A DNA stretch of 64,000 nt from Centroscyllium fabricii. Taxonomy: Eukaryota. Position numbers and translations under genes: made by a program. The stretch lies in contig JBNRSN020000006.1 of NCBI GenBank assembly GCA_051313645.2, positions 55,180,001 through 55,244,000 on the forward strand. Direction: 5' to 3'. Positions 1-64,000 of the stretch are shown here, piece by piece (position 1 is the first letter of the stretch; each line of letters starts with the position of its first letter). The notes beneath the pieces were generated by a model. The model saw only the letters and a list, made by a program, of their open reading frames with translations, was not told the origin of the DNA and ran no database searches.

Positions 1-1707
1 TGGCTTGGGGGTAAAAGCTCCTCCTAAGCCTCTCTGTGTTTGTCTTCATGCTGCGGTAGCGTTTTCCTGATCGCAGCAGTGAGAAGAGGCCGTTGTTCGG
101 GTGACACCACGCAAGGAGTTCGGTCACTAGGCCTTCAGTGGCATCGTATGCTGACTATTGTTTCCCCTTTAACTTTTGCCACGTTTGTTAGGGTGCGATC
201 TCCCTGCCTAGGCTGAGAATGAAATAACTCATTCACGTGAAAGGCTCCTGTTTGATGAGAAAAAAAAACTAGTCAAAGACTGACATACTCTCTATTGCAA
301 GCCCCTGCTACACTTCCCAACCTAAAGTTGTAATCACTCCGATTCTTCTCCCACCCCCAGTTCAGACACAACTCATAATATGGTGTAGTGTGTAGGCAGC
401 CACTTTTATATCTCTAGAAAAGTTAGGGTACAAATCTTCCTTGTCTGTGACAACAGCACAGCTAAATCATTTCTTGGGAATATGTAATCATTATTTCCAT
501 GTGCCCAAACAATACAGATACAACAAAGATGTCTGTGCTGCTTTTAAATTGACTTGTGTCGTGTGGGCTCAGTGTGTTCGTGTAGTCAGCAGCTGGAGAT
601 GCTAGATGTGTTTGCCTCAGACTTCACAGTGTGATGGTAAATCTTAACACACATATCACAGCAGCCTCACTTTTCGGTGACGACATTTTCTCCTCAGTGA
701 TACAGTTTGGGCTTTGTGCCTATGTTGATCAACTTTTTCCATAAAGAATGAATGCAGTTAATTTCTTTTGTTTAAAACGCTCTTGAGGCACAGTTTTGGT
801 TCGCTGCCAGTGATGTGAATAGAAAGAAATATGAAAATCAAATCTGTCATTGTCTAAAATACAAAGTTTTTCGAGTGAGAGAAAAGTCTTTTTAATGTGA
901 GGATAATAGACAGTAAAGGCTAGCTGGGACTGTTCTTTGTTAGAGATAGCATTTGCTTTCTGGTACATGCAGCTTATTGATGTTCAGGCTTTTGTATTTC
1001 TATGCTAAATCCAAAGCATATCCTTTTTTTCAATTGCAGTAACAAATATCTGTGTAGGAATTGTGTATGTGGGTGTGACTTTTAGTTTTTGTGATTTGTT
1101 TTTTGGATCGTAAAATCGTGTGGAGTGTGTCTTTTAAAGTGCCTGAGCAGGGAAGGGCAGAAGAGCTAAATACTTGTAACTCTTGGGTAACTTTGGCCTT
1201 CCTAAAACCTTGGATTCGGTTACTGATCATAAATGTCACAAATCTAAGACTTGGTGGAGTGTATACATGTTTGGCTGGATATTCGATTAAACTCCTTTGG
1301 ATACTTGGATAGAAAATGATTATGAAGATTGATGCTGTCGCTAGCGTGAAATTTGAACAGAGGTAGAAATGGATACAAACCTGTTGCAAGAGAGCGGTTT
1401 GCTTATTTGTTTCAATAGTGTGTACCTTGTTACTCAGGTGGGTGGGTGCGGGTCAGGGGATGCATGGACCAGGGGTTTGCGGGACATGGGGTTTGCGAGG
1501 GTAGTGTAGGCGTGTGAGTCGGGGTGCAGAGATTGTGGGGCCAGGGGGTGGGGTAGCGCGGTTTTGTGGTCAGTGCGGTTGCAAGGTGTGCTTACTTCCT
1601 TACTGCAGATGGGATCAAAGAATGTCTACTAATACAGTCCATGTTAAAGAAGGTATACAAATACACTGCAGAAGATGAGGTAGTTGTAGTTTCTCAATTT
1701 TGTGATC

Positions 1708-1969
1708 GAAACATAGAAGATAGGAGCGGGAGTAGGCCATTCGGCCCCTCGAGCCTGCTCTGCCATTCAATGAGATCATGGCTGATCTTTCAATTTCAGT
1801 ACCAATGTCCCTGCCTTCTCCCCCTACCCCTTGACCCCTTTAGCCTTAAGAAATACATCCATCTCTTTCTTGAATATATTTAATGAATTGGCCTCTACTG
1901 CCTTCTGTGGTAGAGAATTCCACAGGTTCACCACTCCCTGGGTGAAGAAATCCTCCTTATCTCTGTCCT
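1708..1969 (-). mobile_element. CR1 LINE 3' end (5'-truncated)
   Basis: Starts with the aaacatagaa tail, followed by the 3' UTR shared with the CR1 copies at 34767 and 50292. Confidence 0.85.
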
Positions 1970-2417
1970 ATGGTGTAGTACTGAGGCTGGCTTCTTTTTC
2001 AGCCATCTGACAAAGTGGATATTTTGCATGCAGTCTCCAGCTGTCTAATCAATGACATCAACGGCACTGCTTTCCCACTCCTGGTTGTTATTTTGTGGTG
2101 TGATCAGATGTAAGATCATTTAAGCTGAGGTTATAGTGACCTCTTAAGGTCACCCAGACCGGAGAGGCTTGTCATAACCATGCTTCTTCCGCTGTATTTT
2201 AAGTCCCAGATTCAAGTTAAAGTCTTGAGGTTGTTGCACACTCAGCCAGTCTATGAGCATTAATCACCCGGTTGTGAATTGTAGTACAGAGCTAATTCCT
2301 TTTCAATTTTCTGTTGAAGTAACTGAAGCAATCGATCCACAAGGCTTATATATTTCTGGCATGCATTCCAGAATATATTGAGTCTAAATACGTAATGTCC
2401 AAAATGCTAATGTCGTA

Positions 2418-3360
2418 ATGACTTGGATGAAGGGACTGAGTGTAATGTAGTCAAATTTGCTGCTGATACAAAGATAGGTGGGAAAGCAAATTGTGTGGAG
2501 GATGCAAAGAATCTCCAAAGGGATATAGATAGGCTAAGTGAGTGGGCAAAAATCAATCTGGCAGATGAAGTTTAATGTGGGAAAATGCGAGGTTACCCAC
2601 TTCGGTAGGAAAAATAAAACAAATTATTTAAATGGGAAGAGGTTACAAAATGCTGAGGTACAGAGGGATCTGGGGGTCCTTGTACATGAATCACAAAGTC
2701 AGCATGCAGGTACAGCAAGTACTTAGGAAGGCAAATGGGATGTTGGCCTTTATTGCAAAGGTAATGGAGTATAAAAGTAGAGAAGTGCTGTTACAGCTGA
2801 ACAGGGTATTGGTGAGACCACACCTGGAGTACTGTGTACAGTTTTGGTCTCCTTATTTAAGGAAGGATATACTTGTATTGGAGGCAGTTCAGAGAAGGTT
2901 CACTAGGTTGATTCCGGAGATGAAGGGGTTGTCTTATGAGGAAAGGTTGAGCAGGTTGGGCCTATACACATTGGAGTTTAGAAGAATGAGAGGTGATCAT
3001 ATTGAAACATATAAGTCTGAAGGGGCTTGACAGGGTAGATGCAGAGAGGATGTTTCCCCTCGTGGGAGACTCTAGAACTAGGGGTATAATTTTAGAATAA
3101 GGGGGCACCCTTTTGAATTGGAAATGAGGAATTTCTTCTCTGAGGGTCGTAAATCTTTGGAATTCTCTTACCCTGAGAGCTGTGGAGGCTGGGTCATTGA
3201 ATATATTTAAGATGGAGATACAGATTTTTGAACGAAAAGGGAGTCGAGGGTTATGGGGAGCAGACAGGGAAGTGGAGTTGAGGCCAAGATCAGATCAACC
3301 ATGATCGTATTGAATGGCGGAGCAGGCTCGGGGGGCCAAAAGACGACCTCCTGCTCCTGG
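2418..3360 (+). mobile_element. CR1 LINE, RT C-terminal part plus 3' UTR, frameshifted
   Basis: Motifs KFAADTK, WQMKFNVGKC, LVRPHLEYCVQFWSP and LEAVQRRFTRLIP. Confidence 0.92.
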
Positions 3361-3989
3361 CTAATCGGATCCAATCATACTGCCAAATGCTGTCATTGCA
3401 TCATCTGAACACACATGCATCCCTTTAATATTTTAGTAGAAATATCATCATAAAAACACCAAGAAAGGAATATGCTCAAAATAAATCTTTAACAGACTAC
3501 CTTAGCAACTTTTTTTTTTAAAGTACCTGTACTATCTTTTCATAAAATTATTTCTGAGACCAAGCTGACATGATAGGCTTGACATTAAAAATGTGCAGAT
3601 ATGTGTTCAGGTCTATTTCTGGATCTTGAAGAATGCAAGGATAATTTCAGACTGCTGAGAATATTGATGGAAGCTCACATATTTTTGAACTTTGGAAATC
3701 TGGACTTGATTTTTGTTTTCTGAGATTGAGGCAAGTAGAGTAATAGTCACAATGCAGTTATGTAAAACATTTACACTACTTTGATGGGGCTGTTATCAGT
3801 TGATGTCACTCGGGGCATAGGGTTCCAAACTGGGGATCCCAGGGGACCACAAGATCATCAGATGTCTGCCCATCTCATTTGGATTTCTGTATTTTTCTGT
3901 ATTTGTTGAAGTTAGTAGCATTTCTGTTACTGTCTATTTACTAATGAGGAGGAAAGCAAATATGCGATGGTGAAGGAAAGAGAAAGAAA

Positions 3990-4205
3990 GCCGTACATTT
4001 ATATAGCACCTTTCACGATCTAAGGATGTCTGAAAGCACCGTACATCCAGTGACGTACTTTTGAAATGTAATCACTGTTGGAATGTAGGAAACGTGGCAG
4101 CCAATTTGTGCACAGCAAGCTCCCACAAACGGCAATGTAACAATGACCAGATAATCAATCTCTCCCTTTGTGATGTTGATTTGAGGGATAAATGTTGGTC
4201 AGGTA
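3990..4205 (-). mobile_element. Deu-type SINE 3' fragment
   Basis: catttatatagcacctttcacg...gtgcacagcaagctcccac is shared with the fuller copy at 12350-12780. Confidence 0.65.
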
Positions 4206-6014
4206 CAGTTTTGGGGAGCTGAACTTTGGAAGTTAGAGCAGAGCCTGAGAGCTGCACGGGCTTCCCCAGACAACCGTTAGAAAGCTACTGCTCAACAGAA
4301 ATGTTCTTGGGACATTTTCTGTTTCATAAAAAAGCATGAAGTATACTATGAATCAAGGGTTTCCATTGATGTAAATTTCTCCGAAGCTTTCAAATTTATT
4401 TGGTTCAGAATTTGTTTTTAAATCTACACAGCGTTTGTTTGGATCTAATGTTGAGTAAATCATTCTATTCAGTTGATTTATAAAAAAAAGAAAAGTTCCA
4501 ACTGACTGGAGAGGGTCCGGGTAACCAAAATCACCCTCCAAACATTAAAGCCCGAGCTACAGGCCTTTGATATCCTGGTGTGCACAATGACTGACAATAA
4601 CTCAAATGCACCTCCAGCCATGTTGTCTTGGAGTTGGGCGTTGATGAACTAGGCCTGCAAATTGCTACTAGGGTGGTCTGCTGAATTTGTATTGTGGGAG
4701 TAAATTCTTTAGTTGGAACACTAAGCATACACCGATTGAATTCCTGAGCCACCTCTGGTGGAGTTCACAGTCAGCTGTAAACAGTCTGTTTCAAATCCTT
4801 GTTGAACAGGTAGAAAAGCAGTAATTATAGGCATTTATGATCCTGGATTACAACAGTCTTTTCTGCCAATTTATCTCCCTTCCCTCTCTTTGAAGGCATT
4901 AACCCCTTGCTGGGATATGGTGCCAGGGGCTCTTCCGCAGCTTGCCCTAGTGGTCCCGCTTCATGTGTGAACCTAGAAAGTGAGGCTCAGCAGCCTAATA
5001 TTTCTCTCTATTGATGCCCATGCATGTACTTTTCAGCAGAGGCTGTCAGATGAGCAATGGGATTCCTGGCCAGTTTTATTTTCCTCCTTCGCCCAGGGTT
5101 CTGGGTTTAGTTGCAGAGCTCCAGCTGCTAATGTGATGGTGGCGATCGAGACTGGGATTTGAATCTTGTGCTCTGTATGATTTTAGTGCGGCACCAGGCA
5201 GTGCCTTTGTTCATTCGGCCATTGGAGGAGCTCTACCTGGCCTTCTGGTTGCTGGAAAGGGTGTCGGAACAGAATCATTGGCATAGACTTAATTGGGATC
5301 TTGCCATGTGAACAGTCTCGGCCATGCATCAGGGAGAAGACATTGAATGCAGGGAGGGAAAATACACTCTGGGTTACTCGTAATAGCTGGAGTTTTGTGA
5401 ATAGGTCAACTCTCCACCCTCAACTGGAGGATCATGATCGATGCAGAAGTCATCCAGTAACCATAGATTTAACTTCCAGTAATGGAATGAAATGGGGAAG
5501 TAGTAAAAATATACATTCTAAAATGCTGATTCACTAGTTTAGGTCATACTTGGGTCACACAATTGAGGGATGCTACAATATAGCCAGTGTTTGTCACTTA
5601 GTTTTGTTGTAGCCTGACTGAAGTGCGGATTGAGTTCTGCAGGTAAGTAAACCCCACCTGCACAGGTAGATCAACACAGCCATCTCTTATGAGCTCCATG
5701 CTGGTTGTAGTAGAGTCTGGAGATTACAGAGAGCTAGCTCTAGCCACTTTAGCATCTTGTGGTTGGCTGGTAATACAGATAGTGAAGGAGAGAGGTCAGC
5801 TGTATCCTGTCCCCTCCTTCACTTTCCTTCCCCTTGTGTTAATAGTGACACTGATGCCGCCTGATCCGTATTGCCTCAGTACCTTTATGATTATTAATAT
5901 AAATGGGCACCTTTCCCCCCTTTTTTTAAGATTGGAAACTGCTTGCGGGAGGTTATTGGTAGCTTACTGTTTGTCAGTGAAACATGCTTTTCAGAAAAAT
6001 AGAGGGTCACACTC

Positions 6015-6512
6015 TGGAATTCCCTCCCTAAATATTCTACCTCTCGGCCGCCTTTACCTCCTTTAAGACCCTCCTTAAAACCTACCTCTTGAACCAAACT
6101 TTCAATCACCCCTCCGAATCTCTTTTTCCTGGCTCGGTGTCCATTTTGTCTGTTTATGCCTCTAAGTGCTGTGAACATTTTTCAACGACAATGACAGCAA
6201 CTCGCATTTTTATAGCACCTTGTAACCATGGGTGGCCGTGCCTTCAGCTGCCAAGGCGCCAAGCTCCGGAATTCCCTCCCTAAACCTCTCTGCCTCTCTC
6301 TCCTCCTTTAAGACACACCATAAAACGTCCCAAGGCGCTTCACAGTGGCGTTCTCAAAATAAAATTTGACACCGAGCCACATGAGATACTAGGTCAGGCG
6401 AGCAAAAGCTTGGTCAAAGAGGTAGGTTTTAAGGAGCAGAGCGAGGCCGAGAGGGTAGGGAGGAAAATCCGGAGCTGGAGTCTAGGCAGCTGAAGACATG
6501 GCCACCAATGAT
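6015..6512. mobile_element. Cluster of L2 LINE 3' fragments in both orientations
   Basis: ctggaattccctccctaaa and ctccttaaaacctacctctttgacc on + strand, with the reverse complement (ggtcaaagaggtaggttttaaggag) at about 6410-6436. Confidence 0.65.
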
Positions 6513-7621
6513 TAAAGGTGCTCAGCAAATGCAAGTTGTTGTTGATGGACAACGGGACTCAGTTATTTTATGTTTTGCAGGTCTGTGTCTATTTGGAAAA
6601 TCACCAAACCCCATCTTAAGTATATTTGACACCTTGAATAGTATTGAGTTTATTTGAAATAGGTTTCTCAATTAAAAAAAATAACAGGTGAAGGGCCAAG
6701 GTCCATAGTGCATGACAGCGCATCAATGTTGAAAAGAATTGCATGGTATTTATAGCATAGGAACAGGCCATTCGGTCTACTGGTCTACACGAGCCTCCTC
6801 CCACCCTAATTCATCTAACCCTATTTGTATATATCTGAGTACAGAAGAAGACGAGATAAATCGGGAAGTAGTGATTAGTTGATAAACTTTAAGTATGGTT
6901 TTGGACTCTGAAATGTGTTGTGAAACTGCAGGTTAGTGCTGTGTAAATGGTCAAGACTTCTAATGGCAACTTGAGTTGAGTTTCAGTTTGCAATTGCACA
7001 GCAGTTCTGCGGGGAAGTGAAACAGACAGAGACTAGGATATCTGAGCACTTAATGGCTTAAATCTGCGTATGCTCATAACAACATGCCTTTAATTTGACT
7101 ATGATCCAAGCTCAAGAAGTAAATTGGGTGATTTAAGAGTGCTGCTGCGTAGTCCGCGTGCAACGTAGAGTGAATGTGTCTGTGAATTCATTTTTAGTCA
7201 TGTTTTTCAGTCAAATCTGTAAACCCGTTCGATCAATTAATTTAATCAGTTGCCAAGTAGAGTTGTCCAGGTTCAAAGTAATTGAGGGTGCAGCATGTTT
7301 TGAGTGAATTTAGTAGGTCGCTCTGCAGTTCTCATTCTGAAATTTTCATACACGCACAGTTGTTTAGTCGTCGAGACAAATTTATGCTTTGTGCAGAATT
7401 TTCTTTGAAATGCAGTGTGTCCAAAGTTTATAGGCCTAGAAATTGGAGGGTTTAACGCCCGTTAAGGCTGGTTTTGTTGAAAAATATGGCGGCTGCTCGT
7501 TTCCGCTGGGTCCCGCGGCGTCTGCCATTTTTGCCATGTTGGTAGCACTGCCGTTGCCTGCGCTCGCCGCAAGTATTGTAATTAGCAGGAGTGTGACGTC
7601 AATCGGTGTGCAAAGCCAAAT

Positions 7622-8012
7622 GGACGCACGGTGGCACAGCGGTTAGCACTGTTGTCTCACAGCACTGGAGACCCGGGTTCAAATCCAGCCTTGGGTACTA
7701 TCTGTGTGGAGTTTGCACATTCTCCCCGTGTCTGCGTGGGTTTCCTCCGGGTGCTCCGGTTTCCTCCCACAGTCCAAAGATGTGCGGGTTAGGTTGATTG
7801 GCCAGGATAAATTGACCCTTAGTGTTAGGGGGGTTAAATATGTGGGGTTACGGGGATAGGGTGGGATATATGTTGATGGAGGCTCGATAGGAATATGGGG
7901 AGAGGGCAGAGGCGGGGTACTGTGTTTGGATGATCAGCCATGATCTCATTGAATGGCGGAGCAGGCTCGAAGGGTCGAATGGCCTACTCCTGCTCCTAGT
8001 TTCTATGTTTCT
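7622..8012 (+). mobile_element. tRNA-derived V-SINE (HE1-like) with CR1-derived tail
   Basis: A box tggcacagcgg and B box ggttcaaatcc. V domain tgtgtggagtttgcacattctccccgtgtctgcgtgggtttcctccggg. Tail matches the CR1 3' UTR and ends ttctatgtttct. Confidence 0.92.
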
Positions 8013-8179
8013 CATCCATTTTGGACCTCGCTGCTCCTCTTGCCGCTCTCCAAAGCACGCCCGTGCGTGCAGCCGTTGACCGTGCGTAGAGCCGGGAGAA
8101 AGCGGCTGAGATAACTAGTAACTATGGAGAGTTCAGACTATGTAATTGGAGTGAAAACTTCTTCTAATAAGATGCACAC

Positions 8180-8740
8180 CTGGTCAGTCAAACATTACAG
8201 GAGGTCAATAATTGTACTTCCTAAGGAAGCTGAAGAAAGCCAGGCTGTCATCCGGCATCCTCTCCAACTTCTACTGCTGCACAATAGAAAGCATACTGAC
8301 AAGCTGCATCACTGTCTGGTATGGAAATTGCACTATCTCGGACCGGAAAACCCTGCAGCGGGTAGTCAAAACTGCCCAACGAATTACCGTACACAGCTAC
8401 CGTCAATGGAAAGCATCTACCTCAAACGCTGCTTACGGAGGTCTATGAACATTATTAAAGACCCCACATACCCCAGCCACAGTCTGTTCGCCCCCCTGCC
8501 CTCCGGGAGACGCTACAGAGCAATTTGCACCCGCACGACTAGATTTCAGAACAGCTTCTTCCCCAGGGCTGTCAGACTCCTGAACTCTAAAAAGAAACTC
8601 CGGTACCTGCACGCCTGATAATGTACTTTACTGTATGCAATTTGCATGTAATTTATTTGCACTACTCTCGGGAGAGTCGAGTCTTCGTCTCGTTGTATTG
8701 TACTAGTACTCTGCAATGACAATAAAACTTGAATTGAATT
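8180..8740 (+). mobile_element. Rex1/Babar-like LINE 3' fragment
   Basis: LYFLRKLKKARL...FYCCTIESILTSCITVWYG...HPSH-like YPSHSLFAPLPSGRRY...RFQNSFFPRAVRLLN, split over two frames. Ends aataaaacttgaattgaatt. Confidence 0.85.
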
Positions 8741-9098
8741 AAAATAAACTATATTGTACTACAGTTGTAATAATATCTGGAAAAAATCAAAGCCTTAAAT
8801 TCCTTAAATTTTATAAATTGGATTTTCTAGTTTAGGAACTGATTAAAAAATAATACCCAATGTTTGGAAGTCTGTTTTTAGAAGGCTTAACACCGTATTC
8901 TCAGAGTTCTTCAAAAGTTGTCTGCTGTTATAAATTTAATTGAACTCTTCTGCACGATTTACACCAGTAATCTCCTGACCAAGAGGTTTAGGTTACCCTT
9001 TTAAAAAAATGTATTTCAATTGATTTCTCATGCAATGGTTTAAGGACATCTATGCCACCGTCTTTGTGGTGTTTCCAGCCACAGTCCCTTCAGATCTA

Positions 9099-9302
9099 TG
9101 ACGTGGAGGGGCCGGTGTTGGACTGGGGTGGACAATTGTAAGAAGTCACACAACACCAGGCTATAGTCCAACAGTTTTATTTGAAATTGCAAGCTTTCGG
9201 CGCGTAGCTTACACCTGATGAAGGAGCAACGCTCCGAAAGCTTGTGATTTCAAATAAAACTGTTGGACTATAACCTGGTGTTGTGTGACTTCTTACAATT
9301 GT
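9099..9302. mobile_element. Penelope-derived fold-back insert, copy 1
   Basis: Inverted arms of about 70 bp around a hammerhead core. 12-bp TSD ccttcagatcta at 9087-9098 and 9303-9314. Confidence 0.85.
9212..9246 (+). ncRNA. Minimal type I hammerhead ribozyme motif
   Basis: CAC-CUGAUGA-A-GGAGC(AAC)GCUCC-GAAAGCUU-GUG. Core intact, stem I only 3 bp. Confidence 0.7.
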
Positions 9303-10174
9303 CCTTCAGATCTAAGCCTGTGCTTTAAGACCCACTCGCCAGGGTGTGAATCTCCGATGCGATATGCAGGCTAGTGCACTGTCTCTGTGAGCTGCAAGAT
9401 GGTGCATCCCCCTCCCCTTCCAACACCATGGTGGAGCACAAACCTCTACACAGTAACCATCTGGGTGAAACATCTGTGGACCTATGGCAGCCAGCGAATG
9501 TGGGAGTACCAGGCAGGCAGCCGTTAACCTCGGCCTGCGGTGGCACCGGCCGTATTCCGGCCTAATCGAATTTCTAGGCCATAGTCCCCTCGCTCTCTCT
9601 GTCTTTCTCTTTCCTGAAGTATTAACAAGCGAGAACAAATCAAAATAATCATTTCCATAAATCTAGGATTGATCACCTGTTGTTTCTATAGGTCAACATG
9701 AATAGAAGTGTAAAAATATATGCAAGATTAAATACAATATACTGTGGGATATATGTTAGTAAATATTTTACAGCTGAATTATGCTTTAGTGTTCTTGCAA
9801 CCACACATTTATTTAAATTCTATAAATGAGTAACGTATATTAGTGTGTTCCTACTCTGGCTACGAGTGAATCTGTGTTATAAAAGGACGATGATTCCCTT
9901 TTAAGTGAATTACAAGCTGGTAATCCAGTCGGGAGTTAGATGAGGCCGTAACACTGACCTCGTGAGATTGGATTATTGCTCCAAGTAAGTCTACAGGTAT
10001 TTTATCTGTGAATTTACATTTCAAATAGTTTTATCAATTTGTTTGATAGTGAGGCTTTCTGTTTGCATTTTTAGACCGGCACTATTTCACAGGGTAAAGT
10101 TTATTTCTAGCTGGGTTTTGGCAATATTTATGCTCACAGGCCTCAATTACGTGTGTTTCCTGATTAAAAGAAAT

Positions 10175-10620
10175 GACTGTCCGCTTGGCTCAATGGTACG
10201 GTACCGCTCTTGCCTTTTGAATCAGGCGGTTGTGGGTTCAGTTCTCATTCTGTGACATGAGACACTTCTGTGCAGTGCTGCCGGAGGTGGATGAGACCTT
10301 AAACCGAGGAACTGTCTGTTCGGGCAGCACTCTTGGTTTGAAGAGCAGGGAGTTCTTGTACCCTGGCCAATGTTCCTCTCTGTCAACACCACCAGCACAG
10401 ATTAATTGGCCATTTCTTGCTGTGAGGAAGTTGGCTGCCTACAAAACAACAATGACTACACTTGAAAAGTAATAATACGCCCTCCTTTAGCGCGGCATGT
10501 CATCCATTTTTGTCTGATTACTGTGAAGAGCCGTGAGACATTTTTCTACATTGACGGTAAATGCAAATTGTTGTTACCGGCTGTGAAGTACTTTGGAATG
10601 CCCCCGAGAACATGAAAGAC
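10175..10620 (+). mobile_element. Degenerate Deu-type tRNA SINE with an L2-like tail piece
   Basis: ttggctcaatgg / gggttcagttc boxes, and gtggatgagaccttaaaccgagg resembling the Deu core at 12600-12670. Confidence 0.55.
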
Positions 10621-10877
10621 ACCATATATATGCTAGTTCATTCTTTCATTGATATAGCCTTCATATGTGTGGGGGAGGGGGAGAATGTCAAGTCACTTTC
10701 AACACGTTTCTAAAGCAAATCCATGGTTACATTCCAAGAGACCCATGCCAAATTGACATTTGCCCCTCTCCTTTAAGAAGGGATAATCCACATAGTATGT
10801 CAAAAAATGAGAAAAAGACCAGATGGGCATATGGGCAGGGCGAGGACAGTTACCCAAATCGGAGTTCCACACACGTG

Positions 10878-11250
10878 CAACAACAACAACTTGTATTTAT
10901 AGAGCTCCTTTAGCATAGTAAAACGTCCCAAGGGCACTTCACAGGAGCGTTGTCAAACAAACTTTCACACCGAGCCACATTAGGGCAGATGACCAAAAGC
11001 ATGGTCAAAGAGGTAGGTTTTAAGGAGCATCTTCGAGGAGGATAGAGAGGCGGAGAGGTTTCGGACCCAGGCAGCTGAAGACACGGCCACCAATGGTGGA
11101 GCGATTTAAAATCGGGGATGCTCGAGGTCCGACTTGGAGGAGCGCAGATATCTCGTAGGGTTGTAGGGCTGGGAGAGATGGGGAGGGGCAAGGTCATGGA
11201 GGGATTTGCAAACGAGGATGAGCATTTTTAAATCGAGGCATTGCTTATCC
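10878..11250 (-). mobile_element. L2 LINE 3' end
   Basis: (caa)n cttgtatttatag tail and ggtcaaagaggtaggttttaaggag. Similar to the copies at 17195 and 39984. Confidence 0.75.
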
Positions 11251-11904
11251 GGGGGCATGTTTTATTTCTTATGCTACAAGTGAGTCGACGGCACAAATTC
11301 AGCTTAACGGTTATGATGTGGTAGCCATTCCAGAAACCTGGATACAAGCAGTCCAGGATTGGGAGCTAAATAATTCCAGGCTATAGGTTCTTTAGAAAGC
11401 GTAGCGAAATTGGAAAAGGAGAGGGTGCAGTACTATTGATCAGACACAATCACAGCAGCAGAAAGAAGGGATTTCAATAAGAGTGATCAGGCAGTGAAAA
11501 CACTGAATAGAATTAAGGAACAGCAAAGGATGCAAGATTCTGGTGGGTATACAGACTACCTGATAATGATGTAGCGAGTGCGGGGGGAGTGTCTAAATAC
11601 GGAGATCAGCGAAGCATGCAGCAAAAGCAATGTGGTTAAAATGGGAGATTTTAATGTTTACATAGACTGGGAGAAACAGAACAGCTGGAGTAGTAAATGC
11701 AATGTATTCGGGATAGTTCTCTAGAACAAGATGTTTTAGGACCAGCCATACTAGATTTAGTGATGAACCAGAATTGTCTGGCAATAAGGGAACAATTTGG
11801 GAATAATGACCATAATATGATTGAATTTGGTATTAAGTTTGCGGGACAAGGGAGAGTCACAGACCAAGGTTTTAAAAGGCAAGCTTTGAAGAGCTGGGAA
11901 ATGA

Positions 11905-12100
11905 ATGTAGTTGAGGTCAAGTCATTAAATATATTCAAGGAGTTAGATATATTTCTTGGAGCTAAAGGTATCAAGGGACACGGGGAGAAGGCAGGGGTGG
12001 GGTACTGAGTTTGGATGATCAGCCATGATCTCATCGAATGGTGGAGCAGGCTCGAGGGGCCAAATGGCCTACTCCTGCTCCTATCTTCTATGTTTCTATG
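11905..12100 (+). mobile_element. Young CR1 3' UTR fragment nested in the older CR1
   Basis: High similarity to the 3' UTR at 34767-34960 (reverse). Ends ttctatgtttctatg. Confidence 0.8.
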
Positions 12101-12349
12101 AATTGACCACCGCAAACTAGGCTGAACTGTTAATGGGGTAAACCTACAGACAAATAGTAAGTATTCAAAGAAGTCTTCGGTACAATATAAAACCAGTACA
12201 TACCTCTAAATGGCAAAAGCTCCACTTATGTAGTTATGCAACCATAGTCAACAAATAAGGGTAAGAGAGTGTCAAACTAAAGGAAAAGGTTGACACAAAT
12301 AAAAGGAAATCAGCAGACTGGGACTGCTATAAAAAGCAACAAAGGAAAG

Positions 12350-12780
12350 GGCTTGCATTTATACAACGCCTCTCTCGATTTCAGGATGTCCCAAACACTT
12401 TACAGCCATTGAAGTACTTTGAAGTGTAGTTACTGTTGTAATCTAGGGAAAACGTGGCATCCATTTTGTGCACAGCAAGCTCCCAGAAAGAGCAGAGAGA
12501 TGCATGGTCAGATGATCTGTTTTGATGTTTGTTGAGGTATTTGTTAAAGGACATCAGGAGAAGACGACGACTCCTTCGAATGGCGCCATGTGATCTTTTA
12601 CGCCCACCCGAGGGGGCAGACTGGGTGTCGGTTTAACATCTCATCCGAAAGACAGCAGCTCCTACGGTGCAGCACTGAGGGGTCAGCCTGGATTGTGTTC
12701 AAATCTCTGAAGCGGGACTTTGAACCCATGACCTTCTGACTCCAATCAAGAGTGCTATTACTGAGCCGAGGCTGACACGT
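12350..12780 (-). mobile_element. Full-length Deu-domain tRNA SINE (SacSINE1-like)
   Basis: Minus strand has a tRNA-like head (cggctcagtaat, gggttcaaagtcc), the Deu core gtctttcggatgagatgttaaaccga, and the tail taaatgcaag. Confidence 0.75.
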
Positions 12781-14771
12781 TAACAAAGGGATACAAAAAG
12801 TCATGAGGTGCAAAAAGGAAATATGAAAAAAACTTGTAAAGGGTATCAAAGGTTTTGAAAATATATTAAGAGAATGAAATTGGTAAAGGGGAATGTGGGT
12901 CCATTAAAGACAAATGCAGTCAAGACTCTAATGGACAATAAGGAAATGGTAAACTTGTTACATGAGTATTTTATAACTGGTTTTACTGTAGAGGGAGAGG
13001 GCAAAATAACAGCAGTACGAGGGAATCTAAAAGTAAGTCAAGGGAAAGAACGTAATGGATTAATAGACAAAGAATGGTAATGGAGAAAATAACTGGACTT
13101 AAGATGTACAAATCTCCAAAACCTGAAGATTTACACCCCAAGGTACTAAAAAAAAATGCGGATGTGTTGGTCATAATTTTCTCGATTTTGGATTTGTGCC
13201 ATTGCATTAAAAAATTGCAAATGTCATTCCATTATTTAAGAAGGGAGGGGGAAAAACAGGTAACTACAAACCTGTCAGTTTACCATCAGTTACAGGGAAG
13301 TTACTGGAATCTCTGTAATCAGAGACAGTGACTGAGCACTTGGCCAAGTATCAGCTGATCAGTGAGCCAGCAGAAATGTCTGACGGGTAGGTCATGTCTG
13401 ACTAATCGACTTGAATTTTCTGAGGAGGCCACAAGCACGGTGCATAGGGGAGTGTCTATGAATTTGTCTATATGTACTTCCAGAAGGCATTTGATAAGGT
13501 CGTGCACAAGAGATTATCGGCAGAAATGGCAGCACACAGAATTGGAGCTGACCGTATGAGGTGGATTGGTAATTGGTTGGGAGGTGGGAGACCGAGTTGG
13601 GATAAAGAGAATGCTCTGATTGGCAGGATGTGCAGTTTGGTGTTCCCCAGTGATCTCTACTGGGGGTTTAGCGTTTCACCATCTACACTAACGCTGTGGA
13701 TAAAGGAATAGAGACTTGTATATCCAAGATTGCAGATGGCATTAAGTTGGGAGGCACTGTAAATTGTGTAGATGGGAGCAGGAAATTATAAAGATACATC
13801 GACAGATTAAATGAGTGGGCAAAACTGTGGCAGATGGAGTTCAATGTGGAAGTGCGAGGTCATCCACTTTGGATTCAAGAAAGACAAATCAGAATATTTT
13901 CTTAATGACAAGAGCCTAGGAGCTGTGGAGGAGCAGAGAGATTCAGATGTCCAAGTACACAAATCATGATACGAAAAATAATTAAAAGAGCTCTATCTCA
14001 AGGGAGTTTGAATATAAAAGTGCTTCAGTCATACAGCCTTGATCAGAGCCCGTCTGGAGTACCATGTTCAGTTTAGGGCACTGTACCTCAGGAAAGATAT
14101 CAAAGGCGGGTACATGGAGTCGAGGCACAGATGATCTAAGTGAATGGCGGAGAAGATTAAGGGGCAGAATGGTCGTCTCCTGTTTTTATGTTCCTATCAA
14201 TTTTTGAATGTTTGGTGTTTTAAGGACATTGTTGTGAAGTAGTAAATTTGTAAAATTGAGCTAAGTGTGTGTTCAAGTACCTGCCAACTGTGCACCAACA
14301 GGCTCCCAAAACAAATGACTTCTGTTTTTGCTATGCTAGGATTTAAATGGGCAAATTATGTGAATCATTTGATTTTGACTCTAATTCAGCTCTAGGCAAT
14401 TTAAAGCTGGACTGTCCTGGTATAATGCCCAGAGCAATAGTGGGAATGATAATTTGTGATTAGCATTGAAGCTGTTGTTTCTGCTTTCTGACATGAGTCT
14501 GATCCTGTTCTATTCAAGCTCCCATTATGTAGATTCAAACTGTGTGTTGAGTGAATTGTGCTACACGTATTAGGCACTCTGGTTTCGGTAAAACTCTGAA
14601 AGCTGCTGCACATGGTCCAAGTTGAGAAGGGGACTGAGTGCACCTGAATTGCATGAGTGAGATGCAGTTTTATTGCGCCAATCCAGGTAAATGTAACAAA
14701 GGCAGTAACTGTTGTTCTGCTGCATCAAGCAGTGAGATTCTTGGTTTCTTTCCCCCCCCCACCTTGTAGTA

Positions 14772-15424
14772 CAGGTTGAGCACCATTAATCCGGCACAGG
14801 CGGGATCAGGCCCATGCCGGGAAAGCAAAAATCCCGAATGATTGAAGCTTCAGCGAGCGCATGCGCAGACCACTCAAAATGGCCGCTACGAAAGGCCGGT
14901 GGCCATTTTGAGTGGTCTGCGCTTGTCGTTCGGGGAGGCCCGGCATCGTTCGGAGACTCGCAGAGTCCCGACTGGGGCTGACTCGCGGAGGCTCGCAGAG
15001 CCCCGGCTCGGGGTGGCCTGCAGAGCCCCGGTTGGCGGAGGCTCGCAGAGCTCGGTGGGTGGCTCGCGGAGGCTTGGGGCGACTCGCAGAGCCCCGGCTG
15101 GGGACGGCTCGCAGAGCCCCGACTCGGGGGCGACTCGCAGAGCCCCGGCTCGGGGGGTGGCTCACGGAGGCTTGGGGCGACTCGCAGAGCCCTGACTGGG
15201 GACGGCTCGCAGAGCCCTGGCTCGGGGTGGCTCACGAAGGTTCGGGATCGGCTCGGCCATTTTGAATGATCTGCGCATGCGCTCGCCGTTCGGCGGCGCA
15301 TGCGCAGATCATTCGCCAAAGCATCAATCGCGGCGGTCATTTTGCGCAGGGCAGTCAGGGCGATTTGTGCCGGACGTTCGAAGTTGCCGGCTTTTCGGGT
15401 AACGGATTAATGGTGTTCAGCCTG
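14772..15424 (+). mobile_element. pogo/Tigger-like MITE copy 1, with internal GC minisatellite
   Basis: TA|CAGGTTGAGCACCATTAATCC...GGATTAATGGTGTTCAGCCTG|TA. Repeats of ctcgcagagccccggctcgggg at about 14957-15240. Confidence 0.88.
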
Positions 15425-18400
15425 TACTGTAAATATCCTAATATTTTTGATACTGGTGACTCTGAATAGTCCTTGCCAATCGCTGATTTTTAATCACTTG
15501 TTTCATTTATCTCCATTTTGATTTACTATGGTGGCCTTTATTGACTATTTTACACACCAGTTCCCTGGAACTCATTTTGCTTAACTATACAAAGGCGGTG
15601 ACTGTTCAACCTTGTTCAGTGATACTCATTTCCTGTAAGTTTACCAGCAATTTTATAGGTTAGATGAGAAGTCAATATGCTCTATTTAAAAATGATGGCG
15701 TGATTCCAAAATGAAACTCTGCTTCAGTTCTACATTGTGTAATCTTACACCGATAAGTCATGCTCTTATGAATTTATTTCCCTGTACAAGTAAAGGACAC
15801 GTGATTGTGATTTTCTTTTGGGGGGGGTGAGGGGTTGGAAATTTAACAAACTTCAGGATATTTAAAGGGAACCAAAGTTAGCTAAGTGGCATAGAATAGG
15901 ATTATCAATATGTAATAAATTAGTTTTGATTTATTTTTCTGTTGTCCTAATGAATTAGTCATTGTTGTAGCCAAATGCACTTTGATCCCTTCCTAAATTT
16001 TAAAATCAATGGTTGGTAAGAGTTATTCATGGTCTCCAGTTTCCAAAATATTAAATTGAAAGGATATTTGCATTATTACAAGGGGGGAGGGGAAAGAAAT
16101 AATGAACTCCCAGGATCTTGGTGGCCTAATAGCTGAACAGTACAGCATTGCATTCGCTCCTGCCGACCACTGTTTCCTTTTTCTGGTACAGTATTGTTTG
16201 TAGCTGCTTCCTGTACTGGCTAAGTTAAATAGTCACGTAGGTCTCAACTTTGGGAGCTCCATCATAACTTGATTTCCACAGTATTAACTTAAGACCGGCT
16301 GCCTTGTACAGTTCTGAGGAGTATTAAACACCAACCATTCACAAAGTGCAGTTTTGAGATTTTTATTTTCTCTCCATGGCCTAACAGTTCCATAAGTAGA
16401 TATTGTCCCTGTGACCTGGAATCTGTATCTTTTCGTTACTTTGACTGAAGTAACAACTACTTCCAAATAATTCATAATATAAAGCCCCAATAATCCGCAA
16501 TTGCTGAAAGTTATATATGGGATGAGTTTGGGTGTCTGCGTTAAGAATCGAAGCTTTTATTTACTTGGGCATTCAACTCATTGCTGTTTGTGGGAGCTTG
16601 CTGTGCACAAAAAGGCTAACTACACTTCGAAGTGATTCATTGTATTGAGAATGAGATGAAACACTGCTTGAATTCAAGTTTTTTTTTTGTTACTGCATGG
16701 TGAATTTAGCATCGTTTTGTACTGTCCTTAAATCTTTTTCTTTTGTTTAAAGCTCTCTGCTTTTAACTGCTCCGGTGTTGACTCAATGATAGAGATTCTC
16801 GAACAAACTCGTCCTTAATATGTACATGCAATTAACAAAAAAAAAAAAAGATGTCACTAATGTCGGGTGGAGATCCAGAAAGATATAAATACTTTGCATG
16901 TCTGTATCAAACATACAAATCTTCAGTTCTTTTTGATTAATTTGATTAATGCTGCTCGTTAAAACAAGGCCATCATTCAAATTGATTTTTTGATCAGCCA
17001 CAGTCTGGTCTTTTATGCAAATGAGACCACAATTAAAACTTTTGAAACCATATAACCCCATAGGAAATATGTGAGTGTATCCAGGCACAAGCTGCTGTGG
17101 TAGAAATAAGATTATGCAGGAGTAAAGTTTTACTTTTTGTTAAGAAAATTGTCACTTGATTTAATTTTTAAAAATAGAATCCAAAAATGACATTAACAAC
17201 TTGCATTTATTAGCGTCTTCAGCCTAGAAAAAGTACCAAACCGCTTCTCACAGGTGTAATCAAAAAATGGACACGGCGCCAAAGAAGATATTCAGAGGGG
17301 TGACTTGGTCAAAGAGTTGGCCTTAAAGGAGGAAAGGGAGGTGGAAAGATAGAGGGGTCTCGGGAGAACATTCCAGAGAGTAGGGCCTAGGTGACTAAAG
17401 ACAGAGCCACCAATGGTAGGACGAAGGGAGGGGTGATGCACAAGAGGCCAGAGTCCGAGAGCGTGGATGGGTTGTAGGAAGTTACAGGGATAAGGAGGGG
17501 TGAGACTATGAAGGGATTTAAACATAAGATTTTTACATTTTAGATGTTCGGGACCAGGATAGGAATAAAGAGCGGAGTTTTGGATGAGTTGAAGTTTACC
17601 GAAGGTGGAGAATATCCGGTTGGCCAGGTGATTATTGGAATAGTTGAGTCTTAAGATGACACATGCATGGATGAGGATTTTTGCAGCTGATTGACTGAGG
17701 CGGGGCAGAGGCGGGTGATGTTGGACGTGGAAGAAGGCAGTCTTTGTGATGGAGAGGTTATGGGATTGGAAGCTCAATGTAGTTGCGAACAGTCAGACAG
17801 TGGTCAGGAAGGGCTACAATTGGTGGCAAGGATATGGAGTTTGTATTGGGGGCTGAAGATGTTGACTTCAGTCTTCCCAATGATTAGTTTGAGGAACGTG
17901 GGGCTCATCCAAGATTGGATGTCAAGTAAGCGGTCTTAACAGCACAGACGGTGGAGGGGTTGAGAGAGATGGTGGGTTGGTACAGATGGGTGTCATCAGC
18001 GTACATGTGGAAGCTGACGCCACATCTTCAGATGATGCCACCAAGGGGTAGCATGTAGATGAGGATGAGAAGGGAGCAAATGATGCATCCCAAGGGTGAT
18101 TTCAGAAGTAACGTATGGGGATGGGAAGAGACACCATTGCTTGAGATGCTCTGGCTATGATCGGATAGGTAAGAGTGAAACCAAGCGAGGGCAGTCCCAA
18201 CAAGCTGGACGAGGGAAGGAAGGCTTTGGAGAAGAATGGTGTCGGATTGCAAAAGTGATGGGGGGGGATAATGCACCACAGCCACAGAGAATCGTGTTTG
18301 TGACTTGCTTAGGGCCGTTTCAGTGCTGTGGCAAGGGCAGAAACTTGATTGGAGAGGTTCAAGCATAGTTACCAGAAAAGTGGGAACAGATTTGGGAGGC

Positions 18401-18562
18401 GATAACTTCTTCAGAGACTTTAGGAAAGGGAGGTTGGAGATGGCGCATAGTTTGGAAGGTCTGTGGGGTCTAGTTTTTTTTTGAGGAGTATGATGGCGGG
18501 GCTGAAAGGGAGGGGGCAGATCATAAGGAGAGGGAACCATTTGCAATGTCAGCTAATATGGG

Positions 18563-18711
18563 TTTCGGAGCGCTGCTCCTGACTTCACCTGATGAAGGAG
18601 CAGACGCTCCGAAAGCTTGTGATTTCAAATAAAGCTGTTGGACTATGACCTGGTGTTGTGGGACTTCTTGCATTTGTCCACCCCAGTCCAACACCGGCAC
18701 CTCCACATCAT
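18563..18711 (+). mobile_element. Penelope-derived insert, copy 2 (short inverted 5' piece), nested in L2
   Basis: 12-bp TSD agctaatatggg at 18551-18562 and 18712-18723. Confidence 0.85.
18585..18622 (+). ncRNA. Minimal type I hammerhead ribozyme motif (intact)
   Basis: UCAC-CUGAUGA-A-GGAGC(AGAC)GCUCC-GAAAGCUU-GUGA: stem I UCAC/GUGA, 5-bp stem II, palindromic AAGCUU. Confidence 0.78.
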
Positions 18712-19742
18712 AGCTAATATGGGGACCAAGAACTGAAGTTGGGTGGTCAGCGGTTTAGCGGGATTAGGGTGAAACATTTTCAGACCAAGCATGGGTGGAG
18801 ATGGGACAGAAGCTACAGAGTTGTGTGTTCAGGGCTCGGGCAGGTTTCCATGGCATGGGGAAAGTGGGGAAACAGCAGAGGCAGCTGAACAGATAGTCTC
18901 AATCTTGGTGCCAAATGGCCTTGCTCATCAATATCTATTGGCTATCTTGTGGTTGGCTATTGTATGGATCATTAGGAATTCTCCTGATTACTGCCCAATA
19001 TGACCACTCATTCGCTGAATTAATTATACATCCGTTGTTGAACAGCAACTGTAGCCATCCGCAGTGTAGGCACTCGCACTCTGTCCTTTCTGGCTATACT
19101 ACATGCACACCGCTTCATCTTTGGGGTTGGGGGCGTGGTGTGGAATGCTAACCCTGACAGGCGGACAAGATTAAAATGAAAATCTACTGGATTGTGAAGC
19201 TCCCTTCCCCGAGGATTCTTTCAGGGTGTTGCTAAATTGAACGACTGAAAAGCTAGCCAATTTAACCAAAATTCCCTTATTTAGTAATGAGAACAAATGA
19301 GTAATGGACGAGCAATCTTTATTTCCTCTCCATGGATTTTAGCATTCAGAGTTCTTGGATATTGCAAGACCTGGTTAAGAGCTGTTCACTTGAAAATTCA
19401 TATAAGGCTGCTTTGTAAATACAAATTCTGATGGTCAGGAAAACCTATCAATCTGCTTTAAACAACAGGTAAAATCTCAGTCTGCATTTTCCTATGTCAA
19501 CTGGGAATAATTGGTCATTTTTTAAAAATAATGGTTAGAACATGCAGTGTTTGTCTTGCATTAATAATTGTGTCTAAGCTATTTTGTTTACTCATTTGCT
19601 TACTGTCTGTGCTAGTTATAATGTTTAACCTCACACAGGGCTGTTCTGTGGTCTGAACCTCCTGGGGTAGGGGGAGCGTGAGGGTGGCGGGTGTGGGGTG
19701 AGATAAGACCACCAGGCCCATCCAGTTCAACCTCTAGTACTA

Positions 19743-20165
19743 CAGGTTGAACTTCGTTGATCCGGCACCCGAGAAACCGGCAGCTTCAGACGTCCGGCAC
19801 AGATTTCCCCGAGTGGTCGGCGCATGCGCAGTGGTGCTCCTCGCCGTCCGCAATCCTCGACTGGCCTGCGCATGCGCAGCGGCGCTCTTCGACGCTTCCT
19901 GCGCTTCACAAAAAACCCCGTACCTGACATGAAGCTCGGGCCCCGTGAAGTGTTGGACCGGGCTCCCTCCCGGGGCCTTTCCCGAATGCGCACTGGTCCT
20001 GACGGCGTGGCTTCAGCCGCACCCGACCTTCTGGGGGGTGTCCGCAACCATGCCTGACCTTCTGGGGCGTGTCCCCATCGAGTGCTCCAATCCGCTGAGG
20101 CCTCACCGACTGCTTTACCGGCGAGCTACAGAGCTCCATCTTGCAGAGTGTGTGTCGTCGTCGTC

Positions 20166-20196
<31 letters not shown>

Positions 20197-20536
20197 GTAC
20201 TCTGCTCTGTTCCACCCGTGAGCCGCGGGCAGTTGTACTACTCGACCCGGAAAGCTTTGAAATCGCCCCGTACTCTGCTCTGTTCCACCCGCGAGCCGCG
20301 GGGAGTTGTACTGCTCCACCCGGAAACCGCCCCGTGCTCTGCTCTGCCTCCACCCGCGCGCTGCGGCCACTTGCACTGGTCTGCGCGTGCTGCAGCCATT
20401 TCGAATGTTCTGCGCATGCGCACGGCCATTTTGAATGGTCCACGCATGCGCTCGGGACAGCTTCATTCGTTCGGGTTTTTCAGTATTCCGGCACGGGCCT
20501 GGTCCCGACCCTGCTGGATCAACGAAGTTCAACCTG
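19743..20536 (-). mobile_element. pogo/Tigger-like MITE copy 2 (distinct TIR variant)
   Basis: TA|CAGGTTGAACTTCGTTGATCC...GGATCAACGAAGTTCAACCTG|TA is a perfect 21-bp TIR. Internal poly-C and a duplicated unit of about 70 bp. Confidence 0.9.
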
Positions 20537-20804
20537 TATTGGTGACTGGAGTTCATTCGCGGCACCCAATACTGTTCTTTTTTTAAGTGGAGATTTTCTG
20601 ACTGTTTTTCGTTGTTGTTTCTGGAGGGATTTTCTTGGCCCTGAAGTAAGTCATGCTTTAGAATTCAGGTTTACGGGGTGAGAGTCTCCCAAATAGGCAC
20701 TTTTTTAAGGTAAGCTTGAATAACTAACACTGCGTTAGATTTTCTGTAAATGTTGCCACGACACCTGTATTTTGTTTGCTAGTGTAGAATATTATTTTGT
20801 GAAT

Positions 20805-21477
20805 GCCAAAATGTCTAGTTCATATTGAGAGAATGGTTAGCAAAGCATATGGGATCTTGGGCTTCATAAATAGAGGTATTGAGTACAAAAGTGGAGAAGT
20901 TATGCTGAATCTTTATAAAGCGCGGGTCAGGCCACAACTGGAGTATTACTTCCAGTTCTGGTCACCACACTTTAGGAAGGATGTGAAGGCCCTTGAGAGG
21001 GTGAAGAGGAGATTTACCAGAATAATTCCGGGGATGGGGGATCTTGGCTACCAGGACAGGTTGGAGAAGCTGGATTTGTTTTCATTAGAGCAAAGGAGGT
21101 TGAGGAGTGATTTGATAGAGGTGTACAAGATTATGACTGGTTCGGATAGGCTAGACGGGGAAAGGCTGTTCCCACTAGTTGAAGGTACAAGGACTAAGGG
21201 ACACGGATTTAAGGTTTTGGGCAAGAGATATATAGGGGGGATGTGAGGAAAAACGTTTTTACGCAGCGGGTGGCGAGGACCTGGAACTCGCCGACGAGGT
21301 GGTGGAGGCGGAGACACTCTGTGTTTAAGCGGAGACTGGATTGGCACGTGAGGGAAATAAACTTGCAGGGCTACGGGGATAGAGCGGGGGAATGGGACTG
21401 ACTGGATTGCTCTACAGAGAGCCGGCACGGACTCGATGGGCCGAATGGCCGCCTCCTGTGCCATATGACTCTTGACT
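20805..21477 (+). mobile_element. CR1 LINE 3' fragment (different subfamily)
   Basis: VRPQLEYYFQFWSP, LERVKRRFTR, RLRSDLIEVYKI. Tail atgactcttgactc. Confidence 0.9.
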
Positions 21478-22815
21478 CATTACCATTGCAGAGCTCAAAA
21501 TTAATGCTGGTCTGTTGAGACAAAAAAACAACAGATCCAGCAATGACCTATACTACTGGTCCAGTGGGAATGGCGAATATATTCCAAAATGTTTGTGCTG
21601 TGCATTCTGATTTCATGTGCAGGAAAATTTGTGGTTTCAACAAACACGCTTGGCAGTTACTGATTCTGTGGTATTTAAGCCCTGCATTGTTTTGTTTTGC
21701 CTCCATTACAGTTGCTTCAGATATTTTAGTTCGTTGGTAGTTATTCTGGGGTGTGTGAAGTTCATGCCCCAATTCCAGTTCAAAGACCATTTTGTACACG
21801 GAGGGATGAGTGCTATCTTCGTTTAAGTAAACATGCCTGTCTTGTAAGCTTCACTAAATACATGGGAATGTCAAATACGTATTTTATGGTTGGTTGAAGT
21901 TTCATTTTATCTGCATAAAAATAATAGGAGTTGGTGGATAACTTGCTAGTTTTGTGGCTTGTGTGGCCTTTTTTGTTGAAAATAAGTAGGGTTTCTAAAG
22001 ACATTTTCTTAATTATTTCTGTATGTACAAATGACTGTCTTTGACGTTAGTGAATCAGATTAAACACTTGAAAGGGCAAAATAAGACTGGAGAAGTCCCT
22101 CAGTTGATTCTCATAAAAATGAGTGGGGTGCATATACATGCATGTATTTTCTTCCTCTGTACTCTGCACCTTTTCATGAGTGAGGATGGCCAAGCGACAT
22201 GTTCATATCTAGCAATGCTTTTTCAAGCTAACCTGCACCACCACTCTGTTGAATTCCCTCACATTTCTTTTCTTTCTCTCTCGCCCTCCCCTGAGAGAAA
22301 ATGCTTGGCCTCCGCTTGGCACCTCTCCATAGCAGCACAGCTGAGATGTGTATTTCAGCAGATTGGGACTGCCCAATGCAAACTGCCTCCCTTGTTTCCT
22401 CATTCAATAGTTGGCATACTTTTAACATCAGAAATATGTTTTTGTATGTTGCTGTGCTAGGTTTGCGGTTCTTTGTAAAAGAAAAATAGCCTGCAACTGC
22501 CTGTCTTGGCTAAAGTTTACATGAAGTGCCATTCTGTACAGGAAGCTATTTTTCATGATTTTAAAAAATGTGGTTCTGTTGCATACTTCCCCTTGTTTGT
22601 TTTCTGACCTTTAAACTAGTGTTTGTTAGCTATGTAGCACAAACGTTGAAGGTGCATATAGTTTAACGAATGTTCTTTAAAACCATATCAAATCAAAAGT
22701 TAGCAGTGATCAGCAATGTTAGAAGTGATTATACTGGTGCACAGAATGTGTAATACCATTTATAGCAAGGGTATGATTGAAAGATTTAACAGTTTCCTGT
22801 TCTTTCCTTTTACAG

Positions 22816-22977
22816 AAATTCCAGGAATGCTTTTTCCAGTAAACTGCCTTGTGATCTCTCATGGGTAGCCACATTTGATGAATGCGAGAGTTATAGAACA
22901 TGGATTAAGAGTTGGAAGAACACTGCTTTGCAGCAAGTTTCCAGGGCTGGAACCTCTGAAAGAGGGGTGCAAGAGAA
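22816..22977 (+). other. RNF19A: 5' UTR portion of the first coding exon of RNF19A
   Basis: Polypyrimidine tract and acceptor tctttccttttacag end at 22815. An in-frame TGA at 22957-22959 precedes the ATG at 22978. Use of this acceptor is inferred. Confidence 0.6.
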
Positions 22978-23564
22978 ATGAGTTTACATCGCAATCAGCA
23001 AATGGGATCGGACCGTGACCTGCAGTCCTCTGCATCCTCAGTCAGTTTACCTTCTGTTAAAAAGGCACCAAAGAAACGCCGTCTTTCACTCGGGTCTCTG
23101 TTTCGAAGGAAAAAAGAGTCAAAACGAAAGTCCAGGGACTTAAATGGAGGAGTTGATGGAATTGCAAGTATTGAAAGCATTCATTCAGAGCTATGTAATG
23201 ACAAGAACTCCATGTTGTCAACCTGTGGCTCTTCTGAAAGTGGGACTGCATCCACTGACAAACAAAGTGGAGACTTTCTTGAATGCCCTCTGTGCCTTTT
23301 ACGTCACTCTAAGGACAAATTTCCAGATATTATGACTTGCCACCACAGGTCGTGCGCAGACTGCTTACGGCAGTACTTGCGGATCGAGATCTCCGAAAGT
23401 AGGGTCAATATCAGCTGCCCAGAGTGCACCGAGAGATTCAATCCCCATGACATCCAATTGATTTTAAATGATGATTTGCTGATGGAGAAGTATGAGGAAT
23501 TTATGCTACGCCGGTGGCTGGTGGCAGATCCAGACTGCAGATGGTGCCCTGCTCCAGATTGTGG
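22978..23564 (+). CDS. RNF19A: RNF19A coding exon 1: N-terminus, RING1, start of IBR
   Basis: [35 protein letters not shown]...CPLCLL...CHHRSCADC...CPEC...[10 protein letters not shown] matches RNF19A as recalled. Donor GG|gtaagg at 23564/23565, phase 2. Confidence 0.96.
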
Positions 23565-24807
23565 GTAAGGAAAGACCAGATTGGATGTAATGGTTGTCAC
23601 GTAGGGGAAGGAAACATGGAAACATAGAAACATAGAGGAAGAGGAGAAGAGGGATCACGTGGGTTGGTTTACTTCCAGGTGTATCAAAATAGTGCCATTT
23701 TGGAGTTATTAAGTGTGTTCTGTCAACCCAGTAAAGCACTGATTTTTCATTTATCTGCTGCCCCAATAGATATGATATGCTTTTATTGCTATCATAACAT
23801 TAAACATTATCATTAGGTCAGCCTAATTTTTCACACTGCAAGTTGCCCCTTCTGCAGAATCAACTGCAAAGTTATATAACATCAAACACTTAAGTTACAA
23901 TGCCTGGAAGTCTCTGGTCGAATGCATCCTGTTCACGTGGTAACTTTCTGACTCGAGCATTCAGCATTTGATTGAAACACTAGAAAAAATATCTTTAGTC
24001 CACTTGCTCGTAATTCCATTTTGAGCCAATATTTTCTCTCTGGTTTTGTGTGTCTAGGCTGATTTATATTGTACTTAAACATTTAAGATGTTAATGTGAT
24101 TGCAATTTAGAATGACTTGTACAATTTAAAAGCATGCAATTGTAATTTTATCCATTGGTGAAATCACTTGGACCAGTATGTGAATCGAACCCTGAGGTTT
24201 GCTGCTCAGAAATTGCCTGCAAGGTGTGACTTGTGCAACAGATTTGATGGTAGCTGTCTTCGTCTCTGTGGTTTCTCTCAACTCTCTGCACAGTGCTCCC
24301 CCGATATGTTCATCAAGTCATTTAGCGAATCAGCTGCTTGTGCAGATTAAGAAGGTCACACATTTTGTCATCGTCTGTCAGTTGATTCCTGCCCTGCCCA
24401 GCAGCAGGGCTCCACAATTGGGCTAAGTGCCCCTGGTTAAAGTGGAGGAATATCGGCCGTGGTTCCCACTTGAGGTAGAGGCAGATTAGTCATGGATCTT
24501 GCTCCTGATCGCTATTTAACAATGCCTGCTGAAAATGTGTGTTTGCAGGAATTAGGTGAGGATCGAATTGGGCTCCAAAGTGATATTCTTCCCGTTAAAT
24601 AGCTCGATGGCACTCGCTGTCAAAGCTGCTTTGACACGGTACACCATAGATGCTCCGTGCCTGTGATACCTTCCCCTAGCAAGGAGTTGATGCTTTCAGG
24701 GGTGGAAGAAAATTGTCAGTAAAAAAAAAAAAAAACACACGCATTGACAGAACTATTTACACAACTTATTCAGGAATGCTGGAAGAGGTCTCAAAGACAC
24801 ACACTAT

Positions 24808-25550
24808 GGGCGAAAAATTTGGTGCCTTGGTGCCTCCCATTATCGCCTCTGGGGGGGCGCTAAGGTGCTTGCGTGCGTGATGCTATCAATATCCGTGAAA
24901 TTCACCTGCCAGTTTGTGGCGGCGGTGCCCCTATCGCCATATCTGCTTGCGGCCAGAGATCAAGATGTCATCCGTCGTGTGGCACCCCGGACCTGAAATT
25001 CATTTCCACCGTGAAACATCGGCGGGCGAAAGCAACGCCAGTTTCAGGGGATGTGCATCTGCCGACTGGCCGCTTCGGGGGCAATGCTTAAAGGCGAGGT
25101 GGCCAAGGTAAGTTTAATTTTTTTTTAAAAGACCTTTTTGGAACATTGTTTTTCCGCGGGTTCCTGCCCGCAATCGATTAGCCCGACACTCTGAGTGAGT
25201 GCTGGGCTGATCGCGTGGGTTCGCTCTCCCTTGGTGGTCCAGGTAGGTGGTCTTTCTTTTGCAGAGTCTGCAGCGATGGCCCTTCCCTTTGCGAGGGAAG
25301 GAGCCTCCTGACGCAGCAGTGCTGCACGGCCCAGTGTGCCGCGCTGCCGAGCTCTCTGCCCCGCCGGCGGCCGATCGTGCTCCGAGGGAAGTGGAGCGTT
25401 TGACTTATCGCTCCACCTCCCTCTTAGAGCGAGAAAACAGAATTTTTCAAAAGTTAGAAAAACATAGTCTGTCGCTAATTTTCCAAACTATTAAAAGTTA
25501 CTGCCCCAAACGCAATCTCTCTCCCCCGGTATGCCGGACTGGCCAAATAT
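24808..25550. mobile_element. Degenerate GC-rich non-autonomous DNA element fragment
   Basis: Sharp CpG-rich island starting GGGCGAAAAATT, resembling the termini at 7433 and 30127. I found no right TIR. Confidence 0.45.
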
Positions 25551-25925
25551 GAAAATGGTAACTCTGCCTTTCTTCCTTAAAAGAATAATCTTGAGAATGT
25601 GAGCAGCTGTTATCCTCTAGTGTTCACGTAAAAAGTACACGGTCTGATTTTAAGACGAGGAGAAAACCTTTTTCTCTCTAACACCTTTTCAGTAGCCTAT
25701 TTAGTGGCTGTTCTACTGTTTTGGGAATTTCCAAGTTTGGATATTGAAAAGTGATATTTGTCATTCAGTCCTGGCACCTTCAGCTGCTCATTGCTTTGAA
25801 TAATGCTGCATTAGAAAAATATGAAGATAGCATTCCTAATTGCTGCAATTGTGCAGTAAGATCTGAAATCAATAACATTTCGGTTAGTAATCAACTTTTC
25901 TTTTTAGGGGAAAAAAAAAACTTGT

Positions 25926-25998
25926 AGTTTTGTATAGTGTATTGTGTTTGTAACATTGGTAAATGTTACAAACACAACACTAATACACTATACAAACT
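25926..25998. repeat. Imperfect inverted repeat (hairpin)
   Basis: tttgtatagtgtattgtgtttgtaacatt-ggta-aatgttacaaacacaacactaatacactatacaaa. Confidence 0.85.
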
Positions 25999-26377
25999 GA
26001 TGAGTATTAGTTAAGCTTTTGAATTAACAGAAATGGGGGCAAGTAAATTCCCACAAGTACTTAAGTGAGACCATTAAAAGGCAAAACACACTTTAAATGC
26101 AATTAGTATTAGCTAACATCTTGTACATGGTGACTGGGTATCTGATTCTGGCTCAACCTTCAGCTTTGTGTGCACAATTTAGCTGTTGCAGTACTGGAGT
26201 TTTATTAAATAGCATTCTTGATCCACCGCCAAGTGACTTGCCACAGATCTCAATCTCCATGAGAAGTCTGGGAATCTCTTGGAAGGTGAGGCTTTTTTCA
26301 TCTGAGAAATTAATTCAGATGTAATTAACATATAAGTGACTGATGGGGACATTCATGAGATCCAGTGCTGAACAGTG

Positions 26378-26550
26378 TGAACATAAGAACATAAGAAATA
26401 GGAGCAGGCCAATCGGCCCCTCGAGCCCGCTCCGCCATTCAACAAGATCATGGCTGATCTGATCCTAACCTCAATTTTACTTTTACTCTCCATCCCGCCC
26501 AAACCCATGTGATCACCCGGGAGAGGCGAAAAACCAGATAGATAAACCCA
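26378..26550 (-). mobile_element. Retroposon 3' end with CR1-type tail
   Basis: (aacataag)n tail followed by the CR1 3' UTR hairpin region. Confidence 0.7.
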
Positions 26551-26625
26551 GTGTGGTTAACTAAAATAACAGAAAACGCTGGAAAAACTCAGCAAACCAA
26601 GCAGCATCGGTGGGGAGAGAAACAG

Positions 26626-26662
26626 AGTTAACGTTTCAGGCCGATGACCTTTCTTCAGAACT
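26626..26662 (-). ncRNA. Minimal type I hammerhead ribozyme motif (second family, intact)
   Basis: Minus strand reads AGUU-CUGAAGA-A-AGGUC(AUC)GGCCU-GAAACGUU-AACU: stem I AGUU/AACU, palindromic AACGUU, GUU triplet. Confidence 0.78.
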
Positions 26663-26677
26663 GGAGAAACTGGGAGA

Positions 26678-27412
26678 GGGAATGGAGAGAAACTGCTAAG
26701 TGTTACGGTACAAAGGGATCTGGGGGTCCTGGTGCATGAAACAAGGTTAGTATGCAGGTACAGCAGGTGATCCGGAAGGCCAATAGAATCTTGGCTTTTA
26801 TGGCAAGGGGGTGGAGTATAAAAGCAGGGAAGTCTTGCTGCAGTTATACAGGGTACTGGTGAGGCCACATCTGCAATACTGCGTACAGTTTTGGTTTCCA
26901 TATTTAAGAAAAGATATACAGGTACTTACACTCGAGGCAGTTCAGAGAAGATTCACTCGGTTGATTCCGGAGATGACTTATGAGGAAAGGTTGAGTAGGT
27001 TGGGCCTTTACTCATTGGAGTTCAGAAGAGTCAGAGGCGATCTTATCGAAACATATAAGATTGTGAGGGGGCTTGATCGGGTGGATGCGGTGAGGATGTT
27101 CCCACTGATGGGTGAGACTAGAACTAGGGGGCATAATCTGAGAATAAGCGGCTGCCCTTTCAAAACTGAGATGAGGAGAAACTTCTTCACTCTGAGGGTA
27201 GTAAATCTATGGAATTTACTACCTCAGAGTTGTGAAAGCTGCAACATTAAATAAATTTAAAACGGAGATGGACAGTTTCCTAACTGATAGGGGAATAAGG
27301 GGTTACGGGGAGCGGGCAGGGAAGTGGACGTGAGTCTAAGTTCGGATCAGCCATGATCCTATTAAATGGCGGAGCAGGCCCGAGGGGGCCATGTCTCCTG
27401 CTCCTCCTACTT
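26678..27412 (+). mobile_element. CR1 LINE 3' fragment
   Basis: LVRPHLQYCVQFW, RVRGDLIETYKI, RNFFTLRVVNLWNLLP. Confidence 0.9.
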
Positions 27413-28284
27413 AGGTAGGGAATAGATTTGAAAGCTGGTCGGGGCTGGGGAAAGGGGGAGGGGCTGAAAGAACAAAGGAAAGATCAGCAACAGGATAGAA
27501 GGCAGAGGAGATTGAGAGACAATAGGAGAAATTCAAGGAACACAAGTGTGGTTAACTAGTTTTAGATCACTTGGGTGACCAGCATTTCCATTGCATAAGT
27601 TCTGGCAGATAAAATGGGATTTGCTACTGCACACCAATTGAACTGTAATCCATTTGTTAACCAGTAATCTTCTTATTAAACAGTAGCTTGTATAGAAAAC
27701 CTTAAAGGAATATTTCAGATTATACTTTCAAATAAATCAGACTGTGTAATAATAAAAGGAGGCTTGCAAGCCCACCAGCTGTTACATGTTTCATTGCAGA
27801 TTTGCTTATGAAGGTACCATGTTCAGAATGCATTTACCCTGGGGATTGGCAGCACATTATCTCTCTCTAAACAGTTGTCTAATATACCGGTACCTTGCAA
27901 ATGCGCAGTGTGCTTCCACTGGTGAGGAAGTGATTAAGGATACTCCCACGTCATCAGAAAGCCATTTGGGAACTAATTTGGGCAAAAGTGCTGTCTTTAT
28001 AACGTTTTCATATGTGCATTCTTGCTGCATAGCGATTGAGCAAGCTTTATGCTGAAATCAGGAAATGTTAGATAAGCATTTGCTTTCCATCTTTTTTAAA
28101 TTACGTTTCTAGTATAAAACTTGGTGGATTATTCACTTAAACCTGTGCATTCAGTTTAGTATTTCAAATGATCATCTAAAGACTAATTGTGTTTCTTCCC
28201 CCCCCCCCCCCCCCTCAAAAATACAAATAAATTGCAAAATCAAAGGAACAGCCTTTAGCTTAAATATCTGTTATTTCTCCAACT

Positions 28285-28385
28285 TTTTCCAGTTCTGACG
28301 AAGGGCCCCAGACCCGACTCTGTTTCTCTCCCCACGATGATGCCTGGCCTGCTGAGTGTTTCCAGCATTTTCTGTCATTTACTTT
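28285..28385 (+). mobile_element. Penelope-like terminal fragment with decayed hammerhead
   Basis: agttctgacgaagggccccagacccga lacks the GAAACGUU segment. The downstream part matches the reverse complement of 26565-26625. Confidence 0.65.
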
Positions 28386-29304
28386 TGTTTTGCTGTATTC
28401 CATTGTTACTGTTCTTCAAAGGATACACCTAGCTTGATATCGAAAGCCTTTGTGTGGGGAGAGAAAAACAGACTTCTCTTATTTAACCAAATTACATAGC
28501 CCTCTTCCAAGACCAATATTCCACTGGTCTGATTTCATAATAAAACAGCAAGATTACTCATCTTGCCTGTGCACTCTTCAGCACTAGAACATTTCATGTC
28601 TTGAGCATTTAAGATTTATTTTATACTTAAAGATCAGTCTAGGTTGGTTTTTTTAAGTGCTGGTCATAGGCCAATCCACTTTCATTTTGATTTGCAGGGT
28701 GCATTAAAAAGCTTGATGGGTTCGATTTAGATGCAGAGATTTGAGTCACATATGTTACAGGGTTAAACAATAAGCGTTTGCAATTGGTGTAATTGTTCAC
28801 TTTTGTAAAGCTAGTTAGGAGTACATGAACATGAACTGATGAAAGCATGTGTAATGGGACTTGGCTTGAAGCATTACAGATGTTAACTTCTCTGAGTTTC
28901 AAAGCAGACTTCTAAGAAATTAAAGTCTCAACTTATAAGTCAGTTTGAATAATGGAACAACTAATACTTTTGTGGTTGCATGCATGAAATACTTTTAGAA
29001 ATTACAATAGCACTAATGTTACATGGCTAAATATTTGATGCTTTTGTATGATGTGGCTCATAGGCTTCAGGAAGCTTAAAAAAATTCCAACATTATTTTA
29101 TTCCTTTTCTAACCTAAATTGAGCAGTTAAAAATAGAGGTGTGCCCATTGCTTGCTTTGTGTTTTGGGATGGGGAAGTGCTATAAATAACATTTTAATTT
29201 GATTTACACTCCAGTTAGTTTACATTTATTGACCTGAGATTATCAACATAGGATTTTATGGAGGTGTATGAACTTCGATAGTTAACTACTAAAATTCTTT
29301 ATTA

Positions 29305-29970
29305 CAGGTTGAGCACCGTTAATTCGGCACGGGTGGGACTAGGCCTGCGCTGGTATAACGAAAAAACCGGGAGAATTAAGTCGGCCAGTGCGCATGTGCG
29401 CACCATTTAAAATGGCCGCGCGCATGCGCACAACATTGGAAATGGCCCCCGGAAGTTTTGATCACCTGCCGTGTAGCTGCAGCCGCCCAGAACCCGCCGT
29501 GCAAAGATCCCTCGGCTCGGCTCCACAGGTAGACAGGAATGGGACTCTCCTCACCCCACCCCGGCTCACAACCATAAATTAAGGCCCAGGCTGCAGGCCC
29601 AGCACAGCACTAACAAGTTAGTAGAGCCCAGTCCCGGGCAGCGCTGAGGGAGTGAACCCGGAGCGAGCGACAGGTCCTTGCCGTTCGGCGGCGCACGAGT
29701 GAGGAGGCAAAGGTCGGTCCAGCCTCCAGCGGCCATTTTGAATGATCTCCGCATGTGTTCGGCGGCGCATGCGCAGATCATTCAAAACTTCCGGTGGCCG
29801 TTTGAATGATCAGCGCATGCGCTCGCCGTTCGATGGCGCAGCCGCAGATCAGTCGCCGAAGCATCGACCGTGGCAGCCACTTTGCGCATGCGCAGGACAG
29901 TCAGGGCATTTTATGCCGGGCGACTGAAGTTGCTGGCTCTTTGGTTACCAGATTAGCGGTGCTCAAGCTG
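29305..29970 (+). mobile_element. pogo/Tigger-like MITE copy 3
   Basis: TA|CAGGTTGAGCACCG...CGGTGCTCAAGCTG|TA, with GCGCATGCGC motifs. Confidence 0.87.
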
Positions 29971-30126
29971 TATAAGGATTCCTTGAAGCATATACATTAG
30001 CTATTGAATCTAGATTTGCTTTCAGTGATCTCAAACTTGGACTTATATCTGAATTTAATGGTATGCGCTGTCTAAATAGGGCTTGAACACCCAGTACTGC
30101 GCCCAGTCCTGGCCCCTGTATATAAT

Positions 30127-30864
30127 GGCCCAGAAATTCCATTTGCAGCCCTCCCGCAGGCGGAGGGCTGCGATTTGGAAAAATCTCCGCCTGGACCGGA
30201 GGGCTCCCAGGAGGTACAGATGTCCGTTGCTGGGCCTCTTCAGACTGCCGGTGTGCAGGGCACGTGTATCCGAGAGGCGCAGTTAGTTCGCAGCGTCCCT
30301 GGGATCACGTGGGCCATGGGGAGGCAATCAGAGCAGGGAATCTCCATCCACAGGAAGACCTGTCAAATCTATGAATAGAGATCACCCTCAAAACATAAGT
30401 AAAACTTCCAATAAATTTTAAAACATCACATTTTTCAAATGACTATAAATTACATTAATTAAAATTTTTGTTTCAAATAGTTAATTTTTGAAAAAAATAA
30501 TTGAAGTTTTTAACGGGGCCAAAAATAAACTTGTCTTTTAAACTATTTTAAAATGATAAATCAATGGAAAAACTATTTTTTTACTTCAACTCTTAGCCTG
30601 GTAAAAGCAGGCCATACACCTGCTTTTACAGGCGCAAGAATTGTAAGTGTTTTCTGCAGGCAGAGAATCTCCAAAAAGCGGAACTCTCCGCCCGCAGAGG
30701 CCCTGCTCCAGCGCAGGCGTCTGATCTGTCGAGAGCTTTCTTGACAAATCATAAATGCCGGTTTCCAGCGCGCGCGCAGTGCATGCCTGAAACCGGCATT
30801 ACCAATGTTCCTACGGATGAGTACACAGCGCGTACTCACCCGTAGGGACCGGAATTTCTGCCTC
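30127..30864. mobile_element. Non-autonomous TIR element (PIF/Harbinger-group-like)
   Basis: AAT|GGCCCAGAAATTCC...GGAATTTCTGCCTC|AAT: 11/14 TIR match and 3-bp TSD. GC-rich ends and AT-rich core. Confidence 0.65.
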
Positions 30865-31371
30865 AATGTTTGCATATAGAGAATTAAAAATAACCACATG
30901 CATTTTTCTCTCATTAATTTTCTTCTTTCCCTGCTAGTGTTGACGACATGCTGAGGTTCAGCTCTCTCAGTGCTGGGCAGTCTGGGGTATCTTGCCCAAA
31001 TAGTCTTTATTTCATTGGGAGCCTTGACGGTGGTATTGAGGCTTTTCCATCGTGAGTGCATGATGGCTGAGGCCAATCCCGATGCCACATAGTAGTTAAT
31101 TTTCCCCCTTTCTAACCTGGGCTGCTGAGGTCACTTGTGACCGTACAACTGCCCAAAATTCGACCAACTAGTTCAACACAGTCAGGAGATGTACTCTACT
31201 CAATGGAGAAACTCTCCGCCATCAGGGGAGCCAAAAACGCTCTAGTCTAATTGTATTGGTAGTTCGATCCTTTGCAAATGTGCAAGGGATAAATCACCCA
31301 AGTCATCAGAAAAAACATTTTTCTGTTTCACGCACTTGGTGTTGTTTACCCAGCTTACTATAAATCCTCAA

Positions 31372-31798
31372 CATAGACACATAGAAACATAGAAACTAGG
31401 AGCAGGAGTAGGCCATTCGGCCCTTCGAGCCTGCTCCGCCATTCAATGAGATCATGGCTGATCATCCAAACCCAGTAGCCCGCCCCTGCCCTCTCCCCAT
31501 ATCCCTCGATCCCTATCGAGCCTGCATCAACACATATCCCACCCTATCCCCATAACCCCACGCATTCAATCCCCCATAACCCCACACATTCAATCCCCCT
31601 AACACTAAGGGTCAATTTATCATGGTCAATCAACCTAACCCGCACATCTTTGGACTGTGGGAGGAAACCGGAGCACCCGGAGGAAACCCACGCAGACACG
31701 GGGAGAATGTGCAAACTCCACACAGATAGTACCCGAGGCTGGATTTGAACCCGGGTCTCCAGTGCTGTGAGGCAACAGTGCTAGCCACCGTGCCGCCC
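31372..31798 (-). mobile_element. V-SINE (HE1-like), full length
   Basis: Reverse complement of 7622-8012, with a (catagaaa)n tail and a short internal tandem duplication near 31550-31600. Confidence 0.92.
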
Positions 31799-32185
31799 AT
31801 TCTTTAACTAAGGATTATGTCTAGTGCACCTTATATCCATGCTTCTATAACTGTGATACTGTCAAATTCTTAAAACAATTTTGTGATGTTTCAACAACAG
31901 CAACTTGCATTTTATATAGCTTTAATGTAGTAAAACGTGCTGTTTTACTGAGCCAGTGGGCTGCTCCGATTTAGCGCTCCAATAATTGATGGTTCCTGCC
32001 CTTCAAAATAAAAAATGAGTAGGACATCGGACTGAATGTAATTGCCAAGCATGAAGCAACTAATGTATTTGCCAAGTGGAGTGATGCACAATGTGTCCGA
32101 CAGCATACAAGCTGTTGTTTTTCTGGCCCCATTAGTTATTTAATCCCAATTAGATGCTCTGCTTAAAGGTGTTTCTAGTAATCTC

Positions 32186-32448
32186 GATGTAGAGGTGCCG
32201 GTGTTGGACTGGGGTGGACAAATGCAAGAAGTCACACACCAGGTTATAGTCCAACAGTTTTATTTTAAATCACAAGCTTTCGGAGCGTCTGCTCCTTCCT
32301 CAGGTGAAGTGAAGTTGATTCAAAGACAGCACATATGTGCTGTCTTTGAATCAACTTCACTTCACCTGAGGAAGGAGCAACGCTCCGAAAGCGTGTGATT
32401 TAAAATAAAACTGTTAGACTATAACCTGGTGTTGTGTGACTTCTTGCA
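32186..32448. mobile_element. Penelope-derived fold-back insert, copy 3: spacer-less palindrome
   Basis: 11-bp TSD ctagtaatctc at 32175-32185 and 32449-32459. Symmetry centre at 32334/32335, arms about 110 bp. Confidence 0.88.
32270..32307 (-). ncRNA. Minimal type I hammerhead motif (CUGAGGA core)
   Basis: Minus strand reads UCAC-CUGAGGA-A-GGAGC(AGAC)GCUCC-GAAAGCUU-GUGA. The mirror copy on + reads GAAAGCGU and has lost the conserved U. Confidence 0.7.
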
Positions 32449-32987
32449 CTAGTAATCTCAACAGTGTGACCAACCTGAAACCTTGGAACAGAAAGCTGTT
32501 GAATATTCCAAGGTTTTCTGTGTCGTCCCTAAGATTTTAGTGAAGCTCGCAAGGATGAACATGTGGCATTTTCATGCTTTGCTAAAATCCTACTGACAAC
32601 ACTGCAAACATTTAAACTGAAGAGCACCCAGGAGCACAATTATAGATTCTGGCCTCTCAACATTGAGTTTCATACGCAGAGTGTATTTTGAGCAATTTAA
32701 CACCCGGGTGACTCTCCCTCCACATCAGCTACTGGAATATATTGTGCTGCATTATTCTGTGTTCTCGCACTCGCCCTCATTCACTCTCACTCGCTCACCG
32801 CGCTCCCTCACCTCTCGCGCACACTGTCGTGGCCCTAAACTGACCGTGCCTCTCTGCTAGGCAGCACAATTTTAATACGCAGCCCTTTTCTGATGCAAAA
32901 CTGAAGACAGGCTTGAAATAAGCACTAAAAACCCAATATAATACTGAAATTGGAGATCCCCTGGCCACCAAGCTGTCCCTCAAAGAG

Positions 32988-33092
32988 TCAGCTTCTCTTT
33001 CACCTGACAAAGGGGCAGAAGCTCCGAAAGCTTGTGATTTAAAATAAAACTGCTGGACTATAACCTGGTGTTGTGTGACTTCTTGCATTTGT
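32988..33092 (+). mobile_element. Penelope-derived insert, copy 4 (mutated hammerhead core)
   Basis: 10-bp TSD cctcaaagag at 32978-32987 and 33093-33102. Core reads CUGACAA. Confidence 0.8.
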
Positions 33093-33980
33093 CCTCAAAG
33101 AGGACTACAGTCAAATCAACGATATGCTCCCTGTCCCTTTCTCAAAGGTTTCCGACATAGCAATCAGTCTAGCAATCAATCAAACCCAATGTCCCAGTTT
33201 TTGACTGGCAAGCAGGTCTGTGATTGAATGCAGTCACGCCAGGCGTTTGACAATTACCATTGACATTCCATGTTCTGCTTTCCTTAGCAATTTGCATCTT
33301 ATGAAGCCCTTTGCAGCCCAGCCTGTCTGGTGTCTCGGCTCAGGACTCTTGAGAACTTCTCTCTGTGACTGGGCTTTTAACCCGGAGAATACAAGTTTAA
33401 ATTTAACGCTGGCAATTAAGTGAGTCTGATCATAACTGCTGTCTGTATGTTCACGTTACTGTGAATTAATGCAGCTCATCCATTCATATCTGCCCCGCCT
33501 CACCAATTGTTTGCTCCATCTGTCTCCGGAGAGATTGGAGAAGCACATGTGCAAAAGATGAGGACATCTGGTTCAAGTCGCAATGGCGCACTAATGTTAC
33601 AAACCCTTGGGTTACGGCAGTGTGAATCAACACCCATAAAGTAAGGCGCTCAGACCATTTATGGGAATGACTGAAATCACTGAACCAGAGAGGGTATCTG
33701 TGGCCGACCCAAATTTGAGATATTGGTCTAATTGCTCAATTTGGGAGTTGGGGTTTCGATCAGAGCTGCTTTGTAGTGATTGAGTACTGGTAAAATGGAT
33801 CTGAGGGTTTGTATGAAGGTACGGAGTGATTCAAACTTATGAAGTCTGAGAAACCTTTGGGATGCATGTGTGGCTAGTTGACAATCAAAGATTTTATTTG
33901 ATGTCCAGTGAAATAGAGTGGCAGTAAGGATTGAATTTGTTTTCATACAGATAATAATTCATTTATTTTTGTTTTTGCAG

Positions 33981-34189
33981 TTATGCAGTGATAGCGTTTG
34001 GCTGTGCCAGCTGTCCAAAACTCACCTGTGCCCGTGAAGGGTGTGGCACTGAGTTCTGTTACCACTGTAAGCAAATATGGCATCCAAATCAAACTTGTGA
34101 TGCAGCACGTCAACAGAGAGCGCAGAGTTTACGATTAAGAACAATACGCTCGTCGTCAATCAGCTACAGTCAGGAATCTGGTGCAGCAG
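33981..34189 (+). CDS. RNF19A: RNF19A coding exon 2: IBR domain
   Basis: Acceptor tttttgcag. Reads (G)[69 protein letters not shown]. Donor G|gtacag. 209 nt, phases 2 to 1, consistent with neighbouring exons. Confidence 0.96.
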
Positions 34190-34766
34190 GTACAGAAAAC
34201 TGGACTCTTCGCAGATACGTTCAGGACGAGATTTCAGGAAGGAAGGGTTTACCTGAAATAAACAGCCTCCTGGTCAATCAGATTTTACCATCTCGCTCCA
34301 CAGGTAACCATTTTCTTGATGGAATCTTCTCCTATAGAAATGCATGCTATATTCGTAGGTTTCCAGAATTATTGTCCTATTCACCTGTTTAGGTAATACT
34401 GTAGACCACATCGATTTTAAAAGGTTCTCTTTGCCAAGCAGCGCATTAACCCAGTCGAAGAGTTAACAATATTGACTACGCCTATGACGGTTTTAATGGA
34501 ACTTGCCTGCCCATACAAGTTTAGTCTTGCTGGCAAGGAAAATTACTACTTGAAAACCAGTGCTTCAGATGAGCCCTTTTGCTTTCTACTAAACTACCCC
34601 ATTCTACAACTTCTCAATTGTGCAGTTTATCTTCCAAACTACTTGTAAGCTTGCAAGAGCCTGCTTAGAAAATGTTCCCGTGTACAGTTGCATTCCTAAC
34701 TCTGTCCATAAATTATGGTCTTGGTTGCTGGCCAATGAAACCAAGATCGGACTGTGCAGAATGACT

Positions 34767-37700
34767 CATAGAAACATAGATGAGAGGAGCAGGAGTAGGC
34801 CATTTGGCCCCTCAAGCCTGCTCCGCCATATAATGAGATCATGGCTGATCATCCAAACCCAGCACCCTGTCCCTGCCTTCACCCCATATACCTTGATCCC
34901 TTTAGCCTTAAGAAATATATCAAACTCTTTCTTGAATATATTTAATGAATTGGCCTCAACTGCCTTCTGTGGTAGAGAATTCCACAGGTTCACCACTCTG
35001 GGTGAAGAAATTCCTCCTCATCTCAGTCCTAAATGGCTTACCCCTTGTCCTTACACTGTGACCCCTGGTTCTGGACTCCCCTGCCATTGGGAACATACTT
35101 CCTGCATCTAGTCTGTCCAGTCCTGTTAGAATTTTATAAGTTTCAATGAGAGTCCCTCTCATTCTTCTAAACTCTAGCGAATATAAGCCTAATCGACCCA
35201 ATCTCTCCTCATACATCATTCCTGCCATCCCAGGTATCAGTCTGGTGAATCTTCGCTGCACTCCCTCCATGGCAAGAAACTCCTTCCTCAGATAAGGCGA
35301 CCAAAACTGCACACAATACTCAAGGTGTGGTCTCACCAAGGCCCTGTACAACTGCAGAAAGACATCCTTGTTCCTGTACTCGAATCCTCTCGCTATGAAG
35401 GCCAACATATAATTTGCCTTCTTAACCGCCTCCTGCACCTGCATGCTTACCTTCAGCGACTGGTGCACAAGGACACCCAGGTCTCGTTGCATTTCCCCTT
35501 TTTCCAATCTATTGTCATTCAGATAATAATCTGTCTTCCTGTTTTTGCCACCAAAGTGGATAACCTCACATTAATCCACATTACACTTCTTCTGCTATGC
35601 ATCTGCCCAATCACCCAACCTGTCCAAATCATAATGGAGTTTCTCTGCATCCTCCTCGCAGCACACACGCCCACCCAGCTTTGTGTCATCTGCAAACTTG
35701 GAGATATTACATCTAGTTCCCTTGTCTAGATCATTAATATATATATTGTGAATAGCTGGGGTCCTAGCACCAATCCCTGCAGTACCCCACTAGTCACTGC
35801 CTGCCACTCGGAAAAATACCCGTTTATTCCAACTCTTTGCTTCCTGCCTGCCAACCAGTTCTCTATCCAAGTCAATACCTTGCCCCCAATCCCATGTGCT
35901 TTAACTTCACACGCTAATCTCTTTTGCGGGACCTTATCGAAAGCCTTCTGAAAGTCCAAATACACCACATCCACTGGTTCTCCCTTATCTATTCTACCAG
36001 TTACATCCTCAAAAAAATTCCAGCAGATTAGTCGAGCACGATTTACCTTTTGTAAATCCATGTTGACTTTGTCCAATCCTGTCACTGTTTTCCAAGTACT
36101 CTGCTATTACATCTTTATAATGGACTCTAGCATTTCCCCCACTACTGATGTCAGGCTTACTGGTCTATAATTCCCCGTTTTCTCTCTACCACCTTTTTTA
36201 TATAATGGGGTTACATTAGCTATCCTCCAATCCATGGGAACTATTCCAGAGTCTATAGAATTTTGGAAGATGACCAACAATGCATCTACTATTTCCAGGG
36301 CCACTTCCTTAAGTACCCTAGTATGTAGATTATCAGGCCCTGAGGATTTATCCGTCTTCAATCCCGTCACAATCCCATCAATTTCCCTAACACCATTTCC
36401 CTACAAATACTGATTTCATTCAATTCCTCCCTCTCATTGGACCCTCTCTATGTTCTCCGAAATCTCTGGAAGATTATTTGTGTCCTCCTTTGTGAAGACA
36501 GAACCAAAGTATGTATTTAATTGGTCAGCCATTTCTTTGTTCCCCATTCTAAATTCCCCAGATCCTGACTGCAAGAGACCTATGCTTGACTTCACCAATC
36601 TTTTTCTCTTTGCATATCTATAAAAGCTTTTACAGTCAGTTTTTATGTTCCCTGCAAGCTTACTCTCATTCTATTTCCCCCCTCTTAATTAATCCCTTTG
36701 TCCTCCTTTGCTGAATCCTAAACTGCTCCCAATCGTCAGTTTTGCTGCTTTATCTGGCCAATTTATATGTTCTCTCCTTGGATCTTATGCTATCCCTAAT
36801 TTCCCTTGTTAGCCACGGTTGAGTCACCTTGTTTGTTTTATTTTTATACCAAACTGGGATGAACAAATTCTGTAGTTCATCCATGCGATCTTTAAATGTT
36901 TGCCATTGCCTATCCACCGTCAACCCTTTAAGTAACGTTCCACAATCCATCCTAGCCAACTCGTGCCTCATACCATTGTAGTTTCCTTTATTTAAATTCA
37001 GGACCCTAGTCTCTGAGTCAACTACTTCACTCTCCATCTTAATGATTCTATCATATGATCGCCCCTCCACAAGGGGCCTCGCAAAACAACATTGCTAATT
37101 AATCCTTTCTCATTACATAATACCCAGTCTAAGAGGACCTGATCTCTAGTTGGTTGCTCGACATATTGGTCCAGGAAACCATCCCATATACACTCTAGAA
37201 ATTCCTAGAAATTAGCATTGTTATTTGGTTAGCCCAATCTATATGTAGATTTAAGTCACCCATGATAACTGCTGTGCCCTTATTGCACGCATCTCTAATT
37301 TCCCATTTAATGCCATCCCCAACCTCAGCATTACTGTTTGGTGTCTGTATACAACTCCCACTAATGTTTTCTGCCCCTTGGTATTCATCAGCTCTACCCA
37401 TACAGATTTCACATCATCAGAGCTAATATCCTTCCTTGCTATTATGTTAATCTCTTTAACCAGCAATGCTACCCCACCTCCTTTTCCTTTTTGCCTGTCC
37501 TTCCTTAATATTGAATACCCCTGGATGTTAAATTCCCAGCCTTGGTCACCCTGGAGCCATGTCTCCATAATTCCAATTACATTGTATCCGTTTACATCTA
37601 TTTGCGCAGCTAATTCATCCACCTTATTACGAATGCTCCTTGCATTAAGACACAAAGCCTTCAGGCTTGATTTTTTAACACTCTTAGTCCTTTTAGAATT

Positions 37701-37995
37701 ATTATTTTGATTTACACCCTTGATTTCTCTGCCTTCCACTTTTGCTTTTCTCCTTCCTGTCTTTTGTTTCTATCCTTGCTTCCCTTTCCTCGCTTCCCTT
37801 TCCTCTGTATCCCTGCACAGGTTCCCAACCCCCTGCCATTTTAGTTTAAACCCTCCCCAATAGCACCAGCAAACACTCCCCCTAGGACATCGGTCCCGGT
37901 CCTGCCCAGGTGCGAACCGTCCAGTTTGTACTGGTTCCACCTCCCCCAGAACCAGTTCCAATGTCCCAGAAATTTGAATTCCTCCCCCTTGCACC
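34767..37995 (-). mobile_element. Long CR1 LINE (about 3.2 kb): end of ORF1, then ORF2 endonuclease and RT, with frameshifts
   Basis: EN: LCLNARSIRNK, ETWLQ, GGGVALLVK, IMGDLN. RT: GPDNLH, NYRPVSLTSVVG, YLDFQKAFDKVP, QGLVLGPQLF, LVRPHLEYCVQFWSP. An ORF1 esterase-like DGSHL remnant lies near 37900-37950. (catagaaa)n tail. Confidence 0.95.
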
Positions 37996-38749
37996 ATTAA
38001 ATGCTGCTGCATATTTTCTGGGTATAAAGTATAAGCTTAATTTTGAGTTGAGAAAACAGCACATCAAACATTTAATCCAGATACTTTCCTGTAATGGTTA
38101 TACTTTTTTTACGTTGTTGAATACATTATTTCTGTTTTGAAATTCCTTTTCTTTTTAACTTCATCCCTCTTTCTACTGACCGTTCCATCAATGTGAACAT
38201 TTTGTGTTTTGCATTATCCATAAAAAACACAAGTGTAGGTTTAATGTTAGTGATTTATTTTAGCTTTTCCAGGTCAAGAGATGCCACCAGGTTGTCACAG
38301 AATGCATTTATCCAATCTCGGTTACAATTGATTTGGTGAACGCTTTCTTGCACGTAATATATGTGTAGGATGATAAACTATGTCAGCAATGTGGGCAGGT
38401 TTTACTTTGTGTGGACATAGGGCGGTGCCATTGCACAACCTGCCCAATGTCCTTGGCAGGAGGCCCAGACTTCAATTCCATTTGAATGACTAGCTGTGAG
38501 CACCTGTTGGAGTGGGAGGGAACTTCGGTGGCTCTTTAGCAAAGCTCAGCTGGAACTAATGGGTTAGTGGGGGGAGAGGAGACGAGTTGGATGGTCTTCC
38601 TGGCTCAAAGGACAGAAATTTAGCTGGTTTTGCCACAGCTTGCTTTGGTTAGGAAGCTCCCTATCTCGTAGCAATGGGTGAGGGTTTGCTATCTGTTCAT
38701 TGGTCACTTTGAAATTGTAAGCATTTTTACATAGAATTTACAGTACAGA

Positions 38750-38948
38750 AATGGGCCATTTTACCCAACTGGTCCATGTTTATGGTCCACACCAGTCTTC
38801 CCTGAAATACATCCATGCTTTTTGCCTCGACTACTCCCTGTGGTGGCGAGTTCCACATTCTAACCACTCTCTGGGTAAAGAGCTTGCTCCTGAATTTTTT
38901 TATTGGATTTATTAGTGACTATCTTGTATTTATGGCTCCTAGTTTGCA
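38750..38948 (-). mobile_element. Old CR1 3' fragment
   Basis: catagaatttacagtacagaaa tail. Similar to the reverse of 60330-60570. Confidence 0.65.
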
Positions 38949-39742
38949 TATTACAACTAGGGTTCTCACCTGCAACAGGCAGGTGTCTGGGCTGCCCATG
39001 TGAAGGTCCAAAGGAAATACTGGCAGGTGGAGTGGGAATGGGCATTGAGTTCAACCCCACAATACTTGAAACGCAACCGCCCGGTTCACGCCCAGCAGAG
39101 ACTGTGAACATCAGCTTCTATGTCTTGCATACACCACAGCGCACTGTTGAACCCTACTCGGCCTTTGTAGATAAAATGCTGCAACATGGGTCATGGAAAC
39201 TCTTCTTCTGACGCAGTAGAACAGTATGTACTTTTCCTGCCATATTTAATTTATATTATTAATTTCCAGGATATTCAGACCTGGCTTGCTAGCTTAAGAT
39301 AGACTCCAATTGCTGAATTTGGTTACGATAATATTAAACTTAATGTAATCCTAAAAGCTTTATTTCTGTAAAACAGAAAAAGTACTTCATAAAGACACTG
39401 TTGCATCTGATCTGTTGAGCTATGACTTGTTTTCTTTAAACAACATACATGCATTTCATTTCTTTGTGGTGCACTTTTGAAATGTTACTTTTTTTAAGTT
39501 AAAAACTGCACAATACATTGGGAACCAAATAATTATAAATAGCAAGAATGACTATATACTAAAAATCAGGAAAAAGGAAAATAAAAGTGCACTTACTAGG
39601 TCTGACTGTTGCTTATGAACTTGCAGTGCTGGTTATATACTGTTTAATTCAGTCTACAATACATTGATCCATTACTATCTTGCCTAACCATTTTATTTAT
39701 TTCTATTTATTAATGTGATTTATCATGGTTTATTTTTTGCAG

Positions 39743-39887
39743 CAGATGATATTAAGCCTTGCCCGCGATGTGCAGCGTACATAATAAAAATGAATGATGG
39801 AAGCTGTAATCACATGACTTGTGCAGTATGTGGTTGTGAATTCTGTTGGCTCTGTATGAAAGAAATCTCTGACCTGCACTATTTAAG
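39743..39887 (+). CDS. RNF19A: RNF19A coding exon 3: RING2/Rcat with the catalytic Cys (not in the ORF track)
   Basis: Acceptor tttttgcag. Reads (A)[47 protein letters not shown](S). Donor AG|gtaagt. 145 nt, phases 1 to 2. Confidence 0.96.
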
Positions 39888-39983
39888 GTAAGTCTTCAAC
39901 AGTAACTACATTTTGAAAACCTGATGATTTGAGATGTGAATATTTTAGGGTCTCCCCCCCCCCCCCCCGAAAGTGGAGGATAT

Positions 39984-41275
39984 CAACAACAACTTGCATT
40001 TATATAGTGTCTTCAGCATAGTAAAACGTCCCAAGGCCTTTCAAAGAGGTAGGTTTGAAGGAGCATCTTAAAGGAGGAGAGAGAGGTTTATGGAGGGAAT
40101 TCCGGAGCTTGGAGTCTAGACGGCTGATGGCACGGCTGCCAATGGCGGAGCCAAGAAAATCAGGGATATGGCCAGAAATGGAGGAGCACAGAGATTTCAG
40201 AGGATTGTTAGGGCTGGAGGAGGTTACAGAGGTGGTGAAGTGCAAGGCCATGGAGGAATTTGAAAACTAGGCTGAGAATTTTAAAATCGAGGTGTTGCTG
40301 GACCAGGAGCCAATTTGATCAGCTAGCACAGGAGTGATGGGTGAACGGGGCTTGGTGTGAGTTAGGATATGGGCAGCAGAGTTTTGGATTTGTTGGCTGC
40401 ACGGTGGCATAGTGGTTAGCACTGTTGCCTTACAGCACTAGAGACCTGGGTTGAAATCCGGCCTCGGGTGACTATCTGTGTGGAGTTTGCACATTCTCCC
40501 CATGTCTGTGTGGGTTTCCTCCGGGTGCTCCGATTTCCTCCCACAGTCCAAAGATGTGCGGGTTAGGTTGATTGGCCATGATACATTGACCCTTAGTGTT
40601 AGGGGGATTGAATATGTGGGGTTATGGGGATAGGGTGGGATATGTGTCGGTGCAGGCTCGATGGGGATCGAGGGATATGGGGACAAGGCAGGGACAGGGT
40701 ACTGGGTTTGGATGATCAGCCATGATCTGATTGAATGGCAGAGCAGGCTCGAAGGGCCGAATGGCCTACTCCTGCTCCTATCTTCTATGTTTTTCTATGG
40801 ATGAGCTCCAGTTTACACAGGGTGCAAGGTAGGAGGCCGGCCAGGAGTGCGTTGGAATAGTCAAGTCTAGAGGCAACCAAGGCATGGATGAGGATTTCAG
40901 CAGCGGATGAGCTGAGAAGGACGGAGACGGGCAATGTTATGGAGGTGAAAATAGGCCGTCTTGGTGATGAAGATGATATGTGGTCGGAAGCTCAGTTCAG
41001 GGTCAAATAGGACGCCAAGGATGTGAACGGTCAGGTTCAGTATCAGACAGTGGCTAGGACAAGGGATGGAGTTGGTGACCAGGGAATGGAGTTTGTGGTA
41101 GGGACTGAAGACTGTGACTTCAGTTTTCCCAATATTTAATTGGAGGAAATTTCTGCTCATCCAGTACCGGATGTTGGACAAGCGGTCTGACAAATGGGAG
41201 ACAGTGAAGGGGTCATGAGAGGTGGCTTTGAGGTTAGTACTGGGTGTCGTTGGTGTACATTTGGAACCTGACGTG
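39984..41275 (-). mobile_element. L2 LINE 3' fragment with nested V-SINE
   Basis: WMSRNFLQLNIGKTE, LGVLFDPELSF, KTAYFHLHNIARLRP. Tail (caa)n cttgcatttatatag. Confidence 0.88.
40395..40798 (+). mobile_element. V-SINE (HE1-like) nested in L2
   Basis: Same head, V domain and tail as 7622. The host L2 resumes afterwards, with a possible tggat duplication. Confidence 0.92.
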
Positions 41276-43002
41276 CTTTCTATGTCTGCATGCCTTTCCT
41301 ATGTCCACAGTTAGACTGGAAATAGCTTATACAAATGTGTGATGATGTAATTGTATCCTCCTGCAAGTAGAGGCACTGCAGCACCGCCACTGACAGGAAG
41401 TTGTAATTGTAGCACAACCTGTTTATGTAGGCAGTTGCCATTATAAATGTGGACCTGGGAACTTAAACTGGAAATGAGGAATTTTATTTAAAAATGGGAA
41501 TCGAATCATACCTGCATGTCTTAGTCCAATTATCCCCATGGCCCTAACCCTGCTTCACCTGAAGACTACACTTGGTCTTGACTTCCTTTGTGCAACGCAC
41601 AAGAGATTGACGAGTTAAAAATCTTGTTTGGGGTGCACAATTCCTGTCCACAATATCAGTATATTTGTTTCTCAGTCCTGTCATATTTACTATCATAAAT
41701 GACTGTCAACTGTCACAGTGTAGTTGCAAATGTTGGCCACTCGGCAGTTCTGTGGAATGAGTTTCTAACATGACTCTTAACTTCATTGCCATCCTGTATT
41801 ATAAAAGCTTGTATTCATCAACTGACTGCAGGGAATGCCACATGTAATTTACTGTTATTTAGTGGAAATGGCTGTGTATGTCGAATGCTCGACTGGGTTT
41901 GGCTTATCCTTTCTAAAATGCAACATAAATGGGATTGGAAATTTTTATCTTGGTTACTTATTAGTGGGGCGACTTAAAAATCCAGTTCCATTTTATTAAA
42001 TTGGATTCAGAGATTTTTACTGATGTTGTGGGAATTGCATATATGAGACCTGCTGCTACAATGCAGGATATCTTCATACGGAGGACACACTCCATTGTGT
42101 TGTGTGGCACTACCACCGTGCTAGATTCCGGCACACAGACGATGGGCCAAAAAGCCTTCTGTGTGTAAACTTCTATGAAATGGGCTAGATTCAGAACAGA
42201 TCTAGCAGCTCAAAACGGGGCATCCCTGAGACGCTGTGGGCCATCAGCAGCAGAATTGTATTTCACCGCAATCTGTAACCTCATGGCCTGGCATATCTCT
42301 CACTCTACAATTACCATCAAGCCAAGGGACCAACCCTGGTTTAAGGAGGAGTGTGCAAGAGCATGCCAGGAGCAGCACCAGGCATACCTAAAAATGAAGT
42401 GCCAACCTGCTGAAGGTACAACACAGGACTACATACATGCTTATCAGCATGCTATGAACAGAGCTAATCGATCCCACAGTCAATGGATCAGATCAAAGGT
42501 TTGCAGTCCTGCCACATCAGTGGTGGACAACTTAACAACTAACTGGAGGAGGAGGCGGCTCCATGAACATCCCCATCCTCAATGATGCACATGAGTGCAA
42601 AAGCTAAGGCTGAAGCATTCGCGACCATCTTCAGCCAGAAGTGCCGAGTGGATGATCCATCTTGGCCTGAGGTCCCCACCATCACAGAAGCCAGACTTCA
42701 GCCAATTCGATTCACTCCACATGATATCAAGAAACGGCTGAGCACATAGCAAAGGCTGTGGGACCAGACAACATCCCGACTGTCGTGCTGAAGACTTGTG
42801 CTCCAAAACTAGCTGCGCCTCTAGCCAAGCTGTTCCAGTACAGCTACAACACTGGCATCTACCCGACAATGTGGAAAACTGCCCAAGTATGTCCTGTCCA
42901 CAAAAACACCACTTTCTCACGAATAACTTGCTCACTGATGCTCAGTTTGGGTTCTGCCAGGACCACTCGTTTCCATGCCTCATTACAGCCTTCATCCAGA
43001 CA

Positions 43003-43405
43003 TGGGGTGGCACGGTGGCATAGTGGTTAGCACTGTTGCCTCACAGCTCTGGAGACCCGGGTTCAAATCCAGCCTCGGGTACTATCTGTGTGGAGTTTGC
43101 ACATTCTCCCCGTGTCTGCGTGGGTTTCCTCCGGGTGCTCCGGTTTCCTCCCACAGTCCAAAGATGTGCGGGTTAGGTTGATTGGCTATGGTAAAATTGA
43201 CCCTTAGTGTTAGGGATTGAATATGTGGGGTTGCAGGGATAGGGTGCGATATGGGTCGGTGCAGGCAAGATAGGGATCGAGGGATATGGGGACAAGGCAG
43301 GGACAGGGTACTGGGTTTGGATGATCAGCCATGATCTCATTGAATGGCAGAGCAGGCTCGAAGGGCCGAATGGCCTACTCCTGCTCCTATCTTCTATGTT
43401 TCTAT
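43003..43405 (+). mobile_element. V-SINE (HE1-like) nested in the LINE
   Basis: Same structure as 7622. The host sequence cagacatgg|acaaaagagc is split, with an atgg duplication. Confidence 0.92.
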
Positions 43406-43581
43406 GGACAAAAGAGCTGAATTCTGAAGGCAAGGGTGACTGCCCTTGACATCAAGGCAGCATTTGGCCGAGTGTGGCATCAAGCAACCCTAGTAAAAAT
43501 TTAAGTCAATGGGAATCGGGGGTGGAGGAGTGGGGGGGAACTCTCCATTAGCTGGAGTCATCCAAGCACAAAGGAAGAAGG

Positions 43582-44507
43582 AAGATAGAATATAATGTGG
43601 ATAAATGCGAGGTTATCCACTTTGGTGTCAAAAACAGGAAGGCAAATTATTATCTAAATGGCAATAGATTGGGAGAAGGGGAAGTGCAATGGGACCTGGG
43701 TGTCCTTGTACACCAGTCACTGAAAGTAAGCATGCAGGTGCAACAGGCGGCTAAGAAGGCAAATGGCATGTTGGCCTTCGTAGCGAGAAGGTTTGAGTAC
43801 AGGAACAAGGATGTCTTGCTGCAGTTGTACAGGGCCTTGGTGAGACCACATCTTGGGTATTGTGTGCAGTTTTGGTCACCTTATCTGAGGAAGGATGTTC
43901 CTGCCATGGAGGGAGTGCAGCGAAGATTCACCAGGTTGACTTATGAGTAGCGATTGGGTCGATTGGGCTTATACTTGTGGGAGTTTAGAAGAATGAGAGG
44001 GGATCTCATTGAAACTTATAAAATTCAAACAGGACTAGACAGACTAGATGCAGGAAGGATGTTCCTGATGGTCAGGGAGTCCAGAACCAGGGGTCACAGT
44101 CTAAGGATAAGTGGTAAGCCATTTAGGACAGAGATGAGGAATTTCTTCACCCAGAGAGTGGTGAACTTCTGGATTCTCTACCACAGAAGACCATAGAGGC
44201 CAATTCATTAAATATATTCAAGAAGGAGTTGGATGTATTTCTTAAGGCTAAAGGGATCTAGGGAGAAGGATGAAAAAGGATACAGAGTTTGGATGATCAG
44301 CCATGGTCTCATTGAATGGTTGGAGCAGGCTCAAGGGGACGAATGGCCTACTCCTGCTCCTATCTTCTATGTTTCTATGTAAGGGATATGGAGAGAAGGC
44401 AGGGACAGGGTACTGAAATTGAATGATCAGCCATGATCGCATTGAACGGCAGAGCAGGCTCGAGGGGCTGAATGGCCTACTCCTGCTCCTATCTTCTATG
44501 TTTCTAT
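43582..44507 (+). mobile_element. Young CR1 3' fragment with a doubled 3' UTR, nested in the older LINE
   Basis: DKCEVIHFG, LVRPHLGYCVQFWSP. Two successive tails end at about 44379 and 44507. Confidence 0.9.
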
Positions 44508-46519
44508 ATAGTTGTGGTTGTTGGAGGCCAATCATCTTAGTCCCAGGACATCGCTACAGGAGTTCCTCAGGTTGGTTTCCTAGGCCCGACCATCTTCAAC
44601 TGCTTCATCAATGACTTTCCATCCTCATAAGGTCAGAAGCGGGGATGTTCGCTGATGATTGCACAGTGTTCCACTCCGCAACTCCTCAGATAATGTAACA
44701 GTCCGTGCCCACGTGCAGCAAGACGTGGACACCATTCAGGTATGGGCTGATAAGTGGCAAATAACATTTGCGCCACACATGCCAGGCAATGACCATCTCC
44801 AACAGAGAGAGTCTAACCACCGCCCTTTGACATTCAACAGCATTACCATTGCCGAATCCCCCACCATCAACATCCTGGGGGGGTCACCATTGCGCAGCAA
44901 CTTAACTGGACCAGCCACACATACTGTGCCTACAAGAGCTGGGTATTCTGAGGCGAGTGTCTCAACTCCTGACTCCCCAAAGCCTTTCCACCATCTGAGG
45001 CACAAGTCAGGAGTGTGATGGAATACTCTCCACTTGCCTGGATGAGTGCAGCTCCAACAACACTCAAGAAACTTGACGCCATCCAGAACAAAGCAGTCTG
45101 CTTGATTGGCACCCCATCCATCACCTTAAACATTCACTCCCTCCACCACCGGCATACCGTGGCTGCAATGTGTACCATCCACAAGGTACACTGCAGCAAT
45201 TTGCCAAGCCTTTTTCAACAGCATATCCCAAAGCTGCGACCTCTACCTTCTAGAAGGTCAAGGACAGCAGGCGCATGGGAAAACCACCACCTCCAAGTGA
45301 CACACCATTCTGACTTGGATACACATCACCGTTCCTTCAAATTCCTGGAACTCCCTCCCCAACAGCAGTGTGGGAGTACCTTCACCACACGGACTGCTGC
45401 AGTTCATGAAGGCAGCTCACCACCACCTTGAGGCCAATTAGGGGTGGGCATTAAATGCTGGCCTTGCCGGCGACGCCCACTTCCCATGACCGAATATATA
45501 TTTGAAAAACAGAAGGTGCATAGTTCAGTATTACAGGGCTTACATAATGGCTGCTTTATGCACAGTATTCCAGTTTTCCTAATTTAAAATTCCTGTTATT
45601 TTCACAATAGCTTACTGCAATTTTCTACGATCTGTGTAAAGGCAGCCATTTACAGCACTTCAGGTATACTAAAGTGACCCCAAAAACCTAAATGAAATGG
45701 AAAATGCGTTACCTAATGAGAACAAAACCAGTTTATTTCCTTAATGTTTCTGGTGTTGTATGGTTAAGCGAATCCCATATTTAGCTTCTATCTCATCCTC
45801 AACAGCACATTTTTTTCTTTGTTCTGTCAGTATGCTTAGCAACAGAGGTATGTTTAGATTGATCTATGGATAGATGTGCCCAGAACTTTGATAAAACTGC
45901 CATGCTTTGTAATTGGAAATTTCTGGTGGAAAATTAAATAGTTACAGCCTCAATTATCAGGGTGTTGGGCTGCCAGCAACTCATAAGTTTCAGTATAGTA
46001 TTGACATCACATCAACCATATGGTTTTTGAAATGGTGCAACAAATAAATAGTGACTTGTACCCTGATTATAAATTATATTTCAAGCACTTGCAACTTTGG
46101 TAGAAATATGAAGCAAAGACAAACAACTTTCTGAGATTCCGTTCTTTGAGTCACATCCCACTGCATTCTGAATCATTCTTACAATGTCCATTAGATCATC
46201 TCTATGGCAATGACTCATCAAATCAGCAGCATACAGCATGTTTGTTAGAGAAATTATTTAGAGTAAGTTGGGCGAATCTGTAGCAGGTTTTGGAGGGTTG
46301 GGTGGAAGATGGCACCTGGGTGGATACAGCAGGATCAAGGGTTCATGCACGTCACCAGTGCCAAATTCAAAGTGACAACATTGTTTTTTTGTGGAAATGG
46401 AACAGAAGGCTTGGTTATTAATTTCTTTATCAGCAAATTGGCAATCAATCATTTTTTTTAAATCACAAAGTGGATCCAAACATATTTTTGCTCATCTTGT
46501 ATCCAGGTGCCTAGAGGTA

Positions 46520-47044
46520 CAGGTTGAGCACCAGTAATCCGTAACCCAAAAAACCGGCAGCTTCGAACGTCCAGCAATAATTTCCCCGACTGCGCCGCGC
46601 ATGCGCAAAGTGGCCACCGCGATTGATGCTTTGGTGACTGATCTGTGCATGCGCCGCCAAACGGTGAGCACATGCGCAGATCATTCACTGGCCCTCCGAG
46701 CCCCGCCCAGCCTCTCCGAGCCCCGCCCAGCCTCTCCGAGCCCCGCCCAGCCTCTCTGAGCCCCGCCCAGCCTCTCTGCCTCTCCGAGCCCCGCCCTGCC
46801 TCACCTCTCGGAGCACAGCCTCGCGCGTCCAAGCCCAACCTCGCCGGGCCTCTCTCCGAGCCGATTCCGGGCCTCCCCGAATGACAAGCGCATGCGCAGA
46901 CCACACAAAATGGCCGCCAGCCTTTTGCGGTGGCCATTTTGAATGGTCTGCGCATGCGCTCACGGACGCTTCAATCGTTCGGGGTTTTCACTTTCCCGGC
47001 ATGGGCCTGGTCCCGCCTGTGCCGGATTAACGGTGCTCAACCTG
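46520..47044 (-). mobile_element. pogo/Tigger-like MITE copy 4, with a 20-bp tandem core
   Basis: TA|CAGGTTGAGCACC...GGTGCTCAACCTG|TA. (gagccccgcccagcctctcc)n at about 46695-46795. Confidence 0.9.
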
Positions 47045-47402
47045 TACCACATGGTTCTTATTACTTTTAAGAATTAAAAAAATACATTTTTTTAGTTAAT
47101 TTGAAGTTTTGTAGTGTTAACAAGAATAAAGGAGTAACTGACAGCTATTGTAAAGTTCTTGTCATTTACAATGCTTTCTGCATTCATTACCTAAAAGATA
47201 AATTTCAATCTATGGAAAACTCAATGTTGCATACAATAATCTTTTTAAGCAACATGACTTATTGACTGTTCTGAATGATCTCTGCAACATTTGTATGGCA
47301 TTTATTTATTGGGAGAAGCTGAAAGAGTGTTTTTAGATATATAAATGCACTACATGGTTTTGCTTTTGACTGTTTGTGTTTAGCCTGGTCTTCCTTAACC
47401 TT

Positions 47403-47562
47403 TGCAAGAAGTCACACAACACCAGATTTATAGTCCAACGGTTTTATTTTAAATCACAAGCTTTCGGAGCGCTGATTTAAAATAAAACCGTTGGACTATA
47501 AATCTGGTGTTGTGACTTCTTGCATTTGTCCACCCCAGTCCAACACCGGCACCTCCGCATTA
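47403..47562. mobile_element. Penelope-derived fold-back insert, copy 5 (hammerhead core absent)
   Basis: 12-bp TSD ttccttaacctt at 47391-47402 and 47563-47574. Inverted arms of about 50 bp. Confidence 0.85.
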
Positions 47563-49275
47563 TTCCTTAACCTTGTAAAGTTTGCCTTTCTGGCACCAAA
47601 ACTGTAATTAATTTTCGTCCCCAGTAGATTCTAGTCAGTTCCTCAGTCTTGTACAAGACCATATGCAGGAAACATTCACAACCTGTCATTCACACGAGAG
47701 TGTGTGAGATAGAGCACTTTAATGGAATACTCTCCGATGAGATCTTGAGTGGTAAAGGGAAAAATATTCTCCATCCTTATTTTTCTTTATATTTCAACAA
47801 TTTTTTTAACTATCCAAACAGCTGCCACAATAGCTCAGTTGGTGAAGGTAAATTTAATCAAGACACATACATACATAAGCCAGAAGGTTCCAAGTTCAAT
47901 TTCCAATCTGTGCATCTAGGGCCGCAGTTAGGGTGCTCCAACGGGCTTCAGTTCCCCTGGGCTAAGGACGGGGAGAAATAGCGAATATTCTGGCTCCAGA
48001 TCACTCTGCATTGATGCAAATGGGGACTTTGAGTGAGTCCAGAATTGAGTTTGGATATAATGCTCCCTGCGGTTGAATAGTCTGTCTCTCTCTCTCTGTT
48101 CACACTCAGTGTGCAGAATGTCAACTTGTGCACGGTGCCAGAAGGTTGCTGACACTTGTACAGCTCTGCCAGCAGAAATCAGTGCCAGCAGGAGAAAAAA
48201 AGGGGAGGAAGCTGTCTGTCTGGAAAGAAAGCTCTGACCAGGCAGGCGCCAGTTCCCAATCAGGGCGACCACATTTGTGACGCTTGAGATGAGGCATGGA
48301 AGCGTGACCTTTTATTGCGTGGCATCGGCTCCCTGGTTCCAACCTCAAACACAACAATGGTAGCTGTGACTGATTGGAAGTTCAACCAGTTTTTGAGTTT
48401 TTGAACCATTTCGCTTTGAAATGTTTTTAGTTCAAATGGTTGGTCTTTCTGGGGCCCCTCTGATCTACATCAGAAGTCAGCAGCTATTTTTTTTCTAATC
48501 AGAACAACTTGGTTTCTTTTCCACTGGTAAGTAGACCAAGGAGGAGAACGGGAATGGAAACGGATGAAAATTGATTTGAGGGATAATGAGGGAGAAGTGG
48601 AAACAAACAAAGGAACTTGCAATTAACGCTCCATCATGTGAGCAGTCTGACAGGAAAATGAGCCAGATTTCTAAAGCATTTCATCATAATTGCAATAATT
48701 TAGCCTGTCCAAAGAGAAGGTATCCGACTCGTGTTTCAGTTGATAACTAAGTGCCATTAATACGACAGTTCTCCCTGCTACTTGAAAGCAAAGTGATGGA
48801 ACTGCTTTATTAGTTGTCTTAGTTGCTGTCCTTCGGTTCAGTTTTTGTGATTTTGCTGAATGCAATTTGGCATCCTACCGAAACCGTTAATTAAATCAAC
48901 ATGCGGCTACAAATTAAGAAGCACAAATTCTGTTTGTGTAGCTGTTGCAGTGGTTTGTTCAGATCATCTGTGACATTAACTAATTTCAAGGGTGATCCAG
49001 TTGTCTCAATCTATAATTGAAATGTTATGAAAACTGGTTGAAAAATCAATTGTTTAAACCTCCTCTCCAGGAAATTACATTAACCATGGATTTCAAATGA
49101 CAAATGATCTTTCATTTTCCAGTACTTGAATATTTTAAGTATCTTTTTTCCATAATGTGCATATTTTTGAAATGACTTGAATAAAAAAATTTTTTTTTTT
49201 TTTTTTTTTTTTTAAACAGTCAATGTGTCCTTTTTTGCTAACTTTTGTTTTTATCTCCTGTGCATCTCTTTCTAG

Positions 49276-49438
49276 TCCTTCTGGCTGCACGTTTTGGGGA
49301 AAGAAACCTTGGAGTCGTAAAAAGAAGATTCTGTGGCAGCTGGGCACGTTGGTTGGTGCTCCAGTCGGAATAGCTCTCATTGCAGGGATTGCCATTCCAG
49401 CCATGATCATTGGCATTCCTGTATATGTAGGCCGAAAG
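49276..49438 (+). CDS. RNF19A: RNF19A coding exon 4: first hydrophobic/transmembrane segment
   Basis: Acceptor ctctttctag. Reads (S)[54 protein letters not shown]. Donor AAG|gtacag. 163 nt, phases 2 to 0. Confidence 0.96.
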
Positions 49439-50291
49439 GTACAGTGTAGACATTGGTATTTAAAGTGCTTCAAAACATGCTGTGCTGATTTGGAACCAAG
49501 TATTTAATGCAGGGTAAATTTCCTGATGGCAGTTAAAGCTGCAGTACCTCCTGGAGGACTTGGAATTCACTTTGTTCCTGAATTTTGATTCCTGGATCCA
49601 AAGCAGAATAACTATTAAATAACTAGTACTGTAAGTGAGGGCCCCCACAATAGTACTGTAGCTAGTGCTGCCCTGGTAAAGAAGGTTTCTTAATGCTCAA
49701 ACATGGTTAGAAGTACTTTCTCAGTAGAGGTTCCTTCTGCTTTAATGTTTAATGACCATGGAACCTCCGAATTACTCATTTTTAAAGGCGGATTTGATTT
49801 TTTGGCGAGGGTGGAGGGTGAGAAGGCAAGACACTGGGGATTAGGGTAGGGAGAGGAAAACCTCATATATAGCCTTGAGGACTGCAGTGTATGTTTTGTA
49901 CCAATTTGTTGCTGGCAATCCAGTAAATTTCAGAAACATTTTAAATTCCTCTTCTACTTTGTGTGACATTGTAAATAGTTCAGCTGTTGCAAGACGTATA
50001 GCACTGCCAAAAAAAAGTATGAGAATTATTGTGAACAACACAACAATGATTTTTCATGACAAATCATTAACACAACCATTTTTTAAAAAAAAGTTCAAGG
50101 CCTATTCTAAATTTGAATAAAATTAACATATTCCTCAAGAGAAAAGGTTTCTGTGCAGTAGACTCAGTTTTAAAAAAAATATATAAAACTCTTATTTTCA
50201 GTTTGCCATGAGGCAGCTCTACAGGAAATGTCAATAGTAGTGAGTTGAACATATAGGATCCTCACCACCTGGTTAACATTGTGCTTACCTT

Positions 50292-51710
50292 TAGAATCAT
50301 AGAGGATAGGAGCAGGAGTAGGCCATTTGGCCCCTCGAGCCTGCTCCGCCATTCAATGAGATCATGGCTGATCATCCAAATTCAGTACCCTGTCCCTGCC
50401 TTCTCCCCATATCCCTTGATCCCTTTATCCTTAAGAAATATATTCAACTTCTTCTTGAATATATTTAATGAATTGGCCTCAACTGCCTTCTGTGGTAGAG
50501 AATTCCACAGGTTCACCTCTCTCTGGGTGAAGAAATTCCTCCTTATCTCTGTCCTAAATGGCTTACCCCTTATCCTTACACTGTGACCCCTAGTTCTGGA
50601 CTCCCTGACCATTGGGAACATCCTTTCTGCATCTAGTCTGTCTAGTCCTGTTAGAATTTTATAAGTTTCAATGAGATCCCAACTCATTCTTCTAAACTCC
50701 AGCGAGTATAAACCCAATCGACCCAATCTCTCCTCATACGTCATTCCTGCCATCCCAGGTATCAGCCCGGTGAATCTTTGCTGCACTCCCTCCATGGCAA
50801 GAACATCCTTCCTCAGATAAGGTGACCAAAACAGCACACAATACTCAAGATGTGGTCTCACCAAGGCCCTGTACAACTGCAACAAGACATCCTTGTTCCT
50901 GTACTCAAACCCTCTGGCTATGAAGGCCAACATACCATTTGCCGCCTTAACCGCCTGCAGAACCTGCATGCTTACCTTCAGCGACTGGTGCACAAGGACA
51001 CCCAGGTCTCGTTGCACTTCCCCTTCTCCCAATCTATTGCCATTCAGATAATCTGCCTTCCTGTTTTTGCCACCAAAGTGGATAACCTCGCATTTATCCA
51101 CATTGGGCAGAAGCATGGCAGATGCAGTATAATCACCCAACCTGTCCAATTCATACTGGAGTTTCTCGGTATCCTCCTCACAGTACATGTGCCCACCCAG
51201 ATTTGTGTCGTCTATAACATGGAGATATTAAATCGAGTTCCCTCGTCTAGATCGTTAATATATACTGTGAATAGCTGGGGTCCAAGGACCGATCCCTGTG
51301 GTACCCCACTAGTCACTGCCTGCCACTCGGAAAAAGACCCGTTTATTCCAACTCTTTGCTTTCTGTCCGCCAACCAGTTCTCTATCCAAGTCAATACCTT
51401 GCCCCCAATCCCATGTGCCTTAACTTTACACGCTAATCTCTTATGCGGGACCTTATCAAACACCTTTTGAAAGTCCAAATACACCACATCCTTATCTATT
51501 TTACCAATTACATCTTCAAAAAATTCCAGTAGATTAGTCAAGCACGATTTACCCTTTGTAAATCCATGCTGACTTTGTCCGATCCGGTCGCTGTTTTCCA
51601 AGTGCTCTGCTGTTACACCTTTTATAATCGACTCTAGCTTTTTCCCCACTACCGATGTCAGGCTTAATTCCCCGCTGTAATTCCCCGTGTTCTCTCTACC
51701 ACCTTTTTTT
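50292..51710 (-). mobile_element. Young CR1 LINE RT fragment plus 3' UTR
   Basis: [56 protein letters not shown]. Confidence 0.95.
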
Positions 51711-51824
51711 CTTAGACTGGCCTGTTAGAAATGCTCTTGGAACAGAGTCCAACATGACATTGAGTGACTCAATGTAGAGCTCTGACTTTGATCCTTCCAA
51801 AGGACCAGGAAGTTCTATAGTGAG

Positions 51825-52335
51825 AGAACATAGAACATATACATAGAACATAGAACATACAGCACTGTACAGGCTCTTGGGCCCTCAATGTAGTGCCGCC
51901 CTTATTCCGTCTCTGATTTTTCCTGTCCCCCCTACTGTTCCTTCCCTTCCATGTACCTGTCTATCATCCTTTTAAAAGCACCCAGACTGTCCGCATCCAC
52001 TATTTCAGATGGTAGCCTATTCCATTCCCCGACCACTCTTTGTGTGAAGAACTTGCCCCTGCCATCCCGTCTGAATCTTCCTCCTTGAATCTTGTGCTCG
52101 TGTCCTCTTGTTGTCGTTCTTCCCGCCCGGGGAAACAGTCTTTGCACATTTACTCTGTCGATCCCCTTCATCATTTTATACATCTCTATCAGGTCCCCCC
52201 TCTTCCTTCTTCGTTCCAGGGAGAAGTGTCCCAGTTCCCTTAACCGTTCCTCGTATGACTTTCCCCCCATTCCCGGCAGCATCCTCGTGAATCTCCTCTG
52301 CACTCTTTCCAGTGCCTCCACATCCCTCCTGTAGA
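51825..52335 (-). mobile_element. CR1 3' fragment of a divergent subfamily
   Basis: LERVQRRFTRMLP, RGDLIEMYK, FFTQRVVGEWNRLP. (catagaa)n tail and a different 3' UTR. Confidence 0.9.
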
Positions 52336-54646
52336 ACTGAGGTTGTTAAAGTTTAAATCTTTGTGGTGCAAACTTTGTGCATCCAAAGCAGCTGACCCTG
52401 TTTGCACAGTCCTCTGCAGCGCGCACCCATGTTATTAAGTTTATGAGCAATACGATTGTTCCAGCAGGCATCTAGAAGTGATCCAGTTTAGTCAGGACTT
52501 TACTATCTGCTCTGACTGGGAACCAAGGCGTTTTGTTCTCGCAGCAATCAAATTGGCACATAGACTAGTTCTGAGTTTAATTACCACCTCCGTACTTTCA
52601 AAAATATTAGTTTTGTATCTCAAACACCCCAGAAACCATGGCAATACTTTATGAAACACTTTATTAAAAAAAATAAAAAAATTAAACTATTTAAAATACT
52701 TTCAGACGCCCCTACCACTTCTGGTTTTAATGGAAAGAAATTTGGAATTAAAACCAAATATGACTAGTAAGTAAGTGATTTAAAAAAACATGGTATATAA
52801 AACTGGGAGGGTACAGTTCAGTCTGAGGAGCTCTGATGACTTGATTATTGTGGTTTGTTAGCAGAATAATGCTGTACTCCAGGTTGCTTCCTCTTTTTTG
52901 AGGTGAGGAAAAAAATACTTTGAAAGCGGAGTAGTTAACGGTTTAGGTCTCACAAACAAAGTTCTGACTGTAAAGAATCTGATATTGAACACCTCAAACC
53001 GTAGACTGGTTTGAGTAGAATTGTGGCTGCTGGGTAAAACATAGAAATGGACATCTTGACAAATGGGCAACACTGCATCCACTTTCACTAAATGTTCTCT
53101 GTAGGTAGAAGCTGTTCAGAGGAATATTGGGAGTGACTGCAATGGAAAAGACAATCGGGCGGAGTGTAAATTGCTAGTGGCCAAGCCAGATTTCACCCCA
53201 TTCTTTAGAGCCATGCGTTTGTGCAAAACAAATTCAGGGAGATCTGTCAAATAGTCAAGGTACTCCCATTTACAATGCCATGTTAATTTTGAGGGATGCA
53301 GATGCGAGGTAGGATGTAGCAAGTCCAGAGTTTATTTCGGGCTGATCAACGAACTTTAAGCAGACTTGATTAATCGTGGTTTGGACCACTAGCGGCCATG
53401 TACCTGTATCAGTGTAATTTGTGTAAGAATCAGAAATTGTCATGTTAAAGTTTAGAAAGGTCAACTATGTTCAGTTTTTAGTTTTCATAATTCTAACCGT
53501 AGTATCGGTTTCAGTTCTTATTAAATTTTGATAGTCACAGTGTTTGCTGTCGAGGGAAAACATTTAGAACTCTTGTTTATAGGCAGTCATAATACTGTAT
53601 TGCAGACAAGTCTTATATATCCAGTATGATGATTTTGAAGCCTGTATTTATACTGACTGCTGTACTGCTCTAGTGGCCCAGTATTCGCCACCTGGAAAAG
53701 GGAAGAACAAAGTGCCATTTCTGCATGGTTTTCTGGAACTTGGTACCTGTAGATTAAAAGATGTGTTCTTGTGGCGACTTGCTGATATTTTATCATCAGA
53801 TGCCTGTTAAATATTGAGGAAGTAATAGTGAGATAATGATTCCCCTGATTCACACATGCAGGGCTATTTTAATATTTCAAACAGGAAGCAAGATATTTTC
53901 TTGCATTTCATTGCCAGGTTGGATTCAGTATTTTAAATTTAAGGTGAAACCTATAGTCTTATTTCAGAAGAAAATAAGATATATATTTATCAACTATATC
54001 AATTATGATGGACTGGTTCTCCCCTTGGCCCAGAGAGGGAATATTGTGTTCTTGTTCCTGGTGGTTCTTCTTCTTCGTGTCCATATACAAAGCTATTCAC
54101 AGATCCCTGGTTGTAGCGTTTCCTTGTCTGGGAGTTGGTTGAGGATGCAATAGAAATGCCCACAGATGATCACTGTCTCGGCTCTAGTATGAGAAATGTC
54201 CACTTGGGTGATTTGATTTAACAGAGTTTGGGGGGGTGGGGGCAAGGGGAGAGTGGGAGGAAAAGGAAGGAAATCGTCGACAGTTTCCCTTCCAAAAGAC
54301 TTTTTTGATTCAAGAGCTATTGAGACATTATCCCATTTCTTGCTGTTTAAGCCTTTCATTATCAGTAGTGGATTGCTTACCCAGTCACACATACAATACT
54401 GCAGATATTAAATTAGATTTAAAACAAAACCAGAAAATGCTAGAAATACTCAGCAGGTCAGCCAGCATCTGTGAAGAGGAAAATCAGGGTTTTTAGGAAT
54501 CAGTTAAAAAGAGGAGGAGGAGGAAACAAATCCACAGTGAAAAATACTCCACAAATAAGTTTTGCTGTGGGGGGAAAATGGTGACAGTGTTCACTTTTTA
54601 AGTGGGGCTTACATTTTTCTAAAGGAAGCATAACCAGGCCTAAGCA

Positions 54647-55127
54647 TATCACCAGGCTGATACCGGGGATGGCAGGAATGACGTATGGGGAGAGATTGAG
54701 TCGATTGGGCTTATACTCACTGGAGTTCAGACGATTGAGAGGGGATCTCACCGAAACCTATAAAACTCTCAGGCCTGGACAGACTGGAGGCAGGAATGAT
54801 GTTCCCGATGGTCGGGGAGTCCAGAATCAGGGGCCATAGTCTAAGGATAAGGGGAAAGCCATTTAAGACTGAGATGAGGGGGAATTTCTTCACCCAGAGA
54901 ATGGTGAACCTGTAGAATTCTCTGCCACAGAGGGCGGTGGAGGCCGGTTCATTAAATATATTCAAGAAGGAGTTGGATATATTTCTTCAGGCTGAAGGAA
55001 TCAAGCGATATGGGGAGAAGGCAGGGACAGGGTACGGAATCTGAAAGATCAGTCATGATCTAATTGAATGGCAGAGCAGGCTCGAAGGGCTTAATGGCCT
55101 ACTCCTGCTCCTATCTTCTATGTTTCT
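54647..55127 (+). mobile_element. CR1 3' fragment
   Basis: Matches the reverse complement of 50292-50775. Confidence 0.9.
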
Positions 55128-55913
55128 AACCTTTAAACACAATATTTGAATGTGTGGGGATGCAGGCAACAAAATCAACTATTTAGTCCTTTTTCTCTTG
55201 GAAAAATAAACCTTTGCAGTAGGCAGTAAAAATATAAAATCAATAATAAGTAGATACTGCCAGTCATGGAACTTTAGTGTTATGCAATATCCTGTGGCTT
55301 TCAGCCCAGTTTAATATTTTGTGTGCAGCTGTGCTGTCTGATTTTTGTTTTATAACATTTATTTGGCCTTTGGGTTGCAGCTGAAATATGGTTGTACACC
55401 ATTTAGTTACTTTGTATTATGACTAACGTATGTCGTAAATTATTGTGACCAGTTGGGAGTCCCATTTGTCGGTGGGAGGCACTAAAATAATAGAGACCTT
55501 CAGTTGAATCTAGGTTGCCACTAAAAGTACAGGGTAATGCATTTGGTGGGGCAGTAGCTGTGTACTCAGTTGCCGAGTTTACTGCAGATTCTATTATTCT
55601 ATTCAGTGACCTCAAAATGGAGGATTTCTTTGTTTTTGTTTCAGGCCGACCTGATACTAAAATGTATAATCTTTGATTTTGTGAAACTATTCCGACCAAT
55701 TGATGAGAATTTATATGTTAAGAACGGCGAGATGTTCTTGAGGGAGGCTTGAGGTCTCAAACTCGAGCAAGTTTCCTCTAAATGACCATAATATAGCCTG
55801 ATGACAATGGAGTCAAAATGGAGAAGGCCCCAGAAATAATATAGCAGGCTTGTTAACTAGGTAATTTAAAAGGCAGGTTGAAAATGTAAATAGGATTTTT
55901 AGAGATGCATATA

Positions 55914-56118
55914 CAGGTTGTGCACCATTAATCCGCCACGGGCAGGACCAGGCCCGTGCCGGGAAACTGAAAAAAACAGGAGAACGAGGTTGGACACTGC
56001 GCATGCGCACCAGTCAAAATGGCCGCGCGCATGCGCACAACATTGGGATTGGCTGGCGCAGATCATTCACAATGGCCGCTGCGAAGTTTTTAATGATCTG
56101 CGCATGCGCTGCCGAACA
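55914..56118 (+). mobile_element. Truncated MITE copy 5 (left end only)
   Basis: TA|CAGGTTGTGCACCATTAATCC. The first 140 bp or so are near-identical to the start of copy 7. No right TIR. Confidence 0.8.
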
Positions 56119-56726
56119 GGACTTTTGCTTTGCCTCTTAGAACTGAGGCTTTATAATTCCTTAGGAATAGGTTTGAAATGTGACTTGAGGTAAAATTATT
56201 TTTCAGCTAATAACCGTGCCAAAGTTTAAATCCTCACTAACCCTCTCTAAATTGGATGCAAAATATGAGCTAGTCTGCACTAAAATAAGAAAATAATTGA
56301 ATTCCTAGAGTGGGTCTGTTTTTAAGATTTTTAATGCCTTTTGGATCACTAGTTACATTTTTTGAACACTACTTTTTTTAAACCTGCTGATGTCTGAGAG
56401 CAAAAACCAGTGCAGCTTAAACTTATTCCTGTGCATCCCCCAACCCTTCGCCTCCTCTTTAGCCGCCTAGGCCCCCACTCTGCAATTACCTCTCTGGACC
56501 TTTCCACTGCCTCATCCTTTTAAGACCCTCCGTAAAACTAACTTCTTTGAGCAAGCTTTTGGTTACCTCCCCATATATCTCAACTTTGGCATGGCATCTA
56601 TTTGTCGATTATGCCTCTGTCCATCGCTTTGGGGCATTTTTCGAATTTTAAAGGAACTATATAAATTTTTAATTTTTTTCCTCCTCCTCCTCCAATTAGA
56701 AAGAAAGACCGATTTGCATTTATATG

Positions 56727-57191
56727 CAGGTTCTGCACTGTTCATCCATTATCCGATAAGCCGGCAGCTTCAGTCTTCCGGAACAAATTGCCAAGACTGC
56801 CCTGCGCAAAATGGCTGCCGTGATTGTTGCTTCAGGGAATGATCTGCGCATGCGCTGCCGAACGGCGAGCCGGGGCTTCCCGAGCCTTGCCGTACCGAGC
56901 TGGGGCTTCCCGAACCGGGCCTCGTGTTATCGAGCCGGGGCTTCCCAAGCCGGGCCTCGCTTCACCTTACCGAGCCGGGGCTCCCTGAGCCGGGCCTTAC
57001 CGAGCCTCCTCGCGCCAGCCTTACCGAACGATAAGTGCATGCGCAGACCACTCAAAATGGCCACCAGCCTTTCGTGGTGGCCATTTTGAATGGTCCGCGC
57101 ATGCGCTCGCCGAAGCTTCAATCGTTCGGGATTTTCACTTTCCAGGCACGGGCCTGGTCCCACCCGTGCCGGATTAACAGTGCTCAACCTG
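56727..57191 (-). mobile_element. MITE copy 6, inserted in a SINE tail
   Basis: TG|CAGGTTCTGCAC...GTGCTCAACCTG|TA. The flanks rejoin to ttgcatttatatagcgcctttcacg. Confidence 0.82.
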
Positions 57192-57564
57192 TAGCGCCTT
57201 TCACGACTACCAGACGTCTCAAAGCGCTTTACAGCCAATGAAGTACTTTTGAAGTGTAGTCACTGTTGTAATGTGGGAAACGCAGCAGCCAATTTGCGCA
57301 TAATTACAATAATTTCAAGAATGAAAAGAAATTACAACAACTTGCATTTATATAGCACCTTTAACATAGTAAAACATCCCAAGGCGCTGCACAGGAGCCT
57401 CATCAGACCAAAAATAGGCTTCTCCGTCTCCTCGTTTTTCTCCAGTTCCTCCTTCCGTTGGAGAGCCTGAACCAATTCATGTTATTGCAGTGGGACGTTA
57501 GAGTGACTATAACGACGGAAAGCTACTATACACCTTGCTGAAGGTTTTTTTTTTAATTTTTCAG

Positions 57565-57679
57565 ATTCATAATCGCTACGAAGGAAAAGACATCTCGAAA
57601 CACAAGCGGAACTTGGCAATCACTGGAGGTGTGACGTTATCTGTAATTGTTTCTCCTGTTGTTGCTGCAGTAACTGTCG
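57565..57679 (+). CDS. RNF19A: RNF19A coding exon 5: second hydrophobic segment (not in the ORF track); gene continues beyond the window
   Basis: Acceptor taatttttcag. Reads [38 protein letters not shown](G). Donor G|gtaagg. 115 nt, phases 0 to 1. I saw no further exon before 64000. Confidence 0.95.
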
Positions 57680-57698
57680 GTAAGGAAGCAAATTACCT

Positions 57699-57747
57699 TT
57701 CAACAATGTAGATCTCTGTTCAACAATGTAGATCTCTGTTCAACAAT
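57699..57747. repeat. 20-bp tandem duplication just downstream of the exon donor
   Basis: (ttcaacaatgtagatctctg)x2 followed by ttcaacaat. Confidence 0.9.
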
Positions 57748-57983
57748 CATTGGGTAATAGAGGTAGCTGCATTTATTGGTAGTTGATAATTGCTTCTTGT
57801 AAAGGCAATATTCTGGACAAAATTGAAGCACAATCAGGATAAATGTCACTTCACTGCAATATTTTTAGCTACCAAAAATGGGCTGGTGTGCAGTTTGAAT
57901 CTGTGCACTGTATGCTTCACTGTTATTCTCTGATTTATTAAGTGTTGTGCTGTGTCTCCCTCCTTTGAAATTGTTTACTGGTA

Positions 57984-58513
57984 CAGGTTGTGCACCATTA
58001 ATCCGCCACGGGCGGGACCAGGCCCGTGCCGGGAAACTGAAAAAACCGGGAGAACGAGGTTGGACACTGCGCATGCGCACCATTCAAAATGGCCGCGCAC
58101 ATGCGCACAACATTGGGATTGGCTGGCGCGCGCATGCGCAGATCGGGCCTGGGTCCACCTTCCCTCCATCGCCTTTCGGGTTGCTGCTGCCGCCGAGCCG
58201 GACTCAGGCTGACAGCTGTTGCCTAGTGACTGTCCGCCTCAGTCATGGGGCTCAGCTGTCGAGAAAATAACCGGCGGCCGTATTGAATTATCTGCGCATG
58301 CACTAACCGTCCGGCGACGCATGCGCAGATCATTCAAAACACCCGGCAGCCGTTTTGAATGATCTGCGCATGCGCTCGGCGCATGCGCAGATCATTCGCC
58401 GAAGCCATGATGGCGGCTGCCATCTTGCGCATGCGCAGTGCAGTCGGGGCAATTTGTGCTGGCAGACTGAAGCTGCCGGCTATTCGGAACACGGATTTTC
58501 GGTGCACAACCTG
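57984..58513 (+). mobile_element. pogo/Tigger-like MITE copy 7
   Basis: TA|CAGGTTGTGCACC...GGTGCACAACCTG|TA, with many GCGCATGCGC motifs. Confidence 0.9.
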
Positions 58514-59724
58514 TATACAAAATATTTACTAACTTGTTAAAGGATTTTCATTGTTTTATGTGGGCCAAAGATTTTTTTTCCTATTAAGGTTTGGCACTGA
58601 AGCTGTGAGGGAGCAGTATATTGTTTCTCAGGCTGGGTTTGTTCGCATAGTAATGATTTGCCAAATTACATCGTTTGTATCTTTATCAAATATATTTATT
58701 TAAAATAGCCATATTCAGAAAATGCAGCTCTTACTTGGCCACGCTCCTCTAACTTCAGAGAACTGTATTTACTTTGATGAAATGTATTGTGTTTTGTTTT
58801 TACATTTTCAGATTTTGGAGAAGAAAGGAAACATTTTAAGAGAACTTGACATTTTTGTGGTGTTTCAGGTCCACCTCTGTAACTCTGTTCTGAGATCCTA
58901 GCTTATCTGGGTCTCTGCTATTTACTCCTTTTTATTTGGCACATGGTGAGCCAGGATGTATAAGTTAATGGATTTCTTGATACTGTGACCTTGACGTTTC
59001 TCGTCATGTGCCATATTCTTGCCAGAATTAAAATAAGGAAAGGCCCGAATTGGAGCTTTGAAAAAGAAGGGGCTTGCCTTTAATAAGGCGTCACAAAGCA
59101 TTTTACAACCAATGGTTTAATTTTTGATATGTATTAATGTTGTTTTGTAGGCCAGGGTGAGGACTCAACTAAACTAAGATGACATTTGTGGAAACTTTGT
59201 GATGGTCTGAGTTGGTGGCGCTTGGTCATGCCTGGGTAATTTGGGGGGTGGGGGGTGCGCCGTCATTGTCCCGGGAACGAGCTGTCAGTTTATGATTGGC
59301 TTGAGCTTGGCCTTCTGGCATGTGCCGGACTCTAAATTTAGGGTGTGATAGTTATGCAAATTGAAGTAGAACTTCCTTGCCCTGCAATTCCCAAGATTGC
59401 TTCAGAAATGTGTTATCACGGACTGCCAGGCGCACTTCCAATGTTGCATCGTGGCCTGCAGCACTGAGTTATTTAATGGCGTACCTTGCTGTTTCCTGAG
59501 CGAGCATAAGCTACCATTTTTGCATTTTTCATTTTGCTTTTACATAGAAGTTTGGTGCATTTTTAGTTTTTTGTATTTAAAAATTAGTTTTTTCTCACGT
59601 TACACCTCATACCATTCAAAGGATTGTGAATGTCAATTGAAACAGGAATGGGCATTCCTCTGGGAATTCCTTTAACCTTTGGGTAGCGAGAGAATGAGGT
59701 GGTGTTCTGTAGAATTCTCTGGTT

Positions 59725-60572
59725 TCAAGACACAAAGCTGAGAGGGTAAAGGGCAACTATTCAGAGTGGCGGAAGGTGGGAAATGGTGTTCCACAAGGAT
59801 CAATGCTGGGGCCACTTCACAATTTATATTAACAATTTAGACTTTGGAATCACAAACACAATTTCTAAATTTGCTAATGACACCAATTTGGGGTGGGGCG
59901 GGGGAATAGTCAATATTGAGGACTATGACAAATTGCAAGAAGACAGTAATAAACTTAAATAGGCATATAATTGGCAAATGAAATTCAACACAGATAAATG
60001 TGAGGTGCTACATTTTAAGAAAAATAGGGAGGTCACATATTACTTGGAAAATCCAAATCTAAGTGGGGTAGAGGGGCAAAGGGATCTCTGAGTACAAATG
60101 CACAAATCACACAAAGTAGTGACACAGGTTAACAAGGCCATAAAAAAGCAAACCAAGCTCTGGGGTTTATTTCTAGAGGGATTGAATTGAAAAGTAGAGA
60201 AGTTATGCCAAACTTGTATCGAACCTTAGTTAGACCACACTTGGAGTACTGTGTACAATTCTGGTTGCCATATTCTAAAAGGATATAGAGGCACTGGAGA
60301 GGATGATACCAGATGTCGCCAATAGGCAATTCAGAAGGAACTTCTTTACCCAGAGAGTGGTGAGAACGTGGAACTCGCTACCACAGGGAGGAGTTGAAGC
60401 GAATAGTATAGATGTGTTTAAGAGGAGGTTATATAAGTATAAGGAGGGAGAAAGGAATGGAGGGTTATGCTGATAGTTAGATGAGGAAAGACGGGAAGTG
60501 GTTCGAGTGGAGCATAAATGCCGACATGGACTGGTTGGGCCGAATGTCCTGTTTCTGTGCTGTATGTCCTAT
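59725..60572 (+). mobile_element. Old CR1 RT/3' fragment
   Basis: KFANDT, WQMKFNTDKCEV and LVRPHLEYCVQFW remnants, with an internal deletion. Tail tgtatgtcctatg. Confidence 0.85.
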
Positions 60573-63500
60573 GAATGATCAGTGGGAGATTTATCTGAGG
60601 CTGGTTGCGCATACCCATAATTACCTCCGTATGAGAGTCCGCAGACCCTGCCACAGCTACTTGGGTATATCAGAGGAAATGTGTGTGTTCACCACCCACG
60701 GTTCCAGTGAGAGGCCTTTTTCTAAGCCGAAATTGTGCGCTCAATGTGCCATCTTTTTGAACAAACGACAAAGTATCCTTGAGTTGTTGGAAGTTGACCG
60801 AACATGAGCACAGTAACAGAAATGTGTGTAATCTGCAAGACACCTTATGTATTAGTATATGACCACACATCATGCAACTAGGTTAGTTTACAAAGTCTTG
60901 AGGCCTGATGCTCTTGTAAAATGTGAGTGTCATGTTTTTCAGTTATTTCAAAGTAATTCATTCTGCACAAAACACTTTTAAACATTGAGATCTGTGCTAT
61001 ATAAATGCAAGTCGACTTTTCTGCCTTCCTTTTTGTAAGACCAGCTGCCTTTAGTTGATGTTCATGGTGGGGGATATGTGCCACTGAAGGTAATTAGTAG
61101 GTCGTTGGACCTCCTCTTCTCAGATTCAGAAACAGACCATTTGGCCCAATCAGTCTGTGCTGATGTACATTGCATCTTGAAGGTGTGCCCAACTGACGTA
61201 TGGTTCTGCATCAGACGCAGTGAAAGAGCTGTAAATTAATGTAAGGGATTGGCATGAGCGAGCAGTAAATGTGGAACAGTATGACCGGCAACAATTTGTG
61301 CCATAAGTTTTTGGACGTTTTCCTTGAAAGTGTTCTGCTGTCTTGTGCATCTGGTCCCAGGTCCTGTGGGTAGTGTGCGCAGTGCTGAGCCCAGCCACCG
61401 CCTGCTGCTAGAAATAGTGCACTGCTCTTCTGTTACAAGAGAGCCCCGAAGTGCCAAACCAGGCAACCCAACTCGTGCAGCTGCATGTCCCTTTTTGGTA
61501 ACCCACACACCGGTTGAGTCCATCACAGGCTCTTGTTTCAGGCCTTCAGATTGGGTTTCCATTTGCCTGGCATTGCTTCTGTTTCTCCTCCCCTCCCATC
61601 TCCAGTTCCAGCTTTGGCAAAGGTTGACAGATATTCAGAATTTCATTTTGAAGCTTTACAAAAGCTTAAGCAATATTTATCCCCATATGTAGCCACTTAG
61701 TTTTACGTGCATGGGTCCTTAAACTCCACCTGCTGGGAGCGTTTTGTGCATCTGCCATTATCCTAGCTCCCTGCACAGGGCCAAATCTGCATCGGCAGCT
61801 GTGAATAATTACTCCAATGAGTTGATCACAGAGAACTGCGGGCAGTCAGACTGCGCTGTTGTCTAACTTTGCCCGAGAGTCTAGGCAGAAAAGTCTGAAC
61901 TCTGCTTGGGGGGGGGGGGGGGGGGTGGAAATCAACCCTGTACTGTTTTTTCCTGTTCCTCAAATACAGGTTTTGCTATCAGTTTATCTCTGTGGTTTGC
62001 TTGGTGACCCGACAGATAGCTGTGTATCATGTTAGCTGATCTCCTGTGCAATTGTAGGTTCATTACTAAGTTCTGCACTTAGAAGACCGTACTCTGGAAT
62101 CGGCACCCCGCCTGATTAGGAAGATCTGCTTTTGGAGCAGACTTTGGGGTTGGTGTTGAAGGGATTGGGTTCCTGAAGTAGAGTACGCCTGTACTTAGGA
62201 TTTTTATCTCAGTGGGCTGGGTGCAAAACTGCAATGGAAGGTGTGAGATTTGGATGGTTATCCAGAGCCTTGGGTATAATTTGCGGTGTGAAGGAAAGAT
62301 AGCTCAGCATTTTAGAGGAATTGAGTTGGATATGCTGCATCTCCCCTCATGCTCATGGAAGATCCTTTTCGAATGGGTTTGTAAATTTTGATACAAGTTG
62401 CGATAATGCTTGGCAGCCTTGTTGAATGAGTGTCCTTTCTGTCAAAATGTTGCAGCAGTAATGCCTGCATTTGTAGGTTAGGGTAATGGCATGACTCTTG
62501 TGGAAGTTTGCAGTTACTGAGAATGGGTGCTAGCTCTGGTGAGATTACCTCCAGGAAATATTAGTAGATGAATCAATCGTTTTTGAGCAAAAGGGGTTCT
62601 GCAGTGTTGTGTTTGGCGCACTCCCTAATTCCGGAAATCTGAATGTCTAATTGAGACTAGTTATCTAGGTCATTGTTTTTTGCGCTGAGGTTGCTGTCAA
62701 TTGACCAGCCTAATTCATCCAGTGTGAAGCGCTTTGGGAAATTGGAGCGATGTGATGAGGTGTTCCATAAATGCAACAACTTCTTCCTTGCACCTGAATA
62801 TTTAAATTTATCCTCACACGTAGGTGCACGTCATCTTCAACCACGCAACCTTCAGCCACTTCCATGTGTGGCCCAGCTTGTTGCACACTTTTGTTTCAGT
62901 GCTGTTATGCTGATGCCTGTTCCAGCCATCTTTTCACCCTTTACACCATTTGTTGCAGAATGTTCAGAAGCCTGTCCCTGGGAGGGATGCCAGTCTATAT
63001 CCTTTGAGTGGGATGGCTGGCAGCAGTGTTGAGTGGCCGAGGAAGCTGTCTGTTGGGTGAAGTGGGCTCGCTTGTTTATATTTTCCCCCTAATCTGTGTG
63101 ATGGTTGGAATTGATTTGGGCTCAGTTGTGGGGCTGAAGCAAAACCTGACGGCCTCCGCCAATAGTACCACTCGATTGGTCCAGTATTAATCAAGAGTAC
63201 GCGTAAGCAAAAATACCCTCAGGCGGATTACAGGGACTGCCCTTTCACACATGACCTTAATACTATACTTTTATTTAATTGGGCATGTTTTTGAAAGGCA
63301 TCTGTTCAGCCCAGATTAACTTTTTACTGCGTGTATATCTTCAGGACCAGTAGCTCTACTGTGAAATATTTCATGGTTGGGTGAAGAAATGTCTTCCCAG
63401 TATTCTCTTCCAAAATGTGGTTACTTTTGTGTTTGATGTGTATGAAGCATTAAAGCTGTGTCATCGTGACAGTTGGACGCTGTTCTGGGTAATTATGACA

Positions 63501-64000
63501 TGTATAAAACCAGTTGTGTTCAACATAAGCAGAAAAACCTTGTTGCTAGGATTTGAGCAAAGTGGAATGTGACATTTCTATACTGTATCCATTTCAGCTG
63601 TGGGGGAAAAAATACCCACAGTACAATTCTAGAATCTGCCCTGCAAGTGTGGGTGGGTTGTCTGATGAGAGCATTTTGAACCAGCACTAGGATGATGTAC
63701 TGAGGGTTGCTCGTCTGTCACAAGTGGTGGGAGCAGCTTAGATGATGAATTAATAGGATCAAAATATTGGCTAAATTGTTTTTAAAATTTTTTTTACATG
63801 GCGTGTATTGCTACCAACACCCTAAACAAAGCTTGTGACCGCATTGTTTGATATAATTATTTCTGATATCGGGCTGTCAGCAGTTTGAAAATGTGACATG
63901 TCTCTGGCTCTCTGCCTTGTGCTGACACACTTCACACCATGCAACTGTTGACATTTACGTGTAATTGACACTGATTAAAAACGAATGTTAAACTCCAATG

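Follow-up and report, generated by a model that had tools for sequence, protein, structure and literature searches.

CpG-rich NRF1-like cassettes and captured gene 5' ends in a young Tigger/pogo-type MITE family of the shark Centroscyllium fabricii

The window analyzed here is a 64,000-nucleotide stretch of Centroscyllium fabricii DNA (assembly GCA_051313645.2, contig JBNRSN020000006.1, positions 55,180,001 to 55,244,000 of the forward strand), in which seven MITEs (E1 to E7) lie within or immediately 5' of shark RNF19A. An initial annotation had described seven TA-flanked elements with CAGGTT ends. All seven starts were confirmed where it had placed them, and its account of the ends holds in general, except that E5 is truncated with one end only (the other six are complete) and E6 reads TG in place of its left TA; the far ends of E1 and E3 each carry one change within CAGGTT. 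A scan of the window against Rfam gave 0 matches. The features are as follows, in window positions:

14770..15426, minus strand: E1, TA at both ends, core of ~25-bp units in tandem, three GCGCATGCGC
19741..20538, plus strand: E2, variant TIR at each end
22960..23565, plus strand: open frame that includes the RING1 exon of RNF19A (host gene)
29303..29972, minus strand: E3, subfamily core with 2,206 candidate copies
29490..29725, no strand assigned: unique GC-rich cargo of E3
near 33958: IBR exon of RNF19A
46518..47046, plus strand: E4, core of tandem 5/10/20-bp units, 6,140 candidate copies
55912..~56118, minus strand: E5, E7-like, truncated, single end
56725..57193, plus strand: E6, tandem ~15-bp core, TG in place of left TA
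57982..58515, minus strand: E7, member of the youngest subfamily, ~0.6% non-CpG divergence
58142..58262, minus strand: captured cargo of E7, with an ATG and an RFX X-box-like motif, 16,152 genome matches

Together the seven elements comprise 3,864 bases with a GC content of 0.62 and a CpG observed/expected ratio (o/e) of 0.98, and each has the composition of a CpG island (GC 0.56-0.65, CpG o/e 0.95-1.06), versus GC 0.43 and CpG o/e 0.41 in the window outside them. The elements are thus CpG-rich as had been claimed, while the background, called AT-rich, is only moderately so. The GC-rich core of E2 is unique and includes a donor-like site as well as a poly-C run; a second E2 copy was found elsewhere (locus L266).

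The repeated GCGCATGCGC palindromes were confirmed: 23 are found in the elements and 0 in the 60,143 bases outside, and 200 dinucleotide shuffles of the elements gave a mean of 0.055 and a maximum of 2. In its full 12-mer form, TGCGCATGCGCA, the motif is present just 6 times and is missing from E1, E4, and E6. The second motif, AANATGGC, is present 14 times within elements and 16 times outside, a density ~14-fold higher inside; none of the inside occurrences has the ATGGCG form, which is the best YY1 site. We call these cassette motifs NRF1-like and YY1-like after the consensus motifs that they resemble. The cassette has a fixed position, ~80-90 bases from each element end, and exact NRF1+YY1-like composites number 62,755 genome-wide (control, 0).

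The data support the assignment to a MITE family of pogo/Tigger type, one that duplicates TA on insertion and spreads CpG-rich, NRF1-like cassettes. TA is present at both ends in 144 of 163 paired elements, all complete copies start with CAGGT, and the TIRs of ~25 bases fall within the short-TIR range of pogo/Tigger elements (<=40 bases); element size is mostly 300-900 bases, with no transposase frame. The two ends are asymmetric and partly resemble those of Tigger elements in the same genome, which encode transposases with CENP-B_N, HTH_Tnp_Tc5, and DDE_1 domains: one MITE arm matches Tigger right ends (z 4.4-7.8) and the other matches left ends weakly (z 1.8 and 3.9). The motif common to MITE and Tigger ends is CCGGCA, not the palindrome. 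An autonomous element with an identical TIR was not found in 50 DDE_1 transposase loci (30 + 20), drawn from 150 listed among 1,715 candidates. Two candidate autonomous partners, L080 and L087, were rejected, being MITE fragments fused to a different Tigger. In the part of the literature compared here, Tigger-derived MITEs of the pogo superfamily (Gao et al., 2020, PMC7386202) are alike in TA duplication, short TIRs, and lack of coding capacity; the shark family differs from them in its modular cores, which consist of tandem units, of arrayed cassettes, or of gene starts that were captured, and in having yielded no autonomous partner of identical TIR among the loci examined.

Sixteen cassette elements were counted in 999,800 random bases, which corresponds to ~115,000 copies (95% range 66,000-187,000). 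Among these 16, four are pure cassette arrays with a variable number of units, and only seven carry gene-start-like cargo; 12 of 15 lie in the lower-GC half of the random stretches. A sister family that shares these ends but lacks the cassette is present at 6 per Mb (16 versus 6 in the sample), and its spread indicates that the cassette is not needed for mobility. In all four related organisms the orthologous E7 site is empty, and cover of the element arms is zero; a single dinucleotide stands there in place of the two at the filled site, and in these relatives it reads TG, not TA. In a relative (sequencing run X13), E4 is missing from the orthologous place and E5 is absent, and the family is absent from four related species. 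We concluded that this MITE family is young, lineage-restricted, and of Tigger/pogo type.

Several MITE subfamilies carry captured gene 5' ends that were amplified after capture, a property overlooked in the initial annotation. The best-documented cargo consists of the 5' UTR and 55 codons of DDX60, with 77% match to shark DDX60 and at least 3,408 genome matches. Its parent locus (L269; 84% over 295 nt) has no MITE arms, and among 30 cargo matches both TIRs are found in 25 and the cassette arms in all 30. An armless parent and dispersed copies with their own flanks and arms are the marks of a multicopy Pack-TIR, and both are seen here. Another cargo is a CYB561D2 start in which upstream motifs are followed by the first exon and the donor site of an intron, identified by protein match only (61% over residues 1-41); the peptide was detected by a full HMMER scan, while a word-index search and Pfam gave none. 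The other match in that scan, P0129, was set aside as a repetitive protein, and our literature search returned nothing on CYB561D2 and CLEAR motifs. The E7 cargo, flanked by both TIRs in 30 of 30 matches, contains a motif that we take to be RFX X-box-like and has a single-copy homologue in a relative (run X13) that is without the MITE. A single pattern-search match, L270, was rejected as its parent since it is a truncated MITE fragment. Parents of the E2, E3, E7, and CYB561D2 cargos were not found in the C. fabricii genome, DNA searches with cargos giving only MITE copies among the best 40 matches. The E3 cargo, whose source was not found, has no clear open frame and is presumably of host origin.

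It had been proposed that the family may act as a mobile CpG island or use host factors to avoid methylation. For the inserted copies this was not borne out by mutation spectra, from which their methylation was deduced. CpG transitions exceed non-CpG C/G transitions 5.3-, 9.1-, 4.7-, and 4.7-fold in four subfamilies, compared with 5.4- to 5.6-fold in the autonomous Tigger control, so that the excess CpG decay expected to be lacking in germline-unmethylated DNA is present at ratios equal to or above the control. The NRF1-like CpGs are lost at the same rate as other CpGs (p 0.46-0.94), and none of 108 copies is free of CpG transitions. The copies are CpG-rich because they are young, with subfamily divergence of 0.6-3.5% among copies that were the best matches to a query and thus biased toward low divergence. 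Youth as the explanation of CpG retention is an outcome that the initial annotation had itself named as counting against its proposal. As their CpG loss keeps pace with that of other transposons, the inserted copies are probably methylated passengers and not portable promoters.

The pattern between source lineages is different. In a test built on the consensuses of three subfamilies together with a majority consensus, in which early-lost CpGs are counted too low, 7 of 172 CpG positions show transitions versus 76 substitutions at 595 non-CpG positions, a ratio of 0.32 against 2.5-5.7 in copies; CpG decay per substitution is thus ~tenfold lower in the sources. Lineage-shared changes affect 1 of 20 NRF1-like columns versus 59 of 107 other columns, columns and lineages not being independent. 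The 10-mer palindrome has an identity of 0.92 between lineages, versus 0.86-0.87 for the TIR. The YY1-like motif is changed in 7 of 14 columns and is overall no better conserved than other columns. Between the consensus of the DDX60 cargo and the parent of that cargo there are 20 substitutions, none of them a CpG-to-TpG loss. The protection claimed for the family survives in a narrower form, in which palindrome and CpGs are conserved between source lineages and inserted copies are not protected. These figures suggest that source elements reside in open, unmethylated chromatin.

The conservation between sources could also arise with no selection on the motif. The palindromes would then be by-products of homogenizing, hairpin-driven template switching, gene-start capture would reflect template accessibility, and the sources, diverging fast by repair errors, would look CpG-protected as little clock time had passed. 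Source-level changes are indeed mostly transversions (50 of 76), which may point to fast repair errors that are not clock-like and would lower the CpG ratio without protection. E7 also folds strongly as single-stranded DNA (z -9.5), both TIRs change in concert within a subfamily, pure cassette arrays vary in unit number, and the cassette-free sister family has spread with the same ends. Against this account, the 10-mer is more conserved than the TIR, no CpG was lost from the DDX60 cargo over its 20 substitutions, and cassette elements outnumber the sister family; we consider it rather unlikely. That the cassette serves transposase binding or the pairing of ends, and is not a host-factor site, is scarcely credible: its fixed distance from both ends and its conservation between lineages would fit, but it occurs 0 times in two full-length Tigger copies (L114, L116), sister MITEs of the same TIR do without it, and the motif in common with Tigger ends is CCGGCA.

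The strong form of the original proposal, in which NRF1 and YY1 bind the copies and these, shielded from methylation, work as portable CpG islands or promoters, draws on their CpG o/e of ~1.0, the dense NRF1-like sites, and the genuine promoter and first-exon DNA in the cargos. Mild overdispersion of CpG loss in E4-type copies (p 0.03) leaves room for a protected minority. Xenopus tropicalis MITEs (hAT-N16, Harbinger-N12A, Kolobok-N2), enriched at tissue-specific open chromatin in liver according to the sections compared (PMC12676858), likewise belong to a vertebrate and combine internal palindromic repeats with motifs for transcription factors; they are of different superfamilies, have different motifs, and are supported by ATAC. 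Against this form stand the Tigger-like CpG decay, the unspared motif CpGs, the lack of any copy without CpG transitions, and the location of cassette elements mainly in lower-GC stretches; furthermore, in mouse ES cells NRF1 binding is limited by DNA methylation, as summarized in PMC7605266. We judge it very unlikely.

With a probability of about 0.6, we favor a young Tigger/pogo MITE family whose copies are likely methylated passengers, and whose few sources likely lie in open unmethylated chromatin, where they acquire host gene starts and retain NRF1-like palindromes. Tigger transposase would act in trans on the TIR and subterminal CCGGCA repeats. Cores may be exchanged by template switching during replication or when gaps are repaired, with the internal palindromes assisting, and the template for swapped cores would be genomic DNA at gene starts, in line with the intron donor and upstream motifs of the CYB561D2 cargo. 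Unmethylated, open sources would be mobilized more, so that CpG-rich, NRF1-like arms would be selected among sources but not among copies, and after insertion the copies would be methylated and decay neutrally. A fuller scenario, which we put forward tentatively and regard as improbable, is a MITE lineage living off host promoters: selected NRF1-like cassettes would keep sources unmethylated and reachable by transposase in the germline, CpG-island gene starts would be captured repeatedly and amplified thousands-fold, and the more than 60,000 intact NRF1+YY1-like composites so seeded would be silenced by methylation and could open where methylation is lost.

Our literature search found no paper on the shark family or on NRF1-motif MITEs in sharks. 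Gene capture by animal cut-and-paste transposons is described in the main text of Tan et al. (2021, PMC8277862) as rare and nearly always single-copy, with 4 of 370 Pack-TIRs multicopy. Among these, Pack-hAT-N8_XT with the CAPSL 5' UTR (three copies) is alike in that its TIR arms enclose host sequence, that the parent elsewhere has no arms, that transposition followed capture, and that the cargo is a GC-rich 5' UTR. The shark cargos differ in their numbers, with at least 3,408 (DDX60) and 16,152 (E7) matches for single cargos, and in repeated capture by one family, although shark cases or larger copy numbers may appear in the supplements of that paper. Rice Pack-MULEs (Zhao et al., 2018, PMC5861414), as far as the compared sections go, also acquire preferentially GC-rich, open, low-methylation genes and redistribute GC-rich DNA; they belong to another superfamily and kingdom, and ~40% are transcribed with low methylation, whereas the shark copies show methylation-type decay. 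One MITE family that repeatedly captures gene starts and multiplies single cargos 3,000-16,000 times looks closer to plant Pack-MULEs. Thousands of copies of DDX60 and other first exons could mislead the annotation of genes and the mapping of reads, and might give rise to small RNAs directed at the parent genes. The difference between CpG-rich sources and decaying copies offers a direct handle on why few MITE masters succeed, for which unmethylated chromatin together with a host factor may be the reason.

All seven elements of the initial annotation were borne out at their positions, with two inward-facing ends in six of them and a single end in E5. The word GCGCATGCGC occurs 23 times across the seven elements vs 0 in the remaining 60,143 window bases, and dinucleotide shuffles yield at most 2, which upholds the enrichment. 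The YY1-like word is ~14-fold denser within the elements, where its ATGGCG form is never present, and CpG o/e is 0.98 in the elements compared to 0.41 in the rest of the window. The names NRF1, YY1, RFX X-box, CRE and CLEAR/E-box are what we take the motifs to be and are not library hits. The elements are either intronic in RNF19A or located 5' of the earliest coding exon identified; the RING and IBR exons of this gene are inside the window, with 97-98% identity to shark proteins. The introns are also packed with many LINE 3' fragments (window 7600-8010, 34770-35580, 40470-40800, 43000-44500 and 50290-51720), presumably CR1-type, for which RVT_1 matches were found. The window, selected after the fact, holds six complete elements in its 64 kb vs roughly 1 expected, and since the flanking 200 kb contain just one cassette element, the high density is local.

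We sampled the 7.2 Gb genome at even spacing in 100 stretches of 10 kb (999,800 called bases) and found 16 cassette elements and 6 same-ended elements without the cassette. Extrapolation from the 16 gives ~115,000 cassette copies genome-wide (66,000-187,000), and an exact 19-letter NRF1+YY1-like composite has 62,755 genome occurrences (control, 0). In contigs of four related organisms (three studies), a single letter separates window positions 57982 and 58516, and the E7 arms have zero coverage; E7 is therefore a clean insertion that added one dinucleotide. The empty site in the relatives reads TG. E4 and E5 are also absent from X13, a sequencing run of a related organism, at a flank divergence of about 4-6%. 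At the 80-85% likeness tested, the MITE family is young and lineage-restricted. An E4-type copy (L310:2286-3663) has its internal 5/10-bp tandem array expanded to about 1 kb; judged by this enlarged array, the MITEs seed minisatellites. A sister MITE family (6 per Mb) has the same TIR and CpG-rich tandem cores without the NRF1-like cassette, and some of its copies have unique cores (L134, L293, L333). Sister copies were seen at the following genome loci:
L051:2161-2464, sister MITE copy
L157:7962-8344, sister MITE copy
L162:3944-4479, sister MITE copy

Tigger-type elements are abundant in the genome (1,715 DDE_1 candidates), and the local Tigger transposase domains are CENP-B_N, HTH_Tnp_Tc5 and DDE_1. 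The pogo/Tigger-type assignment proposed earlier is supported by the short TIRs and by TA at both ends in 144 of 163 paired elements. One arm resembles Tigger right ends in a match that extends past its six outermost bases (z 4.4-7.8), the resemblance of the second arm to Tigger left ends is weak (z 1.8 and 3.9), CCGGCA-type repeats are common to MITE and Tigger, and the MITE's own TIR was found in 0 of the 50 Tigger loci examined among the 1,715 candidates. A TA duplication and TIRs no longer than 40 bases characterise pogo elements, and the MITE family agrees in both (PMC7386202, in part). A MITE left-arm fragment is fused to the transposase gene in two separate copies from the abundant Tigger family (L080:2065-2350 and L087:1330-1467), at a nearly identical position some 30 bases ahead of the DDE domain; these loci were picked for an intact DDE domain and the shared joint may be ascertainment. 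L101-L103 and L104-L106 hold a second Tigger family, whose open frames span 505-619 residues, and a group of near-identical Tigger copies clustered on contig C967, whose open frame spans 558 residues. A pogo-like open frame of 510 residues at L111:1894-3424 had no match to the main Tigger family and may be a domesticated TIGD-type gene; a cassette MITE lies directly behind it.

The MITEs have their arms in common and differ in their cores. By our own reading, the 16 random cassette elements comprise seven with unique gene-start-like cargo, two with a composite core including a SINE-like piece, three with tandem arrays and four with cassette arrays only. The family captures and amplifies gene starts. 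In one subfamily, 56 encoded residues match the shark DDX60 N-terminus (77%, E 1.7e-11), and the DDX60 locus of the same genome matches the consensus at 84% over 295 nt, which take in some 110 nt ahead of the ATG and 55 codons; this locus has no MITE arms and is GC- and CpG-rich across the matched part. A 24-letter word from the DDX60 cargo has 3,408 genome occurrences. Another cargo, observed three times, matches shark CYB561D2 residues 1-41 (61%). Besides an intron donor it contains CRE- and E-box-like motifs on the upstream side, and this make-up points to DNA as the capture template. None of the seven window elements carries either cargo. The E7 cargo has 16,152 genome occurrences and matches a single-copy contig of a relative without the family over 33 aligned bases, with a loose end continuing the match; for the E3 cargo there are 2,206 candidates. 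No parent locus of the E2, E3 or E7 cargo turned up in the same genome. Among further cargos, L316:5625-6148 has a motif that we take to be RFX X-box-like, then a short open frame (X-box-like motifs are in two of the cargos seen), and L087:2375-3078 resembles a CCAAT-containing promoter with a non-coding first exon and an intron donor. Dispersed copies at L058:2468-3311 and L327:524-1402 have a common composite core that incorporates a SINE-like segment; a fragment of a retroelement has thus been amplified inside the MITE. Two intronless DDX60-like matches (L267 and L268; 63% identity) are possibly retrocopies or paralogues.

The proposal that the elements avoid methylation fails for inserted copies. 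For each of four subfamilies, its best genomic copies were aligned and changes from the consensus counted, comparing CpG transitions with non-CpG C/G transitions. The excess at CpG is 5.3-fold for the E4 type (194/2804 vs 61/4710), 9.1-fold for E7 (117/3420 vs 24/6381; 6.1-fold in arms of copies chosen by core alone), 4.7-fold for DDX60 (336/3761 vs 135/7096; 25 of 30 matches with both ends) and 4.7-fold for E3 (162/2518 vs 77/5666; 23 of 25 matches), next to 5.4-5.6-fold in thirty Tigger control copies. Palindrome CpGs decay like CpGs elsewhere (p 0.86, 0.46, 0.94), and 0 of 108 copies are free of CpG transitions. The copies behave like methylated DNA. Non-CpG divergence is just 0.6-3.5% (best-match copies are skewed to low divergence, which should affect the ratio little), and the copies are CpG-rich because they are young, the explanation of CpG retention that the initial annotation had set against its own proposal. 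Since methylation restricts NRF1 binding, as reported in mouse ES cells (PMC7605266, in part), NRF1 would be unlikely to bind most copies.

The source lineages, compared through their consensuses, give a different ratio. Subfamily arms differ by 14-20% with CpG o/e staying near 1.1, and three consensuses differ from the family-wide consensus by CpG transitions at 7/172 and non-CpG substitutions at 76/595, a ratio of 0.32 vs 2.5-5.7 in copies, with CpG ascertained by majority and columns non-independent. The DDX60 cargo has 20 substitutions from its parent and zero CpG-to-TpG loss. Among 24 representatives, lineage-shared changes fall in 1/20 palindrome columns vs 59/107 other columns, in 5/20 columns of the CCGG repeats and in 7/14 of the YY1-like word. 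Homogenisation by template switching fits this source-level signal as well: the changes are transversion-rich, both TIRs change in concert, self-folding is strong (z -9.5), and the small number of consensuses, the majority ascertainment and the column dependence all agree with it.

We favour, at a probability of about 0.62, a combined reading in which the MITEs would be moved in trans by a Tigger transposase, template switching in a small number of sources located in open chromatin would exchange cores and bring in gene starts, and the progeny of these sources would become methylated and then decay; the source chromatin state and any NRF1 role are what we infer. The family works like rice Pack-MULEs, which prefer open, GC-rich, low-methylation genes (PMC5861414, in part), and like the multicopy Pack-TIRs, 4 of 370 in 100 animal genomes, but with far more copies (3,408 and 16,152 vs three in the example described); the word shark is absent from the main text of that paper (PMC8277862). 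Literature searches, with Dfam and Repbase outside their scope, found no paper on this MITE family. We regard it as a novel Pack-TIR variant of high copy number whose source-level signal can be tested.
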